From an uncultured Bacilli bacterium (GTDB lineage Bacteria > Bacillota_I > Bacilli_A > RF39 > UBA660): 58,253 nt of DNA. Location of the stretch: contig CANRME010000001.1 in the NCBI GenBank assembly GCA_947631655.1, positions 1 through 58,253 of the forward strand. Direction: 5' to 3'. Numbering within the stretch: position 1 is the stretch's first letter; each line of letters opens with the position of its first letter. A program made the position numbers and the translations under genes. Below the pieces are notes generated by a model. The model did not search any database. It was not told where the DNA came from and saw only the letters and a program-made list of their open reading frames with translations. Below, one piece after another: positions 1 through 58,253 of the stretch.

Positions 1-62
1 AGGAGAAATAAAATGATAGTAATGAGCTTGAGAACTTTTAAAATAAAAGTCTTAGTTTTCAT
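1..62 (-). CDS. 5' end (about 20 codons) of a gene that runs off the left edge; hydrophobic N-terminus
   Basis: ATG at 60-62 on the minus strand, with GGGAGG (complement of 73-78) upstream. Reads MKTKTFILKVLKLITIILFL and then leaves the window. Confidence 0.3.
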   Translation of the reverse strand, partial: MKTKTFILKVLKLITIILFL

Positions 63-235
63 TTTTATCAAACCTCCCTTCTATAAAGATTGGAGGTAGA
101 CACTCAACAACTGATATTCCCTATAAAAAGTATACTATTTATTACATTCAAAAACAAGCGTTCGAGCAATATTTTGATAAAAAGTTGTTGATTTTCTTAT
201 TGGGACACCATTTTTGATAATTAAAAGTCCCTATT

Positions 236-877
236 TTAATGTTTTTCAGTTAACTTATTAAATTTAATATTTATAGAGATAATAATGATAATGGTACTTA
301 AACCAGTAAAAATAAAATTCCAAATGAGACCATTATAACCTGATAAGTCAGAATTTTTTTCGTATTTAGTTTCTTTATTTACTTCTACAAAAATATCATA
401 CTTTTCTTTACTATTATATAAATTTACAATGGTTTTCTTAATTTCTTCATCAAAGCTTTCATTATAACCCGGAAAAACTTTGTTACCAATAATTATAAAA
501 GGTACACCAAAATTGGAACTATATGGGTTGTACCCGAGAAACTCTGCGATAGTATTTAACATATTGCTGTTATTTTTATCATTCCAAACTTCATAAGATT
601 CTAAATTAAAGTATTTTCCATAATCATTAGTAATACTATTTAAGTAATTTAAAAATGCTCGGCAGAAATCACATCCTTTTCCTCTAAACATATAGATTGT
701 TATCTTGTCTTTACTTTCTTCATAATTAGAAAAAGATGCTTCTATTTGTTCGTCAGCAAGTGTTTCTTCTAAATTTAGTGAATTGTAATTACTTTTATCA
801 ATACTTGTTGCTTGCGAATTAGTAAGAAAACAAAAAGAGCAAAAAATTGCTATAGTTAAATAAATTATCTTTTTCAT
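236..877 (-). CDS. Secreted or membrane-tethered thioredoxin-fold protein (CxxC)
   Basis: Signal-peptide-like N-terminus, a GKGCDFCRAF CxxC motif, and a C-terminal hydrophobic anchor (LSTIIIIISINI). RBS GGAAGG precedes the ATG. Confidence 0.7.
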   Translation of the reverse strand: MKKIIYLTIAIFCSFCFLTNSQATSIDKSNYNSLNLEETLADEQIEASFSNYEESKDKITIYMFRGKGCDFCRAFLNYLNSITNDYGKYFNLESYEVWNDKNNSNMLNTIAEFLGYNPYSSNFGVPFIIIGNKVFPGYNESFDEEIKKTIVNLYNSKEKYDIFVEVNKETKYEKNSDLSGYNGLIWNFIFTGLSTIIIIISINIKFNKLTEKH

Positions 878-896
878 AAACCTTCCTTTCTATAAT

Positions 897-921
897 AAAA
901 AGATACCAGTTGTCACTGGTA
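897..921 (-). terminator. Weak rho-independent terminator candidate after the XRE gene
   Basis: Hairpin with 7 bp stems taccagt/actggta and loop tgtc, followed by a T-rich run on the minus strand. Confidence 0.35.
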
Positions 922-970
922 ATTAATATAGAATAAAGGTTGTATATACTAAACTATAAGTTGAATTTAT

Positions 971-1678
971 TTATTCATCTGTTTCATCACAAATTACCTT
1001 ATTTTCTAATGGTATTTTGTAAAATGTTGATTGGTCTTTGGAATCAACAGCGATTATGACTAAAAATAGTGTACTATTTTTATATATTTTACAATCTTTA
1101 GAATTAAAATTAAATTTTACTTTTTTTAAATAATCATTTAATAAGATTGGGTTGCCTTGATAACTATAATTTCCAATTTTGGTTTGAGTATTATCGATAT
1201 TAGCATATAATTCGCACTCGATTTTTTTATAAAAGGTATTATCAAATTTTTCATTATAGGTAATATTAGAAATATTTCCAGAAGTTTTAAATTTATTATA
1301 AGCGATTGCCCCCGAAACACTAAATTTAGCCGATGAAGAATTTAATGTTTCAAAAGAAAAGTTAGCGCTATTAAGAAAACTATGATAAAGCATTATATTT
1401 ATTAATGTTAAACAAGCTAAAAATGAGGCAATGCTAATGCATAATTTTACTTTTTTTAGTGAGTATTTATTTGGTTCATTTCCTAATAAAACATTGATAT
1501 TTAGATGGTAATCTTCGCAAATTTGGTTTAAAACAGCTATATCAGGAATATTCTTGCCATTCTCCCATTTACTCACAGCTTGATAAGTTACTCCATATTT
1601 TTCGCCAAATTTTTCTTGCGTTAAGTTAGATTCTTTGCGTAATTTTTTGATAAAAGCTCCGATTTTAATTTGATTCAT
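971..1678 (-). CDS. Membrane-anchored XRE-family HTH regulator
   Basis: N-terminal HTH (IKKLRKESNLTQEKFGEKYGVTYQAVSKWENGKNIP), a central TM segment, and an extracytoplasmic C-terminus. GGAGGT precedes the internal ATG at 1678; the ORF-track start at 1690 is a TTG. Confidence 0.8.
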   Translation of the reverse strand: MNQIKIGAFIKKLRKESNLTQEKFGEKYGVTYQAVSKWENGKNIPDIAVLNQICEDYHLNINVLLGNEPNKYSLKKVKLCISIASFLACLTLINIMLYHSFLNSANFSFETLNSSSAKFSVSGAIAYNKFKTSGNISNITYNEKFDNTFYKKIECELYANIDNTQTKIGNYSYQGNPILLNDYLKKVKFNFNSKDCKIYKNSTLFLVIIAVDSKDQSTFYKIPLENKVICDETDE

Positions 1679-1794
1679 TACTACCTCCAATAACTATTTA
1701 CTAGATTATAACACAAAGTAATCTTAATATAAATGAAAACCCATACAATAAAAGTATGAGTTTGGCGGTTCCCTAAAGACGATTATTAAGCGCT

Positions 1795-2445
1795 TTATAG
1801 CATCTTTTTTAAAACATTTTCCTTTTTTATTTTATCTTCTTTAATAAAATCTTCTATGGCAAGTTTATCACTAGTATATGAGATACCAAAGTTTGTTTCA
1901 ATTTCTTTAATTTTTTGATAATTTTCAATGTAGTATAGAATTGAAGATAAAGAATTAGAAACAAAATAATTTCTTTTATCTTTAAGATTAGAAAAGTGTT
2001 CATCATATAATTTTTGCATAAATTCTAATAGTTTGTCAAAATATCCATGTGAATTATAAATAACAATTGGTTTATCAAATTCATGGCATCTTTTACTTTC
2101 AATCGCCGTAAATAGTTCATAAATTGTTCCGATACCACCTGGTAAAAATATAAGGGTATCACTTGCAGAAATAACACTACTGGTTCTTTCACTAACGGTT
2201 TTTGTTAGAATCTTAGTATTACAGCTTAATTCTTTTAAATTTTCTTTATAGACTTCTGGACAGATGCCAGTTACTTCTCTATTAGCATTAAGTGCTATAT
2301 TATAAGCTAAACCCATTAAACCAGTGGTGCAAGCCCCAAATACTAACTCGTTTTCTTTCATTAATTCATTTAAAAACGTTTTGCAATCTTCAAAATATTC
2401 AATTGGAATATCATTACTAGAAGAACATCCTATAAATAATTTCAT
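1795..2445 (-). CDS. LOG / TIGR00730-type Rossmann-fold nucleotide-binding protein (cytokinin riboside 5'-monophosphate phosphoribohydrolase family)
   Basis: PGGIGTIYELFTAIE motif (PGGxGTxxE) at typical LOG length, plus a roughly 40 aa C-terminal tail. RBS AGAGGTG overlaps the TGA stop of the upstream gene. Confidence 0.75.
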   Translation of the reverse strand: MKLFIGCSSSNDIPIEYFEDCKTFLNELMKENELVFGACTTGLMGLAYNIALNANREVTGICPEVYKENLKELSCNTKILTKTVSERTSSVISASDTLIFLPGGIGTIYELFTAIESKRCHEFDKPIVIYNSHGYFDKLLEFMQKLYDEHFSNLKDKRNYFVSNSLSSILYYIENYQKIKEIETNFGISYTSDKLAIEDFIKEDKIKKENVLKKML

Positions 2446-2451
2446 ACCGAT

Positions 2452-2973
2452 TCACCTCTTAGGGAAAAATTTTCTAATTAATTTCGGAAGGTCTTTTTCT
2501 TCTTTAGCTGGTTTAAAATCTTTAGGTAAGGTAATTCCTTCTGGTAAAGTCATTTTAATATGACCTTGTTTAAACCATAAAAAGTCTCTTAAAGAATAAA
2601 TTTTAAATTCTAATAATTCACAATCTCTTACCATTTCGGGATGATTTTCTCTTTCTTCGGATTTCAGCGAATTATATTTGTGAGCTATTGTTTCACGTTC
2701 TTGCTGAATACTTTGGGCTAGAGATATAATTTCTTCTTCGGTTAAGTCTTTTACTTTGTTATAATCAACAATCCAATCTAATTTTTTAAAAAACTCTATT
2801 TCTTCTTTTTTATCAAACTTAACAAACTCATATCTATTACTATCATCAATAATTATAATACCATTATTAAGCATTTTAGTATAAACAGATGCAAGAATTG
2901 GTATATCAGTTTGATTTAAATAAGCAATATCATTTTTTTGAACATAAACTTCTTTATCAGTAATTATTTTCAT
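2452..2973 (-). CDS. Hypothetical protein; N-terminal domain paralogous to the 29516-30283 product
   Basis: Good RBS (GGAGG). Shares VYVQ-x-D-x-YL/I, EF-x-F-x-K-x-E-IE-FF/YFK-x-L-x-WIVDY with the 255 aa protein. Appears to form an operon with the LOG gene. Confidence 0.6.
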   Translation of the reverse strand: MKIITDKEVYVQKNDIAYLNQTDIPILASVYTKMLNNGIIIIDDSNRYEFVKFDKKEEIEFFKKLDWIVDYNKVKDLTEEEIISLAQSIQQERETIAHKYNSLKSEERENHPEMVRDCELLEFKIYSLRDFLWFKQGHIKMTLPEGITLPKDFKPAKEEKDLPKLIRKFFPKR

Positions 2974-3065
2974 ATAAAACCTCCACTTGGTAGTTTATTA
3001 TAGCATAAAAATTAAAATTCACAATATTTTATGCTATAATTGAGTTAATGAAGGAGTAATGTTTT

Positions 3066-4568
3066 ATGTTAAATGCAGTTAAAAGAGTATTAATAGTTTT
3101 AATAGGAGTGATATTACAATTTGGGTTTGCGATATTAATAAGATTATTTTTTTATAAGTACTTAGGACTTATTACTTTAGCTTATAGTATTGCGAGTGTG
3201 TTAATAGTTTTAGGATTATTAAAAAATAGTACCAGACTTTCTAATGATATACCATGGATGATTTTGATTTTAATTTTCCCAATTTTTGGAACGATTTTAT
3301 TAATTACTTTAGGAAAGAATTACTCTAAAAACAAGTTACTTAAAAATATCTTTAATTGTGAAAAAGAATATAGTAAATATCTAGTGGGAGAAGAAGATAC
3401 TAAAAAGGAAGTAGAAGAAAAAGACTTAGATAATATTAAATATTTACTTAATCGGACTAATTATTTTGTTAGTACGGGAAATGTTATTACATACTATAAT
3501 TTTGGTGAAAAGTTTTATCCGGAGTTATTAAAAGAACTTAAAAAAGCGGAAAAGTTTATATTTATGGAATATTTTATTATTAATGAAGGATATATGTGGA
3601 ATGGAATTTTAGATATTCTAAAAGAGAAAGCTAACAAAGGGGTAGATGTAAGAATTCTATATGATGATATGGGAAGTATTGCGATGCTTAAGTCTAATTA
3701 TGCGAAAATATTAGCTAAATTTGGAATTAAGTGTATTCCTTTTAATAAGGTTAGCCCATTTAGAGGGATATTTATGAATAATCGTGACCACCGGAAAATG
3801 ACAATTATTGATGGAAAAGTAGCTTTTTCGGGTGGGGTAAATTTAAGTGATGAATATGTAAATATTAATAGTAGATTAGGTATTTGGAAAGATAATGGAA
3901 TTAAGATAGAAGGAAATGCGATTTGGAATCTAACAGTTATGTTTTTAACACTATGGAATGCAAATAATAAAGAAGATAAAGATATTACAAAATTTAGATA
4001 TGAATTTATGAGTAGCAAGAAAAATGGTTATGTAATACCTTATGGGGTTGCTCCTTTACATCAAGACTTAATTGGGGAAGATGTTTATATTAATATGATT
4101 AATAGCGCAAAAAGTTATTTATATATTATGACTCCTTATTTAATTATTGATACCGATATGGTTAATTCTTTGTGTCGAGCAGCGAAAAGAGGAGTTGATG
4201 TAAGAATTATTGTTCCGGGGATTCCCGATAAAAAAATAGTTTATACACAAACGACTTCATTCTTTAAAGTATTACATGATAGTGGAGTTAAAATTTATAA
4301 ATATACTAATGGGTTTGTGCATTCTAAAGTATTCTTATCTGATGACGTGCGAGCAGTGGTAGGAACTATTAATATGGATTATCGTAGTTTATATTTACAC
4401 TTTGAAAATGGTACTTATATGGAAGAAGTTAAAGTAATTAAAGATATTTATGATGATTTTACAGAAACATTTAAAGATTCTAAAGAGTTAAAAGATGAAG
4501 ATGTTAAAGTAGGATTCATTAAATCGTTATGGCAAGCCATACTGCGTTTATTTGCTCCTTTATTCTAG
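3066..4568 (+). CDS. cls: Cardiolipin synthase
   Basis: Two N-terminal TM helices and two HKD motifs (HRKMTIIDGKVAFSGGVNL and HSKVFLSDDVRAVVGTINMD). RBS AAGGAG. Confidence 0.9.
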   Translation: MLNAVKRVLIVLIGVILQFGFAILIRLFFYKYLGLITLAYSIASVLIVLGLLKNSTRLSNDIPWMILILIFPIFGTILLITLGKNYSKNKLLKNIFNCEKEYSKYLVGEEDTKKEVEEKDLDNIKYLLNRTNYFVSTGNVITYYNFGEKFYPELLKELKKAEKFIFMEYFIINEGYMWNGILDILKEKANKGVDVRILYDDMGSIAMLKSNYAKILAKFGIKCIPFNKVSPFRGIFMNNRDHRKMTIIDGKVAFSGGVNLSDEYVNINSRLGIWKDNGIKIEGNAIWNLTVMFLTLWNANNKEDKDITKFRYEFMSSKKNGYVIPYGVAPLHQDLIGEDVYINMINSAKSYLYIMTPYLIIDTDMVNSLCRAAKRGVDVRIIVPGIPDKKIVYTQTTSFFKVLHDSGVKIYKYTNGFVHSKVFLSDDVRAVVGTINMDYRSLYLHFENGTYMEEVKVIKDIYDDFTETFKDSKELKDEDVKVGFIKSLWQAILRLFAPLF

Positions 4569-4581
4569 TAAGTGATGAATA

Positions 4582-4965
4582 ATGAAAGATAAATATTTAG
4601 TTATTTTAAAATACTATGTTAATTACTTGATATTATTATTAATTTTTAAATATATCCATATTATATTGCCGGTTAGATTTGATTCTTTTGGAGGAATTTA
4701 TGCTTTAATATATATTCCTATTGCTTATTTAGTAGTAAAATATATGTTTATTTATGACTTAGAAAAAAATAAGCATTTAAAGAAAAAATATTTACTGCCA
4801 GTCTTAATTGGTTATACATTACTTAATTTTATTTTAGGAATGCCTTTATTATATAATATCGCTATCATAGTGTTCCTTATTTTATTAAAAGGAAGTTTGG
4901 TTGTCGATGCCGAAGAAACCCTAAAAAATATAAAAGAATATTATGAAAAGAAAAACGTTAAATAG
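4582..4965 (+). CDS. Small integral membrane protein, unknown function
   Basis: Three or four hydrophobic helices; lies directly downstream of cls. Confidence 0.5.
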   Translation: MKDKYLVILKYYVNYLILLLIFKYIHIILPVRFDSFGGIYALIYIPIAYLVVKYMFIYDLEKNKHLKKKYLLPVLIGYTLLNFILGMPLLYNIAIIVFLILLKGSLVVDAEETLKNIKEYYEKKNVK

Positions 4966-5015
4966 AATGTATTAATATTTAAATATAAATACAATTTATA
5001 AAGGAAGATAAATAT

Positions 5016-5345
5016 ATGGGACATTTAAAATTACGAAAACTTATTAAAGAGGAAACAATTTGGAAAGATAAAACGAAAGATGAACATAAATGTAAATTTG
5101 TAGTACATTGTATTTTAAAAGTTCAGACTAAACAAAATATTATAAAGTACTATGATGTAAAAAAGTGTAATAAATGTTTATCTTTTAAAAGTATCTCCAA
5201 ATGGCACAATGTAAGTGGTTGTATCTTTGGAGAATTGACTGAAGAGCAAAAGAAGTTACCCGTTATTAAAGCTCTTGGAGATAATTACTATACAATTGGA
5301 TTTCAAAATTTAAAAAATATAACTTATGAAGGAGAAGAAAAATGA
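5016..5345 (+). CDS. Hypothetical Cys/His-containing small protein
   Basis: RBS AAGGAAG. Contains HKCKFVVHC and CNKC motifs. Its stop overlaps the start of the next gene (ATGA). Confidence 0.45.
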   Translation: MGHLKLRKLIKEETIWKDKTKDEHKCKFVVHCILKVQTKQNIIKYYDVKKCNKCLSFKSISKWHNVSGCIFGELTEEQKKLPVIKALGDNYYTIGFQNLKNITYEGEEK

Positions 5346-5803
5346 AAATAAGAATTGCTGAACCTAAGGATGCCGAAAGGCTTAATGCTTTTTTAACGTT
5401 ATTAATTAGAGATGAAAAACAATATGACGATGGAATTAATGAAAATTTTGTCGTAACCAATATGTACGAAAACTTTATTGGTGATCCTAAAAGGATTATC
5501 TTGGTAGCAGAAGAAGATGAAAAAATAATTGGTTATTTATATGGTTTTATTATAGATAGTGATGAAGTTGAAACTAAAAAAATTGCTAAACTAGACGCTT
5601 TATATGTTGAAGAAAATGTTCGTAAAAAAGGAATTGCCGAATCTTTAATCAATATTTTTAAAGACTGGGTCATAGATAATAACATTTCAAAGATAGAGGT
5701 AAATGTTTGTAGTGATAACTATAAAGCTAAAAGTTTATATCAGAAGAAGGGGTTTAAAACGACTAAAGAAACGATGTCTTTAGAAATTAATGATTATGAA
5801 TAA
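5342..5803 (+). CDS. GNAT-family N-acetyltransferase
   Basis: GNAT-typical length and motif A-like segment (VEENVRKKGIAESLI), ending in YQKKGF. Confidence 0.75.
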   Translation: MKIRIAEPKDAERLNAFLTLLIRDEKQYDDGINENFVVTNMYENFIGDPKRIILVAEEDEKIIGYLYGFIIDSDEVETKKIAKLDALYVEENVRKKGIAESLINIFKDWVIDNNISKIEVNVCSDNYKAKSLYQKKGFKTTKETMSLEINDYE

Positions 5804-6464
5804 AATAGAAGAATTACAAAAATTAATTAATGAATGTGATAATATTGTTTTTTTAGGAGGAGCGGGTGTTTCAACTGATAGTGGGATTAAAGACTTTCGG
5901 AGTAAAACGGGATTATATCAAGAAAAGACTAAATTTCCACCAGAATATATGTTAAGTATTGATGCGTTATATAATTATCCAGAAGATTTTTTTGATTATT
6001 ATAGAAATAATTTAAATTGTTTAGACGCCTTACCTAATGTTACCCATTTATATTTAAAGAAATTAGAGGACAATAAAAAACTAAAGGGGATAATCACCCA
6101 AAATATTGATGGATTACATACTAAAGCGGGATGCCAAAACGTTTATGAAGTACATGGTAGTATTTATAATAATTATTGTACTTTATGCCATAAATCATAT
6201 GAAGCAGAAGTAGTATTTAATAGTACTGGTATCCCAAAATGTTCTTGTGGAGGAGTTATAAAACCGGATGTAGTTTTGTATGGCGAAATGTTACCTCCAT
6301 GTTACGAAGAAGCTATTAACTTAGTCTTAAATGCGGAAATGTTAATTGTAGCTGGGACTTCTTTAAAAGTTAGTACAGCAAGTAGCTTAGTTAATTTATT
6401 TAGAGGTAAATACTTAGTAATTATAAATAATGCAAAAACGGATTATGATTATAAAGCTATTTAA
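5790..6464 (+). CDS. cobB: Sir2-family NAD-dependent protein deacylase, ended early by an in-frame TAA
   Basis: GAGVSTDSGIKDFRS, QNIDGLH, and Zn ribbon CTLCH...CSCGG. The reading frame continues after the TAA as VICDDLTKVFRKLH. Confidence 0.85.
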   Translation: MIMNKIEELQKLINECDNIVFLGGAGVSTDSGIKDFRSKTGLYQEKTKFPPEYMLSIDALYNYPEDFFDYYRNNLNCLDALPNVTHLYLKKLEDNKKLKGIITQNIDGLHTKAGCQNVYEVHGSIYNNYCTLCHKSYEAEVVFNSTGIPKCSCGGVIKPDVVLYGEMLPPCYEEAINLVLNAEMLIVAGTSLKVSTASSLVNLFRGKYLVIINNAKTDYDYKAI

Positions 6465-6507
6465 GTAATCTGCGATGATCTTACCAAAGTTTTTAGAAAA
6501 TTACATT

Positions 6508-6540
6508 AAAAAACGACGTTAAAGTCGTTTTATTTTTTTG
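6508..6540. terminator. Bidirectional hairpin terminator between the convergent cobB gene and the glycosylation operon
   Basis: Stem aaaacgac/gtcgtttt with A-run and T-run flanks. It overlaps the last codons of the 6519-8054 gene. Confidence 0.6.
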
Positions 6541-8054
6541 ATACATTCATTACATTTTTTTAAATATTTTAGTGATATTAAGGCACATCCAAAGAAATCT
6601 TTTAAAGCTAAATACCATTGTTCTTGTTTATAATACGCATTTGCTCTCTTAAGATGTTCTTTCAAATCTATATTAAATAAATAATTGATATGGTAACTAC
6701 CGTTTTTTATGCTAATATTTTCGTATATTTCGTTAAAGTAATAATTAGCTAAGTAGTAAAAATAACATTTATTTTTATTACTATTATCGATTTTAGTTAA
6801 CAGATCTTTACTATTAGTCCTTATAATTGAATCATATAAATTTTCTAGGTCATCCAAATTTAATTTTTTAGAATTAGGTAAATATAAATTAACAGCTTTT
6901 GCAAAATTACCTAAATAATAATAGTATCTGGCTTCTAATATAGAATTTTTAAAATGTATTTGATATTTTTTTATTTGTTTACTAACTTTTTTATTTGGAT
7001 ATTTTATTATTTTATTTAATATTCTTTTATTAAAATCTTGATTTAAATAATTTATTCTTGTACTATTTGATAAATACTTATTCATTCTATCTTCATTTTT
7101 TTTGCCATCCTCCCATTGACTTTTCATTCTAATAGGATGCTTTATATGACAACAAGTAGCCGATGGTACTGGTATAATCTTTACCCCATTTTCAATACAT
7201 AGAGATACAAAGGTAGTATCATCACATCCCCATCCAACTAAGAATTCCGCAAAACCACCAATTTTTTCAAAATTTTTCTTGCTAACAGCAAATAAAAAAC
7301 CATATACCATTCTGTATAATTGCCAAGAATCATACATACTAATTTTATTATTACTTACCCATAAGTTTTTCATACTAGACATTTTTTGTAACATATTAGT
7401 TTCACTCATCATATTATAAGTCCAACTTCCTCTAAAATCAGTTATAAATCGATTATCTAGCCAAAAACAAGGTTCCTTTTTATATATGAATTTTTTTAAA
7501 TCTCTTATTGGAGGAATATTTTCGATATCTTCTCTAAAGCCAAAAAATATTGTACTATCTAGATATTCTTGTTGTCTTTTTACAATTTCATCAATAGTAA
7601 AGGGAAATAATATAATATCTGAATCACAAAAAATGATTAAATCTCCTGAAGCATATTTGCACCCCATATTTATTCCTTGAGCTTTTCCTAAATGGTATTG
7701 TTTAATGTACATTAATTTAAAACTAAAATCCTCTTTTAAGATAAAATCTTCTGTAGTATCGGTACTTCCATCATCTACTACTATGACTTCTAATTTATTA
7801 TTAAAGTTATGACATAAATAAGTATTTTCAATTGATTTTAATGTATATAGTAATGTATTCCCAGAATTCCAAGTAGATATTACAATACTAACTCTATATT
7901 TGCATTCTTTTAAAGGAAAATTATTTATTGAATTATAGGGTTCTAAATTAAGAGATTCTTTAAATCTGTTTTTATATTCTTTTGCAATATCTTGATAATC
8001 GTTTATAAATTTTTTTATCTCAGGAGAAAAATTATCTTGAACTAATTTTCCCAT
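6519..8054 (-). CDS. Family 2 glycosyltransferase with a C-terminal helical-repeat (TPR-like) region
   Basis: VSIVISTWNSGNTL...VVDDGSTDTT and DSD motif. The C-terminal roughly 170 aa are rich in Y/N/K helical repeats. Confidence 0.8.
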   Translation of the reverse strand: MGKLVQDNFSPEIKKFINDYQDIAKEYKNRFKESLNLEPYNSINNFPLKECKYRVSIVISTWNSGNTLLYTLKSIENTYLCHNFNNKLEVIVVDDGSTDTTEDFILKEDFSFKLMYIKQYHLGKAQGINMGCKYASGDLIIFCDSDIILFPFTIDEIVKRQQEYLDSTIFFGFREDIENIPPIRDLKKFIYKKEPCFWLDNRFITDFRGSWTYNMMSETNMLQKMSSMKNLWVSNNKISMYDSWQLYRMVYGFLFAVSKKNFEKIGGFAEFLVGWGCDDTTFVSLCIENGVKIIPVPSATCCHIKHPIRMKSQWEDGKKNEDRMNKYLSNSTRINYLNQDFNKRILNKIIKYPNKKVSKQIKKYQIHFKNSILEARYYYYLGNFAKAVNLYLPNSKKLNLDDLENLYDSIIRTNSKDLLTKIDNSNKNKCYFYYLANYYFNEIYENISIKNGSYHINYLFNIDLKEHLKRANAYYKQEQWYLALKDFFGCALISLKYLKKCNECIKKIKRL

Positions 8055-8812
8055 TTAACTGTGCCCTCTATTGGATTGTCACTTTCATTAGAATATCCCC
8101 CTAAATAATATTTAACTGTTACTTCCTTATTAGTTAATACTTTAACATTATTTTGCATTAATAATTTCATCATTTTTTCATCCTCAGGATTACACTCATC
8201 ATAATCTTTTTGAGTATACTCACTTGGTATTTCTTTATTATTAAATAATTCTGCTCTAAGCAACCAGACATTTGTATCTACAGTATACCCAAATCTATCA
8301 TGCCAAATATTACTACCTCTTTTAACTACCCCTGCTTTAAGCATATCCTCATACATTTCTAATTTTTGTTTATGCGTTCTACCCCAAGGATATTCTTCTT
8401 TTAAATATGGTGTCCCATCTTTATATAAAACTTCTCTATAAGAATGTACCGCTTCACAATTTTCTTTTAATGCAAAATTATATAATTTTTCTAAATGCTC
8501 TGGATAAAATTCATTATCATCATCTAGAAATGAAAACCAGCCCTTTTTGACTTTATGAATAGCATATGTTCTAAGTTTAGCCAAAACATTTGGGCCACTT
8601 TTATCTTCTTTATTCCTTTTATAATACTCCCATTCTATCTTAGGATCGTTTTTATACTTTTCATTTAGCATCTTTAAAGTTTTAGAACAATCATCAATTA
8701 TTATTAAATGCTTTACATTTTTATATGTTTGTATTTGAACAGTTTTTATAGCTCTTTCTAACAAATTTGGACGATTTTTAGTAATCGTTATTACTGTTAT
8801 TAATTCATGCAT
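8042..8812 (-). CDS. Family 2 glycosyltransferase
   Basis: ITVITITKNRPNLLERAIKTVQIQTY...IIIDDCS and LDDDN motif. Overlaps both neighbouring genes. Confidence 0.75.
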   Translation of the reverse strand: MHELITVITITKNRPNLLERAIKTVQIQTYKNVKHLIIIDDCSKTLKMLNEKYKNDPKIEWEYYKRNKEDKSGPNVLAKLRTYAIHKVKKGWFSFLDDDNEFYPEHLEKLYNFALKENCEAVHSYREVLYKDGTPYLKEEYPWGRTHKQKLEMYEDMLKAGVVKRGSNIWHDRFGYTVDTNVWLLRAELFNNKEIPSEYTQKDYDECNPEDEKMMKLLMQNNVKVLTNKEVTVKYYLGGYSNESDNPIEGTVKWEN

Positions 8813-9500
8813 AATATTCTTCTACTCCTTTTAATTTATCCTGATAATAATCTAATATTTTATCTTCACTTCCAAAAAGCATATTTATTTGAGAAGTATA
8901 TTTACTCATAGCTAAAGCCTTTTTCATTAGAATATCTTTTGGTAATTTTATTACTTCTATTTTTTTATATTTTTTAGGAATTATTCCTTCATAAGAAAAA
9001 TCAACATAATATTTTACAATATAACCTTTTTCTTTTAAATATTGTCCTACTTTATTTACAATTATATGATCAACATGATTTCCAATTCCTAAAGGAAAAT
9101 ATAATTTATCTTTTTTAGTAACTAATTTAAGTAAATCATTGCTAATATCTAAATATAAATCTTGATCTGCCACATGAATTTCTTTAAATATTGATCCATC
9201 TATAGAATACATATGTTTCTTATTATAAATACGATATATAGCATCACAATATTTTAATGATACATTCTTAGCTTTTATTATGGTACAAGCATTTTTGTTT
9301 TCTTCTTTACGTTCTCTAAAAGGGTCTTTAATATCCCAATATTTATGTAGATCTTCGGCATAGTTAGAAAATGGCTCTTTTACTTCACTAAATATTGTAA
9401 TAATATGGGGATTTTTTTGAGCTAAATAATCTAAATATATTTTTCCGCCACAAGACCCAATAGCATCATCAAAATGAGGACTTATATAATAAACAGCCAT
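8805..9500 (-). CDS. PIG-L/LmbE-family N-acetylglucosaminyl deacetylase
   Basis: ISPHFDDAIGSCGG and HVDHIIV motifs. Confidence 0.8.
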   Translation of the reverse strand: MAVYYISPHFDDAIGSCGGKIYLDYLAQKNPHIITIFSEVKEPFSNYAEDLHKYWDIKDPFRERKEENKNACTIIKAKNVSLKYCDAIYRIYNKKHMYSIDGSIFKEIHVADQDLYLDISNDLLKLVTKKDKLYFPLGIGNHVDHIIVNKVGQYLKEKGYIVKYYVDFSYEGIIPKKYKKIEVIKLPKDILMKKALAMSKYTSQINMLFGSEDKILDYYQDKLKGVEEYYA

Positions 9501-9504
9501 TTTA

Positions 9505-10671
9505 TTATACTCCTAAAAATTTACTCATCTTGTTATAGTTAACATCAAATAAGTCATGATAAGCTAAAAAATTCCAAGCAACATCTTGATAAGCCCACAA
9601 CACAGCATCTTTTCCTTTAGAAATTATTATATCTTCATATTCTTGACATTTTTTTTGATTCCCTAGAAAAGCATAAGACAGATATAAATAATAATAGTGT
9701 TCTAAGGATTCTGGTTCTCTTTTTTTCCATTTTTCTCTTTCGCGTACAGATTTTAAGAGCAAATCTTTATAATCTTTATGTATCATTTTTAAATAAATAG
9801 CATATGAATAATCAACAGCAAAATGATGTTTTTTAGTTGTTTTATAAAGTTTTTCCCATTTCTTAAAATATTTTAATGCTTCTTTTTTATTCCCATTTAT
9901 TAAATATAATTCAGCTAATTTTCTGATGCTCCAAGCATCAGTATTACAATCTTTTATTGCTTCAATAAACATCTTTTCAGCAATTGAGTATTCCTTATTA
10001 TAAGCTAGTTTAAATGCTTCTTGAGGTTTTTTCCAAGATTCTAAATACATTATTTCCCCTCTATTGGGGGGGTGATTTAAGCCATAACCAAATATTAATA
10101 ATTTCTTATTAATATTCTTCCATTTAGTTTTTTCACAACATAGTTTAATATATTCACAATCTTGAACTACATTTTTATCTAAGGAAGCGTGAGGGAATTC
10201 AATAGACTTAGCAATTTCACTTCTTACCATAAATGCAGAATTATCACATCTTCCTAATTCAGGATACCCATCAATATTTTGATTATATCTTAAATCTTCT
10301 GCTCCACATAATACTAACCCTATACTTTTATCCTCTTCTAATACTTTAACCATTTCTTCCAAATAGTTTTCTTGATATATATTATCATCATCAAGAAAAC
10401 ATAGATATTCTCCTAAATCCAAATTCTTAATAGCCCATCTTAATAAAGGATTAGGAGTTCCATTAGGCATATTTGCTCCAGGTTCTTTTGCTCCTAAAGA
10501 AGAGGAAAAACCTAAGGTACTACGTTGTTTATTAGGATATTCAGTTGGCAAAATACCATCTCCCAATACAAAATGATGATAATCTTTATATGTTTGCTTA
10601 TCAACACTTTCACATGCTTGTTTAAGAGAATCGCGGTTTAATGTCACGGTGACAATACTTACTCTACTCAT
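9505..10671 (-). CDS. Family 2 glycosyltransferase with a C-terminal TPR domain
   Basis: VSIVTVTLNRDSL...DKQTYKDYHHFVLGDG and LDDDN, followed by TPR-like repeats (AEKMFIEAIK, LAELYLINGNKKEALKYFKK). The likely start is the ATG at 10671 (MSRVSIV). Confidence 0.8.
   Translation of the reverse strand: MSRVSIVTVTLNRDSLKQACESVDKQTYKDYHHFVLGDGILPTEYPNKQRSTLGFSSSLGAKEPGANMPNGTPNPLLRWAIKNLDLGEYLCFLDDDNIYQENYLEEMVKVLEEDKSIGLVLCGAEDLRYNQNIDGYPELGRCDNSAFMVRSEIAKSIEFPHASLDKNVVQDCEYIKLCCEKTKWKNINKKLLIFGYGLNHPPNRGEIMYLESWKKPQEAFKLAYNKEYSIAEKMFIEAIKDCNTDAWSIRKLAELYLINGNKKEALKYFKKWEKLYKTTKKHHFAVDYSYAIYLKMIHKDYKDLLLKSVREREKWKKREPESLEHYYYLYLSYAFLGNQKKCQEYEDIIISKGKDAVLWAYQDVAWNFLAYHDLFDVNYNKMSKFLGV
10066..10072. 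repeat. G7 homopolymer (C7 on the coding strand) inside the GT2-TPR gene
   Basis: ctattgggggggtgat, encoding HPPN. One of the two longest G/C runs I found by eye. Confidence 0.85.
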
Positions 10672-11779
10672 ATTTTTTCCTTTCATATAAATCATTAAAC
10701 AATTCAATATATTGCTCTGCAATTGAATCTAAATTATATTTATTCATAACATATTTCATATCACTTTTAACATTGTAATTATCTTTTCCTTTTATAATTA
10801 CCTTAATAGCTTCATCAACTGTTTTAACATTAAAATGTGCATTCCCAGGCGGTACTACCTCATTTAAAGCTCCAACTCCATAACTTATAACAGGAGTCCC
10901 TACACTTATGGAATTTAAAAGAGTTAACCCAAACGTTTCAGGTAATTTTGATAAAAATAAAGTAAATTCTCCTAATTTATAGTATAAAGGTAAATCATTG
11001 TAATCAATCCATTTATGAAAGACTACAAATTTTTCTAAATTATTATCTTTTACATATTTTTGCACTTCATTTATAAAATCTTTTTCTCGATTTAAGTTTA
11101 TTTCTTTAGCTTTAGGTGGTAAAGGTATTAATAATCTATATTTATTATCAATGGTTACTAGTTTTTTTAAGATTTCAATAGCTGTAAAATGACCTTTTTC
11201 AGGATCTGGACGATGAGGAAATAAAATATATTTATATGCACTATCATATGGGAAATATTTATTAATCTTTTTTTTATCTACTTGAGGATTTAAAAATATT
11301 TCATCAACATAACATGGTATTTGATAAACTTCATTTTTATTAATGTAATCAATTAATTGTTTTTTTACAAAATTTGTTAAAACTACCATTTTATTCCATT
11401 CACTTTGAAAAACACTCATTACCTCTCTTTCATAGCATAATGTATTTAAAGATAATAATTTTGGTTTATCAGATTTTATAGGAAAATTTCGGTCAATCAT
11501 CCATATAATATCAGCTTTTTTTTCTAATTTTTTTATAATTTTAAAATTATTATAAATATCTTTAGGATTTAAAAAATCTCTTTCCATATCTACTAATGAA
11601 TGATCAATACAGATATTTTTAGCAAATTCATAATCATTTCCATCAGGACAAACAATTTGAAATTTTATGTTTTTATTATTTTTTTCAATATATGTTATTA
11701 AATTTTTTAGCCAAACCTGTACCCCACCAGCTAGATGATTATCATACATTGGATAATATAAATATATTAATATGTTCAT
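10664..11779 (-). CDS. GT4-type (GT-B fold, family 1 Pfam) glycosyltransferase
   Basis: The C-terminal half carries an E-x-F-G-L...E-like signature (PETFGLTLLNSISVGTPVISYGVGALNEVV). The likely start is MNILIY at 11779, preceded by GGGAGTG. Confidence 0.8.
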   Translation of the reverse strand: MNILIYLYYPMYDNHLAGGVQVWLKNLITYIEKNNKNIKFQIVCPDGNDYEFAKNICIDHSLVDMERDFLNPKDIYNNFKIIKKLEKKADIIWMIDRNFPIKSDKPKLLSLNTLCYEREVMSVFQSEWNKMVVLTNFVKKQLIDYINKNEVYQIPCYVDEIFLNPQVDKKKINKYFPYDSAYKYILFPHRPDPEKGHFTAIEILKKLVTIDNKYRLLIPLPPKAKEINLNREKDFINEVQKYVKDNNLEKFVVFHKWIDYNDLPLYYKLGEFTLFLSKLPETFGLTLLNSISVGTPVISYGVGALNEVVPPGNAHFNVKTVDEAIKVIIKGKDNYNVKSDMKYVMNKYNLDSIAEQYIELFNDLYERKKYE

Positions 11780-11783
11780 CTTA

Positions 11784-13235
11784 TCACTCCCAATAACAAC
11801 TATCTTCAATTTTTTCTGCACCTTTTAAAGGCTTTTCGATAGGAAAAATCCAATTTTTATTCCAATATCTATTAACATTTAAACAAGTACAATATCTTTT
11901 AATTTTAATTCCCCACCAATTTGGTAAATAACTACATAATTCTATAGAACTTTTTCCAATATTTTTTATATAACTAGCTAATAAATATCCATAAGCTCCT
12001 GCTCCAATAAATGCTATATCAAAATCAATTTTTGAAATATCTTGTTCCATTTTAGCTAAAGATTCAAAAAACGAATCATATCCTTGATTATTACTTAGTT
12101 GAGTTTCCAAACATTGATAAGTTTTAATTTCCATCTTTGGATATTTATAATCATATAAATGATTTAATTTATTTTTCTGTATTTCGATACTTTTAGAATA
12201 GGGACTTATTATTAAAATTTTTTTATTTTCTAAAAATTTAAACCATTTATTTTGAAAAGGATTAGTTAATAAATTCCAATCATAGTTTAAACGTGGATTA
12301 GCTTGAATTTTATTTAATACCATAGCCAACCCCTCAGCTAATTCTTCTTTACCATAACATAGATTAAAATCACAGTTTTTTACGGCTTCAATATGCTGTC
12401 TAGCAAATTCTGAAACAGCATTTATATTATTATCTTTAGCAAAAAAACCAGATGTTTCAAACAGATATTTTAACCAAAATTCACTATAATTATCAATCAA
12501 TCCTGTTTGTTGTTGAATATATTGTTTTATTATCCATAACTCTGTATTACCTATTCTTGCCATCATAAATGGTTTGTTAGATTTTATATAATCACATATA
12601 TTATCCTCCGAACTATGCTCATATTTATTACAATAATCATATAAATCATAAATAGGTTTAACTGATTCATATAACCATTCATGAAAAACTTTCCAAAATG
12701 AATAATTATTAATAGATTCTCCTATATTACCTTCTACATATATTTTCATAGTTTTATTAGTTACCTTTATTTGAGATTCTTTTTTATATAACTCATCTTT
12801 TATTATATAGGGGATATTATATTTATTAAATAATATTTCTAAATAATATGCTAGTTCATTATATCCATATATAATAGCATTATTATACTTTTTTAATATA
12901 GTTTCTCTATTAGCAAAAGAAATTAAGTCATTTATTTTATTAAGAGCATCGTTTAAAAAATCATCATCATAACAAAATCCTATAATCGTATCATTAGAAA
13001 TTATTGGAATATATTCTAAATTAGTTGTATTTAATACCTTATGGCCCTCCATTAACCAATTATCTTTAGTTAAATAATCATAATTTATATTGTTACCTTG
13101 GCATATAAATCCTAAATAATGATTCCAATAATACAAAACCTTATATTTATCAGTACAAGAATCAATTGTTTTTAAATCTTTCTTATTTTTTATATTAATT
13201 ATTTCATAATTTCCTTTACAAATTCTTAAAGCCAT
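11784..13235 (-). CDS. Unknown 483 aa protein; possibly a GT-D/DUF1792-like glycosyltransferase
   Basis: MARIGNTELW and a C-terminal FIGAGAYGYLLASYIKNIGKSSIEL resemble the GT-D fold. AAGGAG precedes the ATG at 13235. Family assignment is weak. Confidence 0.45.
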   Translation of the reverse strand: MALRICKGNYEIINIKNKKDLKTIDSCTDKYKVLYYWNHYLGFICQGNNINYDYLTKDNWLMEGHKVLNTTNLEYIPIISNDTIIGFCYDDDFLNDALNKINDLISFANRETILKKYNNAIIYGYNELAYYLEILFNKYNIPYIIKDELYKKESQIKVTNKTMKIYVEGNIGESINNYSFWKVFHEWLYESVKPIYDLYDYCNKYEHSSEDNICDYIKSNKPFMMARIGNTELWIIKQYIQQQTGLIDNYSEFWLKYLFETSGFFAKDNNINAVSEFARQHIEAVKNCDFNLCYGKEELAEGLAMVLNKIQANPRLNYDWNLLTNPFQNKWFKFLENKKILIISPYSKSIEIQKNKLNHLYDYKYPKMEIKTYQCLETQLSNNQGYDSFFESLAKMEQDISKIDFDIAFIGAGAYGYLLASYIKNIGKSSIELCSYLPNWWGIKIKRYCTCLNVNRYWNKNWIFPIEKPLKGAEKIEDSCYWE

Positions 13236-14328
13236 TTTTCTTCTCCTTATAATATACCCAATCATCTAATTTATAATCATCTTTTCTTTGTTCCCATATA
13301 AAATATGGTAAATCATCACGATAATGAGCACAATAATTACATAGTTCAAAAGGTTCTTTTAACTTTTCTTTTATTTTCTTACCAGTAATATCATCATAAA
13401 TGTTTATTAATTTTCCTTTTTTAGCAAATTCTTGATTATATTTATCATTAAGATAATTAATGGTAAATGGTAAAGGACAGGGAGCTAAATATCCATTTTG
13501 CAAATTGATACAAACGCAGTTATTTAAAGTTTTATATGGATATTTCTGCTTTTTAGCTAATAATATTGGTTTAAACTTATTAATATGTTCTAGGAATACC
13601 TTAATACCTTTATTCTTTAAATTAATTACAATATCATCAATGGTATTATGTAAAGGAGGATATACAGATATATCCAAGATTACATTATTATTTTTTAAAC
13701 AATTAATCATATTATTATCAATACTCTTTAACAATAAACCATTAGTAACTACTCTTAAATCAGTATAGGGATAAATTTCACGAATCATTTTTATATATTT
13801 AGGTAATTCGGGATTTAAAAATGGTTCGCCCCCCATTATTCTTATTTTAAAAATATGAGGAATTAATTGTTTCATTCTTTTAAAATCTTTTTCATATTGT
13901 TTAAAACTTTTTATTTCTTTTGATGCAATATTAGCAAAATGACTACATCCTTTACAATTCATATTACAGCAATCAATAATATTAATTTCCAAATAATTTA
14001 AGTAAGTTACTTCTTCGAATTTAAAAAACTTCGTATAATCAAGTTCTTCTTTGCCTAAAATCATTTCAATAGGAATAAAGAATATTTTTTGATTATCAAA
14101 TCCTAAAGCAATTAAATTTTTATATACTTCTTCAATATTAATATCATCGGCTATGAATGATGGTATAAGAATATTTTCATTATTATATTCCTTCTTAAAT
14201 TTATAAACACTTATTACTCCGTTTTCTGCAAATTCGTTAGCATCAAAAGAAATAATTTTTTTAATCTTTAATCCTCTATCTACTAATTTTTGTTTAATAT
14301 TATCGCAAGATATTAATACATATTCCAT
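13216..14328 (-). CDS. Radical SAM enzyme (paralogue C, with a roughly 100 aa N-terminal extension)
   Basis: CNMNCKGCSHF (CxxxCxxC), GGEPFLNPEL, and a C-terminal CNYC pair. Confidence 0.8.
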   Translation of the reverse strand: MEYVLISCDNIKQKLVDRGLKIKKIISFDANEFAENGVISVYKFKKEYNNENILIPSFIADDINIEEVYKNLIALGFDNQKIFFIPIEMILGKEELDYTKFFKFEEVTYLNYLEINIIDCCNMNCKGCSHFANIASKEIKSFKQYEKDFKRMKQLIPHIFKIRIMGGEPFLNPELPKYIKMIREIYPYTDLRVVTNGLLLKSIDNNMINCLKNNNVILDISVYPPLHNTIDDIVINLKNKGIKVFLEHINKFKPILLAKKQKYPYKTLNNCVCINLQNGYLAPCPLPFTINYLNDKYNQEFAKKGKLINIYDDITGKKIKEKLKEPFELCNYCAHYRDDLPYFIWEQRKDDYKLDDWVYYKEKKNGFKNL

Positions 14329-14331
14329 AGC

Positions 14332-15249
14332 CTAAGTCCATTCTTTAATATCTTTTCTAGAACTTTCCCACTTTTGTTCATAATCTTTAACATCAGGATT
14401 GCAATAACGACAAAAAGGAGCTGGTTTACTTAAAAAATCAAAAATTTCTTCTTTGTTTTTAGCTTTATAAATATCAATATAATCATCTTTACAAACTTGT
14501 AAATCTTTTTTAAAGTACTTATTAAAATGTTCAATATTAGGAATTAATGTACAAGTATACAATTTACCTTCTTTAAGCATAACACATTCATTAGATAAGA
14601 AACACTTGTAAAAACTTTTTCGAGCATCTCTTTTTCCATCTTCTTGTAATTTTATATTATACCAAATTTGTTCTTTATCAGTATTATCATAAAATTCAAA
14701 ATTTACATGATATTTTAGAGCTTTCTTTTTCATTAAATCATAGTCTAACTTTAAAGGATATTTAGTTACAGATAATATTATATTATTATCATGTAAACAT
14801 TTCCAAAAATCTTCTTGCATGTCATTAACTAATATTCCGTTAGATATTACTCTTATTTCAGTTAATTCTTTATCAGGGAAACACTTTCTAGTTTCTTTTA
14901 TAAATTTACATATATCTTTATTAAGTAATGGTTCTCCACCCAATATGTGAATGGATTTTGCTTTACCTTCAAATAATGTTGACATTCTATTAATATCTTT
15001 TTTAAAGTCTGCAAAATTAGTAAATTTAGGGTTTGCTAAAGGAGAAAAGTGATCGCATCCTTTACAATTTAAATTACAATGATCGGTAGTATGATACTCA
15101 AAAGATATATATGGTCCCCGCATTTTGTGCATTGTTAAAACCGCAATATCTTCAACTTCCTTAGCCCAATAATTGCATTCTTTTTTTACTTTTCTTAACT
15201 CTTGTTCCATTTCATTTACTTTTTTTGTTAATTTTTCAATTTCTTCCAT
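14332..15249 (-). CDS. Radical SAM enzyme (paralogue B)
   Basis: CNLNCKGCDHF, GGEPLLNKD, and a C-terminal CRYC pair. Confidence 0.8.
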   Translation of the reverse strand: MEEIEKLTKKVNEMEQELRKVKKECNYWAKEVEDIAVLTMHKMRGPYISFEYHTTDHCNLNCKGCDHFSPLANPKFTNFADFKKDINRMSTLFEGKAKSIHILGGEPLLNKDICKFIKETRKCFPDKELTEIRVISNGILVNDMQEDFWKCLHDNNIILSVTKYPLKLDYDLMKKKALKYHVNFEFYDNTDKEQIWYNIKLQEDGKRDARKSFYKCFLSNECVMLKEGKLYTCTLIPNIEHFNKYFKKDLQVCKDDYIDIYKAKNKEEIFDFLSKPAPFCRYCNPDVKDYEQKWESSRKDIKEWT

Positions 15250-15252
15250 CTA

Positions 15253-16122
15253 TTACCACTCCATATCTTTAAATATTTCTTTATATAACTTTTCATTTGT
15301 TTTAAAATTTAAGGAATCAACAAATATTTTAAACTTATTTTTATCACATTTGCTTTTTTCGCTATTATTTAATATATCCATTAGGTAAAAACAGCTATAT
15401 TTTAAATGTTCTATTAATTTTTCAACCTCGGCTTTCCTAATTTGCTTTTCTAATCTTTCTTTAAACATCATCATACAACTTACTTGACTATCAAAATTGG
15501 TATGATCTTTTATATGGGTTAAAGTGCAATTATTATCTTTATCATGTCGTAACCAATTATATACATATTTATTAACAATTTTAATTTTAGGATCTTTTAA
15601 ATATAAATCTGCCAAAAATAAACGATCTTCTCCTTGAAATATTTCTACAAAGAAAATATTATTCTTAATTATAAAATCTTTTTTATACATTCTATTCCAT
15701 ACAGTCACTGATTCAAAAAAAGTATTAAATCTACAATCTGCAGGAGTTAGAAAGTTTTCAATTTTACCATCATCATATACTATTTTATAATTTCCAATAG
15801 CAATATCACAATCCTGTATATTATTTTGAAGTATTTCTAATGTATCTTTATTTATTGTATCATCACCATCAACAAAGAATATATATTCTCCCTTAGCTAA
15901 AGAAATACCAAAGTTTCTTGCAGAACCAGGCCCTCTTCTTAATTGCTTATAAACCTTTATTCTGCTATCATGTATTTCCCTGATTTTTTCAATTGTCCTA
16001 TCTGTACTACCATCATCAATTATAATAATTTCAAAATTCTGATAAGTGCTAGTAATTATACTTTTTAGGCAACTCTCAATATACTTTTCAACATTATAAG
16101 TGGGTATAATTACACTAATCAT
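15253..16122 (-). CDS. Family 2 glycosyltransferase
   Basis: ISVIIPTYNVEKYIESCLKSI...IIIDDGSTDRT and VDGDD motifs. RBS GGAGGAG. Confidence 0.85.
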   Translation of the reverse strand: MISVIIPTYNVEKYIESCLKSIITSTYQNFEIIIIDDGSTDRTIEKIREIHDSRIKVYKQLRRGPGSARNFGISLAKGEYIFFVDGDDTINKDTLEILQNNIQDCDIAIGNYKIVYDDGKIENFLTPADCRFNTFFESVTVWNRMYKKDFIIKNNIFFVEIFQGEDRLFLADLYLKDPKIKIVNKYVYNWLRHDKDNNCTLTHIKDHTNFDSQVSCMMMFKERLEKQIRKAEVEKLIEHLKYSCFYLMDILNNSEKSKCDKNKFKIFVDSLNFKTNEKLYKEIFKDMEW

Positions 16123-17005
16123 TTTCTCCTCCTAGAGATTTTATTACTTCTTCTATTGAGGTTATATTAGCATATTTATTCAAGATTGTTATTAATTTAT
16201 TCAGAAAACTATAACTTTCTTCTCCCATTCGTTCATGATGAAGTAATATTCCTATATTAGAAGAATCATTTTCTAGTTCATTTATTATTTGGTTTAAAAC
16301 AAATTCCTCACCTCCAAAAGTATATGCTATATCCCAATCTACTAAATCAACTTGGCAATTTGCTTCTATTAGATTAAATTCATTTATATGATTCCCCCAA
16401 TAATTAGACATGGCTACAAAATTTTCCCGTTTAATAATTTTTTGGAATTTCTTATCTATTTCAAACCAAGGAGGAATAAAAACATTTATAAATTTATTTC
16501 CAAAAAGATCTTTGAGTTTATCTCTTCCTCTAATAATTTCAGATTTTACTAATTCTTCATTTCTATTTTCGGGGTATTCCGATTGTTCTTCTTTTGAATA
16601 ATTATTATGGGAATATCCATGCTGACCAATGCGTATATTACTATATTTTTTTAACTTAATAGCTAGATTATCATCAGTTTCTTTAGGTATAGCTGCAATT
16701 AATATGTTAATATTTAAATTATTCATAAATTCTATTAAATGTATTAAACTACAATTATCTACTCCAGCATCATCATCGCGAAACCAGAAATTTACTTTTT
16801 TGACTTTTAATAGATTAATTAGTGTTTCCCATTTATCTGAATCTTCGTAATAAGGTTCAATTTTAACCTCTAAATCATTATTATTTATTTGAACTGCTAC
16901 TTTTTTTAAATAAGGATTATTTACTTGATTCAAATACTCATCAATTAAACTTTCTACTTTCTCTAAAGAAATAGCAGTCATATCATAATTATTAAATCTA
17001 TTCAT
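16115..17005 (-). CDS. Polysaccharide-deacetylase-like (NodB/DUF2334-like) protein
   Basis: WFRDDDAG, GQHGYSH and LLHHERM motifs. Confidence 0.55.
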   Translation of the reverse strand: MNRFNNYDMTAISLEKVESLIDEYLNQVNNPYLKKVAVQINNNDLEVKIEPYYEDSDKWETLINLLKVKKVNFWFRDDDAGVDNCSLIHLIEFMNNLNINILIAAIPKETDDNLAIKLKKYSNIRIGQHGYSHNNYSKEEQSEYPENRNEELVKSEIIRGRDKLKDLFGNKFINVFIPPWFEIDKKFQKIIKRENFVAMSNYWGNHINEFNLIEANCQVDLVDWDIAYTFGGEEFVLNQIINELENDSSNIGILLHHERMGEESYSFLNKLITILNKYANITSIEEVIKSLGGEND

Positions 17006-17014
17006 ATTTACTCC

Positions 17015-18673
17015 TTAATTTAATTTAGTTATTTCAGGACGATAATAGCCAAATTTATAATTAGCGATTTTTTCATTTACTTTTTCGTTTAAATAAGCAT
17101 CTAAATTTTCTATTTCAATATTATTTTCATTAAAATATTTTAATAGAGGATTAATTATTTCTTTTTCAATTATCTCATTTTCTATTGGAGGAAGTTTTAT
17201 AATTATATTAGGATTAAATTTTTGCGTATTACGTAATATGGTATTTATCTGCTTTAACATTTCTTCATAGGAATTGTAAATTATTTCTTCATATTCAACA
17301 ACAATATAACCATTTGAAGTAATGTGATATCTTTTATCATAATATTCGATTCTTTCTAAAGTAAAACTTTGATCATTATATATTATTAACTTATCATACT
17401 TACTATAATTTTTATAATTAAAATCTTCCATATTAATTACAGGAATTTTATTTAAAAAAACTACACTATCTTTTTTATTTAAAAAATCTATATTATAATC
17501 TTTATACTTTTTAGAATTTTGCTGTTCGTTTGATAAGTTATTAAATGCTAGTCTTATTGTCATAGGTTTTAGTTTATTTACAATAGTACTATATATTTCT
17601 TCAGCAACTTTTTGAGTATTATTTTGCACTTTTTCTTTTGTTCTAATATTGGTTTTAAGCAACTTTATAACTTTGTTATCAAAATTATCTAATTTATTAA
17701 CATCTAAATAATCAACTCCATAAACTCGCTTTAATTCTTCACACCATTGTAATTGATCTTCCATATAAGATATCCCGGGTAAAAGTAATATATTTTCTCT
17801 TCCTGAAAGAGATTCCATAGTAGAATTATATCCCGGTCTTAATATACACAAATCAACAACTTGAAATAAAGCATCTAAATTAGTTTCAAAATCAACTATT
17901 TTTATATTATCATTAATTATATAAGATTGTAAATGTTCTTCTAAATATTTACTATAAGGACCTAAAACTAGTATTGTTTGGACATTTAATCCTTTTTTTA
18001 CTAATTTATTTGTCATAATAATAGCTTTTTTAAATATTTCATCACAAATATTATTACCTATATGCCATCCGCCAGCTCCACAATTAACAACTATATTTTT
18101 ATCATATTTATCAATATTATATTTCTTTATTATTTCGTCTTTTACTTCCTTTGATGGTTCGTTAAATACACCACTTAAATATTTTATTTTTTCTGAATAA
18201 TTAACAAAATTTCTTACTTCTCTTGAAGTTATATCATTAAGAAAGCATTCTTTATCCTTTAAAACAATTAATTTTTCATATTGGTTTAGTACACCATTAT
18301 AATAATAATTTTCAAACTCTGAACTACTTAATCTATTTAAAATTAATATTTTAGAAACATTTAATAAAGCTGGTAAATTTAAATAAAAATCTTCAGGATA
18401 TGTATCTTCAATTATTACATCCGGTTTTATGTTTTCAATTAACTTGTTTAACAATTTGTTCATAATTAATATTTCATTATTAGATTTTAAAGTATATAAC
18501 ATAGGGAAATTATAGACTTTATAATTGTAGTTATTAAATATTTCAGTAGATTTTGCTTGAGTAATAAATGAGATTTCTGCATTGTTATTTAAATATTTTG
18601 ATATTGTAAGAGCCAGTTTAAAATGACCAAAACCAATTCCATTTTGAAGCATAAATACAATTTTCTTTTTCAC
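17015..18673 (-). CDS. GT-B-fold glycosyltransferase-like protein (MurG/GT28-like N-terminus) with an unknown C-terminal roughly 170 aa
   Basis: The N-terminus FMLQNGIGFGHFKLALTISKYL resembles a glycine-rich GT-B loop. AGGTGG precedes the GTG at 18673. Confidence 0.5.
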   Translation of the reverse strand: MKKKIVFMLQNGIGFGHFKLALTISKYLNNNAEISFITQAKSTEIFNNYNYKVYNFPMLYTLKSNNEILIMNKLLNKLIENIKPDVIIEDTYPEDFYLNLPALLNVSKILILNRLSSSEFENYYYNGVLNQYEKLIVLKDKECFLNDITSREVRNFVNYSEKIKYLSGVFNEPSKEVKDEIIKKYNIDKYDKNIVVNCGAGGWHIGNNICDEIFKKAIIMTNKLVKKGLNVQTILVLGPYSKYLEEHLQSYIINDNIKIVDFETNLDALFQVVDLCILRPGYNSTMESLSGRENILLLPGISYMEDQLQWCEELKRVYGVDYLDVNKLDNFDNKVIKLLKTNIRTKEKVQNNTQKVAEEIYSTIVNKLKPMTIRLAFNNLSNEQQNSKKYKDYNIDFLNKKDSVVFLNKIPVINMEDFNYKNYSKYDKLIIYNDQSFTLERIEYYDKRYHITSNGYIVVEYEEIIYNSYEEMLKQINTILRNTQKFNPNIIIKLPPIENEIIEKEIINPLLKYFNENNIEIENLDAYLNEKVNEKIANYKFGYYRPEITKLN

Positions 18674-18682
18674 CTGAACCAC

Positions 18683-19474
18683 CTATTTTTCTAAAAATGC
18701 TTGTTTTATAATATTAGAAATATCTATTTTAGTATTTTCATTAATTTTATTAGAAATATATACTAAGTATTCAATATTCCCATCTCCTCCTTTTATAGGA
18801 GAATAAGTCATATTTTTGATATAAAACCCATAACTATTAAAAGTATTAATTAAATCTTTTATTATACTTAAATGAACTTGTTTATTTAATATAATACCTT
18901 TGTACAAATCCGCTATTTCTTTTCCACATTCAAATTGAGGTTTTATAAGACAAACAATATCGATTTTAATACTTTCATTATATATTTTTTCTATTATCTT
19001 TTTTAATGATATAAAAGAAACATCACAAGTTATAATATCTAAATTTTCAAAATATTTATGTTCTAAATTACGAAAATTAGTTTTTTCATATAATTCTATT
19101 TTAGGATTATTTCTTAAAGATTTATGTAATAAGTCAGTTCCAACATCTATAGCTATAATGTGTTTGGCACCATTTTGCAAAGCACAATCACAAAAACCGC
19201 CGGTTGATGAACCAATATCCATTACATACAAGGATTTTAAATCAATGCCAAATTCCTTAATAGCTTTTTCAAGTTTTAATCCCCCACGAGACACATATTT
19301 AAAAATATCATTAGCAATTATTTCAATTGTATCTTCCTTATTAACAACAAAATTGCTTTTCATTATAATTTTATTATTACATTTGACATATCCTTTTTTA
19401 ATTAATTCTTGAGCTTTTGCTCTCGATGGAGCCATTTTTCTTCTAACTAATTCTTTATCAATCCTATTTTCCAT
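18683..19474 (-). CDS. tlyA: TlyA-family 16S/23S rRNA (cytidine-2'-O)-methyltransferase
   Basis: S4 RNA-binding N-terminus plus an FtsJ-like domain (YVSRGGLKLEKAI, MDIGSSTGGFCDCAL, DVSFISL). Confidence 0.9.
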   Translation of the reverse strand: MENRIDKELVRRKMAPSRAKAQELIKKGYVKCNNKIIMKSNFVVNKEDTIEIIANDIFKYVSRGGLKLEKAIKEFGIDLKSLYVMDIGSSTGGFCDCALQNGAKHIIAIDVGTDLLHKSLRNNPKIELYEKTNFRNLEHKYFENLDIITCDVSFISLKKIIEKIYNESIKIDIVCLIKPQFECGKEIADLYKGIILNKQVHLSIIKDLINTFNSYGFYIKNMTYSPIKGGDGNIEYLVYISNKINENTKIDISNIIKQAFLEK

Positions 19475-19482
19475 ACTAACTC

Positions 19483-20514
19483 CTAAAAAGTTCTTGATAC
19501 AACTTCTACTGTTTGGTTTAATTCTTTTTGTAATTCAAAATTTTTAGTCCATATTTGAACTACAACGTCGGTACCTTTTCTATTTAATTTTTTTGAAAAG
19601 ATCATATTACTATTTAATTCATTTGCAAAATATTTTATTATTTGTTCACTTTGCTTTTCACCACACATTAGAACAATAATCCCTTTATCGTTCAAATTAG
19701 GATATATATTTTTCATAGCCTTAACAATTTTTTCAGTCGCATTTTGGCTAAAAGGAACCTCTGTAACTATAGCATCATAACTATCCGTTAAATGCACTTC
19801 AGAAGCATCTCCCACAATATGCTTAGAACCATAATATTCTAGACCTGGCTTTAATGTTGAATCAATATCAATACTAGTTATGTCGATATTTGGGTTAATA
19901 TATTTATACATATATACTATACCGCCACCACCAGCAAATGGTTCAATTACTTTTTTCTCTTGAAAAGGCATTGACAAATTTACTAAGCATCTTGCATCTT
20001 CTACTGGTAGTGCTCTTCTTCCAAGTTCACTACCATCTCCTCTATATCCAATTATTTCTTTTTCATTACCATCTTGGGATACAATTTTAAATGGACGATT
20101 ATGAGGAGATTGGGTTTCATATAATTCTTGACTTTGAATATAAAGATTTTTTAAAGAAAATTTTAGACCTTTCCACACTAAAGGATTAATTGTTTTTAAA
20201 TTTGTTTTATTAATTGGAGTAGTTATATCAAAATCTAACTCATAAAATTCATCAAAATAGCCAATATAAGATAAACGACTAACTGCCTTATCCCAATTTT
20301 GCTTTTTTATAAAAAATGATACTAGACCTTTAATGTCTCCTAAAGGACCATTTTTTATAAATAAAACATCTAGATCATACATACTCATTAAAAATTCCAT
20401 AATTCCTAATTGTTTTGATTTAACTCTAGAATTTCTTAACTTACAACAAATAACATTATAATCTAAAACATAATTTTTTAAACTTACTCCATCTACTTCA
20501 ATAAATCTATCCAT
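19483..20514 (-). CDS. SAM-dependent methyltransferase, UPF0020/Trm11-like
   Basis: ALPVEDARCLVNLS...VIEPFAGGGGI...DAIVTEVPF. GAGGTG precedes the ATG at 20514. Confidence 0.6.
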   Translation of the reverse strand: MDRFIEVDGVSLKNYVLDYNVICCKLRNSRVKSKQLGIMEFLMSMYDLDVLFIKNGPLGDIKGLVSFFIKKQNWDKAVSRLSYIGYFDEFYELDFDITTPINKTNLKTINPLVWKGLKFSLKNLYIQSQELYETQSPHNRPFKIVSQDGNEKEIIGYRGDGSELGRRALPVEDARCLVNLSMPFQEKKVIEPFAGGGGIVYMYKYINPNIDITSIDIDSTLKPGLEYYGSKHIVGDASEVHLTDSYDAIVTEVPFSQNATEKIVKAMKNIYPNLNDKGIIVLMCGEKQSEQIIKYFANELNSNMIFSKKLNRKGTDVVVQIWTKNFELQKELNQTVEVVSRTF

Positions 20515-20526
20515 CTTACACCTCAT

Positions 20527-21396
20527 TTATATTTCTATAACTTTTTTTACTGTTCTTAAGTCTCCAATATCATTGTTTTGGCATTCTTCTAAAAAATCTT
20601 TATCTAACAGTTCTTCTATTGGAGTATTTGCATATTCCATATATTTATCTTTATTAACTTGCTCAATTAGAAACTGTTTACCAACTGTTCCTAGACAATA
20701 TTTACATGCTTCAAGACATTGTGAATTATTTAAATAATTATTAAGTTTTTTTTCAAAATAAACGTCATCAGTTATCTTTAAGCCATTAATTTCAAATGAT
20801 TGTCCTTTAATATTTTTAGATAAAGCCATCGCTTCTGGACATTTAAAAATATAGTTTTCATAAACGTTATAACATTGCCATTTATTTGCAACAATACAAG
20901 TTTTATATATTTTTTGAACAAGTTCTAAATCATTATTTTTCTGATAAGAATAAGGTTCTCTAAAGTATTGATACATATATATAATAATTTTTATTTTATA
21001 TTTTTCTTTGACTTTTTGAGACCACTCATATATTTTTTTACTTTTTTCTAAAGAATAATTATAATTAGATATCTCAATCATATCGAGATTTTTCAATACA
21101 TCATCACTAATTTTTTCTAATGATACTCCATTAGTCGGTAAAGATATTTCATCAGCAATTCCTATTTTTTTAATTTCTTCAGCTATTTTAGCTAAGTCAG
21201 GATTTAATGTTGGTTCGCCACCTAATAATCTAATAACTTTACAATGCAAACTTTTTTTTAATAAGTTTAAACTTTGTATAGTTTTATTGATATCCATAAA
21301 ACATTTCTTTTCTAGTGGTGTTAAATGACTGCATCCCCTACAAGATAAATTGCAATGATTTGAAACATGTATTTCTAAACTTTCTACAACAATCAT
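20527..21396 (-). CDS. Radical SAM enzyme (paralogue A)
   Basis: CNLSCRGCSHL, GGEPTLNPDL, and a C-terminal CKYC pair. AAGGAG precedes the ATG at 21396. Confidence 0.8.
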   Translation of the reverse strand: MIVVESLEIHVSNHCNLSCRGCSHLTPLEKKCFMDINKTIQSLNLLKKSLHCKVIRLLGGEPTLNPDLAKIAEEIKKIGIADEISLPTNGVSLEKISDDVLKNLDMIEISNYNYSLEKSKKIYEWSQKVKEKYKIKIIIYMYQYFREPYSYQKNNDLELVQKIYKTCIVANKWQCYNVYENYIFKCPEAMALSKNIKGQSFEINGLKITDDVYFEKKLNNYLNNSQCLEACKYCLGTVGKQFLIEQVNKDKYMEYANTPIEELLDKDFLEECQNNDIGDLRTVKKVIEI

Positions 21397-21416
21397 ATTA
21401 TTCTCCTTCAATTTAC

Positions 21417-22376
21417 TTATTTTTTTGCGTTTATTTTACTTTTAAAATATTTTATTGTTTGTTTTATACCTTCTTCATAAGAAACTTGTGGAATCCAATC
21501 TAATAACCCTTTAGCTTTGGCAATATTAGGTTTTCTTCTTTGAGGATCATCACTCATTTTTGCCATATAAACTATACTAGATTTAGTACTTAATAAATTT
21601 TTTATATACACTGCCACTTCTTCTATAGTTTTTTCCTGAGGATTTCCAATATTAATTGGACCATTACTTTTTTTAGCTAAATTCATATATTTATATATCG
21701 CATCGATTGTATCATCGACAAAACAGAAACTTCTTGTTTGTTTCCCACTACCATATATTGTTATTGGTTCATTATTTAAGCCTTGGGTAATAAAATTAGA
21801 GATTATTCTTCCATCTTCGGTACTCATTCCTGGTCCATATGTATTAAACAACCTGGCTACTCTTACATCTACATCATATTTTCTTATATAATCATAAATT
21901 AATGATTCTGCAGCTCTTTTACCTTCGTCATAACAGGATCTTACTCCTATTGGATTAACATTCCCCCAATATTCTTCATTTTGGGGAGATTCTAATGCAT
22001 CCCCATATACCTCAGAAGTAGAAGAATGAAAAAGTTTCCGTTTTGTTCCTTTAATTGAATCAAGCAAATTTTTTATTCCTATAACACTAGCTTCCCATGT
22101 TTCAATAGGATGATCCAAATAATATTTAGGAGATGCGGGACAAGCAAAATTATATATTTCATCAATATCCAATTCGTTTATAACATTAATAATTTTATTA
22201 TCACATATATCCATTTCAATAAAGTTTACTTTTTTTCCAAGATAAGCTTCAATGTTTTCCTTATTACTAGTACTTAGATTATCAATTACATAGATAGTAT
22301 CATTAGTTTCTTTTAATATTTTTTTTACCATATTACTACCTAAAAATCCACATCCACCAGTTATTAGTATTCTCAT
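21417..22376 (-). CDS. uxs: UDP-glucuronate decarboxylase (UDP-xylose synthase), SDR family
   Basis: ILITGGCGFLGSN, STSEVYGD, CYDEGKRAAESL, RLFNTYGP. Confidence 0.9.
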   Translation of the reverse strand: MRILITGGCGFLGSNMVKKILKETNDTIYVIDNLSTSNKENIEAYLGKKVNFIEMDICDNKIINVINELDIDEIYNFACPASPKYYLDHPIETWEASVIGIKNLLDSIKGTKRKLFHSSTSEVYGDALESPQNEEYWGNVNPIGVRSCYDEGKRAAESLIYDYIRKYDVDVRVARLFNTYGPGMSTEDGRIISNFITQGLNNEPITIYGSGKQTRSFCFVDDTIDAIYKYMNLAKKSNGPINIGNPQEKTIEEVAVYIKNLLSTKSSIVYMAKMSDDPQRRKPNIAKAKGLLDWIPQVSYEEGIKQTIKYFKSKINAKK

Positions 22377-22409
22377 AACTACCTCCTATAAAAAGTAAAA
22401 GTTTAAAAT

Positions 22410-22438
22410 ATTTTATCTTTTTTTTATAGTAATGTCAA
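22410..22438 (-). promoter_or_regulatory. Sigma70-type promoter of the 15-gene operon
   Basis: The minus strand reads TTGACA, 17 nt, TAAAAT, about 30 nt upstream of the uxs RBS. Confidence 0.5.
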
Positions 22439-22492
22439 TAATTAGCTAAAGACTCACTTAATGACTAATTAGCTAAAGACTCACTTAATGAC
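22439..22492. repeat. Perfect tandem duplication, 2 x 27 bp (taattagctaaagactcacttaatgac), abutting the -35 box
   Basis: The two copies (22439-22465 and 22466-22492) are identical. Each contains the 8 bp palindrome TTAGCTAA. Confidence 0.9.
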
Positions 22493-22567
22493 ATAAAAAA
22501 AATTAAAGCTTACTCTTTGAGTTTAAATATTATACTCAAAAAGGCTCTAATCAAATAGTATTTTAAA

Positions 22568-23251
22568 CTAATTTATAGATTTAGATAAAATAGTTACTTT
22601 ATTATTTTTATCAATACTTAGTAAAGAAATGTTTTCGAGCTTCTGATGTTTAGTTTTTAAATAATTATTTAACCAAGTTTTAGTTTTTTTAGATTTTTTT
22701 AATTCAGCATTATCTATACTGCCATCAACAATAATAATATGCGCTAAAGTTTGTTTCTTACTATTTTTTTGAATATCGTTTTTAACGTCATTACTAGTTA
22801 GCGGTTGGGAATTTCCTTTTAAAAGAATAGAGACATCACCAGAAGGTTCTAGGACGGCCGAATCTAACTCATTAATGTCAAAGCATCCTTTAAGACGGCA
22901 ATGCTCTAAAACCTTAGCAACACTCATTTTAGCTTTATCTAAGTTAGGGTAAATAAAATTATTATTTTCAAATAAGACAATCGGCTCACCATCAATAAAT
23001 TCTTCAACCGAATGACTTTGAAGTGATAATAAAGACGCCAGATACCCAATAATAGCAAAAACTATAATAGCAATTAAACCATCATATAAAGGAGTATCTA
23101 AACTTATGATACTATCTGCAGCAATGGAACCAATGGTAATACTTAAAATATAATCATACAAAGTTAAGTTTTTAATTTGTTTTTTACCTAATATTTTGAC
23201 AATTATAAATAACGCTATAAACATTACAATAGCTCTTAATACTATTTCCAT
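22568..23251 (-). CDS. YetF/DUF421-family membrane protein
   Basis: N-terminal TM helices (LRAIVMFIALFIIVKILGKKQI, LYDYILSITIGSIAA) followed by a soluble C-terminal domain. Confidence 0.7.
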   Translation of the reverse strand: MEIVLRAIVMFIALFIIVKILGKKQIKNLTLYDYILSITIGSIAADSIISLDTPLYDGLIAIIVFAIIGYLASLLSLQSHSVEEFIDGEPIVLFENNNFIYPNLDKAKMSVAKVLEHCRLKGCFDINELDSAVLEPSGDVSILLKGNSQPLTSNDVKNDIQKNSKKQTLAHIIIVDGSIDNAELKKSKKTKTWLNNYLKTKHQKLENISLLSIDKNNKVTILSKSIN

Positions 23252-23310
23252 TCTATATCACCTAATTTTAGATATACCCTAGTTAAAGAAATTTATACTA
23301 ATGTAACAAA

Positions 23311-23386
23311 AATGCGCAGTTTTTTGAAAATACTGAGCATTTTTTAATTTTTTACACCCTATTTTGGCAGTTATTGCGCATTTTTT
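23311..23386. repeat. Left copy of a roughly 75 bp direct repeat flanking the Fic gene
   Basis: aatgcgcagttttttgaaaatactgagcattttttaattttttacaccctattttggcagttattgcgcatttttt. About 88 percent identical by eye to 24571-24645. Confidence 0.8.
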
Positions 23387-24476
23387 ATTCGTTACCAACA
23401 AATACATTATAAACTTTAGTATATCTATAAGCCTTCTTAGCTATTGTATTATCTTCATGAATAATTTCTAAGCTTACTAATTCTTTAATTATTTTAGAAA
23501 TAGTATTACGAGAAAAATTAGTTTCTAATTCAAGGTCTTTAATAGTAAATACAATATTTTTAAGAATTAAAGGCATTATAATATATACGGCTTTTCCTTT
23601 TATTACTTTAATCTTTTCTAAATCATTTTTATATATTTCTCTAATTCTATCTAATTTTATAATATAACTATTACATTGGTCGATAATACAATTTAAGAAG
23701 AATTTAATAAATCCTAATATATTACCTCTCCGGCTTTCATTTAAATACATATAATAACTAGGTTTATATAATTCAATAATTTCTGAAAGAAATAATATTG
23801 GTTCACTTTCTGTTAATAAAGCCAATTGAATAGGAATTAAAGCCCGTCCTAATCGTCCATTACCATCACGATAAGCATGAATAGTTTCAAATTGCATATG
23901 CGATATTGCTAAATTTACAAAGGTAGGGTCAATAAAAGTATTATTCATATATTTAAAGAGATTATCTAATAAAATAGGTACTTCTTCCGGTATTGGGGGG
24001 ATAAATGTAGCCCGTTCTATCGGACATCCTTTTGGTCCTATCCAGTTTTGCGTAGTTCTAATATGACCTGGTTCTTTATTACTGCCTCTAACACTATCTA
24101 AAAGAATTTTATGTAATTCATTAACAAAAGTAATATTTATTTCCTTTTTTTCTTTTAAATATTCTTTAGCATATAAAATTACTTTTTTTAAATTTTGAAT
24201 TTCTTTATTATCATCATTTTTAGGTAAATATTTTAAATAATACATTTCATCTTGTGATATTTGAGCTCCTTCTATTTGGGTAGATTTTAAACTTTCAGTT
24301 AAAATTATTGAATTTAAAAAGTAATTAGAATTAAATTCTAGATTATTTAAAGATGTTTTATATTCCCCATATTTTTGATTAGATTCCGCTAGCAATTTTA
24401 ACAAATCTTTATCTAAATCATAATTAATTGGTAATGCTTTTACTTTAATTGGTTCCATATAATATTGCCCTTTCAT
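23385..24476 (-). CDS. Class II Fic-family protein (AMPylator-type), with a C-terminal winged-helix-like tail
   Basis: Fic motif HAYRDGNGRLGRAL, and the N-terminal inhibitory motif STQIEG ([S/T]xxxE[G/N]). Confidence 0.9.
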   Translation of the reverse strand: MKGQYYMEPIKVKALPINYDLDKDLLKLLAESNQKYGEYKTSLNNLEFNSNYFLNSIILTESLKSTQIEGAQISQDEMYYLKYLPKNDDNKEIQNLKKVILYAKEYLKEKKEINITFVNELHKILLDSVRGSNKEPGHIRTTQNWIGPKGCPIERATFIPPIPEEVPILLDNLFKYMNNTFIDPTFVNLAISHMQFETIHAYRDGNGRLGRALIPIQLALLTESEPILFLSEIIELYKPSYYMYLNESRRGNILGFIKFFLNCIIDQCNSYIIKLDRIREIYKNDLEKIKVIKGKAVYIIMPLILKNIVFTIKDLELETNFSRNTISKIIKELVSLEIIHEDNTIAKKAYRYTKVYNVFVGNE

Positions 24477-24517
24477 ATTTATCTTATATCATATATTATA
24501 TTAAATGTAAATTAAAA

Positions 24518-24645
24518 AATGCGCAGTTTTTTTAAAATATTGCGTATTTTTTTACTATTTTTTTACAATTTTGTGCAGTTTTTTTAAAATACTGATCATT
24601 TTTATCTTTTTTGTACCCTATTTTGGCAATTATTGCGCATTTTTA
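24518..24645. repeat. Right-hand repeat block: one partial and one full copy of the Fic-flanking repeat
   Basis: 24518-24567 is a partial copy and 24571-24645 a full copy. TGNNCA plus T-tract motifs start at 24520, 24541, 24572, 24593 and 24634. Confidence 0.8.
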
Positions 24646-24688
24646 TAAATCGACTTCTTTTTTAAAAAATATATTTTATAATTTAATT

Positions 24689-25921
24689 ATGAAAAAGATA
24701 ATATTGTTTATATTTATTTTAAGTTGCATAGGATGTAATAAGAAAGAAGAATTAGTTATGGAACACTATGATGATAGTTATATAGAAATAATACCAAATA
24801 ATTCTAAATATTATATTGATAATTTATTAGATAATAAAGTTATACTATCTTTAGAAGAAATAAAAAAATATAATAAAGAAATAGAAAGTAAAACCAATTA
24901 TTTATATGACTTAGATATTAAAACTTTAAAAAAAGAAGAAATAATAAATTTTATTAATATGTATACAATACCTGTTCTACACAAATATAATGATGAAAAA
25001 GAAATTACGGAAGAAGAGATTAAGACGATTTTAGAAAATAGAAATATAGATAATGTACCTAGTGAGGTTAAATTAAAAAAAGGATTAGTTATTAGAAGAG
25101 CTAATCTTAGATCTTTCCCTACTGATATTTCTTTTTATGATAAAGTAAATGATAATAATTTTGATAGAATTCAAGAAACGGAAGTTACAGTTAATACGCC
25201 CGTTTTAGTTATACATAGTAGTAAAGATAGCAAATACTTTTTGGTTATGACTAAAAATTATGTAGGTTGGGTAAAAGAAGATGATATAGTTTTAGTTAAT
25301 AATGAAGATTATAACTATTTTACTAAAACCCAAAACTTTGCAGTTATTACAGATGCTATGATAGAAATAAGTGATACTATCTTAGATATGGGAGTTAAAT
25401 TACCTTATAATAAAACTCGAAAAAATGGTTATGAGTTAGTAATGCCTATTAAAGATAAAGATGGTAATTTAATTAAAAAAAGAATTACTATTTCCAGAGA
25501 AAAAGCTCATATAGGTTATTTACCATATACTAAAAGAAATTTATATATTGAGGCTTTTAAATATGAAGGAGTTCCCTATAGCTGGGGTGGAAAAGATATG
25601 GGAGTCGATTGTTCTAGTTACGTTTTAAATGTTTATAAAACATTCGGTTTTATTTTCCCCAGAAATACTTTTTCCCAAAATACCAGTGTGGGGGAAATTA
25701 TCTCTTTAGAAAATAAAACGAGAGATGAAAAATTAAAAATTATTGAAGAATATCCGGGGAATCTTTTATATGAAGATGGACATGTTTTAATATATTTAGG
25801 CATTAAAAATGCTAAACACTATGTTATTAATGCTTCTGGTAGTATTTTAAAAGTGGTAGAAGAAGAGTTAGATTCAAGTTATCATCTAGATAAAATTAAA
25901 AAATTAGTCTTAGTTAATTAA
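24689..25921 (+). CDS. Secreted or lipoprotein-like NlpC/P60 cell-wall hydrolase with an SH3-like region
   Basis: MKKIILFIFILSCIGC N-terminus and an NlpC/P60 core (GVPYSWGGKDMGVDCSSYV ... GHVLIYLG). The TTG-start extension from 24611 only translates the repeat block. Confidence 0.85.
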   Translation: MKKIILFIFILSCIGCNKKEELVMEHYDDSYIEIIPNNSKYYIDNLLDNKVILSLEEIKKYNKEIESKTNYLYDLDIKTLKKEEIINFINMYTIPVLHKYNDEKEITEEEIKTILENRNIDNVPSEVKLKKGLVIRRANLRSFPTDISFYDKVNDNNFDRIQETEVTVNTPVLVIHSSKDSKYFLVMTKNYVGWVKEDDIVLVNNEDYNYFTKTQNFAVITDAMIEISDTILDMGVKLPYNKTRKNGYELVMPIKDKDGNLIKKRITISREKAHIGYLPYTKRNLYIEAFKYEGVPYSWGGKDMGVDCSSYVLNVYKTFGFIFPRNTFSQNTSVGEIISLENKTRDEKLKIIEEYPGNLLYEDGHVLIYLGIKNAKHYVINASGSILKVVEEELDSSYHLDKIKKLVLVN

Positions 25922-26843
25922 CTTTACGATATAGAATAACTCCATCTTGACCTCTTCGAAATGGAATGCGTACACCTGGAAAATTTATATATTCGGGATT
26001 ATATTCTTTAAAGATATTTAAAGTATTAGATAAATCATAAAGGCGAGCAAGATTAGGAAAATATCTACTAGTAGGAATAGTGTTATATAAATAAGCAATT
26101 AACATATGGCCATTGGTATTTAAATGGGTATTTAAAACATCGATGACTTGTTTTTTAAAATATTCTAAATTTTCTTCATATCTGGCAATATTAGATAACC
26201 AAATGTTATCATAGTTTCTATTTAAATTAGGTTGATAAATATCCGTAGTTATAAATTCAATATTGATATTGTTTAATTTTTTCTTAAGTTCTTCATAAGA
26301 GTTAGAGTCCTTTAAATAAAGATTATATTTTTTTAAATATGGCCATCTATCTTCATCACTCTCAAATAATTTTCTAACTATATAAGGTTTATAAGTATTA
26401 AACAGTTCTTCCCAAAAATAATATGCATCATAGTTTAAGTTTTTTAGAGAATCTTTGATTTTTAAGTAAGTATTTCTATTAAATACTTTTTCATTTCGTT
26501 CATAAATATGGGGGTAATTCATATAACAAAAGAACTTTAAAAATTCTTCTAAGTTAACTTGCGAAATAGTGGCATACTTTAAATAGAAATAATATTCTGT
26601 ATAAGGATTAACATCTAAAATAGTAACATCATTACACCCTTTTAAGATAGCATTTAGAGCTTGGTCGCCAGAAGAACCAACAGTTAGCAAAGATTTATTT
26701 TCTAGGTTAAATAAATTTATATAGCCAGCAATATTTTCCGTGGTAAAAGGGTAGATTAAAGGAAAACTCAAAGATTCTGCTTCATCATAATATACTTTAT
26801 CTTCACATCTTTGTTTAGCACTTTTTAGAATTTGCTCTAGCAT
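25914..26843 (-). CDS. DUF3419 (BtaA-like, SAM-dependent) family protein
   Basis: LLTVGSSGDQALNAILKGCNDVTILDVNPYTEYYFYLKYA...LEEFLKFF matches the DUF3419 N-terminal pattern as I recall it. Confidence 0.55.
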   Translation of the reverse strand: MLEQILKSAKQRCEDKVYYDEAESLSFPLIYPFTTENIAGYINLFNLENKSLLTVGSSGDQALNAILKGCNDVTILDVNPYTEYYFYLKYATISQVNLEEFLKFFCYMNYPHIYERNEKVFNRNTYLKIKDSLKNLNYDAYYFWEELFNTYKPYIVRKLFESDEDRWPYLKKYNLYLKDSNSYEELKKKLNNINIEFITTDIYQPNLNRNYDNIWLSNIARYEENLEYFKKQVIDVLNTHLNTNGHMLIAYLYNTIPTSRYFPNLARLYDLSNTLNIFKEYNPEYINFPGVRIPFRRGQDGVILYRKVN

Positions 26844-26943
26844 ATTAATCTCCCCTTTTGGTGCTGCTTATCTTATCATAATCTTTTTAAGATTGCAATA
26901 GATGTCATAAATATATTATAATTAAGATGAAAGGAGTTTATAT

Positions 26944-27765
26944 ATGGCAGTAGTTCAAAGTAAAGTGGGGAGATTAGGATTATTTTTAGCTAACCCAATG
27001 GTTGCTAAAATGGACAAGGTAGAAGAAAGTGGGGAACCTTCTTGTACAGCCCAAGGAATAATTCTAAAAACCATATTTTTCTTATTACTTACAATTGCAG
27101 GGGTAGCAATATTTTTTGCAACGAGTAGTATGGTCCCAGCGACTTATGTGGAAAATATTGAAGGATTTGATGTTAACTTAATTGAAGCTGCAATTGCTTT
27201 TGGTAGTTTATTTGTAGGTTTAATTGGTACATTAATTTGCTTTAAATTTGTTAGAGCATCATTCTTATTTGGTTCGATTTATTCTTTAAGTCAAGGATAT
27301 GCTTTAGCATTTTTATTCCATATTTTTGGTTATCAATATGTTTATCCTTGTTTAATTGCTTTAGGTCTTACAATTTTAATCGTTTTTGTAATGCTTTTCT
27401 TATATAGAGCACATATTGTTAAGGTAGAGAAGAAGTTCGCTTCTTGTCTAGCAACTTTAGTAGTAGTTGGAGCATTACTTGCTTTAGGAGTTTATATAAT
27501 GACTTTAATACCAGCAACTCAAGAATATGCTGAGTTTATTATTGATAATAGCATTGTAGTTTCTATTGCAGGTACCGTAGGTATTATCGTCGCAACATTA
27601 TTCTTATTAGTAGATTTTGAAGTAATTAATCATAGTATCCAAAGTAAATTACCAAAGAAATATGAATGGCTTGGTGCTTATGCCTTATCATTTGCAATTA
27701 TTGAGATATACTTTAAGATACTTAATTTTATAATTCAAGCCGCTGGTAATAAGGAAGGAAATTAA
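26944..27765 (+). CDS. Polytopic membrane protein, possibly Bax-inhibitor-1/YccA-like
   Basis: About seven hydrophobic helices and a C-terminal IIEIYFKILNFII segment. The family call is tentative. Confidence 0.5.
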   Translation: MAVVQSKVGRLGLFLANPMVAKMDKVEESGEPSCTAQGIILKTIFFLLLTIAGVAIFFATSSMVPATYVENIEGFDVNLIEAAIAFGSLFVGLIGTLICFKFVRASFLFGSIYSLSQGYALAFLFHIFGYQYVYPCLIALGLTILIVFVMLFLYRAHIVKVEKKFASCLATLVVVGALLALGVYIMTLIPATQEYAEFIIDNSIVVSIAGTVGIIVATLFLLVDFEVINHSIQSKLPKKYEWLGAYALSFAIIEIYFKILNFIIQAAGNKEGN

Positions 27766-27791
27766 TCGGTTCGTAATGAACTGATTTTTTT
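27764..27791 (+). terminator. Rho-independent terminator
   Basis: Stem aatcggttc/gaactgatt (one G-U pair), loop gtaat, then a T7 run. Confidence 0.55.
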
Positions 27792-27896
27792 ATGGAAAAA
27801 ATAGGAAGTATAAATTATTATTTTTGACAATTTAAATAATTTTATGTATTTAATTAAAGAATTGGGTAAAAATAATAGTGGAAAGGAGTAGACAAC

Positions 27897-28637
27897 ATGA
27901 AAAGAACGATGGCTGTATTTACCACATTCTTATTCTTATTATTAATAGTACCATTTACTACCGTTTTTGCGGAAACTAAAACAGTCACTGATCAAGACAC
28001 ACTAAAAGCAGCTTTAGGTGATAGTGAAGTTGATACAATAATATTAGGTGATGATATTAATACGACAGAAAAAATTAATATTATTCGTCCCGTAAAAATT
28101 GATGGTAATGGACATACTATTAGATATATAGGAAAATTCGGTGATGAACAATCTACTAGTAATAAAGTATGGGGTGGTATTTACGTCTTACAAGTTTATC
28201 GTACAAATGCAACCATTAAAGATATTAAGTTAATGGGTGGTAATGCCGCATTATTAGTTAATGGTGGTAGTGTTAAACTTGAAGGTACTATCGATGTATC
28301 AGAAAACGGATTTGGTGGTATTGAATTAGGTCAAGGTAAAGGTGTAAAAGAAACTGTTAAACTTGAACTAGATAAGGATACCAATATCGTAAACCGTACT
28401 GAAGATAAAGAAAGACCTACTCTATGGGTACCAGATGATTCTCAAGCTGCAACTTTAGTTATGGATGGTAAAACCCAAACTATTAGTACTGGTAAAGAAT
28501 TAACTTTAACTCAAGTAGAAGAAATGTTTGGTATTCAAGAAAGTCCTGAAACATCTGTTGTTAATGCTTGGTATTCTGCTTCTTACGCTTTAGGACTTTT
28601 AGGATTAGGTTATAGTACCAAAAAGATGTTTAATTAG
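27897..28637 (+). CDS. Secreted beta-helix-like surface protein with a C-terminal cell-wall sorting signal (SPETS)
   Basis: Signal peptide ending VFA-ET. The C-terminus runs SPETS, then the hydrophobic VVNAWYSASYALGLLGLGY, then the basic STKKMFN. Lies convergent with sortase B. Confidence 0.65.
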   Translation: MKRTMAVFTTFLFLLLIVPFTTVFAETKTVTDQDTLKAALGDSEVDTIILGDDINTTEKINIIRPVKIDGNGHTIRYIGKFGDEQSTSNKVWGGIYVLQVYRTNATIKDIKLMGGNAALLVNGGSVKLEGTIDVSENGFGGIELGQGKGVKETVKLELDKDTNIVNRTEDKERPTLWVPDDSQAATLVMDGKTQTISTGKELTLTQVEEMFGIQESPETSVVNAWYSASYALGLLGLGYSTKKMFN

Positions 28638-28663
28638 AAACTAATTATTTAGTTTCTTTTTTT
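28636..28663. terminator. Bidirectional hairpin terminator
   Basis: Stem agaaactaa/ttagtttct, then a T-run. It overlaps the srtB stop codon. Confidence 0.6.
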
Positions 28664-29439
28664 ATTAAACGAGCATGTAAGACGATTCGCATTCCATCGT
28701 TATCTTGACAAGTAGATAATGTAAGAATTTTATCATCGGTATTTAAAGTAGTTTTAAAATCAAAAATACTTCTTTCTAAAATAGTATTTAAAAATACTTG
28801 ATATTCTTCATCACTAGCAAAATGTGCGGTAATATAATAACTTTCTTTAGGAATAGAATATACACTGATTACTTGCCAAAGCATGTTAGTATTAGGAGTA
28901 GATATTTTAATTAATTGATTTTCTTTATCATCGATATAAGAAGAATCTAAAATATTAATTAAACTACCAAACATACTCATATCTAATCTACGATGTCCAT
29001 AAATTATAGTATTGTTATTTAAAAAATCTAGGTTATTTCGAAAGTCGCTAAAAACCCAGCCGGCTTTATTTTTGGTTTTATCAAAAGAATGAGTAAGATA
29101 ATATTTATTATCAGTGGTTTGAACTAAGGGATAATCGATTTTTGTATTTCCCATTTTAATCCATCCAACGGTTTCTCTATTTCTTAATAATAACTCATCA
29201 AAATTAACATTTAAAAAGTCTTCTTTAACAAGATCCCAGTAAAGATTATCTTCTTCATCTGGGGGATTTACAAGGTAAGTATCACTATTTACTAAAGTTG
29301 TTTCATCTATAATACTATTTTCTAATTCATCTTGTAATGAAGCATTATAAGAGTTATCTTTTTCTATCATAACCATTTGATAAATTGAAAAGACTACTAA
29401 GTTTAGAGAAATTAAAAATATAATAAAATTCTTGTGCAT
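28645..29439 (-). CDS. srtB: Class B sortase
   Basis: N-terminal TM, GWIKMGNTKIDYPLVQTTDNKYYLTHSF, IIYGHR, catalytic LTLSTC, and a C-terminal R. Confidence 0.85.
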   Translation of the reverse strand: MHKNFIIFLISLNLVVFSIYQMVMIEKDNSYNASLQDELENSIIDETTLVNSDTYLVNPPDEEDNLYWDLVKEDFLNVNFDELLLRNRETVGWIKMGNTKIDYPLVQTTDNKYYLTHSFDKTKNKAGWVFSDFRNNLDFLNNNTIIYGHRRLDMSMFGSLINILDSSYIDDKENQLIKISTPNTNMLWQVISVYSIPKESYYITAHFASDEEYQVFLNTILERSIFDFKTTLNTDDKILTLSTCQDNDGMRIVLHARLIKKETK

Positions 29440-29515
29440 TAATTATCACCTAGTAATAGTCTGAGTAAATATTAAAAAAACATTCAAAAACTGAATGTGT
29501 TCTTAAATATAGATA

Positions 29516-30283
29516 TTATTTATTAAAATTTTTATCCCAAACTCTTGCTAGACGGCTGATATTTTCTTTCTCTTTAATTGGTAAGGGTTCGTAAAATCTT
29601 AAGAGAATGTATTTACCATCAGGAGTTATTCTAGTAGTGTATTGATAGTCATTCATTAATAAATCCCATGTCCAATTAATATTATTATTACCATTAAAAT
29701 AAGCAATTAAAGCTCTGAAACATTCTTTAGGTATTTTACTATTAACAACATTTTTCCCCATTTTATTATAAATCATAAACCAATTAGGTTTTAAGGTAGA
29801 GCTTATACAAATAGAATTACTTTCGTAATTAAAACCTTTTCCATCTGGTACTAAAGGAATTATCGTAAACAAATCTTCATTTCTTAATTTAGGAATACTT
29901 AACATACTATTTAAGTAATATTGGGCGAGTTCCCCTATTTTCTTTTTAGAATATTTTCTTTCTTTATCAAAATCGTTATATATTTCATTAACATTATGAC
30001 AATATCTTTCGAATAAAGTATCAGCTATTTTAAAAATATCATCATTTGGTATATTACAAAATTTACGATAGTCAACTATCCATTTTAAATTTTTAAAGTA
30101 TTCAATAGTTTCTTTTTCATAGAAGATTATAAATTCATCTTCTAAACCATTTAAAGCTATTTTTTGATAATCTCTTTTTATTAGTTCATTAGGAATTGTT
30201 TTTTCACTTTGGGATATATATTCTAAGTCTTTTCTTTGAACATATACTACTTCATTATCTTTTTCGATATTAAATATCTTCAT
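29516..30283 (-). CDS. Hypothetical protein; N-terminal domain paralogous to the 2452-2973 product
   Basis: Shares about 90 N-terminal residues (VVYVQRKDLEYI, EFIIFYEKETIEYFKNLKWIVDY) with the 173 aa protein. Confidence 0.6.
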   Translation of the reverse strand: MKIFNIEKDNEVVYVQRKDLEYISQSEKTIPNELIKRDYQKIALNGLEDEFIIFYEKETIEYFKNLKWIVDYRKFCNIPNDDIFKIADTLFERYCHNVNEIYNDFDKERKYSKKKIGELAQYYLNSMLSIPKLRNEDLFTIIPLVPDGKGFNYESNSICISSTLKPNWFMIYNKMGKNVVNSKIPKECFRALIAYFNGNNNINWTWDLLMNDYQYTTRITPDGKYILLRFYEPLPIKEKENISRLARVWDKNFNK

Positions 30284-30325
30284 GTTTTATCCTTCTTTCG
30301 CCCGTAAGTATAATAATACAACTTT

Positions 30326-31729
30326 TCAGTTTTTATTACAACTTTTTTTTAAAATATCTTTGGCAGCGATAATACCAGTAGCAGCAGCAGCGACGATATT
30401 TCCGGCTTTACCAGAGCCATCACCAATAAAATATATATTGTGATTTTTAAGTTTCATATTGTTATCGGTTTCTATTTCGTTACTAAAGAACTTTATTTCT
30501 GGACCATATAATAAAGTTTCACCATTATTAACACCAGGAATTATTTTATCTAGAATTTCTAATCCTTCTAAGATATTTTTAATGATGCGATGCGGTAATA
30601 CTAAAGCTAAATCACCAGCTACAACATCTTTTAAAGTTGGTTCAATAAAACCTTTTTTAATGCGGTCCATATTACTACGACGGCCCATTCGTAAATCTCT
30701 TAAGGATTGAATAATTGGTTTACCATCACCTAAAGTATTAGCAATTTTAGCAATACATTCCCCATATTCGCGCGTGTTAGTGACGGGTTCAGTTAAATTT
30801 ACTTTAGAGATAAAAGCAAAATTGGAATTTAAAGATTTTTTATTTTTTAAAGCATGACCATTAACACAGATATATCCATTATAATTTTCTTTGGTTACGT
30901 ATCCACCAGGATTTGTACAGAAGGTTCTTATTTCATCGTTATAAGTTAAAGTTTTAATAAATATGGTAGGGTCATAAATAACATTGGTTATTTCTTCTAA
31001 TATTTCTTTTCTAACTTCCACTCTAACACCAATTTCAATACTTTGAGAAACATAGTTAATATGGTATTTATCGGCGAGTTCTTGAACCCATTTTGCTCCA
31101 GTTCTTCCAGGAGCTATGACCACATATTTAGTAGTAAGTTTTTCTTCTTTATTGCCCGTTTTAAATAATACTTCATACGTGCCATTATTATCTACCACAT
31201 CATTAACATAGGTGTTTTCTCTAATATCAACACTATGGTCTTTTAAATAATTGGTAAAATTTTCAATATAGGTAGGTAACATATCACTACCTAAATGTTT
31301 TTGTTTAATAACTAAAAGAGAAGCACCGACTTTAGCAATTTTTTCTTTTATTTTTAAAGCTTCATCCATATTAGTAGGATATGTTTCACTATTCATACCA
31401 AATTCATTAAAAATACGCTCGGTTTCATCAATTAAATTATATGCTTCACTTTGACTCATATATTTAAATAAGTCACTTTTACCAAGTTTAGGAATAAAGT
31501 TTAACTTTCCATCCGAAAAAGTTCCTGCTCCTCCATAACCTGACATAATAGCACAAGGCTTACAATTTAAACATATCCCATCTTTATTTTTATTCATAGG
31601 ACATATTCTGTTACTAGCAAATTTCCCCATATCTAAAAGTGCTACTTTTAGATTTTTATTCTTATTTACTAACTCATAAGCTGTAAATAATCCTGCTGGG
31701 CCAGCCCCTACTATTACTACATCATACAT
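30326..31729 (-). CDS. FAD-dependent oxidoreductase (COG2509-like NAD(FAD)-utilizing dehydrogenase)
   Basis: The YDVVIVGAGPAGLFTAYEL dinucleotide fold and a C-terminal GDGSGKAGNIVAAAATG. Confidence 0.8.
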   Translation of the reverse strand: MYDVVIVGAGPAGLFTAYELVNKNKNLKVALLDMGKFASNRICPMNKNKDGICLNCKPCAIMSGYGGAGTFSDGKLNFIPKLGKSDLFKYMSQSEAYNLIDETERIFNEFGMNSETYPTNMDEALKIKEKIAKVGASLLVIKQKHLGSDMLPTYIENFTNYLKDHSVDIRENTYVNDVVDNNGTYEVLFKTGNKEEKLTTKYVVIAPGRTGAKWVQELADKYHINYVSQSIEIGVRVEVRKEILEEITNVIYDPTIFIKTLTYNDEIRTFCTNPGGYVTKENYNGYICVNGHALKNKKSLNSNFAFISKVNLTEPVTNTREYGECIAKIANTLGDGKPIIQSLRDLRMGRRSNMDRIKKGFIEPTLKDVVAGDLALVLPHRIIKNILEGLEILDKIIPGVNNGETLLYGPEIKFFSNEIETDNNMKLKNHNIYFIGDGSGKAGNIVAAAATGIIAAKDILKKSCNKN

Positions 31730-31782
31730 TTAATTTACCACCCAATTTAATTATATCAAATTTTTAGGAATTTAGATATATT

Positions 31783-33090
31783 TTAATTAGGTCCAAGATA
31801 AGTTATTCGTGCATAACCATCGCCCGAATGCCCATTTTCTTTTTCTCCTTCCGGACTTAACATTTCTTCATTACCAGCTATCATTAAAGTACTAGTAAAA
31901 ATTCTATTACTATAATGATAAGAACATGTTATATCAGATTTGGCAGTTTCCTCGGTACAATTATTTTTTAATTGTATGTTATCTTCAATAGAGCTTTCCG
32001 TAATAGCTACACATCCTTTATACCCAGAAATGTACGATGAACCTCCGCCACCAGCAGAAGGTGCAAATCCTGGGTCCATGCCGCTACCACCACCATAGTA
32101 GCCACCGCCACCAGCACTTGAACTGCCTTTAACAGCACTACCCCCAACGCCAAATTTACCGAATAATTCTATCGATTTTTTATCATTTGTTGCTCCACCA
32201 CTAATTTGAGAACCGCCCATCGCATTACTCTCTACAGCAGTTGTAGATCCAAATAATTGAATTCCTTCACCACCAACTAAACCTCCGCCAAAGCCGCCGG
32301 AGCCATTTCCTATGCTACTCCAATAAAAACCTCCTCCGCCACCAGCAGCGACCATAATTCGAGATTTTAGTCCTTCCAAATCATCCCAATTAGTCCCTTT
32401 TGTTAAACGAATATCTGTAGCTCCTCCGCCAGAAGCAGCATTTGTATATTCATGTTGCTTTCCGCTTCCTCCTCCATTAAAAGTCGCATCTAGAACAGCT
32501 ACAATACGTGGTGTAGTAGTTTTTCCTCCTTCACCAACATATACATATAATGTTTCCCCTTCATTTAATTTTATTATTCCCGTAGTATAAGCACCTTGTC
32601 CACCTTTAGCACCTGTTTCAGTAGTTCCTCCACTTGCACCCCAAAGTTCTATTTTATATTTTCCCGTCTTAGATACAGTAAATTTTTGTTCAGTACCAGT
32701 AAATCCAAAATTATGGATTTGGTTATTATCAACAAAATAAATGTTACATTTATCTTGATGATTAGTTGTTAAAGATGCACTCCATTCTTCTTCATCAAAA
32801 GTTATTATTGAATTTTTTTCACACTCATAAGTAGCATAGAAGTATTCACCATCTTTTGAGGGAAAAGCATCCTTTTTCTCACCATTTACATAGACTGCTA
32901 TTTGTAAATCTTTACTATAAAAAGGTTCTACAGTAGTATATATAATTTGTTTATTATATTTTATTTGATATAATGCATAACTACTTCCTATGGCAACAAC
33001 TAATAATAAAGATATTACACCTAATATTATTTTATTTTTATTTCCTTTTTGGATTTTATTTAATTCTTTTTCTGGGTTAAAAGTTCTCAT
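31783..33090 (-). CDS. Signal-anchored surface protein, paralogue 1: shared N-terminus and stalk plus an ALK/LTK-type glycine-rich domain
   Basis: MRTFNPEKELNKIQKGNKNK, then a TM helix and a two-Cys stalk. The head carries FTVSKTGKYKIELWGASGG...LYVYVGEGG...GGGATDIR...VAAGGGGG. Confidence 0.8.
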   Translation of the reverse strand: MRTFNPEKELNKIQKGNKNKIILGVISLLLVVAIGSSYALYQIKYNKQIIYTTVEPFYSKDLQIAVYVNGEKKDAFPSKDGEYFYATYECEKNSIITFDEEEWSASLTTNHQDKCNIYFVDNNQIHNFGFTGTEQKFTVSKTGKYKIELWGASGGTTETGAKGGQGAYTTGIIKLNEGETLYVYVGEGGKTTTPRIVAVLDATFNGGGSGKQHEYTNAASGGGATDIRLTKGTNWDDLEGLKSRIMVAAGGGGGFYWSSIGNGSGGFGGGLVGGEGIQLFGSTTAVESNAMGGSQISGGATNDKKSIELFGKFGVGGSAVKGSSSAGGGGYYGGGSGMDPGFAPSAGGGGSSYISGYKGCVAITESSIEDNIQLKNNCTEETAKSDITCSYHYSNRIFTSTLMIAGNEEMLSPEGEKENGHSGDGYARITYLGPN

Positions 33091-33141
33091 ATATACACAT
33101 TCCTACCTTATGATTACATTCTAACATATTTTTTGAAAAGT

Positions 33142-33208
33142 TGCACTATTTTTGCAAATTTATTTATTTTTTTGCACCATTTTTGTGTTAAAAATGCACC
33201 ATTTTTGT
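33142..33208. promoter_or_regulatory. Three phased direct repeats TGCAC(C/T)ATTTTTG in the divergent promoter region
   Basis: Repeats start at 33142, 33173 and 33195 (spacings of 31 and 22 nt). The last one abuts the -35 region of the XRE gene; TATAAT is at 33231-33236. Confidence 0.5.
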
Positions 33209-33265
33209 AAGATAATTAAAATATATACATTATAATAATTATTCTTATAAATGAGGTGAATTAGT

Positions 33266-33688
33266 TTGGAATTTAAAAAAGAAGATGAAAATTACATCTA
33301 TTCAGTAATTGGTAAAAATATAAAAAAGTATCGTAAATTAAAGGGATGGACACAAGAAAAGTTAGCCGAAGAAATTAATTATTCTTTATCTTTTATTAGT
33401 GGTATTGAATCAGAATATCACCAAACTTTTTCTCTGGGGGCTTTATGGCGCATTTCACAAATACTAGGTGTTGATTTAGCCAAATTATGTGAAGATGCCA
33501 GTAAACCTCATAATATAAAATATATAACTTATAGATGTAGTTCTTGTGGTTTAGAAAATAAAATGCCTATTGAAGTAATAAAACACTATGAAGAAATATA
33601 TAAAATAGCAGGGAACAAAAACTTACCAACTTTTAATTGTACTAACTGCGATGGCGAATTAAAACCTGCTAATCCCATGGAATTTTAA
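33266..33688 (+). CDS. XRE-family HTH regulator with a C-terminal CxxC...CxxC zinc ribbon
   Basis: KKYRKLKGWTQEKLAEEINYSLSFISGIES, plus CSSCG...CTNCDG. TTG start preceded by GAGGTG. Confidence 0.8.
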   Translation: MEFKKEDENYIYSVIGKNIKKYRKLKGWTQEKLAEEINYSLSFISGIESEYHQTFSLGALWRISQILGVDLAKLCEDASKPHNIKYITYRCSSCGLENKMPIEVIKHYEEIYKIAGNKNLPTFNCTNCDGELKPANPMEF

Positions 33689-33698
33689 TATAATAATA

Positions 33699-33721
33699 CT
33701 AGCATGATTGCTAGTTTTTTA
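33699..33721 (+). terminator. Rho-independent terminator
   Basis: ctagca-tgat-tgctag followed by T7. Confidence 0.6.
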
Positions 33722-33731
33722 TTGACCAGGC

Positions 33732-33761
33732 TTGACAAACTAAAGTTTGCAGAGATATAAT
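33732..33761 (+). promoter_or_regulatory. Sigma70-type promoter for the RhuM-Doc gene
   Basis: TTGACA, 18 nt, TATAAT. Confidence 0.55.
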
Positions 33762-33834
33762 ATATTTGCAGTGAGAAAAGTGCACGTATAAAATGAATAC
33801 TCAAAAATGAATTATAAGAAAGGAAGAAATTTTT

Positions 33835-34773
33835 ATGAAAAATGAAATTATATTATTTGAAAATCAAAATGTAAAACTAGAAGTTAATATGCAAGATGAA
33901 ACCGTATGGCTTTCATTAGACCAAATGGCTGAATTATTTGGTAGAGATAAGTCAGTTATATCAAGACACATTAAAAATGCGTTAAAAGAAGAATTAGATT
34001 CTTCAGTTGTTGCAAATTTTGCAACAACTGCAAATGATGGAAAAAATTACCAAGTTCAATACTATAATCTTGATATGATTATATCGGTTGGGTATCGTGT
34101 TAAAAGCCAAAATGGTATTATATTTAGAAAATGGGCAACTAATGTATTAAAAGATTATATGGTTAAAGGATATGCAGTTAATCAAAAAAGATTAGATTAT
34201 TTAGAAAAAACCGTTAAACTTTTAAATATTGCAAGTAGAGGTAATGAAAGATTTAGTGGAGATGAAACTAAAGAAATATTAAATGTTATTAATGAATATT
34301 CCAAAGCATTAGATTTATTAGACGATTATGACCATAGAACAATTAAAAAAGTAAAAGGTCAAAATTGTGAAAAAGTAATCACCTATGAAGAATGTATAGA
34401 AATTATTAACAAATTAAGATTTAACAATGAAAGTAGTTTATTTGCTTTAGAAAGAGATAATAATTTTAAATCAATTATAAATGATATATATGGTTCATTT
34501 GATGGGAAGGATGTTTATTCCAGTATTGAAGAAAAGAGCGCAAATTTACTTTATTTAACAGTTAAGAATCATGCTTTTATTGATGGTAATAAAAGAATTG
34601 CTGCTACTATTTTTATTTATTTCTTACAAATGAATGATATATTATATAAAGAAGGTGGTCAAAAAGTAATAGATAATAATACATTAGCATCAATTACGCT
34701 TTTAATAGCAGAGTCTAATCCCAAAGAAAAAGAAATTATGATTGATTTGATAATGAATTTCCTAAAAAATTAA
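33835..34773 (+). CDS. RhuM-family protein with a C-terminal Doc/Fic domain
   Basis: RhuM-like N-terminus (FENQNVKLEV...WLSLDQMAELFGRDKSVISRHIKN...YYNLDMIISVGYRVKS), plus the Doc-type motif HAFIDGNKRIAA. Confidence 0.85.
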   Translation: MKNEIILFENQNVKLEVNMQDETVWLSLDQMAELFGRDKSVISRHIKNALKEELDSSVVANFATTANDGKNYQVQYYNLDMIISVGYRVKSQNGIIFRKWATNVLKDYMVKGYAVNQKRLDYLEKTVKLLNIASRGNERFSGDETKEILNVINEYSKALDLLDDYDHRTIKKVKGQNCEKVITYEECIEIINKLRFNNESSLFALERDNNFKSIINDIYGSFDGKDVYSSIEEKSANLLYLTVKNHAFIDGNKRIAATIFIYFLQMNDILYKEGGQKVIDNNTLASITLLIAESNPKEKEIMIDLIMNFLKN

Positions 34774-34778
34774 TATTT

Positions 34779-34811
34779 AAAAACTATGAGTTTTTGCTCA
34801 TAGTTTTAGTT
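34779..34811. terminator. Bidirectional hairpin terminator
   Basis: Stem aaaactatgag/ctcatagtttt with loop tttttg. It overlaps the nrdG stop codon. Confidence 0.65.
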
Positions 34812-35315
34812 TTCAACAAATTCTTCTTCAAGAATTTCTATTTTTTTATTTTTTAAAGTCTTTTTAATATCGATTACTCTTTGATTAGATGAACCTTTCC
34901 ATCGTAGCATTGGATTTCTTAGTTCATCAACATACTGCCCATCAACAATAACATCAATATATTTTAGAACTTCTTTATCCATTAAATCTCTATCAACTAA
35001 GAATCCTGTCCATACCCAAATAGTTTTATTAGGATATTTTTTCTTAAATTCTTTAGCTAGTTTAGTAGTTCCTTCAATGTTAATAGGATGCATTGGTTCA
35101 CCACCTAGAATGGATAAACCTGCAATATGATTTTTATCACATAATTCTAAGACTTTATTAATTGTCTCATCGGTAAATTCTTTACCACCATTGAAATCAT
35201 GGGTTTCAGGATTAAAACAGTTTTTGCAATGAAAAGTACATCCTTGCATAAAGATACTTACTCTTACCCCTGGACCGTTAGAAATATCCATTTTTCTAAT
35301 TTTATTGTATCTCAT
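34806..35315 (-). CDS. nrdG: Anaerobic ribonucleoside-triphosphate reductase activating protein
   Basis: DISNGPGVRVSIFMQGCTFHCKNCFNPET radical SAM cluster motif; lies immediately downstream of nrdD. Confidence 0.9.
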   Translation of the reverse strand: MRYNKIRKMDISNGPGVRVSIFMQGCTFHCKNCFNPETHDFNGGKEFTDETINKVLELCDKNHIAGLSILGGEPMHPINIEGTTKLAKEFKKKYPNKTIWVWTGFLVDRDLMDKEVLKYIDVIVDGQYVDELRNPMLRWKGSSNQRVIDIKKTLKNKKIEILEEEFVEN

Positions 35316-35317
35316 AA

Positions 35318-37480
35318 TTAAACTTCTTCAGCATCTTTATTATCAAGATGAACTACTCTTTCCTTTATCTCTTGAGTTCTTCCTCTATTCCAGAAGTTAG
35401 ATCCAATATATCCACAAGTACGTCTTGCGACATTCATTTTATCGTGGTCTCTATTACCGCAGTTAGGGCAATACCATTCCATATTATCATCGATTAAGAT
35501 TTCACCAGTATAACCACATTCATGGCAGTAATCTAGTTTCGTATTTAATTCTGCATACATAATGTTATCATAAATAAATTTAATTACTTCCATAACAGAA
35601 TCTAAGTTATTAGATAGGTTTGGAGTTTCAATATAAGAAATTGCTCCTCCAGGACTTAGAGCTTGGAATTCACTTTCAAGTTTTAATTTTTCAAAGGCAT
35701 CGATTTCTTCAAATACAGGTACATGATATGAGTTGGTAATATAATCTCTATCAGTTATACCTTTTACGACTCCGAAACGGTCTCTTAAGCATTTAGCGAA
35801 TTTATAAGTAGTGGATTCAATTGGTGTACCATAAACACTGTAATCAATGTTTTCAGCTTCTTTCCATTTTTTACAAGCTTCATTAAGTTTTCTCATTACA
35901 TTAAGACCAAATTCTTTACCTTCACCATTATCAGTATGAGAATGTCCTGTCATAAATTTAACACATTCATATAAACCAGCATATCCTAATGAGATTGTTG
36001 AGTATCCACCATGTAATAAGTCATGGATTGATTCACCTTTTTTAAGTCTTGCTAGAGCACCATGTTGCCATAGTATTGGAGCAACATCACTAGTAGCTTT
36101 AGATAATCTTTTATGTCTAATTTGTAAGGCTCTATGACAAAGTTCTAATCTGTCATCTAATATTTGCCAGAAATTATCCATATCTTTATCACTAGATAGA
36201 GCCACATCTACTAAGTTAATAGTAACAACACCTTGATTAAATCTACCATAGTATTTAGGTTTACCGTTTTCATCAACGTATGGAGTTAAGAAAGAACGAC
36301 ATCCCATACATGGATAACATTGACCATTACCATTTTTATCAATTTTTAATTGTTTCATGATTTTTTCAGAAATATAATCTGGAACCATTCTCTTAGCAGT
36401 ACATTCAGCTGCTAATTTAGTTAAATAATAGTACTTACTATTTTCGTGAATGTTATCTTCTTCTAGAACGTATAGAAGTTTAGGGAAAGCAGGAGTAATA
36501 TATACACCTTTTTCATTCTTCATACCTTCAATTCTTTGTTTTAAGACTTCTTCAATAATCATCGCAAGCTCTTCTTTGTATTCATCGGTTTCACCTAAGT
36601 ACATACAAACACTTAAGAATGGTGCTTGACCATTAGTTGTGGTCATAGAATTTATTTGATATTGGAAAGTTTGAACGCCATCCGTTACTTCTTTAGCTAA
36701 ATCTTCTTTAGCATATTTTTCGCATTCTTCTTTACTTAATTTTCTCTTTTTATATTTGTCTAAATATTTTTCATAACTTGCTCTTACAAATGGAGCTAGA
36801 TGAGTTAGGGTAATAGTACATCCACCATATTGACTTGAGTTAACAGCAGTAATTAATTGCGTAGCAATTGTCATAGCAGTTAAGAATCTATGAGGTTTTT
36901 CAATCATTACCCCATTGATATTAGTACCATTTTGTAACATATCTTCTAGATTAATTAAATCACAGTTATGTAAGGCATTTTGAGCAAAATAGTCAGCATC
37001 ATGGAAATGAATAATACCTTCATCATGAGCTTTAACAATATCTTCTGGTAATAAGAATCTTCTAGTTATATCGGTACTAGTAATACCAGCTAAATAATCC
37101 CTTTGGGTAGTAACAACTTTAGCATTCTTATTAGAGTTTTCAGTATTCCAGTAATCACTTTCACCTTCAATTAATTCTTTAATTGATACATCGGTAGTAT
37201 TACTCTTTCTTACTAATTCTCTTGTATAACGATAGGTAATATATTTTTTAGCTAAAGCATATTTACCAATTGACATTAATTTCATTTCAATAATATCTTG
37301 AATATCTTCAACTAAAATTCTTTTTTTACCTAATTTTTCAATATATTTAATAATATTTCTAATTTGGGTAGAGGATGCTTGATCTTCTTCTTCTACTTCC
37401 GCATTAGCTTTCATGATAGCAGCTTCGATTTTATCTGGGCTGTAATCGACCATATGGCCATCTCTTTTAATAACTTTCAT
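35318..37480 (-). CDS. nrdD: Anaerobic (class III) ribonucleoside-triphosphate reductase
   Basis: ATP-cone N-terminus (MKVIKRDGHMVDY), C-terminal Zn site CHECG...CPNCG, and glycyl-radical motif RRTCGYIG. AAGGAG precedes the ATG at 37480. Confidence 0.95.
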   Translation of the reverse strand: MKVIKRDGHMVDYSPDKIEAAIMKANAEVEEEDQASSTQIRNIIKYIEKLGKKRILVEDIQDIIEMKLMSIGKYALAKKYITYRYTRELVRKSNTTDVSIKELIEGESDYWNTENSNKNAKVVTTQRDYLAGITSTDITRRFLLPEDIVKAHDEGIIHFHDADYFAQNALHNCDLINLEDMLQNGTNINGVMIEKPHRFLTAMTIATQLITAVNSSQYGGCTITLTHLAPFVRASYEKYLDKYKKRKLSKEECEKYAKEDLAKEVTDGVQTFQYQINSMTTTNGQAPFLSVCMYLGETDEYKEELAMIIEEVLKQRIEGMKNEKGVYITPAFPKLLYVLEEDNIHENSKYYYLTKLAAECTAKRMVPDYISEKIMKQLKIDKNGNGQCYPCMGCRSFLTPYVDENGKPKYYGRFNQGVVTINLVDVALSSDKDMDNFWQILDDRLELCHRALQIRHKRLSKATSDVAPILWQHGALARLKKGESIHDLLHGGYSTISLGYAGLYECVKFMTGHSHTDNGEGKEFGLNVMRKLNEACKKWKEAENIDYSVYGTPIESTTYKFAKCLRDRFGVVKGITDRDYITNSYHVPVFEEIDAFEKLKLESEFQALSPGGAISYIETPNLSNNLDSVMEVIKFIYDNIMYAELNTKLDYCHECGYTGEILIDDNMEWYCPNCGNRDHDKMNVARRTCGYIGSNFWNRGRTQEIKERVVHLDNKDAEEV

Positions 37481-37539
37481 AACATATACTCCTTTTCTAT
37501 AATACAAACAAAGTATAGCACAATTTAAAAAAACATATT

Positions 37540-37555
37540 TGTTGCAATTGCAACA
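37540..37555. promoter_or_regulatory. Perfect 16 bp palindrome TGTTGCAATTGCAACA in the nrdD/crp divergent region
   Basis: The sequence is its own reverse complement. It lies about 60 nt from each flanking start codon. Confidence 0.4.
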
Positions 37556-37598
37556 TTTTACAATTTATGTTAAAATTTTATTAAAGAGGTGTAAAATA

Positions 37599-38231
37599 AT
37601 GCAAGTATTCGAAAATATTAGTGAACGTAATAAAAAAATTTTACTCCGAAATTTCGAGGCAACACGCTTATTTTATCGAAAAAATTCGAATATTTTGCAA
37701 AATATTAAGAGCGACAGTTTAGTTGGCATTATCGTTTACGGTTCTTTACAAATTATTAAAACTGACTATAACGGAGATAGAAGTTTAATTGAAGAATTAG
37801 AAGAAAATGATATTTTTGGAACAATTATTTCGCATATTAGAGGGAATGAATACGAAGTAATTACGAAAGAAGATACAATGCTTTATATCTTAGATTATAA
37901 TCAAATTATGAATTTAAACCTCAATACCGATAGTTATAATCAATTTATAAAAAACTTATTACAAATTACTTCTTCAAAAATGCAGGAGAAGAATGAAAGA
38001 ATAGAGATACTTACGAAAAAAACAATTAGAAATAGATTACTAGAATACTTTAATATAGCAAGAAGTAACCACGGGTCTAGAGTAATTTATTTACCATCCA
38101 CTTTTACAGACTTAGCGGATTACTTAGCCATAGATAGGTGTGCGATGACAAGAGAGTTAAAGTATTTAAAAGAAGAAGGTTTAATTGAAATTAAGGGAAG
38201 AAGAATTACTCTATTATACGATAAAGTATGA
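37599..38231 (+). CDS. Crp/Fnr-family transcriptional regulator
   Basis: cNMP-binding-like beta-roll followed by a C-terminal HTH (FTDLADYLAIDRCAMTRELKYLKEEGLI). AAGAGG precedes the ATG at 37599. Confidence 0.8.
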   Translation: MQVFENISERNKKILLRNFEATRLFYRKNSNILQNIKSDSLVGIIVYGSLQIIKTDYNGDRSLIEELEENDIFGTIISHIRGNEYEVITKEDTMLYILDYNQIMNLNLNTDSYNQFIKNLLQITSSKMQEKNERIEILTKKTIRNRLLEYFNIARSNHGSRVIYLPSTFTDLADYLAIDRCAMTRELKYLKEEGLIEIKGRRITLLYDKV

Positions 38232-38258
38232 TATACTAGTTATGGAGGATTATGATAT

Positions 38259-38717
38259 ATGGAAAAAATAAGAGGATTTGAAATAGCTAAAGGTTGGGAA
38301 GACAAAGGTATTAACTTACCCGAAAGAAAAACAGCCCATTCAGCAGCTTATGATATTGAAGCGGCGGAAGACACTATTTTACCACCATTTAAATTAGGAG
38401 GAAAACCTACACTTATTCCAACTGGTCTTAAAGCTTATTGTCAAGATGATGAATATTACATTTTAGTAAATAGAAGTTCCGGACCTAAAAAGGGATTAGT
38501 GATGGCAAATAGTATTGGAATTATTGATGCGGATTACTATGGGAATGAAAGTAATGATGGTCATTTTTATTTTCAATATTACAATGTTTTAGACCATGAA
38601 CTAGAAATTAAAAAAGGCGACGTTATTGGTCAAGTAATATTTATGAAATTCTTAGCAGTTGATAATGATAATGCTACTGGAGTACGGACTGGTGGATTTG
38701 GGTCGACGGATAAATAG
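38259..38717 (+). CDS. dut: dUTP diphosphatase
   Basis: AAYDIEA, GIIDADYYG, and RTGGFGSTDK at the C-terminus. Confidence 0.85.
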   Translation: MEKIRGFEIAKGWEDKGINLPERKTAHSAAYDIEAAEDTILPPFKLGGKPTLIPTGLKAYCQDDEYYILVNRSSGPKKGLVMANSIGIIDADYYGNESNDGHFYFQYYNVLDHELEIKKGDVIGQVIFMKFLAVDNDNATGVRTGGFGSTDK

Positions 38718-38725
38718 GAGAAAAC

Positions 38726-39370
38726 ATGAAAAAAATAATTATCTTGTGTATAACTTTAATTTTATTAACAGGTTGTGGTAGTAAAAACTTAGATATTGAT
38801 TTTGATATAGAAGGAAATGAAAGTGCTATAAATTATGGCGATAAGTTACCAGTAGTAGCAATGGAAATAGAGGGTTATGGCGCAATTGTGATGGAATTAT
38901 ATCCGGAATATGCACCGAATACCGTAAATAACTTTATTTCTTTAGTAAAAAGTGGGTTTTATGATAATAATACCTTCCACCGTTTAGTACCGGGTTTTGT
39001 TTTACAAGGTGGTGACCCAGAAGGAACTGGTAGTGGGGGACCTGGATACTCTATTTACGGGGAATTTTTAAATAATAAATACTATAAAAATACTTTAAAA
39101 CACGAAAAAGGTGTTGTTTCAATGGCCAGAAGTAGTTCCCCTAATAGTGCCGGAAGCCAGTTCTTTATCTGCTTAGATAGAGCCTCAAATTTAGATGATG
39201 CTTATGCGGCTTTTGGAAAAGTTATTGAAGGCTTCGATATTATTGAAAAAATTGAGAAAACGGAAAAAGTCGCTGATAGCGAATCTGGAAAACTTGAAAA
39301 AAATTTAACCATTAAAAAAGCTTTAGTGGATACTAAAGGTGTCGATTACCCAGAACCAGAAAAAAATTAA
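38726..39370 (+). CDS. Lipoprotein peptidyl-prolyl cis-trans isomerase (cyclophilin type)
   Basis: Lipobox LLTGC, plus FHRLVPGFVLQGGDPEGTGSGGPGYSI and SQFFI. Confidence 0.9.
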   Translation: MKKIIILCITLILLTGCGSKNLDIDFDIEGNESAINYGDKLPVVAMEIEGYGAIVMELYPEYAPNTVNNFISLVKSGFYDNNTFHRLVPGFVLQGGDPEGTGSGGPGYSIYGEFLNNKYYKNTLKHEKGVVSMARSSSPNSAGSQFFICLDRASNLDDAYAAFGKVIEGFDIIEKIEKTEKVADSESGKLEKNLTIKKALVDTKGVDYPEPEKN

Positions 39371-39395
39371 AATACTCGTTAAAGAGTATTTTTTG
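39369..39395. terminator. Bidirectional hairpin terminator
   Basis: Stem aaaatactc/gagtatttt, followed by a T-run. Confidence 0.5.
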
Positions 39396-39840
39396 GTTGT
39401 AATTTTTGGGCGATTATTTTACCTAAAGCTTCCTTTCCTATATTTACAAATTCATTTTCTAAAAGTTGGTCATATTGTTTATCCCATCTACCAAAAGGCA
39501 AAGTTGACATATAAAAGTAAGGTTCATCTTCAAATGAGAATTCTTCAAATTGTTCTTCTTTATTTTCAGCAGTAAAACAAATACCAGAAGCATCATAATA
39601 ATGTTTTCCAATATGGACAAAAGCATGTCCCTTAGTACAACAAAGTTTAGCATATCCTTTAAATACTTCATGTAAAATCTCAGCATACTGAACACAACTA
39701 CCAGTTAAATAATAATTAACAGGGTCACGATGCGGATTATGAGGATTTACTTTTTCCATCGTTTCAGGAAATTTAGCATTAATAGCCTTTATAACTTTTA
39801 AAACAGTATCAACATCAGTTATAATTTCTTCTTCGGTCAT
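39379..39840 (-). CDS. Hypothetical protein
   Basis: AGGAGA precedes the ATG at 39840 (MTEEEII). No family recognised. Confidence 0.5.
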   Translation of the reverse strand: MTEEEIITDVDTVLKVIKAINAKFPETMEKVNPHNPHRDPVNYYLTGSCVQYAEILHEVFKGYAKLCCTKGHAFVHIGKHYYDASGICFTAENKEEQFEEFSFEDEPYFYMSTLPFGRWDKQYDQLLENEFVNIGKEALGKIIAQKLQPKNTL

Positions 39841-39952
39841 ATTATCTCCTATCTTAACTACATTGTACTTATAAATAAGTGAAAAGACAAACATAATCTT
39901 AATTTACTTTACATATAGTTTTATGTTAAGATAATTATATAAGGAGATTTCT

Positions 39953-41338
39953 ATGAACTATTTTACAATTAAAGATATTATAAGTATTTGTAAGGCTTTT
40001 CTTTTATGTGGAGACGCTAATGTCGTATGTAAAAATTTTACCAAAGATACGAGAACAATAAATGAAGGAGATACTTATATTGGCATAAAGGGTGAAAACT
40101 TTGATGGTAGTGCTTTTTATAAGGAAGCTTTTCTAAAGGGCGCTAATGCAGTAATTATAGAAGAAGATTATGCTAAAAATAATAAGATAGAAAAACAAGA
40201 TAAGCCCATTGTAGTAGTAGATAATGCAATTAAAGCTTTAAAAGAATTAGCAGAAGTAAAGAGAAATAATTCTAAAGCGAAATTCATCGGCGTTACTGGT
40301 AGTGTTGGGAAAACTTCAACAAGAGATATGATATATAGTGTATTAAATACCCATTACAAAACTTTAAAAACAGAAGGAAACTTTAATAACAATATAGGTC
40401 TTCCTTTAACTATCCTTCGTTTAACCGATGAAGAAGCCGCTGTAATCGAAATGGGAATGAATCATTTAGGAGAAATTGATTATTTAACGAGAATTACCCG
40501 TCCCCATATAAGTGTTATTACCAATGTCGGTACGGCACATATCGGTGAACTTGGTTCTCGGGAAAATATTTTAAAAGCCAAGTTAGAAATTATTAATGGA
40601 ATGGATAAAGATGGCTTATTAGTTATTAACAATGATAATTATATGTTGCATAGCTATTATGAAACTCATAAAGATAATGTGATAACGATTGGTATCGATA
40701 ATAAAAGTGATTTTACTGCTACGGATATTGTTTTAGAAGAAAGTTATTCTACTTTTACCATAAAGTATCATAATAAAAGCTCTCTAGTTAAATGTCCTAT
40801 TCCTGGGAAAGTATTTATCTATAATAGTTTAATGGCTTTTGCGGTAGGAACGCTTTTAAATATTCCCGAAGAAGAAATTATTAAAGGAATAAGTAATATA
40901 ACGCTCACAAAAAATAGAATGGAATTTAAAACTCTTAAAAACTTTACAATAATAAATGATGCTTATAACGCTAGTGTAGATTCGATGAAATCATCTTTAG
41001 AGATACTTGGTAAATATAAACAAAGAAAAATTGCAGTTTTAGGAGATATGTTAGAATTAGGTAAATTTAGTAAAGATTTACATGAAGAAGTTGGTTCTTT
41101 CGTTTATAATAATAAAATCGATATATTAGTAACAGTAGGAAAAGAAGCTTTAAATATTGCTAATAAATGTTTAGACTTAGGAATGAAAAAAGAACAAATA
41201 ATAACTTGTCCAGATAATGAAGAAGCTACTAAAGAATTAATTAAACTTGTAAAAGAAAATGATATTATATTATTTAAAGCATCTAATGGAATGAAATTTA
41301 AAGAAATAGTAAATAATTTAGAAGAATATTACAAATAA
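39953..41338 (+). CDS. murF: UDP-N-acetylmuramoyl-tripeptide--D-alanyl-D-alanine ligase
   Basis: DTRTINEGDTYIGIKGENFDGSAF, GVTGSVGKTSTRDM, and NDAYNAS. Confidence 0.9.
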   Translation: MNYFTIKDIISICKAFLLCGDANVVCKNFTKDTRTINEGDTYIGIKGENFDGSAFYKEAFLKGANAVIIEEDYAKNNKIEKQDKPIVVVDNAIKALKELAEVKRNNSKAKFIGVTGSVGKTSTRDMIYSVLNTHYKTLKTEGNFNNNIGLPLTILRLTDEEAAVIEMGMNHLGEIDYLTRITRPHISVITNVGTAHIGELGSRENILKAKLEIINGMDKDGLLVINNDNYMLHSYYETHKDNVITIGIDNKSDFTATDIVLEESYSTFTIKYHNKSSLVKCPIPGKVFIYNSLMAFAVGTLLNIPEEEIIKGISNITLTKNRMEFKTLKNFTIINDAYNASVDSMKSSLEILGKYKQRKIAVLGDMLELGKFSKDLHEEVGSFVYNNKIDILVTVGKEALNIANKCLDLGMKKEQIITCPDNEEATKELIKLVKENDIILFKASNGMKFKEIVNNLEEYYK

Positions 41339-41358
41339 ATAAAGTAAAGGTGAAAAAG

Positions 41359-42552
41359 ATGAAATTTGTTACAGATTTAAAGAGAGATGAATATACAAAA
41401 TTTTGGAAAAAACATAAAATGGCGCATTTTATGAACTCTTATGAATGGGGAATTGTTAATAAATTAAATAGAAATCAAATTCCTTGGTATGTTGGTTTAA
41501 AAGATGATAAGGGAAATATTATGGCTGAAGCTGTTTTAATGCAAAAGAAAACACCACTTAATATGTGTTACTTTTATGCCCCTAGAGGATTTGTAATCGA
41601 TTATGATGATAGAAAATTATTAAAGGAATTTACTAGTAAATTAAAGGATTTTTTAAAAAAGGAAAATGCAATTTATTTGAAAATCGATCCTCCAATTAGT
41701 TATCAAGATATTGATGAAGAAGCAAATCCAATACCTAATGGTAATAATAATTATGAACTGGTTAATTATTTAAAGGAACTAGGTTACGTTCATCAAGGAT
41801 TTAATAAATTATATGAACATAATCAACCAAGATATACGTTTAGAACTTATTTTAAAGATTATAAAGATTTTAGTGAAGTAGAACAAACTATTTCAAAAAC
41901 TTTTATGCGTTCTATAAAAAGAAGTTATAATTATGATTTAGTTATTGAAAGTGCACCAAATGTCGATAATTTCTATGACTTAATTAAAAGAATATCTAAT
42001 AAAGATGGATTTAAAAGTTATGCTAAGAGCTATTATGAAAATGTTTTTAATGTTTTAAAAGAAAATAATTATATTAAAAACTTTATTGCTAAGATTAATC
42101 CTGCGGAAGTTATTAAGAAATATGAAGAATTAATTAAGAATGAAAAGAATCAAGATAAAATAACAAAAATGCAAAAAGATATAAACTTTTTAAAAGATAA
42201 GGGAGATAAAGAAATTGTAATTGCTTCTTTAATTTGTACTTATTCGGAAAAAGGAGCATGGTCTATGTATATCGGGAATGATGAGATAGCAGAATATACA
42301 GGGACAGTAAATAGATTATATTACGAATATATAAAAGATGCATATGAACAAAAAAAGGACTTTGCCGATCTTTTTGGAACTGTCGGTGACCCGCATACTA
42401 AATTTAAGAATTTAGCAGGAGTTCATGAATATAAAAGAAAACTGGGTGGTACTTATATTGAATTTATTGGAGAGTTTGATTTAGTAAATAAACCTTTCTG
42501 GTATAAAGTCTTACCAATTTTATTAAAAATATATCGTAAATTTAAAAAGTAG
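41359..42552 (+). CDS. FemAB/MurM-family peptidoglycan interpeptide-bridge aminoacyltransferase
   Basis: FMNSYEWG, a central coiled-coil insert, and a C-terminal HEYKRKLGG. Lies next to murF. Confidence 0.8.
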   Translation: MKFVTDLKRDEYTKFWKKHKMAHFMNSYEWGIVNKLNRNQIPWYVGLKDDKGNIMAEAVLMQKKTPLNMCYFYAPRGFVIDYDDRKLLKEFTSKLKDFLKKENAIYLKIDPPISYQDIDEEANPIPNGNNNYELVNYLKELGYVHQGFNKLYEHNQPRYTFRTYFKDYKDFSEVEQTISKTFMRSIKRSYNYDLVIESAPNVDNFYDLIKRISNKDGFKSYAKSYYENVFNVLKENNYIKNFIAKINPAEVIKKYEELIKNEKNQDKITKMQKDINFLKDKGDKEIVIASLICTYSEKGAWSMYIGNDEIAEYTGTVNRLYYEYIKDAYEQKKDFADLFGTVGDPHTKFKNLAGVHEYKRKLGGTYIEFIGEFDLVNKPFWYKVLPILLKIYRKFKK

Positions 42553-42577
42553 ATTATTTCTTAGTAATCTACTTTTT
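42544..42577. terminator. Bidirectional hairpin terminator
   Basis: Perfect 13 nt arms aaaaagtagatta/taatctacttttt. Confidence 0.65.
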
Positions 42578-43157
42578 CTAATGATAATAAGTCTTTACCT
42601 TCAAAACATAGTTTAAAGATTAAAGGTTTATTCCAAATACCATCTATTATGGTATTATCTTTGTAATTCATAATAATGTTGTTATCATAATTAAGGCCCA
42701 CTTCACACCAAATAGAAAGTAATGCAATAATGACACTTTTAGAGGTTATGACAACAGAAGTAGTATCTGGTTTATGAAATAAGATTAATTTTAAAGCAGA
42801 ACTAGCACGTTTCTTAACATCATTTATACTTTCCGAATTTAATTTATAATCAAAGTCTTTTACTTGTTTTCTTTCTAGTTCTTCAATTTCCTCTTCAGTC
42901 TTATTATTATATTTTAAACAATTAAAATTATTATCTACTTTAACATTTATTTTGTTTTTGGTCCCAAAGTAAATACCAGCTTCAATATTTTTTATTTCTT
43001 CTGATGTATAAATATTATCTATATCTTTTAACATATCACTTATGTTATCAAATACTTTATGATTAGTTAATGATAAAAATTTATAATCTAAATTTATATG
43101 TAAATATTCAATATTATTTTTATTATTACCTGTACTAATTAAATAAACTACATTCAT
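42561..43157 (-). CDS. Hypothetical protein; possibly a degenerate histidine-phosphatase-fold protein
   Basis: VYLISTGNN sits where phosphatases have LxRHGxT, and VVITSKSVIIALL where they have VSHGGxI. Weak assignment. Confidence 0.45.
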   Translation of the reverse strand: MNVVYLISTGNNKNNIEYLHINLDYKFLSLTNHKVFDNISDMLKDIDNIYTSEEIKNIEAGIYFGTKNKINVKVDNNFNCLKYNNKTEEEIEELERKQVKDFDYKLNSESINDVKKRASSALKLILFHKPDTTSVVITSKSVIIALLSIWCEVGLNYDNNIIMNYKDNTIIDGIWNKPLIFKLCFEGKDLLSLEKVDY

Positions 43158-43682
43158 TTAAAATACTCCTTTAAATATTAAGAATGATGCTACACCCATA
43201 ATTACACCAGCAAGTAAAACACCTAACATTACAGCGATAACACTTTTTTTAAAATCCATATCTAAGATACTAGCAGCAAGCGTTCCCGTCCAAGCGCCGG
43301 TTCCAGGTAGAGGTATTCCCACAAAGATTAGTAAGGCCCAAAACAGTCCTTTACCGGCTTTGGCTTCTAGAGTATCTCCGCCTTTACGGCCTTTTTCTAA
43401 ACACCAAGTAAAGAATTTTTTGGTATATTTTTTAGTACTACCCCATTCTAGAACTCGTCTTGCAAACAAGAAAATTATGGGAACTGGTAGCATATTACCA
43501 ATTATAGATATAATATATGATGGTATAATTGGTAACCCTACTAGTTGAGAATAAGGTATAGCTCCCCTTAACTCTACTAATGGTATCATAGATATTAAAA
43601 ATACGACTAAATATTTACTTAATAAACTAGTACCTAAAATACTCCCAAATATCTCACCTATTTTTTTACCCATAAGTATCAC
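43158..43682 (-). CDS. Small multidrug-export-like membrane protein (COG2426 type)
   Basis: LVELRGAIPY motif and four or five TM helices. Confidence 0.65.
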   Translation of the reverse strand: MILMGKKIGEIFGSILGTSLLSKYLVVFLISMIPLVELRGAIPYSQLVGLPIIPSYIISIIGNMLPVPIIFLFARRVLEWGSTKKYTKKFFTWCLEKGRKGGDTLEAKAGKGLFWALLIFVGIPLPGTGAWTGTLAASILDMDFKKSVIAVMLGVLLAGVIMGVASFLIFKGVF

Positions 43683-43753
43683 TCTTTCTATTTAAGTATA
43701 TCAAAGATAGAAAAAAAATACCACTTATAAGTGATATTAATTTATACTAAATA

Positions 43754-45526
43754 TTAAGCTGCTGTTAAGACTGAACGGAATGAGTAAGAATGAAATGCAC
43801 CATAGCCGCCGCTACCGAAGGCAAATATACCAGCTCCACTATTTAGGTTGTACATACCTCCACGAAGGAACCAACTTACACGAGGCTCAGGTAGTACCAA
43901 ATGGTCTGCATTCCACACACCATTGCCTTTGCCATATTTTTCTAAAATTTCTTTTGTTGCATCGCCAAAATGGGTTTTTTCTTGAACCAACCTATTATCG
44001 TTATAAGTATATAAATCATAATATTTATAATCTAATAAAGAATCTTCTTGACTTGGCGTAGATGTAATAAATCCGCCATCTGCTTCTTGATATAATCCTA
44101 TCGTGTCTTCTCCACCCATTAATCCCATTACATATTCCCATGTTCCACCTGACGTATCATATATGCCATACATATTTCCTGTGGTACTGGCTTTTACGCC
44201 ATTTTCATTCCATCTTCTTCCGGCAGGACAAATAGCTGGAGACTCTTGATTATTTGTATTCCACTCTACTTCATCATTTACATTTGTCCCTACACAGCCG
44301 GTTACTGTCCCTCCATACTGATAAGTTCCTTCTGTTCCTGGTCCTTGAGCGGTATTATTTTTCCATACTTCACATTCTTCAAAATTCATATCACCAATAT
44401 TACAAGTATTCTCATCTTTATATATACCATATACACTTTGCGTTAAGTATGCCATGGCTCCCCATTCCATGTTTTTCATCATATGGGTATCTACTTCACC
44501 ATGTTTTAAATTATATTTATTTCCTTCATCAGTTAACTTTTGTTCTGCATTAAATGCCATGAATACAGTATTGTTAACCACACTTGTTTTATTTGGTAGT
44601 ATTGTTATTTCACCTATTTTATTTACATTGAATCCAATTACATCTTTTGCATCACTTGGTTCAAATTTTCCTACCCATATGCCTTTTAATTCTGTTTCTC
44701 CAAAGGTAAATGCGGGATGGGTATACCATTTACCAATTTCTATTCCTGGACAATTTTCCGTTACTGTTCCTGCACTAATTTCATATGTACACTTGAAATC
44801 TCCAGTTGATTCATCATCTTTCTCAAATGCTATTTCGATTATTTGTTTTGGAGTATCAGTAGTTCCTAAACTAAATATTTTGTATTTATATCGTGGTATC
44901 CACACATACATTTGAAGGATTTCTTCCATTGGGATTTTCTTACCTACTATCTCTGGATTTATATTATTGTTTTCATCAAAATATTTTGCTGTTACTCCTT
45001 CTTTGGTATTATCTACTAATACTGCATTTCCCCATCTATGGTCTTGATAGTTATACCAATCACTATCTACATCTGCTACATATACATTTCCTGCTTCATC
45101 ATATGTTACTGGTATCATACCTTGATATAGTTCTGGTGGGTTTGGTAAGTTTCCTGTTATAAAGTATACATTACATTTATCTTGTTTCGTTATTTTTAAA
45201 GAGAGTTCCCATTTCGTATTATCAAATACTCCACTACTTCCATTTTCACATGTTATATGCGAAAATATTTTTCCACTTTCTTTATCTGGAAAAGTTTCTG
45301 ATGTGGTATCTTTTTCTCCATCTACATACAAAGATATTTGAATATCTTTACTATAGAATTTATCTACCGTAGTATATATAATTCTTTTATTATATTTTAT
45401 TTGATATAAAGCATAACTACTTCCTATGGCTATAACTAATAACAAAGCTATTACACCTAATATTATTTTATTTTTATTTCCTTTTTGAATTTTATTTAAT
45501 TCTTTTTCTGGATTAAATCTACGCAT
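43754..45526 (-). CDS. Signal-anchored surface protein, paralogue 2: shared N-terminus and stalk plus a large distinct head
   Basis: MRRFNPEKELNKIQKGNKNK, then a TM helix and a two-Cys stalk. The head ends WFLRGGMYNLNSGAGIFAF...SFRSVLTAA. AAGGAGTG precedes the ATG at 45526. Confidence 0.8.
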   Translation of the reverse strand: MRRFNPEKELNKIQKGNKNKIILGVIALLLVIAIGSSYALYQIKYNKRIIYTTVDKFYSKDIQISLYVDGEKDTTSETFPDKESGKIFSHITCENGSSGVFDNTKWELSLKITKQDKCNVYFITGNLPNPPELYQGMIPVTYDEAGNVYVADVDSDWYNYQDHRWGNAVLVDNTKEGVTAKYFDENNNINPEIVGKKIPMEEILQMYVWIPRYKYKIFSLGTTDTPKQIIEIAFEKDDESTGDFKCTYEISAGTVTENCPGIEIGKWYTHPAFTFGETELKGIWVGKFEPSDAKDVIGFNVNKIGEITILPNKTSVVNNTVFMAFNAEQKLTDEGNKYNLKHGEVDTHMMKNMEWGAMAYLTQSVYGIYKDENTCNIGDMNFEECEVWKNNTAQGPGTEGTYQYGGTVTGCVGTNVNDEVEWNTNNQESPAICPAGRRWNENGVKASTTGNMYGIYDTSGGTWEYVMGLMGGEDTIGLYQEADGGFITSTPSQEDSLLDYKYYDLYTYNDNRLVQEKTHFGDATKEILEKYGKGNGVWNADHLVLPEPRVSWFLRGGMYNLNSGAGIFAFGSGGYGAFHSYSFRSVLTAA

Positions 45527-45569
45527 ATATTTCACTCCTTTAAAGTTTACTCATATTATAATTTAGCCA

Positions 45570-45612
45570 ACATTTTGTTGGTATTGTTGTTTTTATTATA
45601 CCAACAAAATGT
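45570..45612. promoter_or_regulatory. Perfect 14 bp inverted repeat (acattttgttggta / taccaacaaaatgt) with a 15 bp spacer
   Basis: Arms at 45570-45583 and 45599-45612, between the divergent starts of paralogue 2 and its HTH gene. Confidence 0.5.
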
Positions 45613-45634
45613 ATGCTTTTCAAGAGGTGTTTTT

Positions 45635-45853
45635 ATGAGAATTATTGCGAATGATTATAGAGCAAATGAAGTATTTAAAATGATTAGAGAATATACAGGA
45701 AAAACTCAAGAAGAGTTTGGACACCAAATAAAAAGAAGTAAGACAGCTATTCAATATTATGAATATGGTCAAAGAAACTTTGACTTTGAATTACTTCTCG
45801 AGATATGTAAAAAGGAAAACCTAATTGTTAAAATAGAAAGTAAGAATAAATAA
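45635..45853 (+). CDS. Small HTH (XRE-like) regulator
   Basis: MIREYTGKTQEEFGHQIKRSKTAIQYYEYGQR. AGAGG precedes the ATG at 45635. Confidence 0.65.
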   Translation: MRIIANDYRANEVFKMIREYTGKTQEEFGHQIKRSKTAIQYYEYGQRNFDFELLLEICKKENLIVKIESKNK

Positions 45854-45943
45854 TTTCTTATGTAAAAATAATGTATAAAATATATATGTTTAAAAAATAT
45901 AGTTATTTCTAATGGTATAATTATACTAAGGAGGAATAGTAAT

Positions 45944-46177
45944 ATGAATGAATCTTTTTCACCAATACAAGAAATTAGTCAAATATATAATCCGTTAATT
46001 GCTAGTATTACTACAGCATATATAAATCGACCTGAAAATTTAAAACTTTTAAGTCAAGAAGAATTTATTTTATATTTTTGCGAGGAATATCAAAAAGTTA
46101 ATAACGCAGCATTGAAAGTTAGAGCAACGATGGATGTAAATGGAAATTATAGTTTAGATAATGGACCAAAAAGATAA
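45944..46177 (+). CDS. Hypothetical 77 aa protein
   Basis: AAGGAGG upstream. No family recognised. Confidence 0.45.
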   Translation: MNESFSPIQEISQIYNPLIASITTAYINRPENLKLLSQEEFILYFCEEYQKVNNAALKVRATMDVNGNYSLDNGPKR

Positions 46178-46205
46178 AAACTTCAGAAATCTGAAGTTTT
46201 ATTTT
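46177..46205. terminator. Bidirectional hairpin terminator
   Basis: Perfect 10 bp stem aaaacttcag/ctgaagtttt with loop aaat. It overlaps the gap stop codon. Confidence 0.65.
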
Positions 46206-47215
46206 GTCATTAAATATTTAGCAGTACGAAGCATTTGAGCAGTATACCCTACTTCGTTATCATACCATGCTACTACTTTAACCATTTGTTTACCATCTTT
46301 TTCAACAACATTAGTAAGAAGTAAATCTACTAACGCCCCACATTTTTTACCAATTATATCACTTGATACTATTGGATCATAGGTTGCTTTGATTGTTTCG
46401 TTTTGGTTATTTAAGAATAAGTTATTTATTTCTTCAACAGTAGTTGGTCTTTTTAGTTCTAGAGCTAAATCGACAACGGAACCATCACTTACAGGAACTC
46501 TAAATGCTCCTCCATCTAGGCAACCTTTTAAACTAGGTATTACACTTCCGATAGCAGAAGCTGCTCCAGTAGATGCTGGAATAATATTGGCTGCACAAGC
46601 TCTACCACGTCTTGCTTTAATCCCTTTTTTATGTGGAATATCTAAGGTTGCTTGGTCATTAGTATAAGCATGAATGGTGGTCATAAAGCCTTTTTCAATA
46701 CCGATATTTCTTTCTAAAATATCAAGTACGGGAGCTAGACAGTTAGTAGTACAAGAAGCTGCCGAAATAATAGTTTCGCTACCATCTAATATTTCATGGT
46801 TAACATTATAAACAATAGTCTTTAAATCGCCTTTTGCTGGGGCAGAAATAATAACTTTTTTAGCGCCCGCCATAATATGAGCCATGGCACTATCTTTGTC
46901 AGTAAAGTGACCAGTGCACTCTAATACAACATCTACTCCTAAATCACGCCAAGGTAATTTGCTTGGGTCTTGTTCCGCAAAAACTGGGATTTTTTTAATT
47001 CCTTTAATTACTAGGAAGTTATCTTCAAAAGTAATATCTTCTTCATGAAATGTACGGTGATTAGTATCATATTTTAATAAATATGCTAAAGTCTCCGCAT
47101 CTGTTAAATCATTAATTGCTACAACATCAAAATCTGTTGTGGTAATCATACTTCTAAAAGCTAACCTTCCTATTCTTCCAAATCCATTAATTGCTACTTT
47201 AATCATTTTTTTCAT
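46199..47215 (-). CDS. gap: Glyceraldehyde-3-phosphate dehydrogenase
   Basis: INGFGRIGR, ASCTTNCLAP, and WYDNE. Confidence 0.95.
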   Translation of the reverse strand: MKKMIKVAINGFGRIGRLAFRSMITTTDFDVVAINDLTDAETLAYLLKYDTNHRTFHEEDITFEDNFLVIKGIKKIPVFAEQDPSKLPWRDLGVDVVLECTGHFTDKDSAMAHIMAGAKKVIISAPAKGDLKTIVYNVNHEILDGSETIISAASCTTNCLAPVLDILERNIGIEKGFMTTIHAYTNDQATLDIPHKKGIKARRGRACAANIIPASTGAASAIGSVIPSLKGCLDGGAFRVPVSDGSVVDLALELKRPTTVEEINNLFLNNQNETIKATYDPIVSSDIIGKKCGALVDLLLTNVVEKDGKQMVKVVAWYDNEVGYTAQMLRTAKYLMTK

Positions 47216-47228
47216 TCCTTTCTTCTAT

Positions 47229-48869
47229 TTAATCAGTAAAATCACTTTTACCGATAAATTCTCTAATAATACTATCTCCACTAATATAATCACTGGCTAT
47301 GGGGAAGAAGTTATGTAAAAAATCTAATAATCTTTTAGCTTCTTCATAATAAGGTGATGATATGGTAACTGTGTATAATAGAGGTTCTGCAAATACTTTT
47401 AAGACTCCCAGTTCATAAGCAAGACTGGTATTAATTATCATATCGGCATTATTTAAGTAAGGGAAAATATATTTTTCTTCTCCTACTCTTACTTGTTGCC
47501 AGTTTTTAATAGTAGTGGCGACATCATACCCTCTAGTTCTTTCATCTCTAATTATCCTTCTAATAAGTCGTAAATCAACCGTAGATACATAATTTTGATA
47601 ATCAATATTTATAGGATAAAAAGGACTTAAATAAATTTTATATTTTAAATCATTTTCAATACCTGGAAGTAATGCATCATTTAAACAATGTAAGCCTTCC
47701 ATAATTATTATACCATTAGGTGGAAGTTTTAGAGGTTTGTTATTATATTCTTTTTTACCAGTAATAAAGTTAAACTCCGGTGGATTAATTTCTTCACCAG
47801 CTAATAATTTCTTTAAATCACTAGTTAGTAACTCCGTATCAATGGCTCTTATATTTTCATAATCTCTATTACCATTTTCATCTAATGGGGTATCTACTCT
47901 TTCTTTAAAATAATTATCAACACTTATAGTTAATGGCTTATAACCTTTAGCTAATAAGTTAAAAGCAATTCTTTTGGAAGTCGTAGTTTTACCAGAACTA
48001 GATGGTCCCGCTAGTAAAATAAATTTTGCTTCTTTCTTTAAAGCGTTATTAACTGCTTCATCAATATCATTACTATATTTTAATTCGCTTATTTTAACTA
48101 AACTTCCTACTTCTCCATTAGCAACCTTGGTATTTAAGTCTTTAACAAAAGGAATATCTAGATTCTTCGCCCAGTTTATTGATTCTTTATAACACTTAAT
48201 TATCTTTTTATAATGAATATAACTTGGGGTTCCATTACCATTTATATATGGCGGAAATAATAAAACTAATTCTTTATCATTTAACATTACTAAGTCATAA
48301 TTAGCAAGACTTTTAGTACTATGCGGCATCTCGGTATAATAATAATTTAAATAATTATCTAATTTATATAACGTTACCGCACTACTAGGAACAATACTAA
48401 TATTACACGCTTTAGCTAAGTCTTTTTTTTCAAAATAAGTAAAAGCACTTTTTTTATCAACAACAATTCTATTTATAGATAAATTATCTTTAATTATTTT
48501 ATCCATTTCTTCTTTTAAGTTAGTTATTACCTCATCAGTTATTTCAAAATTTTGAGAACTTATATGAATACCTCTATCAATAGAGTGGTCATATTTTATT
48601 AAAGCTTTAGGATACTTCCTTTGGAAGGCAAGGTCTAAAACCATTTTAAGACCAGCTTGATACATTTTATAGCCAGATATATCTTCTCTATTTAAGAAAG
48701 TTACTTGTCCTCCTTTATAAGCTTTAGAAGATAAAGGCATAATTTCATTGTCTATTTTAATACCTAAATAATTATTTTCTTTTAAAGTATCTTCTAATAA
48801 TTCATAATAAGTTTTAGTTATAGAAGTACTTATTTTTTCATTATTTGGTAATATTAAAAATTTCTCCAT
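47229..48869 (-). CDS. Uridine-kinase/PRK-family nucleoside kinase with a long N-terminal (TGS/ThrRS-like) extension
   Basis: P-loop LAGPSSSGKTTTSKRIA in the C-terminal half, within a 546 aa architecture. Confidence 0.7.
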   Translation of the reverse strand: MEKFLILPNNEKISTSITKTYYELLEDTLKENNYLGIKIDNEIMPLSSKAYKGGQVTFLNREDISGYKMYQAGLKMVLDLAFQRKYPKALIKYDHSIDRGIHISSQNFEITDEVITNLKEEMDKIIKDNLSINRIVVDKKSAFTYFEKKDLAKACNISIVPSSAVTLYKLDNYLNYYYTEMPHSTKSLANYDLVMLNDKELVLLFPPYINGNGTPSYIHYKKIIKCYKESINWAKNLDIPFVKDLNTKVANGEVGSLVKISELKYSNDIDEAVNNALKKEAKFILLAGPSSSGKTTTSKRIAFNLLAKGYKPLTISVDNYFKERVDTPLDENGNRDYENIRAIDTELLTSDLKKLLAGEEINPPEFNFITGKKEYNNKPLKLPPNGIIIMEGLHCLNDALLPGIENDLKYKIYLSPFYPINIDYQNYVSTVDLRLIRRIIRDERTRGYDVATTIKNWQQVRVGEEKYIFPYLNNADMIINTSLAYELGVLKVFAEPLLYTVTISSPYYEEAKRLLDFLHNFFPIASDYISGDSIIREFIGKSDFTD

Positions 48870-48993
48870 GTTATCACCTTTTTACTCTCCTATTATATAT
48901 TGTATCAAATAAATACTTTTTTGTCGCATTTTTTTGTAAATATTTTTGAATAAAATTGTTTTTTTACACTTATTATAGTATTAGGTGAAAAAG

Positions 48994-49563
48994 ATGAATA
49001 TTATTCCAACAGTAATAGAAAAATCTAGTAATAGAGAATATGCTTATGATTTGTATTCTAGATTATTAAATGATCGTATAATTTTTTTATCAGGAGAGAT
49101 AACGGATGATACAGCAAACATTGTGGTAAGTGAATTATTATATTTAGATGCCATAAACAACAGAGACATCTCTTTATATATCAATAGTCCAGGCGGAAGT
49201 ATTACAGCAGGGATGGCGATATATGACACCATGAATTATGTTAAGAGTAAGGTTAAGACGATAGTAGTAGGAATGGCAGCTTCGATGGCGGCGGTGATTG
49301 CTTGCTCGGGAGAAAAAGGTGGAAGATACATTCTACCTAATGGAGAAGTAATGATTCACCAACCTTTAGGAGGTGTTCAAGGTCAAGCAACCGAAATTAA
49401 AATTGTGGCCGAACGAATTATTAGTCTAAGAAAAAAACTCAACAATATTATTGCTGAGAAGACAGGTCAAAAATTAGAAAAAATTGAAGTAGATACGGAA
49501 CGTGATAATTACTTATCTAGTAAGGAAGCGCTAGATTATGGATTAGTTGATAAAATACTTTAA
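48994..49563 (+). CDS. clpP: ATP-dependent Clp protease proteolytic subunit
   Basis: [23 protein letters not shown] (Ser), and HQPLGG (His). Confidence 0.95.
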
Positions 49564-50489
49564 GAATTTTTATTTTGATGTTTATTAACTAAGTCTTTTA
49601 CTTTTCTAAAATAGTGATTAATTCCCGATTTACCTATAGGTTTCCCAGTTTCGGAAGAAATGATTTCAGCGAGTTCTTGCAAAGAACTTTCAGGATATTT
49701 TTCACGATAGTAGATAGCATCTTTAGTTTTATCATCTAATAAATTAATTAAGTCATGTTCTTTTAAATAATTAATATCATCTAATTGAGATAAGCCGGCT
49801 TTAATGACTTTCTCTTGATTAGCTATTTCACAATTATTTAAGCGATTTACCATATTTTTATGGTCACGATAAATTCTTATATCTTCAAAGAAGAATAAAC
49901 TATTAGTAGCTCCGAAAAGCTTTAACATATCACTAATCATTTCAGCACTTTTAATATATAAAACATAGTTATTTCCTCTTTTAATAACTTTACCAATAAT
50001 ATTAAATTCTTTTAAGATAGAATTAATATATAAAGCATCTTTTTTATGAGGAACACTAAATTCTAAATGATAACCACTAGTTTGAGGATTAGTAATACTA
50101 GCACTAGCTAAGAATACACCTTTTAAATAAGCTATTTTATCTTCTCTAGTTACTAAGAAAAATTCATTATTATCATTTACTTTATTATTGTGGATGATAT
50201 TTAAGGTTTCTAAAATATTTGAAATATTATGAGTTATTTCTAAAATATATATTTGTTTAATACGAAATCTTCTTTGATTTCTAACTATTATTTGAGCTTT
50301 AATACCAAAAACTATTTTAATAAGAGAATAGATTCTTCTAGCAACGCTAGCATTTTCTATTGTTAAAGTGATTTTGTCTTTAGTAATAATACCATCATAT
50401 TTAATAAAAGAAGATAATTCACTGGTAGCAGAGATAATATCAATATCTTGTTTACTTATTTCTTCTTTAACACTTGTTGTAAAAGTCAT
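49560..50489 (-). CDS. whiA: DNA-binding protein WhiA
   Basis: [20 protein letters not shown]-like halves ([12 protein letters not shown]), and a C-terminal HTH ([10 protein letters not shown]...[11 protein letters not shown]). Confidence 0.9.
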
Positions 50490-50543
50490 AGTAACCACCT
50501 AATATTTATTATAACAAAAACTTAGGTATTATCACAAACTATT

Positions 50544-51866
50544 TTAATTAACATTTATAACATATGGATTATCATATGTTCCATCTCCGCTTGTTATTTT
50601 TGTATCATGAGTTAGATATAGAGTGGGATAAGCACCCGCTGTCCATTCTTTGATAGAATAACCTTGGCTTGCCCAACCAACATAATGACTATGAATACTT
50701 AAAACAGCATCAGGATACTTCGAATTCGGCATCATGAACCACAATCCATAGCCAGGTAACCAATCAGCTTCCCAGCAGTGGACAGAATTAAATGTTGGAT
50801 CAGCCCAACGATACAAAGTTAAATCTAAACATTGAGCTCTCATTTGTTCTCCTCCACCTACATTAAATCCAAAATCGCTTGGATACATTAAGCCAATAAA
50901 TCCATTCCAGGTTGGTTTATAACCTTCTAGAACCACTTCTCCTCTTTCATGTGTATAAAATTCCGCTGCAGTTATATCTGAAGTATGCCATCCTCCTATA
51001 TTCCATTTTATTTTTTCAATAATTTGTTGTGTAGTTTTTGTCAGGGGCTTATAATTTGTGTCCTTATAACTATCTATCCAACTGCCATCATCACCTTCTG
51101 TTAAATAATTATTATTTAAATATATTTGTAAACTTGCAGTCTCCCAGTTACTTATGTTGTTAATATCCCATTTTAAAATCCCAACACGATTTTCTCTTAT
51201 TATTTTAACTAAGTTTTGTTTTTCATATGTTGTTTCTCCCTCTTCAGAAACTGATACTACTTTTTCTATGTTTTTAAATGATCCAATGATTCTCCATCTT
51301 TCACATGTTTCTTCTGTTGGTTTACTGTAATCATCACAGTTAAACCAGATATAATTTGTGGGATTTGTTCCAATGTATCTGCCATTTTGATCGGGATCAT
51401 CAAAAGCTAAAATATTTGTAAATTTTTCTCCTTCTTCTAATAAACATTCAGACATTTCTTTTCCTTCACATGATTTCATATGAAACGGACTTTTTACAAA
51501 AAATACAGTACATTTATCTGGTCCTTTTATGCTAGCATTTAAATTCCAAGTATCGGTATCCCACCTATCATTTATTATATTACCATTTTCACATTCGATA
51601 TGGGAATATACATATCCTTCTTCTTTAGTAGGAAATTTATTTGTTGATTTTTCTTGGTCATCTAATTTAACTGATAAAATAATATCTTTACTAAAGAATG
51701 GTTCTACAGTAGTATAAATAATTCTTTTATTATATTTTATTTGATATAAAGCATAACTACTTCCTATGGCTACTATTAACAGTAATAAACCTACACCTAA
51801 TATTACTTTATTTTTATTTCCTTTTTGAATTTTATTTAACTCTTTTTCCGGATTAAACATTCTCAT
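50544..51866 (-). CDS. Signal-anchored surface protein, paralogue 3: shared N-terminus and stalk plus a third distinct head
   Basis: MRMFNPEKELNKIQKGNKNK, then a TM helix and a two-Cys stalk. The head ends WFMMPNS...AYPTLYLTHDTKITSGDGTYDNPYVI. RBS GAGAGGTG. Confidence 0.8.
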   Translation of the reverse strand: MRMFNPEKELNKIQKGNKNKVILGVGLLLLIVAIGSSYALYQIKYNKRIIYTTVEPFFSKDIILSVKLDDQEKSTNKFPTKEEGYVYSHIECENGNIINDRWDTDTWNLNASIKGPDKCTVFFVKSPFHMKSCEGKEMSECLLEEGEKFTNILAFDDPDQNGRYIGTNPTNYIWFNCDDYSKPTEETCERWRIIGSFKNIEKVVSVSEEGETTYEKQNLVKIIRENRVGILKWDINNISNWETASLQIYLNNNYLTEGDDGSWIDSYKDTNYKPLTKTTQQIIEKIKWNIGGWHTSDITAAEFYTHERGEVVLEGYKPTWNGFIGLMYPSDFGFNVGGGEQMRAQCLDLTLYRWADPTFNSVHCWEADWLPGYGLWFMMPNSKYPDAVLSIHSHYVGWASQGYSIKEWTAGAYPTLYLTHDTKITSGDGTYDNPYVINVN

Positions 51867-51920
51867 TACTTACACCTCTCATATAATAATAGTATAACAT
51901 TAATTTCATAAAATTACCAC

Positions 51921-51946
51921 TATATTTAGATATTTTTCTAAATATA
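51921..51946. promoter_or_regulatory. Perfect 10 bp inverted repeat tatatttaga / tctaaatata (6 bp spacer)
   Basis: Lies between the divergent starts of paralogue 3 and its XRE gene. A half-site-like tatttttagata recurs near 51966. Confidence 0.45.
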
Positions 51947-52004
51947 ATCAATAGTAAATGTTCTACTATTTTTAGATAATTATATATATAAAAGAGGTGG
52001 ATAC

Positions 52005-52277
52005 ATGATTACTGATAAAGAATTGGAGGAAATTTTTACAAGAATTTCTAAAAATATTAAATATTATCGTCGTTATAATAAATCGAAATATGCAGATGAA
52101 TACGGAAGAATTAGTCAAGAAAGACTAGCAGAACTTTGTGGAGTAAGTCAATCGCTAATAGCTAATATCGAAAGTGTTAAAGTAAAACAAACATTTTCTA
52201 TTACTGTAATAGCATCCATTGCTAAGGTTTTAGGTGTGCCTTTTGAAGAATTTTTTAAAGAACATGACTTTAATTAA
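52005..52277 (+). CDS. XRE-family HTH regulator
   Basis: ISQERLAELCGVSQSLIANIES...QTFSITVIASIAKVLGV, similar to the 33266 regulator. RBS AAGAGGTGG. Confidence 0.8.
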   Translation: MITDKELEEIFTRISKNIKYYRRYNKSKYADEYGRISQERLAELCGVSQSLIANIESVKVKQTFSITVIASIAKVLGVPFEEFFKEHDFN

Positions 52278-52289
52278 ACTTTTAAACCT

Positions 52290-53282
52290 TTAATATTTTT
52301 CTATTTCTTTTTCTAATTCTTCTTTACTTGGTAAATGAAGTAAATACTTAGAGGCATATATTTGTTTATTATTAGGTATAGTATACTGGACAACAGTTTT
52401 ATTCTTTTCTTTAGCTAGTAAGATACCTATTGTAGAATTATCAGTTTTTTCCTTTATGTTTTTATCATAATAATTTACATACATATTTATTTGTCCGATA
52501 TCTTTATGGTTTACCTTGCCTATTTTTAATTCTAATATAACAAAACATTTTAAGATATGATTATAAAAAACTAAATCCGGCGCATAAAAATTATTATCAA
52601 TCTTTATTTTTTCTTCTTTACCAATAAAAGCAAACCCTTTTCCTAATTCTAATAAGAATTCTTTTAAATGAGCAAGTATTTCATTTTCTAAATCTTTCTC
52701 TTTATAATTATTATTTAAATTTAGAAATTCTAAAACATAAGGATCTTTTATTAAATCTCTACTAGTATTTATAACATTACCTTGTATTGGTAATAATTTA
52801 TTATCTTCATTAGATACTAATAATCTTTCATATAAATGCGACTTAATCATTCTTCCTAGTTCTCTATAACCCCATCTACTATTAATACATTCTTGCATAT
52901 AAAAGTTTCTTATTGGTTCTTCCTTTACTTTTAAGAGTTCTAGATAATGGCTCCAGCTCAATTCTGCAGGCATTGCTTGCAGAATTGGATAATATAGATA
53001 AAATTTTCGCATATTCCATAAATTCCGAGATGAAAAATTTTTCCCATATTCATTTGTTAATTTATTTGCAATATTATCAATTGACTTATTACCATATTTA
53101 GCTCGTTTCTCCCCTTTTTGAAAATTATTAACGATGTTTTCACCAATATGCCAGTAAAGATTAACTAATTCAACATTAGCAAAGCTAAGTACTCTTTTCC
53201 TACTATTTTCAATTAACTCTTTAATATCATTATACATTTTTTCTTCTAGTTCTTTTTCATTAAATGTTTTTACTTTTTCCAT
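52290..53282 (-). CDS. YhcG/DUF1016-family PDDEXK nuclease-fold protein
   Basis: LVNLYWHIGENIV, LSWSHYLELLKV, DPYVLEFLNL, FLLELGKGFAFIG, PDLVFYN...ELKIGK. Confidence 0.85.
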   Translation of the reverse strand: MEKVKTFNEKELEEKMYNDIKELIENSRKRVLSFANVELVNLYWHIGENIVNNFQKGEKRAKYGNKSIDNIANKLTNEYGKNFSSRNLWNMRKFYLYYPILQAMPAELSWSHYLELLKVKEEPIRNFYMQECINSRWGYRELGRMIKSHLYERLLVSNEDNKLLPIQGNVINTSRDLIKDPYVLEFLNLNNNYKEKDLENEILAHLKEFLLELGKGFAFIGKEEKIKIDNNFYAPDLVFYNHILKCFVILELKIGKVNHKDIGQINMYVNYYDKNIKEKTDNSTIGILLAKEKNKTVVQYTIPNNKQIYASKYLLHLPSKEELEKEIEKY

Positions 53283-53455
53283 TTTTACCTCCTATTTTTA
53301 CAATAAAAAATAAATTTAAGTTACTTATATTTTCATACCCTTAAATTTATCCTTCTATAATATATATTAACAATTTTTCTTCTATTTCCTTCTTTTTTGG
53401 AGAAATTTCTTAAAAAAATTACAATTTATTAAGCAAAATATTTTTATTAGCATTT

Positions 53456-53481
53456 AAAAAAGGCAAGATTTTTCTTACCTT
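53456..53481 (-). terminator. Rho-independent terminator after the ftsEX-M23 operon
   Basis: The minus strand reads aaggtaaga-aaaa-tcttgcctt, followed by T6. Confidence 0.55.
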
Positions 53482-54708
53482 TTACCATCTACTATACCAC
53501 CATATTCCTAAGGCTGGGAATCCAACAGGTTGAACAGATGATGCTACAAACTTACTCCAAGAAGAGTATCCATCAGGACCACCACCTAAATAGTATCCAG
53601 TAGAAACACCATAATGTAGGTGAGCCCCTGTAGAACACCTTTCATATGACCAAGTCTTTGGACCACCACCAACAGTAGCGATGACATCATTTATAGTTAC
53701 GGTATCTCCGACATTGACATAAACATCTAAAACGTGAGCATATTGAATGGTGTATGCTTTACCTTGAACTTCACTATGAATATATATCATATTACCACCA
53801 CAATTACTTCTTCTAGTAATAGCAGCAACCGTTCCATTAGTTCCAGCATAAATTGGTGTACCTTCTGGGTTCCCTCCTATATCAACCGCATTGTGGAAAC
53901 TACTTGCTGCTCCAGTAATTGGGTCGACTCTATAACCCCAAGGGCTAGTAACCCGTCCTTGAACTAATGGTTTAGTCCAACCACTATTGGATGCAACTTT
54001 AATACACTCACTTAATGGTTGATCATCACTAGTACAGACACCTTCATAATATTTAATTAAAGCTTGTTGGTTATTAATTTGCGAATTAATATCTTCGTTT
54101 AATTCATTTAAAGCTGATAATTGATTACGTAGAGATCCAATGGCTACAGATGATGCTTCAATCTTAGCTTCTAATTCTTTTTCTTTAGCAGCAAGTTCAA
54201 CTTTTAATTCTTCGTTTTCTTTTATCAAATCATCTAATTCATGTAATTTTTTTTGATTGTAATCAGCTATTTGTTCAACTGCAGAGATACGCATTATAAG
54301 TTCCGTAGTAGAACTTGCTTTTGTAATATATTCAATATATTCATTTTCTCCTTCAATTAATTGAAAATATTTAAGTAATGATTTGGTTTCTTCAGTTACT
54401 TTGCTTATTTCTTCTTCAGATTCAACAATTCTATTTTGAGCATTAGTTACTTCGGCTCTTACTTGTTCTTTTTCCTTATCAGCTTGTTGAATAGAAGCAA
54501 TATTTTGATTTATTTCTTGTTGAGTTAAATTCTTTTGATTGTCTTGATAAGCTTTTTGTTCTTTTAATTTAGTTAATTCTTGTTTTAACTCTCCTAAGGT
54601 ATTAGCTTTAGATTCTGCTCTTACTACTAAGGGATCCATAGTTATAGGAATTAATAAAGCAATAATCATAGAGAAATTAAATATAACTTTTCCTACTTTT
54701 TTCATCAT
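53482..54708 (-). CDS. Secreted coiled-coil M23 (LytM-type) peptidoglycan endopeptidase
   Basis: Signal peptide and a long coiled coil. M23 metal ligands are intact (FHNAVDIGG, GAHLHYGV). Overlaps ftsX by 4 nt. Confidence 0.85.
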   Translation of the reverse strand: MMKKVGKVIFNFSMIIALLIPITMDPLVVRAESKANTLGELKQELTKLKEQKAYQDNQKNLTQQEINQNIASIQQADKEKEQVRAEVTNAQNRIVESEEEISKVTEETKSLLKYFQLIEGENEYIEYITKASSTTELIMRISAVEQIADYNQKKLHELDDLIKENEELKVELAAKEKELEAKIEASSVAIGSLRNQLSALNELNEDINSQINNQQALIKYYEGVCTSDDQPLSECIKVASNSGWTKPLVQGRVTSPWGYRVDPITGAASSFHNAVDIGGNPEGTPIYAGTNGTVAAITRRSNCGGNMIYIHSEVQGKAYTIQYAHVLDVYVNVGDTVTINDVIATVGGGPKTWSYERCSTGAHLHYGVSTGYYLGGGPDGYSSWSKFVASSVQPVGFPALGIWWYSRW

Positions 54709-55595
54709 ATCTTCAAATACTTCCTTACTGCACGGTATGACCCAAACATACCAACGATACTTCCTAGTACTAAGATTACGATAGAAACACTTATAACAAC
54801 ATTAGCAGGATTTACTAAAGTAATGATATTGGTAAATAAGTGGCCATCAAAATGGTCAAATAATAAGATATAACCATATACAGTAATAATAATTGGAATT
54901 ATAGAACCTAATACTCCTAGGATGAATCCTTCAAAAATAAATGGAAGTCTGATAACAGTATTCGAGGTTCCTACTAAACGCATTATTTCAATTTCATTTC
55001 GTCTTGAGAAAATTGTAAGTTTAATAGTATTACTAATTAAGAAGGCCGTTACTAAGATTAAAGCTACTACGATAACAACCATAGCATTTTGAACTACTCT
55101 AAAGATGGTAATTACTTCATCAACCATACCTTCACCATATTTGGCATCTTCAATGTAATCTAATTTTTGAATTTGTTTAGCTGTAGCGCTTAATTTAGTA
55201 GCATCACTTACTTTTACTACGACACTATCAAGTAAAGGGTTTTCAATATATGATAAAGCAGTATCTAATTCACTAGAAATAGCTTGCATTTCTGCTTTCC
55301 AGTCATCTTTGCTTTTAAACTCATGACTTTCATAACCATCTAAAGCTTTAATTTTTTCAATAGTAGCATTAATATCTTCTTCACTAGTATTTTCTTTAAA
55401 ATAAGTAACTATCGTAAGTTCACTTTCTAGTTCACTAGTAAAATTATTAACATTAATAGTTAGGACGACAGCTAAAGCTACTAAGATTAAAGTTATGGCC
55501 GTACAAGCAATGGAAGCGATACTTAAACTAAAGTTTCTTACAACGCTTTTAAAAGCAGAACTAATATTTCTTCTTAAAATTCTAATTGCTTTCAT
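54705..55595 (-). CDS. ftsX: Cell-division ABC transporter permease FtsX
   Basis: N-terminal TM, a large extracellular loop and three C-terminal TM helices. Overlaps ftsE. Confidence 0.85.
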   Translation of the reverse strand: MKAIRILRRNISSAFKSVVRNFSLSIASIACTAITLILVALAVVLTINVNNFTSELESELTIVTYFKENTSEEDINATIEKIKALDGYESHEFKSKDDWKAEMQAISSELDTALSYIENPLLDSVVVKVSDATKLSATAKQIQKLDYIEDAKYGEGMVDEVITIFRVVQNAMVVIVVALILVTAFLISNTIKLTIFSRRNEIEIMRLVGTSNTVIRLPFIFEGFILGVLGSIIPIIITVYGYILLFDHFDGHLFTNIITLVNPANVVISVSIVILVLGSIVGMFGSYRAVRKYLKI

Positions 55596-56280
55596 GAACT
55601 TTGTAACTTCCTTTCAAGGAGTCGCTAATTTTTACTCCATTTTCAATGGCTATAACCCGTTTTTTCATTCGGTTTACGATGTCTTTATCATGGGTAGCCA
55701 TTACGACTGTTGTACCATCTTTATTAATGCTATCAATTACTTTCATAATTTCTTTAGAAGTATCAGGGTCTAGGTTTCCAGTAGGTTCATCACAGATAAG
55801 AAGTTTAGGTTCATTTACAATGGCTCTTGCTATACACACTCTTTGTTGCTCACCACCAGATAATTGATTAGGGAAACTTCTAAATTTTTCTTTAAGTCCA
55901 ACTTTTTCTAAAGCTTTTAAAACTTTTGGTTTAATTTCTTCATTTTTAAGTCCTAAACTTTCTAATCCAAAAGCGACATTTTCATAAACCGTTAATTTAG
56001 GAAGTAATTTAAAGTCTTGGAAAACAACTCCAATTCTTCTTCTTAATTTATATACTTTACTATTACGTAATTTAGCAACATTAATGCCACCTACTATTAC
56101 TTCTCCTTTAGTAGGTTTTTCTTCGCGATATAACATTTTAATTAAAGTTGATTTACCAGATGCCGTAGCACCGATAACAAAAACAAATTCACCCTTTTTT
56201 ATTTCTAAGTTCAAATCAGCAATAGCTGTTTGACCATTTTTATATATTTTATAGCAGTTATTTATTTCAATAAATTTCAC
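55582..56280 (-). CDS. ftsE: Cell-division ABC transporter ATPase FtsE
   Basis: Walker A GATASGKST, signature LSGGEQQR, and Walker B LLICDEPTGNLD. GTG start. Confidence 0.9.
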   Translation of the reverse strand: MKFIEINNCYKIYKNGQTAIADLNLEIKKGEFVFVIGATASGKSTLIKMLYREEKPTKGEVIVGGINVAKLRNSKVYKLRRRIGVVFQDFKLLPKLTVYENVAFGLESLGLKNEEIKPKVLKALEKVGLKEKFRSFPNQLSGGEQQRVCIARAIVNEPKLLICDEPTGNLDPDTSKEIMKVIDSINKDGTTVVMATHDKDIVNRMKKRVIAIENGVKISDSLKGSYKVHESN

Positions 56281-56315
56281 TTATACCACCTTACTATTCT
56301 AATTATATCATAACT

Positions 56316-57206
56316 TTATTTATTTAAGAATGCCAATCTTTGCCGTTTTACACCACCCGATACTTCATAACAATCAGTAACAACTAGGAAAGCATTAGGG
56401 TCGATAGCTAAAATATGTTCTTTAAAGTAATAATAATCACTAGTTTTAACAACACACATTAAGATTTTACGTGCTTTTTTACTGAACCCTCCTTCACTAT
56501 CAAAGATAGTAACACCAGAACCTAACTCTTCTAAAATAAATTTTTCAATTTTTTTATTTTCTTTGGTATAGATGTAAAACATCTTACTATCACTTATACC
56601 AATTAGAATACGATTAATTAACTCAGTACTGATAAATAAAATTATTAAAGCATAAATAAGTTTAGTAAATCCAAAGGTAAAACCACCAATTAAGATAACT
56701 GCACCATTAACATATCTATTAGCAAGTCCCTCTTGAATTTTTAAATACTTACTTACTACTAACATAATAATATCACTACCACCAGTGGTATAACCTACTT
56801 TATAAATAATTCCATTAGCAAAGCCAAATAAGAAACCTGAAAGTAATACAGTTAAAAACATTGATTCAAAAGTAAAATATGGTAATAATTTGTTAGCTAA
56901 AGGTACTGTTAAATGAATAAACACTGGGTAAAGAATAGCACCCGCTAAATTTCGCCAAGTAGTCTTTTTATCTAACAAAAAATAACTTACAATAATTAAT
57001 AAAAAACTAGTTACCGTAATAAATACTTGAGGATTAATAATATCAGCTAAGATAACTGATAAACCACTAGTTCCTCCAATAACTAAGTTATTAGGTAGTA
57101 AGATTAAATTATAATTTATAGCTAAAAGAAATGTACCAAAGATAAATACTAAAGCTCTTAATATTTTATACTTAGATTTAATTACTACATCATCCATTTT
57201 TATCAA
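56316..57206 (-). CDS. YitT-family membrane protein (with a DUF2179 C-terminal domain)
   Basis: Five or six TM helices, GGTSG and GGSD motifs, and a soluble C-terminal domain. Confidence 0.8.
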   Translation of the reverse strand: MIKMDDVVIKSKYKILRALVFIFGTFLLAINYNLILLPNNLVIGGTSGLSVILADIINPQVFITVTSFLLIIVSYFLLDKKTTWRNLAGAILYPVFIHLTVPLANKLLPYFTFESMFLTVLLSGFLFGFANGIIYKVGYTTGGSDIIMLVVSKYLKIQEGLANRYVNGAVILIGGFTFGFTKLIYALIILFISTELINRILIGISDSKMFYIYTKENKKIEKFILEELGSGVTIFDSEGGFSKKARKILMCVVKTSDYYYFKEHILAIDPNAFLVVTDCYEVSGGVKRQRLAFLNK

Positions 57207-57295
57207 CCTCTATTATCTAGATTATACTATATTTTTTAAAAGAAAAGAAGATGCTTTTTTATTATTTTAGTTATTATATTATCATCAAAATTCAT

Positions 57296-57324
57296 TTGAC
57301 ACCAAAAACATATAAGAGTAATAT
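57296..57324 (+). promoter_or_regulatory. Sigma70-type promoter
   Basis: TTGACA, 17 nt, TAATAT. Confidence 0.5.
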
Positions 57325-57344
57325 ATTACTAGGAGATGAGGAAA

Positions 57345-58232
57345 ATGAAAAAGAGTTTAAAATTTATTTTTACAATCTTAATTTTAACAATAATGGTTTA
57401 TAGCCCTAATGTACTTGCGGATACGTCGAAAGGAGTGGCTCCAGGTTGTGGTGACACTAAAACTGTACAAGTAACGAGTATGATTAATACTCCTGCGTTA
57501 GATAAAAGTTATATATCAGCAAAAGGTTGTTATGAAGACAAAAATAATACCGCAACTTTCGAACTTGATTATAAAGAAGATAAACCAAAAGAAGTAAAAG
57601 TAAAGGGTGATTTATTGCTAGATGTACAAGAGAAAGGTTTAACTTTAGAAATTAAAGCTAAAGACAATAACGGAAATGAATTATATACTGCTACTTTAAC
57701 TTCTGAGGAGATAGGGTCGTTGGAAATAGAATCTGAAGCTGAATACAATGTTACTGTACGATTAAAAACTTTAGATGAACAAGACGAAAAATTTATTAAC
57801 TTAAAAACTCTAGGATATACTGGTAAAGCTTATTTCACAAAACCAGATAAAACTGAATTACCAATTTTAAATGCTACATACGAATTTAATGCAAAAGGTA
57901 TTTTAGAAAATGGTGAATACTTAATTATAAATGTAGATACCGATTTTACTAGTGTTACATCTATAAACTCACTAAAGGTTGATGGGGAAAAATTAACGAT
58001 AAATGATACAAATTTATTTAATAGTTATATTGTAGAAAATAATAAAGTTGTAGAACCTACTCCAGCACCAAGTACTGGTTCAGGTTCTGGGTCTAGTTCA
58101 AGTACAGGTTCAAGCTCAAGTACCGGTTCAAGTTCTAGCTCAGTTACAATTACAGATTCAGGTTCTAGTACTAGTTCTAGTACAAATACTACCCCCCCCC
58201 TACGGAAATTGTCGAATTTAAACAAGAGATAA
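57345..58232 (+). CDS. Secreted protein with a Ser/Gly/Thr-rich linker; the reading frame ends just after a C9 tract
   Basis: Signal peptide ending NVLA-DT. The C-terminal linker reads PTPAPSTGSGSGSSSSTGSSSSTGSSSSS. AGGAG lies 9 nt before the ATG at 57345. Confidence 0.65.
   Translation: MKKSLKFIFTILILTIMVYSPNVLADTSKGVAPGCGDTKTVQVTSMINTPALDKSYISAKGCYEDKNNTATFELDYKEDKPKEVKVKGDLLLDVQEKGLTLEIKAKDNNGNELYTATLTSEEIGSLEIESEAEYNVTVRLKTLDEQDEKFINLKTLGYTGKAYFTKPDKTELPILNATYEFNAKGILENGEYLIINVDTDFTSVTSINSLKVDGEKLTINDTNLFNSYIVENNKVVEPTPAPSTGSGSGSSSSTGSSSSTGSSSSSVTITDSGSSTSSSTNTTPPLRKLSNLNKR
58192..58200. repeat. C9 homopolymer tract inside the surface-protein gene
   Basis: actaccccccccctacgg; the longest G/C run I noticed in this very AT-rich window. 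Confidence 0.9.
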
Positions 58233-58253
58233 CAAGTCAAAGTTTATCAATTC

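Follow-up and report, generated by a model that had tools for sequence, protein, structure and literature searches.

What does a compact operon of sugar-building enzymes make when none of its products is a membrane protein? The question is raised by 15 consecutive co-directional ORFs on the minus strand of a 58,253-nt stretch of DNA from an uncultured Bacilli bacterium (the window), which run from 22376 down to 6519 in the ORF list. An earlier note on this DNA had proposed a single operon. This is borne out, as the spacing ranges from -59 to +9 nt when the longest ORFs are taken. Database-entry starts (289-aa G2, 343-aa G3 and 552-aa G5) together with internal ATGs leave only short overlaps, and those named in the note are reproduced with these starts and its own internal ATGs. 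The tightly packed operon of soluble sugar-building enzymes is real (Table 1).

Table 1. Genes and candidate expression signals of the operon.
Feature	Description	Position	Strand	Remarks
G1	UDP-glucuronate decarboxylase (UDP-xylose synthase), SDR family	21417..22376	-	human UXS1 E 1e-91, next SDR E 5e-42 (PDB sequence search)
G2	twitch radical SAM enzyme, SpeY/HygY family	20527..21396	-	core gene
G3	343-aa SAM methyltransferase, two-domain Trm11 fold (THUMP-like + Rossmann)	19483..20514	-	core gene
G4	TlyA-family 2'-O-ribose rRNA methyltransferase (S4 + FtsJ)	18683..19474	-	accessory
G5	552-aa GT-B (GT28_C-like N-terminal ~360 aa + uncharacterised C-terminal domain)	17015..18673	-	
G6	DUF2334/NodB-type polysaccharide deacetylase	16115..17005	-	core gene
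G7	GT2 glycosyltransferase	15253..16122	-	Bacilli version only
G8	SpeY/HygY-family radical SAM paralogue	14332..15249	-	Bacilli version only
G9	SpeY/HygY-family radical SAM paralogue, ~100-aa N-terminal extension	13216..14328	-	
G10	C-terminal GT-D-like domain (residues 222-442) + uncharacterised N-terminal domain	11784..13265	-	likely start 13235
G11	GT4 (GT-B) glycosyltransferase	10664..11821	-	core gene; likely start 11779
G12	divergent GT2 with C-terminal helical tail	9505..10722	-	likely start 10671
G13	PIG-L/LmbE-family de-N-acetylase	8805..9500	-	Pfam
G14	GT2 glycosyltransferase	8042..8812	-	core gene
G15	GT2 with Glyco_transf_7C segment, ~170-aa C-terminal tail	6519..8054	-	core gene
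Tandem repeat	perfect 27-nt x 2 direct repeat	22439..22492	-	abuts -35 hexamer
Promoter	sigma-70-like, TTGACA-17-TAAAAT	22410..22438	-	~33 nt 5' of first start codon
Hairpin	GC-poor	6510..6531		T/A runs on either side

The proposed promoter has the best promoter-like score in 6000-23500, with 11 of 12 consensus matches. It is a consensus match only, and in the AT-rich DNA of this region such matches are not commoner than in shuffles. The tandem repeat GTCATTAAGTGAGTCTTTAGCTAATTA has no further copy anywhere in the window (0 chance matches expected) and is a possible operator or insertion scar. The terminal hairpin claimed in the note does exist at the 3' end, where it overlaps the G15 stop codon at the junction with a convergent SIR2 gene. 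The terminator scanner calls it as a SIR2 terminator on the plus strand, and it is probably bidirectional.

Pfam, NCBIfam and PDB sequence searches of all 15 products confirmed nearly all of the earlier annotations. Seven glycosyltransferases (one GT28-like, one GT4, four GT2 and one GT-D-like) are encoded with a UDP-xylose synthase, two de-N-acetylases (PIG-L and NodB/DUF2334), three radical SAM proteins and two proteins of RNA-methyltransferase type. As had been read from the translations, none of the products contains a membrane-spanning segment: no 19-residue window has a Kyte-Doolittle mean above 1.52, against values of up to 2.8 for YetF and BaxI, membrane proteins that are encoded nearby. 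No Wzx/Wzy, priming transferase or exporter was found in the window, again as claimed, and the priming transferase is absent from all related versions examined too.

These absences bear on the possibility that the product is a cell-envelope glycoconjugate. In that case the soluble glycosyltransferases would work along the inner side of the membrane and extend a universal lipid acceptor, either undecaprenyl phosphate that a housekeeping enzyme has primed or, as UgtP-type GT28 enzymes do, diacylglycerol. The glycolipid or lipid-linked oligosaccharide would be flipped by a host transporter and would alter the surface, for example in phage or immune evasion. The GT2/GT4/GT28 set does weakly match TuaG, EpsD, WcaA, PglI and LPS glycosyltransferases, the G5 profile finds its best PDB match in a processive diacylglycerol glucosyltransferase (E 1.6e-4), and G15 resembles chondroitin synthase (E 2.5e-8). 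A universal lipid acceptor would also account for function after transfer between phyla. However, priming transferase, flippase, polymerase, ligase and any other TM protein are absent inside the cassette in all versions read, the three radical SAM enzymes have characterised relatives only in aminoglycoside pathways, and neither the Trm11-fold methyltransferase nor TlyA is given a role. We regard an envelope product as unlikely, with some weight left to it.

The same 14-gene order is found in uncultured gut Bacilli (L008, L010-L014 and L038), and a 9-gene core is present in Paenibacillus lautus (L001/L015) and among gut Alphaproteobacteria, Ca. Enterousia included (L016-L018 and L047). Across the three lineages this core consists of UXS, one radical SAM, the Trm11-fold methyltransferase, the GT28-like glycosyltransferase, DUF2334, GT4 and three GT2. 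The flanks differ in every genome, and none of the flanking genes is common with those of the window. T4SS genes, a serine-recombinase-like gene and DUF2958/relaxase-like genes adjoin some copies. We conclude that the cassette is horizontally mobile and moves between gut bacteria of different phyla. Lack of an exporter holds for the window but is not a trait of the family. Among distant variants, that of P. lautus ends in an exporter (ABC_membrane+ABC_tran) and L009 encodes a pair of TMD-NBD half-transporters. The alphaproteobacterial version has an MFS gene within a few kb. The P. lautus protein, a half-transporter of PglK/MsbA type, and the MFS gene would both suit an envelope product. Full-text literature searches gave no description of this gene combination, in agreement with the view that it is not a described pathway.

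This distribution is difficult to reconcile with the suggested spore layer. A crust or exosporium polysaccharide would be made in the mother-cell cytoplasm, which would account for the missing export step. G12 is weakly like SpsA (E 7e-4), an adjoining gene belongs to the YetF/DUF421 family, and P. lautus forms spores. Gut Alphaproteobacteria, which do not sporulate, nevertheless have the core, and in Bacilli MAGs (one labelled a 1.46 Mb chromosome) it lies on conjugative or recombinase-bearing elements. Sporulation genes were not seen in the window and the promoter match is sigma-A-like. We consider this the least probable of the alternatives.

The radical SAM genes are not generic but belong to the SpeY/HygY family of sugar dehydrogenases and epimerases. 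SpeY is the twitch radical SAM dehydrogenase of spectinomycin biosynthesis and HygY is the epimerase of hygromycin B biosynthesis. G2, G8 and G9 are full-length homologues of both. SpeY (PDB 7WZV) is matched by the A2 profile at E 6e-88 and by G2 alone at E 2.5e-43. The AF2 model of G2 (pLDDT 96) has a Foldseek TM of 0.93 to SpeY, and the next folds, viperin and MoaA, reach only ~0.4. G2 is 31% identical to a HygY orthologue over 93%, and the only match of full length in a plasmid collection is a radical SAM gene from a hygromycin B cluster, the cluster being identified through APH(7'')-Ia at 95%. The invariant Cys set is 3 + 5. The extra Cys, kept in all three paralogues, aligns with Cys183 of the HygY orthologue and is Ser in SpeY. 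G2 is predicted to be a sugar C-epimerase. Membership in this family moves the balance to the tailoring of glycoside sugars, away from protein or peptide chemistry.

Cytoplasmic O-glycosylation of a protein that is later exported or assembled, as happens with a serine-rich-repeat adhesin or flagellin, is in our estimate improbable. No SpeY/HygY-type enzyme is known to take part in protein glycosylation, and movement between phyla means that the target would have to be universal. Neither a conserved substrate-protein candidate nor accessory Sec genes lie beside the cassette, whose flanks vary in every genome. The helical tails of G12 and G15 would serve substrate recognition, and non-catalytic C-terminal tails on two GT2 enzymes do fit such a role. 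The note had called them TPR-like or helical-repeat tails. Pfam detects no TPR in the proteins of the window, the two tails bear no similarity to each other, and the P. lautus orthologue has only a faint TPR_19 match; the TPR argument for protein glycosylation depends on tails whose TPR nature could not be confirmed. Other features in its favor are the solubility of all the enzymes, weak matches of G15 and G12 to a PDB chain named GalT1 and of G11 to SdgA, and the GT-D-like domain of G10 (31 bits, cut-off 27), for which PDB sequence searches gave no relative. The GT-D fold was first described in serine-rich-repeat adhesin glycosylation.

The G5 family is a rare marker of the cassette (85 representatives with E<=1e-30 out of 1.84 billion), and the Streptomyces relatives of G5 adjoin an APH(6)-type kinase. 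G12 is the most conserved cassette protein (77-82% identity among Bacilli) and is fused to G14 in Alphaproteobacteria. G11 weakly matches BshA. In the PDB, G13 comes closest to the teicoplanin/A40926 pseudoaglycone GlcNAc deacetylases (E 5e-9 to 4e-7), and this PIG-L gene is missing from the alphaproteobacterial core. UDP-glucose dehydrogenase (Ugd) is added in one variant.

G3 is a member of a distinct and well-conserved bacterial family of ~343 aa, in which no characterised member was found. The match to the UPF0020/Trm11-like model is borderline (22.6 bits against a cut-off of 22.3), and there are weak sequence matches to Trm-G10 and TIGR01177. Family members also stand alone in many genomes (44-47% identity), and the in-cluster copies are no nearer each other than to these solo copies. 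The family evidently has a cluster-independent substrate. G4 scores 222 bits with TIGR00478 (cut-off 186) and 214 against 250 with the equivalog model, and several cassettes that are identical in other respects lack it. TlyA is an optional insert and the Trm11-fold methyltransferase is a core gene.

The methyltransferases could also mark an rRNA or tRNA site on which a glycan is built, the acceptor being RNA or a modified nucleoside. The RNA-methyltransferase fold is a core gene in three lineages with a substrate apparently independent of the cluster, TlyA is inserted directly beside it, and a universal RNA would suit transfer between phyla. To our knowledge, enzymatic oligoglycosylation of bacterial RNA is without precedent. 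Moreover, none of the glycosyltransferases has a recognisable RNA-binding domain, motif IV of G3 is EVPF and not the DPPY of m2G enzymes, and TlyA is dispensable for the cassette. An RNA acceptor is highly improbable.

The locus is most likely a mobile cassette for the assembly and tailoring of an oligosaccharide in the cytoplasm. The best reading of the product, predicted like the enzyme activities from the genes, is a xylose-containing, de-N-acetylated, radical-epimerised oligosaccharide from a self-contained cytoplasmic pathway. The soluble glycosyltransferases would build a chain of ~5 sugars in the core version and ~7 in the Bacilli version, using UDP-sugars including UDP-xylose and UDP-GlcNAc. 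GlcNAc residues would be converted to GlcN by de-N-acetylation. Each radical SAM paralogue would take a ring C-H and give back an H atom from the conserved Cys, inverting one sugar stereocentre per paralogue, as in HygY. The Trm11-fold methyltransferase and the optional TlyA may make the producer immune by modifying its own RNA.

The nature of the product, which we infer, is the least certain step of this explanation. A plausible but tentative proposal is a specialised metabolite, a saccharide similar in kind to aminoglycosides or oligosaccharide antibiotics, with methyltransferase immunity. It is favored by the relationship of G13 to glycopeptide-antibiotic deacetylases, by the APH(6)-type kinase next to the Streptomyces relatives of G5 and by the ABC TMD-NBD exporters of P. 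lautus and L009, as in the hygromycin cluster. Against it, there is no cyclitol/aglycone pathway, the window has no sugar aminotransferase, the Bacilli versions carry no exporter or regulator, and seven glycosyltransferases are many for a small molecule. A lack of TM segments is also usual for GT2, GT4 and GT28 enzymes that assemble lipid-linked glycans on the inner side of the membrane, and G5, G11 and G13 resemble natural-product enzymes only weakly. Aminoglycoside producers are known to use rRNA-methyltransferase immunity genes of other families, and methylation by TlyA is known to sensitise to capreomycin and not to protect.

Among known systems, capsule, O-antigen and teichoic-acid loci likewise combine multiple GT2 and GT4 enzymes, nucleotide-sugar synthesis (UXS, and Ugd in one variant) and deacetylases. 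The operon differs in having radical SAM epimerases and RNA-type methyltransferases and in lacking a priming transferase, Wzx/Wzy, Wzm/Wzt, ligase and TM protein. Among the archaeal Trm11/Trm14/TrmN THUMP-containing tRNA m2G methyltransferases, aTrm11 aligns with the G3 model over both domains (Foldseek E 1.5e-14, TM ~0.6), but sequence identity is 13-15% and motif IV differs. BshA/BshB, MshA/MshB, BtrM/BtrD of aminoglycoside biosynthesis and teicoplanin Orf2* are GT4 + PIG-L/LmbE modules of GlcNAc transfer followed by de-N-acetylation. The G11 GT4 and G13 PIG-L genes, conserved two genes apart, recall them at family level only (E 1e-7 to 1e-9).

Oligosaccharide and aminoglycoside antibiotic clusters with rRNA-methyltransferase self-resistance follow the same gene-set logic, with UXS, several glycosyltransferases, a radical SAM epimerase, rRNA-type methyltransferases and soluble enzymes. 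The avilamycin cluster encodes the UXS AviE2, the radical SAM epimerase AviX12 and the rRNA methyltransferases AviRa/AviRb. This comparison is by gene content only, and the operon differs in its Trm11-fold and TlyA methyltransferases and has no polyketide/aglycone part or ABC exporter. The HygY and SpeY systems differ in that their hosts are actinomycetes and not low-GC gut Bacilli, the operon has three paralogues and no aminocyclitol genes around them, and the other hygromycin-cluster genes are not homologous to the rest of the operon. G2 is homologous to HygY and SpeY over its full length, shares with them the CxxxCxxC motif and the auxiliary-cluster cysteines, and like G8 and G9 keeps the Cys183 equivalent of HygY that SpeY replaces with Ser.

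The 15 consecutive ORFs of the operon (G1 to G15, numbered in transcription order) lie in a window of about 25% G+C. Their junctions range from -59 nt (an overlap) to a gap of +9 nt when the longest ORFs are taken. The short overlaps described in the earlier note were reproduced with the database start codons (G2 of 289 aa, G3 of 343 aa and G5 of 552 aa) and internal ATGs. The promoter proposed there is the top sigma-70-like match within 6000-23500; as a class, such matches show no enrichment over shuffles in this AT-rich DNA. The terminal hairpin is likewise present, overlaps the stop codon of G15 and also serves the convergent SIR2 gene. A perfect tandem repeat upstream of the promoter may be an operator or an insertion scar, and the operon end formerly placed at 22492 is explained by this repeat, which stops there. 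No riboswitch, RNA gene or tRNA was found near the operon or elsewhere in the window.

Coordinates of the operon, its signals, its surroundings and related loci outside the window (L-numbers)
Feature	Record	Coordinates	Details
Operon, G1 to G15	window	22376-6519	minus strand; zero plus-strand genes
Short gene overlaps	window	8042/8054, 8805/8812, 10664/10671, 13216/13235, 16115/16122	4-20 nt
Promoter	window	22438-22410	TTGACA-17-TAAAAT
27-nt x 2 perfect tandem repeat	window	22439-22492	GTCATTAAGTGAGTCTTTAGCTAATTA x2; directly upstream of the -35 hexamer, ending exactly there; unique in the window
Terminal hairpin	window	6510-6531	
XRE-type HTH genes	window	971-1690, 33266-33688	
Fic-domain genes	window	23385-24476, 33835-34773	second fused to a RhuM domain
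Surface-protein gene set	window	27897-33090	
ORF of 593 aa	window	43754-45535	no Pfam match at E<=1e-4
ORF of 440 aa	window	50544-51866	no Pfam match at E<=1e-4
YhcG/DUF1016 nuclease gene	window	52290-53282	
G14-G12 fusion	L018	10850-12853	single 667-aa ORF
UDP-glucose 6-dehydrogenase gene	L038	11556-12722	2 nt past G15; 16th gene
XRE regulator, DUF2958, relaxase-like ORFs	L038	12802-21301	
Disrupted copy	L019	10001-11682	
Locus with distant G5-like gene	L023	1971-15350	Streptomyces dysideae
Solo G3-family genes	L003/L004, L036, L037	10001-11035 and equivalent positions	
Hygromycin B-type cluster	L118	819437-840523	Streptomyces sp. SAT1 plasmid NZ_CP016083.1

Families were assigned to the 15 products by Pfam, NCBIfam and PDB sequence searches, which agree with the assignments first made by reading the translations, TPR tails aside. 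G1 is a UDP-xylose synthase (human UXS1, E 1e-91; next SDR, E 5e-42). The glycosyltransferases (GTs) comprise the GT2 enzymes G7 and G14, the divergent GT2 with a tail G12, the GT2 with a Glyco_transf_7C domain and a tail G15, the GT4 enzyme G11, and the GT-B enzyme G5, in which a Glyco_tran_28_C segment is followed by about 190 C-terminal residues without family assignment. In G10 a GT-D-like domain is C-terminal (31 bits against a cut-off of 27, with the NCBIfam GT-D_rel model at only 20 against 75) and the N-terminal half is without family assignment. Two deacetylases, G6 (DUF2334/NodB) and G13 (PIG-L), were also identified. As had been read from the translations, no product has a membrane-spanning segment: every 19-residue window of all 15 has a Kyte-Doolittle mean of 1.52 or less, against 2.8 reached by the adjoining membrane proteins YetF and BaxI. 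Together with the radical SAM enzymes G2, G8 and G9, the products form a soluble, self-contained set that covers nucleotide-sugar supply, transfer of glycosyl groups, de-N-acetylation and radical tailoring of sugars. With this set a hetero-oligosaccharide would be assembled and tailored, about five sugars long in the core version of the cassette. To this core the version found in Bacilli would add two GTs, a pair of radical SAM paralogues and the PIG-L deacetylase.

The tails of G12 and G15 had been described as TPR-like, an architecture which the earlier note associated with protein glycosylation. This description could not be confirmed: Pfam finds no TPR in either tail, and the two are dissimilar to each other. 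Glycosylation of a cytoplasmic protein, of the serine-rich-repeat adhesin or flagellin type, is improbable: when the window was compared with related loci, no substrate-protein gene or accessory secretion gene was found conserved beside the cassette.

The radical SAM enzymes G2, G8 and G9 all exceed the Pfam Radical_SAM cut-off, and the CxxxCxxC motif (C15/C19/C22) is invariant in 42 sequences, those of G8 and G9 among them. A profile built from G2, G8, G9 and further relatives places one entry, 7WZV, far ahead of all other PDB sequences (E 6e-88); G2 alone matches it along its full length (residues 5-279, E 2.5e-43). Its identity is taken from the Foldseek entry name, 'Twitch Radical SAM Dehydrogenase SpeY'. 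The AF2 model of G2 (pLDDT 96) superposes on SpeY with a Foldseek TM of 0.93 and an rmsd of 1.6 Å, and the next folds (viperins, MoaA, BtrN and peptide-modifying enzymes) reach TM 0.3-0.5. G8 and G9 share only 24-27% identity with G2; their assignment is by alignment, the structure model being that of G2. Eight cysteines are invariant or near-invariant in the family alignment, three in CxxxCxxC and five in the C-terminal twitch region; the auxiliary-cluster residues C167, C186, C231 and C234 are invariant. By these sequence criteria, G2, G8 and G9 are members of the SpeY/HygY family of twitch radical SAM sugar dehydrogenases and epimerases.

A plasmid search with G2 returned a single full-length relative, a radical SAM gene of a Streptomyces hygromycin B cluster (31% identical), and one partial Planctomyces match. 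The Streptomyces gene is identified as a HygY orthologue because its cluster carries APH(7'')-Ia at 95% identity. This cluster (L118), which lies at the extreme end of an 840-kb linear plasmid, also holds a PhyH-type oxygenase gene and two ABC exporter genes. Cys175 of G2 is kept in G8 and G9 with identical C-x10-C spacing, and these residues align with Cys183 of the HygY orthologue, which we take to be the hydrogen-donor cysteine of an epimerase; SpeY has a serine here. On these grounds, G2, G8 and G9 are all predicted to be sugar C-epimerases. The title of the HygY paper, as cited in PMC10991966, describes an epimerase which a single-cysteine mutation turns into a dehydrogenase. The three proteins are new enzymes for probing this cysteine switch.

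Two products belong to RNA-type methyltransferase families. G4 is a member of the TlyA rRNA (cytidine-2'-O)-methyltransferase family, with S4 (E 3.7e-11) and FtsJ (E 2.1e-38) domains and a TIGR00478 score of 222.4 against a cut-off of 185.8; the equivalog model NF049952 gives 213.9, under its cut-off of 250. G3 is one of a family of proteins of about 343 aa whose sequences are tightly conserved, 48 columns being invariant across 36 of them, with members in Clostridia, Treponema, Paenibacillus, Natronospora and one archaeal MAG. Its AF2 model (pLDDT 93.8) has two domains, a THUMP-like N-domain and a Rossmann methyltransferase, over both of which it aligns best with archaeal Trm11, followed by Trm14 and TrmN, all THUMP-containing tRNA m2G methyltransferases. 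The top Foldseek matches (aTrm11, Trm11-Trm112 and Trm14) cover about 365 columns at TM 0.59-0.64. Motif IV is EVPF throughout the family, in contrast to the DPPY or (D/N)PP(Y/F) of exocyclic-amine methyltransferases. The Pfam UPF0020 score is borderline (22.6 against 22.3) and that of TIGR01177 is 36 against 317, so that G3 has neither the m2G motif IV of Trm11 and Trm14 nor a clear family score. No characterised member of the EVPF family was found; it is an orphan family, worth study on its own.

Genes of this family occur singly in many bacterial genomes (Treponema, Natronospora, Clostridia) and in an archaeal MAG, and solo genes 44-47% identical to G3 have unrelated contexts. The copy in the Paenibacillus lautus cluster shares 55-59% identity with solo copies, against 45% with that of the window. 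Most simply, the substrate of the family would not depend on the cassette, and this substrate is plausibly RNA. Together with the adjoining optional TlyA, this suggests target-methylation immunity or, far less likely, RNA as the glycan acceptor. On the latter account the glycan would be built on an rRNA or tRNA nucleoside or on the ribosome as such: the site would be defined or prepared by G3, as the core Trm11-fold methyltransferase, together with the adjoining TlyA, and five to seven GTs and the radical epimerases would elaborate the glycan there. We know of no precedent for enzymatic RNA oligoglycosylation in bacteria and consider this account very improbable.

Related loci were found by genome and metagenome searches with G5 and G15, and the full set of 15 proteins was then used to map them. 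As a marker G5 is rare, with only 85 representatives at E<=1e-30 among 1.84 billion. The synteny check that the earlier note called for showed that a 14-gene order recurs at 44-82% identity in L008, L010-L014 and L038, records which are labelled as uncultured gut Bacilli or are metagenomes without a label (L011 is labelled Muribaculaceae). TlyA is an accessory insert, because it stands between G3 and G5 in the window, the near-identical L005-L007, L013 and L014 and is lacking in L008, L011 and L012. A rearranged core of G1, G2, G3, G5, G6, G11, G12, G14 and G15 was found in P. lautus (L001/L015), which additionally retains G13 and alone has an Aminotran_3 gene, and in gut Alphaproteobacteria (L016-L018 and L047, from Ca. 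Enterousia and others). All four alphaproteobacterial loci have the GT2 of G14 fused to the GT2-with-tail of G12, which supports the view that the two act together. A 377-aa protein of this version has no similarity to G10 or any PDB chain.

The cassette is conserved as a whole and passes between phyla. No flanking gene is common to the window and any related locus; the window flanks are SIR2, YetF and Fic genes, and mobile-element genes are found at other loci. VirD4/VirB4-type conjugation genes are directly upstream of the cassette in L008, and L014 has an ORF judged from its sequence to have a serine-recombinase N-terminus. The downstream XRE regulator, DUF2958 and relaxase-like ORFs suggest that the L038 copy is in a conjugative element; its additional UDP-glucose 6-dehydrogenase feeds UXS. 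A copy in a 1.46 Mb 'Bacilli bacterium' chromosome (L019) was left out as evidence owing to its many in-frame stops (mostly TAA) and frameshifts, which are either long-read assembly errors or cassette decay. A phage or known-plasmid origin was rejected, as no G5 relative was found in IMG/VR or among PLSDB plasmids. PADLOC gave partial core matches only (radical SAM to pVip, methyltransferase to mad2), which are uninformative, and an anti-phage defence system was likewise set aside.

This distribution bears on the proposal that the glycan is destined for a spore layer. The occurrence of the core in MAGs of Ca. Enterousia and other gut Alphaproteobacteria, and of the cassette on mobile elements, contradicts a restriction to endospore formers, and no sporulation genes were seen in the window. 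A spore-surface glycan is the least probable of the products considered here.

The window is otherwise ordinary Firmicute chromosome (WhiA, ClpP, GAPDH, MurE, FemAB, NrdDG, FtsEX and sortase), and these genes indicate a walled host. With its two Fic-domain genes, two XRE-type HTH genes and YhcG/DUF1016 nuclease gene, it looks rich in mobile-element or defence-type genes. The surface-protein set encodes a protein with a pectate-lyase-like adhesive domain, a sortase, an ORF of 255 aa without Pfam match and an FAD-dependent protein. Its further member, of 435 aa, carries a glycine-rich domain of the ALK/LTK type (E 2e-50), which is unusual in bacteria.

The first reading stressed the lack of export machinery. 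This is true of the window, and no transporter was found in any Bacilli version, including 10 kb downstream in L038. It is not a property of the family, because an ABC_membrane+ABC_tran exporter of 585 aa stands at the end of the P. lautus version and the L009 variant has two half-transporters, each of six TM segments and an NBD. No polyprenyl-phosphate priming transferase was matched by Pfam or NCBIfam among the 15 products or seen in related loci, and a flippase/polymerase or Wzm/Wzt exporter is absent from the window and all Bacilli versions. The operon differs in these respects from capsule, O-antigen and teichoic-acid loci. A lipid-anchored envelope glycoconjugate would need priming and flipping to be supplied by the host; the best PDB match of the G5 profile is a diacylglycerol glucosyltransferase, a weak match (E 1.6e-4), and we regard such a product as unlikely, if the most probable of the alternatives.

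As the product we favour, tentatively, a saccharide of specialised metabolism, similar in type to aminoglycoside or oligosaccharide antibiotics, against which RNA methyltransferases would confer immunity. This is because the only characterised relatives of G2, G8 and G9 work in such pathways, G13 has its nearest relatives in Orf2* and Dbv21, GlcNAc deacetylases of glycopeptide antibiotics, Streptomyces relatives of G5 adjoin an APH(6)-type kinase, a sulfotransferase and a PhyH dioxygenase, TMD-NBD exporters occur in variants, and the presence of two RNA-type methyltransferases is difficult to explain in other ways. Against it stand the lack of a cyclitol or aglycone pathway, exporter or regulator in the window, the seven GTs, which are many, and the methyltransferases: to our knowledge, neither TlyA nor Trm11-fold enzymes are a known resistance or immunity family. 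That human-gut Bacilli make oligosaccharide metabolites of a new, ribosome-directed class, with RNA-methyltransferase immunity, is less likely than not, but more likely than a glycan built on RNA. The distant G5-like GTs of actinomycetes (25-29% identity, about 556 aa; L023 and the similar L020-L035) are found in an uncharacterised small biosynthetic cluster, which in L023 also encodes a PLP decarboxylase fusion, a PHP phosphoesterase and a GNAT protein.

Full-text literature searches for the gene combination, PDB 7WZV and TlyA in biosynthetic clusters returned nothing relevant, and no system of such composition was found in the libraries and literature searched, in keeping with the first impression that the combination is not a described pathway. 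The operon is not categorically new, because all of its parts belong to known superfamilies; its kind is that of a saccharide biosynthetic cluster. There is a realistic chance that it encodes new chemistry. If the saccharide-metabolite reading is true, uncultured low-GC gut Bacilli, P. lautus and gut Alphaproteobacteria have in common a mobile pathway to an extensively tailored oligosaccharide, in which three radical SAM sugar epimerisations, xylose and free amino sugars are combined in a manner undescribed outside actinomycete aminoglycoside pathways. SpeY/HygY-type radical carbohydrate chemistry would then extend to the human gut microbiome. Were RNA the acceptor, this would be the first bacterial pathway of enzymatic RNA oligoglycosylation, spread by mobile elements; under the other alternatives the cassette would remain a portable module for surface or protein glycosylation, unusual in its composition. 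At 16 kb and without membrane parts, it is unusually clean and directly expressible, and the presence of a core, widespread Trm11-fold methyltransferase makes its target and possible immunity role testable.

The nearest characterised systems differ from the operon in several respects. Homology of the remaining hygromycin cluster was dropped after comparisons with G3, G11 and G1: its HygM-like methyltransferase and GT4 are not homologous to G3 and G11, and its SDR has no homology to G1 beyond the SDR superfamily. Aminocyclitol aminoglycoside clusters are distinguished by their cyclitol chemistry, for which the 15 products gave no match (2-deoxy-scyllo-inosose synthase/myo-inositol route, cyclitol aminotransferases). 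As to a dedicated resistance gene (APH/AAC or a 16S rRNA methyltransferase of the Arm/Kam type), the operon has TlyA and the Trm11-fold methyltransferase, which are not known as resistance families. An exporter is absent from the window, whereas two distant variants have ABC exporters, and the half-transporters of L009 are of the same kind as the TMD-NBD exporters of the hygromycin cluster.

Follow-up and report, generated by a model that had tools for sequence, protein, structure and literature searches.

Three anciently diverged twitch radical SAM proteins, candidate sugar epimerases, in a glycosyltransferase operon of an uncultured Bacilli bacterium

The window, a stretch of 58,253 nucleotides from an uncultured Bacilli bacterium, carries a 15-gene operon that includes three genes for radical SAM proteins, here called rSAM-A, rSAM-B and rSAM-C (Table 1). 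From first to last, the operon encodes a UDP-glucuronate decarboxylase (UXS), rSAM-A, a Trm11/RlmL-like methyltransferase, TlyA, a GT28/PseG-like protein, a DUF2334/deacetylase protein, a GT2 glycosyltransferase, rSAM-B, rSAM-C, a GT-D-like protein, a GT4-like protein, a GT2-TPR protein, a PIG-L deacetylase, a GT2-like protein and a second GT2-TPR protein; seven of the products are glycosyltransferases. Neighbouring genes are separated by at most 20 nt, which is the distance by which UXS precedes rSAM-A, and rSAM-B and rSAM-C, described as adjacent in an earlier reading made from the sequence alone, lie 3 nt apart. The MAGs L009-L011, from related gut 'Bacilli', retain the full gene set, and L030 retains part of it. 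No family member other than these three was found in the genome, which is 64% complete.

Table 1. Features of the operon and of its three radical SAM genes (positions in the window).
Feature	Position	Strand	Basis
15-gene operon with three radical SAM genes	6519..22376	-	ORFs and domain searches
UXS, operon gene 1	21417..22376	-	phmmer against human UXS1 (4gll, 2b69), E ~1e-91
rSAM-A, 289 aa, SpeY/HygY-family twitch radical SAM enzyme	20527..21396	-	phmmer and A-type profile
rSAM-A CX3CX2C motif (C15, C19, C22), SAM-binding [4Fe-4S] cluster	21331..21354	-	Translation; invariant in A-type alignment
rSAM-A twitch region, C167-C234	20695..20898	-	Invariant Cys in A-type alignment; ungapped alignment to SpeY twitch region
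rSAM-A putative auxiliary-cluster ligands C167, C186, C231, C234		-	Invariant Cys in A-type alignment
rSAM-A Cys175, 'switch' position	20872..20874	-	Aligned to SpeY chain residue 203 (serine)
GT2 glycosyltransferase, 3 nt upstream of rSAM-B	15253..16122	-	Pfam PF00535, E 4e-36
rSAM-B, 305 aa, very large uncharacterised twitch radical SAM family	14332..15249	-	AlphaFold and Foldseek
rSAM-B CX3CX2C motif (C58, C62, C65)	15055..15078	-	Translation; invariant in B-type alignment
rSAM-B twitch region: hairpin C216-x11-G228-x4-C233, then C280-x2-C283	14401..14604	-	B-type alignment; translation
rSAM-B putative auxiliary ligands C216, C233, C280, C283		-	Invariant in B-type alignment
rSAM-B Cys222, switch position	14584..14586	-	At least 90% conserved in B-type alignment; pairs with SpeY chain Ser203
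rSAM-C, 370 aa, twitch radical SAM enzyme with extra N-terminal domain	13216..14328	-	AlphaFold and Foldseek
rSAM-C N-terminal Rossmann-like alpha/beta domain, residues 1-~105, PglD_N/CapD-N-like	14014..14328	-	
rSAM-C CX3CX2C motif (C121, C125, C128)	13945..13968	-	Translation; invariant in C-type alignment
rSAM-C twitch region; putative auxiliary ligands C271, C284, C330, C333	13330..13518	-	Invariant in C-type alignment; translation
rSAM-C Cys273, switch position	13510..13512	-	Majority residue in C-type alignment; pairs with SpeY chain Ser203

The sequence-only reading had recognised the three radical SAM genes, and the ORF list agrees with its coordinates and places all three on the minus strand. 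For rSAM-A, the ATG at 21396 is preferred to a TTG at 21411 because a GGAG sits 8 nt upstream of the former. Translation of the exact coordinates recovers the motifs that had been said to be shared: the cluster motifs CNLSCRGC (A), CNLNCKGC (B) and CNMNCKGC (C), the sequences GGEPTLN, GGEPLLN and GGEPFLN, and the C-terminal pairs CKYC, CRYC and CNYC. The GGEP element, placed earlier at about 35-45 residues after the cluster motif, is found 37-39 residues past its third cysteine. In Pfam, the three proteins match only PF04055 and PF13353, and the class B methylase reading, already thought unlikely, is excluded because a cobalamin-binding domain is absent. The additional N-terminal domain of about 100 residues belongs to rSAM-C, where the AlphaFold model has alternating beta and alpha elements. 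The sequence of this domain has no Pfam match of its own, relatives P0316 and P0283 have PglD_N matches above cut-off, and the C-type profile matches a 141-residue fragment of UDP-D-quinovosamine 4-dehydrogenase (3nkl; E 1.3e-4).

The proposal that the three proteins are paralogous holds: rSAM-B and rSAM-C are 30% identical over 267 residues (E 1e-29), A and B 36% over 105 (E 2e-17), and A and C 32% over 96 (E 2e-15), and their C-terminal cysteines align with each other. Judged by these alignments, the proteins are genuine paralogues, with similarity well above what chance could produce. Rather than arising by recent duplication, they belong to three deep, anciently diverged subfamilies of twitch-domain radical SAM enzymes. 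The CxYC pair, suspected earlier of serving an auxiliary site, is part of a set of four cysteines, two in a Cx(n)Gx4C beta-hairpin (with Asn in place of the Gly in rSAM-A) and two in the pair itself, which is invariant in all three subfamily alignments (28, 37 and 34 diverse homologues). These four residues are predicted to ligate one auxiliary [4Fe-4S] cluster in each protein.

The closest solved structure for all three is SpeY. With rSAM-A, phmmer aligns the SpeY chain (7wzv) over the full length at E 2.5e-43, and the A-, B- and C-type profiles match SpeY at E 5.5e-88, 6.2e-25 and 1.5e-24, respectively. The AlphaFold models of rSAM-B (pLDDT 93.4) and rSAM-C (pLDDT 90.9) likewise have SpeY as their best Foldseek match (E 3.5e-14, TM 0.61-0.65 for B; E 1.6e-14, target-normalised TM 0.69 for C), over 255-274 aligned columns, and BtrN, MoaA and anSME follow. 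Radical chemistry on carbohydrate, as proposed earlier, is supported because SpeY and BtrN catalyse oxidation at carbinol carbons of sugars or cyclitols, and the association of homologues with glycan loci and GT2 fusions (below) points the same way. Among the chemistries that had been listed, epimerisation is now favoured; dehydration and C-C bond formation are less so. It is quite unlikely that the enzymes carry out some other radical reaction on sugars, such as dehydration or deoxygenation, C-C bond formation, decarboxylation like BlsE or sulfur insertion like AbmM. BlsE and AbmM do appear among the weaker structural and profile matches, B and C are far from every characterised enzyme, and sequence is a poor predictor of the outcome of radical SAM reactions. 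However, the BlsE and AbmM matches fall many orders of magnitude below SpeY and mostly cover the core barrel only, and the conserved five-cysteine pattern fits the epimerase/dehydrogenase group.

The fifth of these cysteines (C175 in A, C222 in B and C273 in C) is the one that bears on outcome. It pairs with Ser203 of the SpeY chain in all three alignments, without gaps in the case of rSAM-A ('TCIVANKWQC' against 'TCKLAHFWNS'). We take chain residue 203 to be native residue 183, assuming a 20-residue tag. SpeY Ser183 and HygY Cys183 are reported, in two JACS papers, to be the switch between dehydrogenase and epimerase. The cysteine is present in 67 of 72 A-type, 101 of 115 B-type and 101 of 113 C-type homologues. 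Because it aligns with the SpeY serine, which is a cysteine in the epimerase HygY, we favour the view, held with only slightly more confidence than doubt, that A, B and C are SpeY/HygY/BtrN-type twitch radical SAM sugar epimerases acting on secondary-alcohol carbons of carbohydrates. That the closest solved structure is a dehydrogenase counts against this view, and the enzymes could instead oxidise a sugar hydroxyl to a ketone, passing the electron to the auxiliary cluster; other products of the operon would then reduce, rearrange or otherwise use the keto-sugar. Fold and auxiliary cluster would be identical for either outcome, and the two nearest solved relatives, SpeY and the radical SAM dehydrogenase BtrN (PMC13707489), are both dehydrogenases. 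In addition, the switch cysteine is replaced by Thr, Ser, Met, Arg or Leu in a few homologues (at about 5 of 84 loci), and the family may therefore include enzymes of both kinds. We nevertheless consider oxidation fairly unlikely here. The cysteine occupies SpeY's serine position in all three window proteins and in about 90% of homologues, and domain searches of the operon revealed no aminotransferase and no obvious keto-reductase besides UXS. A DegT-like gene occurs at only 2 of 80 loci, and the 12 members flagged for having no switch cysteine all lie elsewhere.

The wider family is associated with glycans. At 50% identity, B-type proteins fall into more than 2,000 clusters, and they occur in glycan loci of anaerobes from many phyla; to our knowledge, no B- or C-type member has been biochemically characterised. 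Polysaccharide loci that contain homologues occur in Bacteroidales-like and Campylobacteraceae genomes and in a Paenibacillus, and the 130 immediate neighbours at 75 loci include 21 GT2, six GT1, four GT8 and four TupA ATP-grasp proteins. Of ten long B-type representatives, eight are GT2::rSAM fusions and another contains DUF6716, a putative glycosyltransferase domain. The GT2 protein encoded directly upstream of rSAM-B aligns along almost its entire length with the N-terminal halves of two such fusions at 32-33% identity (P0334, E 8e-31; P0339, E 1e-35), and by this similarity is the split counterpart of their GT2 domain. This context also bears on whether the three proteins mature peptides or proteins (as RiPP or anSME-like enzymes) and lie in a glycan operon only by coincidence. 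Many SPASM/twitch enzymes mature peptides, anSME, SuiB, SkfB, CteB and EpeE are among the weaker fold matches, and 3 of the 130 neighbours have a SPASM domain. Against this, the family-wide setting is one of glycosyltransferases and GT2 fusions, the gaps in the operon are too short to hold a precursor gene, neither an RRE/PqqD domain nor a second auxiliary cluster is present, and none of the NCBIfam maturase models comes near its cut-off. A maturase role is thus highly improbable; the sequence-only reading had named a peptide-maturase context and loss of the auxiliary cysteines among homologues as contrary evidence, and neither was found.

Instead of a cell-surface glycan, the final product might be a diffusible oligosaccharide or nucleoside-sugar natural product, which the enzymes would epimerise at a late tailoring stage, as happens in aminoglycoside or orthosomycin biosynthesis, and the RNA methyltransferases would be self-protective. 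The ORF list and domain searches revealed no flippase, polymerase, initiating phosphoglycosyltransferase or ligase in the operon, no acceptor or export gene was found there, and the genome (64% complete) has no Bac_transf match. TlyA and the Trm11/RlmL-like methylase are conserved with the operon, and rSAM-A has characterised relatives only in antibiotic pathways. In the avilamycin cluster, rRNA methylases are likewise found together with a UXS and a radical SAM epimerase. We regard such a product as improbable, however. There are no genes for an exporter, an aminocyclitol, an aminotransferase or a PKS, and the genome is incomplete; TlyA is probably a housekeeping protein, because neither this genome nor either of two relatives has a second copy of its gene; and the TPR-bearing GT2 proteins better fit protein or wall glycosylation.

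If A, B and C are epimerases, each would hold SAM on the [4Fe-4S] cluster of its CX3CX2C motif, and reductive cleavage would generate a 5'-deoxyadenosyl radical that takes the carbinol hydrogen from one sugar residue. The fifth cysteine, on the opposite face, would give back a hydrogen atom, thereby inverting the centre, and the resulting thiyl radical would be re-reduced by the auxiliary cluster. Each paralogue may act on a different centre or residue of the operon's xylose-related glycan or glycoconjugate, yielding rare sugars without oxygen or NAD. rSAM-B, paired with the GT2 encoded upstream, most likely edits the residue that the GT2 has just attached.

Among known systems, subgroup 18 ('spectinomycin biosynthesis') of SFLD/RadicalSAM.org, inside Megacluster-1-1 (SPASM/twitch), is the curated group concerned (PMC9477430). 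SpeY-like sequences, rSAM-A among them, should belong there; B and C may lie in different, unnamed clusters. SpeY itself (PDB 7WZV, 7WZX, 7X0B), a spectinomycin-pathway enzyme deposited as 'Twitch Radical SAM Dehydrogenase', shares with the window proteins CX3CX2C, GGEP, HLSPL after the cluster, the twitch hairpin cysteine pair and a C-terminal CxxC with 'LGxVGK'. It differs in its serine at the switch position, in its substrate, an aminocyclitol glycoside of an actinomycete antibiotic cluster rather than the product of a glycosyltransferase operon in a gut Bacilli MAG, and in being only about 20% identical to B and C. HygY, a SpeY homologue, is reportedly the twitch radical SAM 2'-epimerase of hygromycin B, in which the switch-position cysteine returns the hydrogen atom to give the epimer; by alignment through SpeY, the window proteins appear to have the same cysteine, although the operon's substrate is not an aminoglycoside. 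BtrN, the 2-deoxy-scyllo-inosamine dehydrogenase of butirosin biosynthesis (PDB 4M7T), combines the twitch fold with a single auxiliary cluster ligated entirely by cysteines, as predicted here, and has a similar cysteine spacing (two cysteines, then CxxC). It is the second-best distinct fold match of rSAM-B (E 3.3e-7), but the similarity is far weaker than to SpeY (TM 0.47-0.57, 14-16% identity), and BtrN partners with an aminotransferase, which the operon does not encode. Finally, the twitch radical SAM peptide epimerase EpeE/YydG (PDB 8AI1 and related entries) acts on a peptide and is a weak fold match (E ~1e-4 to 1e-5), but its chemical logic is the same as that proposed here.

The three genes read from sequence alone as encoding radical SAM enzymes, rSAM-A, rSAM-B and rSAM-C (hereafter A, B and C, their homologue subfamilies being A-, B- and C-type), were recovered by ORF calling at exactly the coordinates proposed, all on the minus strand, and translation of those coordinates bore out the motifs claimed for them. 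The SAM-cleaving cluster motif is CNLSCRGC in A, CNLNCKGC in B and CNMNCKGC in C; the SAM-binding GGE motif is GGEPTLN, GGEPLLN and GGEPFLN, respectively. The ATG at 21396 was chosen as the start of A over an upstream TTG because a GGAG lies 8 nt ahead of it. All three proteins score above the 29.5-bit cut-off for PF04055 (42.1, 35.9 and 37.8 bits), which, together with the CX3CX2C and GGE motifs, places them in the radical SAM superfamily; Radical_SAM and Fer4_12 are their only Pfam matches, and a partial TIM barrel is visible in the AlphaFold models of B and C. As the sequence-only reading had supposed, there is no B12-binding domain: PF02310 was not found by Pfam in A, B or C. They therefore lack the N-terminal PF02310 of class B (cobalamin-dependent) methylases, and C has a PglD_N/CapD-N-like N-terminus instead. 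In its AlphaFold model, B opens with one long, confident helix (residues 2–41) before the core; in B-type relatives from other phyla, short basic N-termini, 100-aa extensions or GT2 extensions take the place of this helix.

Coordinates of the radical SAM genes, their operon and associated features
Feature	Position	Strand	Size or remark
Operon	6519-22376	minus	15 genes
rSAM-A	20527-21396	minus	289 aa
Trm11/RlmL-like methyltransferase and TlyA	18683-20526	minus	within operon
GT2	15253-16122		3 nt upstream of rSAM-B
rSAM-B	14332-15249	minus	305 aa
rSAM-B N-terminal segment	15127-15249	minus	residues 1-41
rSAM-C	13216-14328	minus	370 aa
Overlap at start of GT-D-like ORF	13216-13265	minus	
Overlap at start of GT4-like ORF	11784-11821	minus	
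Overlap at start of GT2-TPR ORF	10664-10722	minus	
Disrupted genes in L030/G001 (CP091726.1)	~1151658-1159853		3 radical SAM genes and TlyA
Paenibacillus locus L089	8243-11100		A-type Cys-bearing gene
Tandem B-type pair L062	8923-10756		

The three cysteines of the SAM cluster are invariant in alignments of diverse homologues. Four further cysteines are invariant within each subfamily alignment and are putative ligands of an auxiliary cluster: C167, C186, C231 and C234 in A, C216, C233, C280 and C283 in B, and C271, C284, C330 and C333 in C. The last two of each set form the CxYC pair (CKYC, CRYC and CNYC in A, B and C) that had been suggested as an auxiliary site, a suggestion strengthened by its membership of the invariant four. 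The first two bracket a Cx(n)Gx4C hairpin, which is a signature of SPASM and twitch domains; for the twitch domain, the β-hairpin motif is reportedly Cx9-15Gx4C. The hairpin is C216-x11-G-x4-C233 in B and C271-x7-G-x4-C284 in C; in A (C167-x12-N-x4-C186) Asn replaces the Gly that is present in most A-type relatives. A twitch domain has three or four conserved cysteines that bind one extra [4Fe-4S] cluster (RadicalSAM.org; PMC9477430). With four invariant cysteines per subfamily, A, B and C all belong to the twitch-domain enzymes and are predicted to bind such a cluster. Assignment to the SPASM class was considered and rejected, since this needs seven or eight cysteines and PF13186; the proteins have only five conserved C-terminal cysteines, and PF13186 gave no match.

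The AlphaFold models of B and C are confident (pLDDT 93.4 and 90.9), and the top match for both in a Foldseek comparison with the PDB was SpeY, the radical SAM dehydrogenase of the spectinomycin pathway (7WZV, 7WZX and 7X0B, deposited as ‘Twitch Radical SAM Dehydrogenase’). The match to B has an E of 3.5e-14 and a TM of 0.61–0.65 over 269 aligned columns, that to C an E of 1.6e-14 and a target-normalised TM of 0.69; overall, the TM of the two folds against SpeY is 0.56–0.69. The matches that follow (BtrN, which is the butirosin dehydrogenase, then MoaA, viperins, anSME and peptide maturases) are weaker by at least seven orders of magnitude. At the sequence level, A alone matches SpeY with an E of 2.5e-43, its residues 5–279 aligning with chain residues 34–307, and the A-type profile does so with an E of 5.5e-88. 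Such full-length homology makes A a true member of the family of SpeY and of HygY, the hygromycin B epimerase. The homology of B and C to SpeY is distant (E 2e-8 for single sequences, covering the N-terminal half; E 6e-25 and 1.5e-24 for the B- and C-type profiles), and for this reason we keep them outside the SpeY/HygY family proper, as related but distinct subfamilies. No named NCBIfam family fits, all matches (MoaA, viperin, HxsC, Tes and others) being weak core matches far below cut-off.

The fifth conserved C-terminal cysteine, C175 in A, C222 in B and C273 in C, precedes the second hairpin Cys by 11 residues and is of particular importance for the reaction to be expected. At this ‘switch’ position, Cys makes for an epimerase (HygY) and Ser for a dehydrogenase (SpeY). 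In SpeY, Ser183 is said to stand opposite SAM across the substrate; its replacement by Cys reportedly makes SpeY an epimerase, and the change of Cys183 to Ala is likewise reported to make HygY a dehydrogenase. The fifth cysteines of A, B and C pair with Ser203 of the SpeY chain in all three alignments, a residue that we take to be Ser183, assuming a 20-residue tag; for A, the alignment here is gap-free (‘TCIVANKWQC’ versus ‘TCKLAHFWNS’). The Cys is invariant in the A-type alignment, present at 90% or more in the B-type and the majority residue in the C-type. Amongst all collected homologues, it occupies the position in 67 of 72 A-type, 101 of 115 B-type and 101 of 113 C-type proteins. A, B and C thus have the HygY-like residue at the switch. 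A dehydrogenase outcome, to which the nearest structures (themselves dehydrogenases) would point, seems rather unlikely given the retention of the switch Cys and the absence of an aminotransferase from the operon, and some other radical chemistry on the sugar is distinctly improbable. The conserved Cys, taken with the switch logic of HygY and SpeY, which has been described in the same terms for the twitch peptide epimerase EpeE, leads us to consider that the three proteins are probably epimerases. No co-occurrence of DegT aminotransferases with homologues lacking the Cys was detected, because just two loci carried DegT; in this comparison several of the homologues that seemed to lack the Cys were mis-registered regular-expression matches.

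The proposed paralogy of A, B and C is well founded, as the pairwise similarities in BLAST are far beyond chance: B and C are 30% identical over 267 residues (E 1e-29), and A matches B and C with E values of 2e-17 and 2e-15. The matches of A span only its N-terminal 100 residues; its C-terminal cysteines align in the multiple alignment. In a maximum-likelihood tree of 88 homologues, the A-type proteins form one clade (support 100/100), as do the B-type proteins (100/99), and the C-type proteins surround the B clade as a diverse grade. Since the tree separates the subfamilies, A, B and C are ancient paralogues and not local duplicates. No further family member was found in their own genome (1.23 Mb, 64% complete). 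The triple arrangement is specific to a lineage of gut ‘Bacilli’ metagenome-assembled genomes (loci L009–L011 and L030, identity 71–77%), in which the whole operon is kept; family matches came from 78 genome loci in all, of which 69 have a single member and six have two. In the ‘complete’ genome G001 (locus L030), the three radical SAM genes and TlyA contain in-frame stops and frame changes, for which long-read assembly error is a more likely cause than pseudogenisation. Other phyla have tandem B-type pairs (L062, L056, L064 and L024); the L062 pair has the switch Cys in one copy and Ser in the other and is possibly an epimerase/dehydrogenase pair. Two B-type modules can also occur in one chain, as in P0330 (698 aa) and P0331 (685 aa).

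The operon begins with a UDP-glucuronate decarboxylase (UXS; E ~1e-91 against human UXS1), A, a Trm11/RlmL-like methyltransferase, the rRNA 2'-O-methyltransferase TlyA (above the NCBIfam subfamily cut-off), a GT28/PseG-like protein and a DUF2334/deacetylase; GT2, B, C, GT-D-like and GT4-like genes follow, and then two GT2-TPR genes, a PIG-L deacetylase and another GT2-like gene. Gaps are of 20 nt or less and several genes overlap. As listed, the ORFs of the GT-D-like, GT4-like and GT2-TPR proteins begin 38–59 nt inside the genes before them, and their true starts are probably further downstream. The sequence-only reading had named kinship with peptide maturases that have a precursor peptide nearby as an outcome that would count against sugar chemistry. 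There is no room in the gaps for a precursor peptide gene, no RRE domain is present, and the NCBIfam maturase models are not matched, with scores far below cut-off (e.g. PapB, 30.8 bits versus 340); maturation of a peptide is therefore scarcely credible, and the sugar reading withstood this check.

It is also conceivable, but very improbable, that the operon of this small-genome gut bacterium serves not a surface glycan but a diffusible oligosaccharide or nucleoside-sugar that targets the ribosome, with A, B and C as HygY-like epimerases in late tailoring and TlyA and the Trm11/RlmL-like protein protecting the ribosome of the producer, which would parallel aminoglycoside and orthosomycin clusters. 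Consistent with this, the RNA methylase genes are embedded in the operon and conserved with it in related genomes, and the operon lacks genes for a flippase, a polymerase, an initiating transferase and an exporter. Against it, no second copy of TlyA was found in this genome or in two relatives; as the sole copy in all three, TlyA may be a housekeeping gene captured by the operon. UGDH, flagellin and Bac_transf were not found in the 64% complete genome; in the relative L030/G001, a UGDH fragment lies ~8 kb from the operon.

A B-type profile search of 1.84 billion representatives gave 2,109 clusters (50% identity) at E ≤ 1e-30, and amongst the best 150 of the matches, 28 were at least 550 aa long. 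Of these long proteins ten were scanned: eight are GT2::rSAM fusions, and another has the putative glycosyltransferase domain DUF6716. Nearly the whole of the window GT2 aligns with the GT2 portions of two such fusions, at 32–33% identity (E 8e-31 and 1e-35). B and its adjoining GT2 thus belong to a B-type family coupled to GT2 by adjacency or fusion, and represent, as two genes, what recurs elsewhere as a fusion, Rosetta-stone evidence suggesting that the two share a task. GT2 is the commonest type amongst the 130 immediate neighbours in 75 loci (21 GT2, six GT1, four GT8 and four TupA-type ATP-grasp), and outside the lineage GT2 (24 loci) and SDR (seven loci) were the only recurrent operon partners. 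Members of the B-type family occur in Bacteroidota, Clostridia, Melainabacteria, Spirochaetes, Synergistetes, Campylobacterota and other groups; nearly all of them lie in glycan loci, and fusion to GT2 is frequent. Examples of such loci are a Bacteroidales-like ABC-transporter glycan locus and a Campylobacteraceae pgl/LOS-like locus, where the B-type gene is found between GT2 and GT1. A Paenibacillus locus (L089) has an A-type Cys-bearing gene between an APH-type kinase and DegT, along with GT14-like, GT2, GT4, GT1 and MFS transporter genes, and has the appearance of an aminoglycoside-like or amino-sugar glycan cluster. Modelled by AlphaFold, the N-terminal domain of C is Rossmann-like; by itself it has no Pfam match. 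Its relatives match PglD_N above cut-off, and the C-type profile matches a 141-aa fragment of a UDP-sugar 4-dehydrogenase (3nkl, E 1.3e-4), which ties C to nucleotide-sugar enzymology.

By homology, the reaction would begin with cleavage of SAM by the reduced SAM cluster, and the 5'-deoxyadenosyl radical would then abstract the carbinol hydrogen of a sugar residue. The switch Cys would donate a hydrogen from the opposite face to give the epimer, and the resulting thiyl radical would be re-reduced via the twitch cluster. Analogy with HygY, SpeY, NeoN and AviX12, together with the GT2 fusions, suggests that a glycosyltransferase product is a more likely substrate than a free nucleotide-sugar. 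As A directly follows UXS, a pentose is a reasonable, if speculative, first candidate for its substrate.

As a kind of enzyme, twitch radical SAM epimerases and dehydrogenases of carbohydrates are already known. What appears to be new is that a gut anaerobe uses such enzymes three-fold in one glycosylation operon, that the B-type family is as large as it is and coupled to GT2, and that uncharacterised subfamilies conserve the Cys of the epimerase type; in the literature searched, we found no description of a characterised family member from a glycan locus. If sugar centres are inverted after or with glycosyl transfer, this would offer anaerobes a general way of making the rare sugars of their surface glycans that needs neither oxygen nor NAD; sugars of this sort help to determine serotype, phage receptors and immune recognition. 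To our knowledge, the radical SAM enzymes characterised so far as sugar epimerases or dehydrogenases all come from antibiotic pathways of actinomycetes and bacilli. SpeY and HygY belong to an aminoglycoside/aminocyclitol context, whereas the window operon, which has no inositol/aminocyclitol, aminotransferase or resistance-pump genes, instead surrounds its three radical SAM genes with GT2, GT4, GT-D and GT28-like proteins, deacetylases and UXS.

Follow-up and report, generated by a model that had tools for sequence, protein, structure and literature searches.

Three paralogous genes, all on the minus strand, lie within the window (the whole stretch of DNA that was analysed, 58,253 nt). They encode proteins A, B and C of 435, 590 and 440 aa, and each stands head-to-head with a gene for an HTH_3/XRE-type protein (R1, R2 and R3). 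The features are:

31783–33090, minus strand: paralogue A, 435 aa; open reading frame with N-terminal similarity to B and C and a match to Pfam PF12810
33091–33265: putative control region A, 175 bp; three direct repeats, aligns with control region C
33266–33688, plus strand: R1, 140 aa, XRE/HTH_3 regulator (Pfam HTH_3, 7.2e-13)
43754–45526, minus strand: paralogue B, 590 aa; open reading frame with the N-terminal similarity; B-type profile match to PDB 5vf4
45527–45634: putative control region B, 108 bp; inverted repeat and promoter-like site, 92% identical to its counterpart in the syntenic relative L009
45635–45853, plus strand: R2, 72 aa, short XRE-type HTH protein; sub-cut-off Pfam HTH_31/HTH_3 matches, L009 orthologue
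45944–46177, plus strand: small ORF, 77 aa; 3' of R2 on the same strand, conserved with the module
50544–51866, minus strand: paralogue C, 440 aa; open reading frame with the N-terminal similarity; AlphaFold2 model and Foldseek used for the head
51867–52004: putative control region C, 138 bp; direct repeats and palindrome, ~95% identical to its L009 counterpart
52005–52277, plus strand: R3, 90 aa, XRE/HTH_3 regulator (Pfam HTH_3, 2.6e-9)

With the first 135 aa as a tblastn query, only three places were found within the window; A, B and C are 59–64% identical over ~124 aa (E 1e-37 to 1e-50) and show no alignment past residue ~126. A profile HMM run against all six frames of the window likewise gave exactly three copies. 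The thrice-repeated module of regulator and exported protein that an earlier note had described is therefore real, and the N-terminal motifs quoted there are present in all three proteins. In paralogue A, which forms a singleton 90% cluster, a leader (aa 1–41) is followed by an N-terminal segment (42–60), a beta stalk (61–122) and a head (~124–432). The length of 590 aa for B is counted from an ATG; a GTG at 45535 would give 593 aa.

A, B and C share 76–95% identity over residues 1–60 but only 26–45% over the ~65-aa beta domain (residues 61–124) that is the actual stalk; conservation is thus uneven, which corrects the earlier picture of a conserved stalk of ~70 aa. The two stalk cysteines, also called conserved, are so across the family: among 146 aligned members, all 144 sequences that cover the first have it, and 131 of 138 have the second. 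Structure models (pLDDT 80 and 78) consist of a long helix, a low-confidence segment (~residues 42–59) and a five-strand beta domain. The leader-stalk family counts at least 439 cluster representatives at E<=1e-3 (94 at E<=1e-10), between 44 and 1046 aa long. In some of them the stalk domain is repeated 2–5 times or alternates with glycine-rich domains, and a segment of the ~42–59 type is missing from the internal stalk repeats of multi-stalk relatives. Leader and stalk matched nothing in Pfam, NCBIfam, PHROGs or PADLOC, and nothing in the PDB by sequence profile or Foldseek, in agreement with the view that this N-terminal part belongs to no named family. The family is a real, previously undescribed set of fast-evolving, presumably surface or secreted binding proteins.

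The heads are completely different by sequence, as had been claimed, but not by fold class, as those of B and C are both C-type-lectin-like. Head A (aa ~124–432, nt 31795–32721) is of the ALK/LTK glycine-rich type, matching PF12810 over the full domain length (172.6 bits, cut-off 24.5) as well as PHROG 1589, 5811 and 7388 (E 1e-43 to 1e-36). Head B (aa ~125–590) has an FGE-type C-type-lectin fold: a profile of B-type proteins (A4) matched PDB 5vf4, a Thermus aquaticus DGR variable protein of the FGE-type CLec fold, at E 5.9e-5. Head C (aa ~125–440) appears to be DUF6273-like and hence C-type-lectin-like. The predicted model of paralogue C (AlphaFold2, pLDDT 78, pTM 0.77) matched several phage DUF6273 proteins in BFVD by Foldseek (E 1e-6 to 1e-4, probability 1.0) with low TM-scores of 0.25–0.30 on the query, and a relative with a head as in C (P0126) scored 21.5 bits against PF19789, under the cut-off of 23.5. 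Family-wide, heads include ALK_LTK_GRD (16 of 102) and Gp10_C (7), and also BspA LRR, DUF6273 and, in two relatives, PT-HINT pretoxin domains. Each of the three window heads is a module of binding type related to phage or DGR proteins, which fits the lectin or binding role suggested in the earlier note; elsewhere, heads of these three types are characteristic of phage receptor-binding or DGR variable proteins.

The hydrophobic stretch of the leader ends, family-wide, in [ST]-[YF]-[AS]-x-[YF], a motif in which -3 and -1 are small and P2' is aromatic. In the 146 aligned members, profile position 37 is S/T in 127, 38 is Y/F in 139, 39 is A/S in 133 and 41 is Y/F in 138. According to PMC10269814, a P2' aromatic is the feature that makes TasA a substrate of SipW and not of LepB. 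The description of these proteins as signal-anchored is thus doubtful: since the small-x-small motif with its P2' aromatic looks like a TasA/SipW-type signal-peptidase site, the "TM helix" may be a cleavable signal peptide rather than an anchor. The leader of one family member reached 18.7 bits against TIGR04088 (cognate_SipW; cut-off 19), while A, B and C gave no match to it, and no signal peptidase gene was found in the window. A further relative (P0115) carries a camelysin (Peptidase_M73) domain ahead of the stalk domain. As no LPXTG, lipobox or wall-binding domain was found in A, B or C, they may be either held at the surface or released.

An uncleaved type II anchor is possible for A, B and C, and would allow them to act as sensors, with heads that sense a ligand and a cytoplasmic tail that signals to the adjacent XRE regulator as in RsgI/SigI. 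We consider this sensor role unlikely. In its favour, several pairs of regulator and single-pass protein are paralogous and vary in their extracellular binding domains, conservation includes the 20-residue tail, and the model runs as one continuous helix through the hydrophobic segment. But pair specificity cannot come from the tail, which is 95% identical across A, B and C, whereas the regulators reach 39% identity at most. Furthermore, neither an anti-sigma nor an RsgI_N domain turned up in a Pfam search of A, B and C, the two genes of a pair run divergently instead of being co-transcribed, many family members have no regulator neighbour, and the motif at the helix end points to cleavage.

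Cleavage by a SipW-type enzyme could alternatively yield a TasA-like fibre, in which the 20-residue segment would be the donor strand that completes the five-stranded stalk of the next subunit and the filament would be decorated with swappable lectin heads. In Bacillus, TasA is controlled by the XRE-type proteins SinR and SlrR, and R1 matches the SlrR model weakly (E 5.7e-9, far below cut-off). The motif is TasA-like (PMC10269814), and the conserved segment that follows the predicted site has low confidence in both models and is the one that internal stalk repeats lack. Both TasA (PMC9674648) and archaeal bundling pili (PMC9245690) have been established to assemble by donor strands. Against this, the window proteins lack the Peptidase_M73/TasA fold, no sipW or tapA-like genes adjoin, Foldseek against the PDB gave no structural match, and a big globular head on each subunit would be atypical of such filaments. 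The fibre seems quite improbable.

Turning to the divergent genes, R1 and R3 score above the Pfam HTH_3 cut-off, as the earlier assignment of XRE regulators implies, while R2 is just below it (20.7 bits, cut-off 23; HTH_31 also just below). R2 is of a different XRE subtype and matches PADLOC HTH_VI at 3.4e-6. R1 and R3 are 39% identical. R1 ends in a zinc-ribbon-like CxxC...CxxC tail and is 41–53% identical to regulators adjoining family genes in three other MAGs (L001, L002 and L008); the 90% cluster of R3 has 7 members on many contigs. A start of R2 at TTG 45575 was rejected. The start at 45635 (MRIIANDYR, 72 aa) is most likely, because the 93%-identical, 72-aa L009 orthologue starts likewise. 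The 77-aa ORF is 76% identical to a 78-aa L009 gene at the same position, is also found in L018–L020, and gave no match in family-model searches (PHROGs, PADLOC and others). A RhuM/Fic gene lies 3' of R1 on the same strand, and R1 could control it instead or too.

The intergenic regions were searched for promoters and operators, which here are consensus or repeat calls. Control region A holds three direct copies of TGCAC(C/T)ATTTTTG (at 33142, 33173 and 33195), the only matches in the window against 0.01 expected, and an extended -10-like TGTTAGAAT (minus-strand reading) upstream of gene A. By alignment it is homologous to control region C, in which C(C/T)ACTAT(A/T)TTTAGAT occurs as two direct copies (at 51917 and 51963). 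Control region C also includes the palindrome TATATTTAGA/TCTAAATATA and, upstream of gene C, an extended -10-like TGTTATACT (minus-strand reading). Control region B contains a 20-nt inverted repeat (arms 45565–45584 and 45598–45617; core CCAACA(A/T)3TGT) and a strong promoter-like TTGAAA-17-TGnTATAAT on the minus strand (45623 to 45595); one repeat arm fills the spacer of this 11/12 match, which faces gene B. Each locus has its own repeated operator-like motif with no occurrence elsewhere in the window. Together with co-conservation, this geometry suggests that the XRE proteins control the adjacent genes.

The pairing recurs in other genomes but is not obligatory: a divergent HTH gene is present at 7 of 11 related loci outside the window and no regulator at the other four, and P0089, a distant member, follows an unrelated gene. 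In L009 the orthologues of R2 and R3 are 93% identical, and the DNA flanking control region B is ~80% identical, less than the intergenic regions. GAPDH, ClpP and FAD oxidoreductase are 92–96% and WhiA 80% identical, while the orthologue of B is 58% and the positional orthologue of C 39% identical (43% over the first 60 aa, where the window paralogues are 85–90% identical to one another). In both genomes the modules occupy syntenic chromosomal positions flanked by housekeeping genes. Metagenome contigs break inside the shared leader, and recombination may keep the leader-coding 5' ends near-identical within a genome. The binding proteins diverge far faster than regulators, operators and neighbouring housekeeping genes, a pattern that fits proteins facing a variable external target, for example glycans of host or microbes, phage or antibody.

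The proteins could instead be secreted antagonistic or phage-related effectors (lectin-like bacteriocins, polymorphic-toxin relatives, or receptor masking against phage), with the XRE proteins in a control-protein role of the kind seen in mobile or defence islets. Phage or DGR relatives of the heads, and the pretoxin and Gp10_C domains of relatives, are consistent with this, as are the candidate defence genes adjoining two modules (RhuM/Fic, PADLOC PDC-S23; DUF1016, PDC-S02) and the resemblance of the regulators to restriction-modification "control proteins" and capH. But A, B and C match no PADLOC model or toxin domain and are not followed by small immunity-like genes, the modules keep their synteny amid housekeeping genes, a leader-pattern search did not find the family in IMG/VR viral contigs, and the DUF1016 gene does not travel with R3 and C from one genome to another; we give such a role little credence. 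There is also only a small chance that the adjacency has no regulatory meaning and the XRE genes control themselves or the same-strand genes 3' of R1 (RhuM/Fic) and R2 (the 77-aa ORF) in a merely common islet: XRE genes are abundant and frequent in accessory islets, and some related loci lack them, but the only constant partner of R1/R3-type regulators in five genomes is the divergent family gene, intergenic DNA is better conserved than coding flanks, and operator arms overlap the promoter facing the family gene.

Altogether, the three loci represent one two-gene module in paralogous copies, in a lineage of uncultured low-GC gut Bacilli, and we hold it somewhat likelier than an even chance that they encode locally repressed, rapidly diversifying exported lectin-like proteins; cleavage, export route, repression, ligand and surface retention are the conjectural parts of that reading. 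The exported protein has four parts. The first is a leader whose long basic n-region is conserved (K-x-F-N-P-x-K-E-L) and is followed by a ~15-residue hydrophobic core; it would be cut at [ST]-[YF]-A-x-[YF] by a signal peptidase, possibly SipW-type as for TasA, at a predicted site between A and L of ...SSYALYQ.... A conserved N-terminal segment of ~20 residues and a five-stranded beta domain of ~60 residues, which would serve as a spacer and is probably closed by a disulfide, lead to an interchangeable, presumably ligand-binding head of glycine-rich ALK/LTK, FGE-type C-type-lectin or DUF6273-type fold. Each XRE protein would bind the repeated operators of its own intergenic region, which overlap the putative exported-gene promoter and would sit in the regulator's own leader, and each head would be repressed and autoregulated independently.

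Among known systems, the module resembles TasA/CalY of Bacillus in its leader end ([ST]-aromatic-A-x-aromatic; compare TasA T-W-A-A-F, cut between the alanines), in being an exported Gram-positive protein with local XRE/HTH_3 regulators, where TasA/CalY is under SinR/SlrR, and in the relative that joins a camelysin domain to the stalk domain. It differs in lacking the Peptidase_M73 fold, a TIGR04088 match and a nearby sipW/tapA, in its long n-region with a conserved motif of its own, in the large variable heads after the N-terminal part, and in that regulator and target are divergent neighbours in several copies. With DGR and phage receptor-binding proteins (Mtd, TvpA, TaqVP; the DUF6273 'tentaclins') it shares head B, homologous to TaqVP by profile, and the modelled likeness of head C, both folds being ligand-binding scaffolds that tolerate high sequence variation. 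However, the window lacks both a reverse transcriptase and a template/variable repeat, the genes lie in the chromosome amid housekeeping genes and have an export leader and stalk instead of tail-attachment domains, and diversity would arise, as far as visible, by divergence and module exchange and not by mutagenic retrohoming.

RsgI/SigI of cellulolytic clostridia likewise form several paralogous pairs of regulator and single-pass protein with a constant N-terminal part and a variable extracellular carbohydrate-binding part. In the window, however, an XRE repressor type takes the place of the sigma factor, an anti-sigma domain is lacking, regulator and partner gene are divergent, partner choice cannot lie in the tail and a cleavage site is probable. 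Mycoplasma Vlp/Vsa lipoproteins are variable surface families with homogenised 5' ends, comparable to the near-identical leader-coding 5' regions, divergent mature parts and fast-evolving, presumably surface-exposed portion seen here; unlike them, the window proteins lack a lipobox Cys, their loci showed neither invertible promoters nor homopolymer tracts, and each copy has its own dedicated regulator. Finally, the eukaryotic ALK/LTK glycine-rich domain is found in receptor tyrosine kinases and binds ALKAL cytokines. Head A matches the Pfam family, which has bacterial and phage members, in full, and some relatives carry the domain in tandem, but in the window it is the stand-alone head of a bacterial exported protein.

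The window, a complete NCBI contig of 58,253 bp with a G+C content of ~27%, carries three modules, in each of which a gene for one of the paralogous proteins A, B and C diverges from a small plus-strand partner (R1, R2 and R3, respectively) across a gap of 175, 108 and 138 bp.

Genes of the three modules
31783-33090, minus strand, protein A, open reading frame of 435 aa
33266-33688, plus strand, R1, HTH_3 domain and a C-terminal zinc-ribbon-like tail
43754-45526, minus strand, protein B, open reading frame of 590 aa
45635 (best start), plus strand, R2, 72 aa, as in its 93%-identical orthologue
50544-51866, minus strand, protein C, open reading frame of 440 aa
52005-52277, plus strand, R3, HTH_3 domain

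Open reading frames, tblastn, a family HMM and HTH_3 matches showed that the earlier note was correct, with some corrections, in describing three loci at which an XRE gene diverges from a protein with a shared N-terminus. The partner genes are indeed all small, divergent and of HTH_3 type (weakly so for R2), but the start of R2 is better placed at 45635. The first ~124 residues of A, B and C are 59-64% identical (tblastn E 1e-37 to 1e-50), and past residue ~124 tblastn found no alignment among them. In a six-frame search of the window, the family HMM detected exactly three copies: A, B and C. Genes A and C end 45-55 nt upstream of same-strand housekeeping genes. On the minus strand 3' of gene B, an AT-rich hairpin (CACTTATAAGTG) followed by eight T (43710-43735) looks terminator-like and lies under the G+C threshold of the scan; no comparable site was called in the window after genes A and C.

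Beyond the common part, head A is a full-length ALK_LTK_GRD domain (PF12810; 172.6 bits against a cut-off of 24.5, profile positions 6-243 of 243) and also strongly matches three phage families of unknown function, PHROG 1589, 5811 and 7388 (1e-43 to 1e-36). Protein A had no match among PDB sequences, and a literature search on bacterial PF12810 proteins gave no usable results. Head B had no Pfam match, FGE-sulfatase included; a profile of 14 B-type proteins (A4) matched PDB 5vf4 at E 5.9e-5, with the HPAF and N-x-EW-aromatic motifs aligned. This structure is TaqVP, a Thermus aquaticus DGR variable protein with an FGE-type C-type-lectin fold (bioRxiv 10.1101/432187). Head C had neither a Pfam match at E<=1 nor a PDB sequence match, and a full-length AlphaFold2 model of C (pLDDT 78, pTM 0.77) had no fold match in the PDB. 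Foldseek against BFVD paired this model with several phage DUF6273 proteins at E 1e-6 to 1e-4 (probability 1.0), and with six named ones at E 4e-5 to 1.4e-2 (probability 0.95-1.0). As the model is a multi-domain one, the TM-scores normalised to the query reach no more than 0.25-0.30. P0126, a relative with the same head type as C, scored 21.5 bits with PF19789 (DUF6273) against a cut-off of 23.5. DUF6273 has been described as C-type-lectin-like, and in phage receptor-binding proteins DGRs often target it (PMC10743442, PMC11792537). The earlier suggestion of alternative binding-type heads would thus be supported for A by PF12810 and for B by the TaqVP profile match, while for C the model points to DUF6273 at low TM-scores.

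Other heads among 102 relatives include Gp10_C, BspA-type LRR, PT-HINT and more (Pfam), and the same head types are found combined with different leader subtypes. Heads of these kinds are more familiar from phage receptor-binding proteins and from the targets of DGRs, and their presence in a bacterium therefore suggests that bacteria and phages draw on one pool of binding modules. Several other assignments were rejected. DGR diversification of the heads was set aside because the window holds no template/variable repeat: the 3' 450 nt of A, B or C are repeated nowhere in it, and no RT-like ORF was noticed in its ORF lists. A polymorphic toxin identity was likewise discarded, as neither a toxin domain nor PT-HINT occurs in A, B or C (PT-HINT occurs in 2 of the 102 relatives) and the downstream genes are housekeeping genes. 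Weak Pfam matches to DUF5843, C1-set and BclA_C (E 0.04-0.07) were treated as noise.

The anatomy of the N-terminus was derived from a profile of 146 aligned family sequences. It opens with a basic n-region of ~20 residues bearing the motif K/R-x-F-N-P-x-K-E-L-x-K (F in 84/87, N in 80/87 and L in 87/101 of the sequences covering each position), followed by a hydrophobic core of ~15 residues. Directly after the core, ~90% of the sequences carry [ST]-[YF]-[AS]-x-[YF], and then comes a conserved segment, ...(I/V)(I/V)x(T/G)xV(G/E)xF...D. The last part is a domain of ~60 residues in which P77, C90, W103, C115 and F119 are invariant or near-invariant. AlphaFold2 modelled the N-terminus from a 43-sequence alignment (pLDDT 80) as a helix at 6-49, a low-confidence stretch at 50-57 and a five-strand beta domain at 62-124, and the full-length model of C reproduces this layout. 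The N-terminal stalk, called conserved in the earlier note, is thus common to the three proteins over ~124 residues, but conservation is uneven: residues 1-60 are 76-95% identical among the window paralogues and residues 61-125 only 26-45%. Since the beta domain occurs 2-5 times over, or alternates with glycine-rich domains, in the relatives P0056, P0070, P0120, P0046 and P0076, it is an autonomous spacer domain.

As had been anticipated, the N-terminus belongs to no named family. Leader and stalk had no match in Pfam (also when searched over 102 relatives), NCBIfam, PHROGs or PADLOC, nor by PDB sequence profile, and the stalk model had none by Foldseek against the PDB; no known, characterised family therefore emerged from any of these family and structure searches. 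We also rejected a type IV pilin or pseudopilin identity, because no Pfam or NCBIfam pilin model matched and the conserved motif stands after, not before, the hydrophobic stretch. The family, unannotated in current libraries, consists of a distinctive leader and a small beta domain, probably closed by a C90-C115 disulfide, which together bear swappable binding heads. Its leader motif could be of use in predicting which proteins of these uncultured organisms are exported.

In the motif that follows the hydrophobic core, positions -3 and -1 are small and position +2 (P2') is aromatic, the same pattern as the TasA site T-W-A↓A-F. An aromatic at P2' is a SipW hallmark; it is reported to make TasA a poor substrate of LepB, accepted instead by SipW, a peptidase of archaeal type (PMC10269814). 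With TIGR04088, the NCBIfam model of the SipW-dependent signal peptide, the leader of the relative P0057 scored 18.7 bits against a cut-off of 19, and the window leader gave no match. In P0115, another relative, a camelysin (Peptidase_M73) domain lies between a TasA-like leader and the stalk domain; Pfam found this domain in just 1 of 102 relatives and in none of A, B and C. Six-frame translation of the window, covering one contig, contained no S26-type signal peptidase motif. The earlier note had called the proteins signal-anchored. The hydrophobic stretch is present, but given the TasA-like site, cleavage at ...SSYA↓LYQ... seems to us somewhat the likelier reading. A, B and C are without LPXTG, lipobox or known wall-binding domain, their C-termini (...RITYLGPN, ...FRSVLTAA and ...PYVINVN, respectively) have no hydrophobic tail, and their first 60 residues contain no Cys; for want of a sorting signal, hydrophobic tail and lipobox Cys, we rejected both sortase-anchored (LPXTG) proteins and lipoproteins.

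Two further genes touch on export. Adjoining a family module in another MAG (L002, 3713-5023) is a gene for a 436-aa protein with a TasA-type leader (…LGVSYAFFPT…), whose C-terminus (…RPVINIRKNVTVTGDGTLQNPYNI) resembles the DUF6273-type heads of the family, and therefore such heads also appear to sit behind a classical SipW-type leader. The sequence at 236-877 of the window reads as a protein with a signal peptide, a G-C-D-F-C motif of thioredoxin type and a membrane segment at its C-terminus; it may work outside the cytoplasm as a thiol-disulfide oxidoreductase, in keeping with a disulfide in an exported stalk.

The resemblance to TasA raises the possibility, improbable in our judgement, of donor-strand fibres. 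The ~20-residue segment ahead of the beta domain is found at the N-terminus alone among relatives with repeated beta domains. A SipW-type peptidase would expose this 20-residue segment, which would insert into the five-stranded stalk of a neighbour and so build filaments or wall-tethered chains with interchangeable phage-RBP-like lectin heads, each subunit gene being under its own autoregulated, bistable XRE switch. If this were true, no rearrangement of DNA would be needed for a cell or a population to switch to another adhesive or antigenic coat, and leader plus stalk would be a new export-and-assembly device akin in principle to TasA. We are equally doubtful of uncleaved sensors that signal to the adjacent regulator: their tails are near-identical and cannot choose among dissimilar regulators. 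An RsgI-type anti-sigma identity was rejected, since RsgI_N (Pfam) did not match and the partner is a divergent XRE gene.

The regulators are indeed dissimilar. R1 and R3 matched HTH_3 (PF01381, Cro/C1-type) with 48.8 and 37.4 bits against a cut-off of 23 and are 39% identical to each other. R2 is a different XRE subtype: it fell just short of that cut-off (20.7 bits), matched HTH_VI of PADLOC at 3.4e-6, and has an orthologue annotated, weakly, as HTH_3/HTH_31. Each intergenic control region holds a repeat found nowhere else in the window, namely TGCAC(C/T)ATTTTTG three times in region A (33091-33265), C(C/T)ACTAT(A/T)TTTAGAT twice in region C (51867-52004) and a 20-nt inverted repeat in region B (45527-45634). 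One arm of the latter fills the spacer of a promoter-like site that matches at 11/12 positions, has an extended -10 and reads into gene B, and the other arm is downstream of a promoter-like site that reads into R2. This geometry is only suggestive of repression and autoregulation of each pair. Control regions A and C are homologous, and so are R1 and R3, from which it follows that whole modules were duplicated and that operator and regulator then diverged together.

Two other small genes are of note here. A 77-aa ORF without a family match lies 3' of R2 on the same strand (45944-46177), is 76% identical and in the same position in L009, a contig syntenic with the window, and is found in the same position in the metagenome contigs L018-L020; one may speculate that it partners or antagonises R2, by analogy with SinI and SinR. 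In the product of 971-1690 (239 aa), an HTH_3 domain (1.2e-13) at the N-terminus is followed by a hydrophobic segment and then by a C-terminal domain of ~130 aa; it looks like a membrane-tethered XRE regulator and bears a distant likeness to R2 (E 2e-7).

Counted family-wide with an N-terminal HMM (exhaustive HMMER profile search), the family comprises 439 representatives of 50% identity clusters at E<=1e-3, and its size is thus at least 439 such clusters, a sizeable unannotated family in poorly known gut Bacilli. A word-index protein search gave just 4-15 short fragments and no named proteins, leader patterns found no relatives in IMG/VR or JGI metagenome contigs, and a gene-position index held no exact copy of protein A. 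Scanning one genome per species with the family profile A1 located eight loci in three "uncultured Bacilli" gut MAGs (up to four family loci each, G+C 23-30%). A small divergent HTH gene is directly upstream at 7 of the 11 non-window loci (these eight, two in L009 and L014), and three regulators beside non-window family genes are 41-53% identical to R1. That the adjacency of XRE and family genes is meaningless we consider unlikely.

Around modules B and C the window is syntenic with L009 (GCA_947623845.1), where module A is missing from the corresponding place. Between the two contigs, amino acid identity is 96% for GAPDH, 95% for ClpP, 92% for FAD oxidoreductase, 80% for WhiA, 73% for a PRK-domain protein and 93% for both R2 and R3; it is 58% for B and 39% for C. 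Control regions B and C are 92% and ~95% identical, and the flanking DNA ~80%. Over the first 60 residues, C is just 43% identical to its positional orthologue in L009, as against 85-90% among the window paralogues. As the leader is closer among paralogues than to the orthologue, we infer that the leader-coding ends have been homogenised within the genome. Two more results agree with this. At 90% clustering each of A, B and C stands alone, whereas the R3 cluster has seven members on many contigs; and metagenome contigs with identical R2 or R3 (L015-L020) break off inside the first 40-60 codons of the family gene or shortly ahead of them. Alternative heads beside these identical copies were not found because the contigs stop inside the common leader. 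The shared leader therefore acts as an assembly-breaking repeat, which accounts for metagenome assembly breaks at family genes, and these genomes probably carry more copies than were counted.

The wider neighbourhood holds further genes of interest. Two single-gene candidates for phage defence adjoin two of the three modules: a RhuM/Fic-DOC protein (33835-34773; PADLOC PDC-S23, 1e-121) and a DUF1016/YhcG PDDEXK nuclease (52290-53282; PDC-S02, 9e-125), the DUF1016 gene standing beside module C in the window and beside module B in L009. At 27897-29439 a secreted protein with a pectate-lyase-like adhesive domain (PF20585) and a hydrophobic C-terminal tail after SPETS is adjoined by a convergent sortase gene (PF04203); the two probably form a sortase-substrate pair in which the sorting motif is non-canonical. 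A long minus-strand cluster (~6500-22400) encodes glycosyltransferase-like and NAD-dependent sugar epimerase/dehydratase-like proteins and three proteins with CxxxCxxC radical-SAM-type motifs (read from translations only), and probably serves to make a surface glycan or a modified product. The function-unknown products of 2452-2973 and 29516-30283 share an N-terminal ...VYVQ(K/R)xD(I/L)xY(I/L)xQ(S/T)...E(E/T)IE(F/Y)FK(K/N)L(D/K)WIVDY(N/R)K; the latter, the one of the two that was scanned, had no Pfam match, and in L009 too a homologue of it comes after the FAD oxidoreductase gene.

The reading with the best support is that these exported, modular binding proteins of lectin type form a lineage-specific family under what would be dedicated XRE repressors. 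Each copy would have its own repressor, the proteins would be under strong diversifying pressure, and recombination would keep the leaders uniform. Antagonistic or phage-related effectors could be proposed from PT-HINT in relatives and from the neighbouring RhuM/Fic (PDC-S23) and DUF1016 (PDC-S02) candidate defence genes, but toxin, immunity and defence signatures are absent and synteny is stable, so that we give this explanation little credence; a known defence system was rejected, as A, B and C have no PADLOC match. With a private putative operator for each pair, and with regulators and operators that are conserved while the partner proteins diverge, the lectin-type family would offer a clean system for the switching of individual surface or secreted lectins. 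Compared with known systems, the XRE repressors, lectin-fold heads and glycine-rich domain are familiar parts. Undescribed are the family defined by leader and stalk, the way its genes are repeatedly paired with private regulators, and how sharply the evolutionary rates differ.
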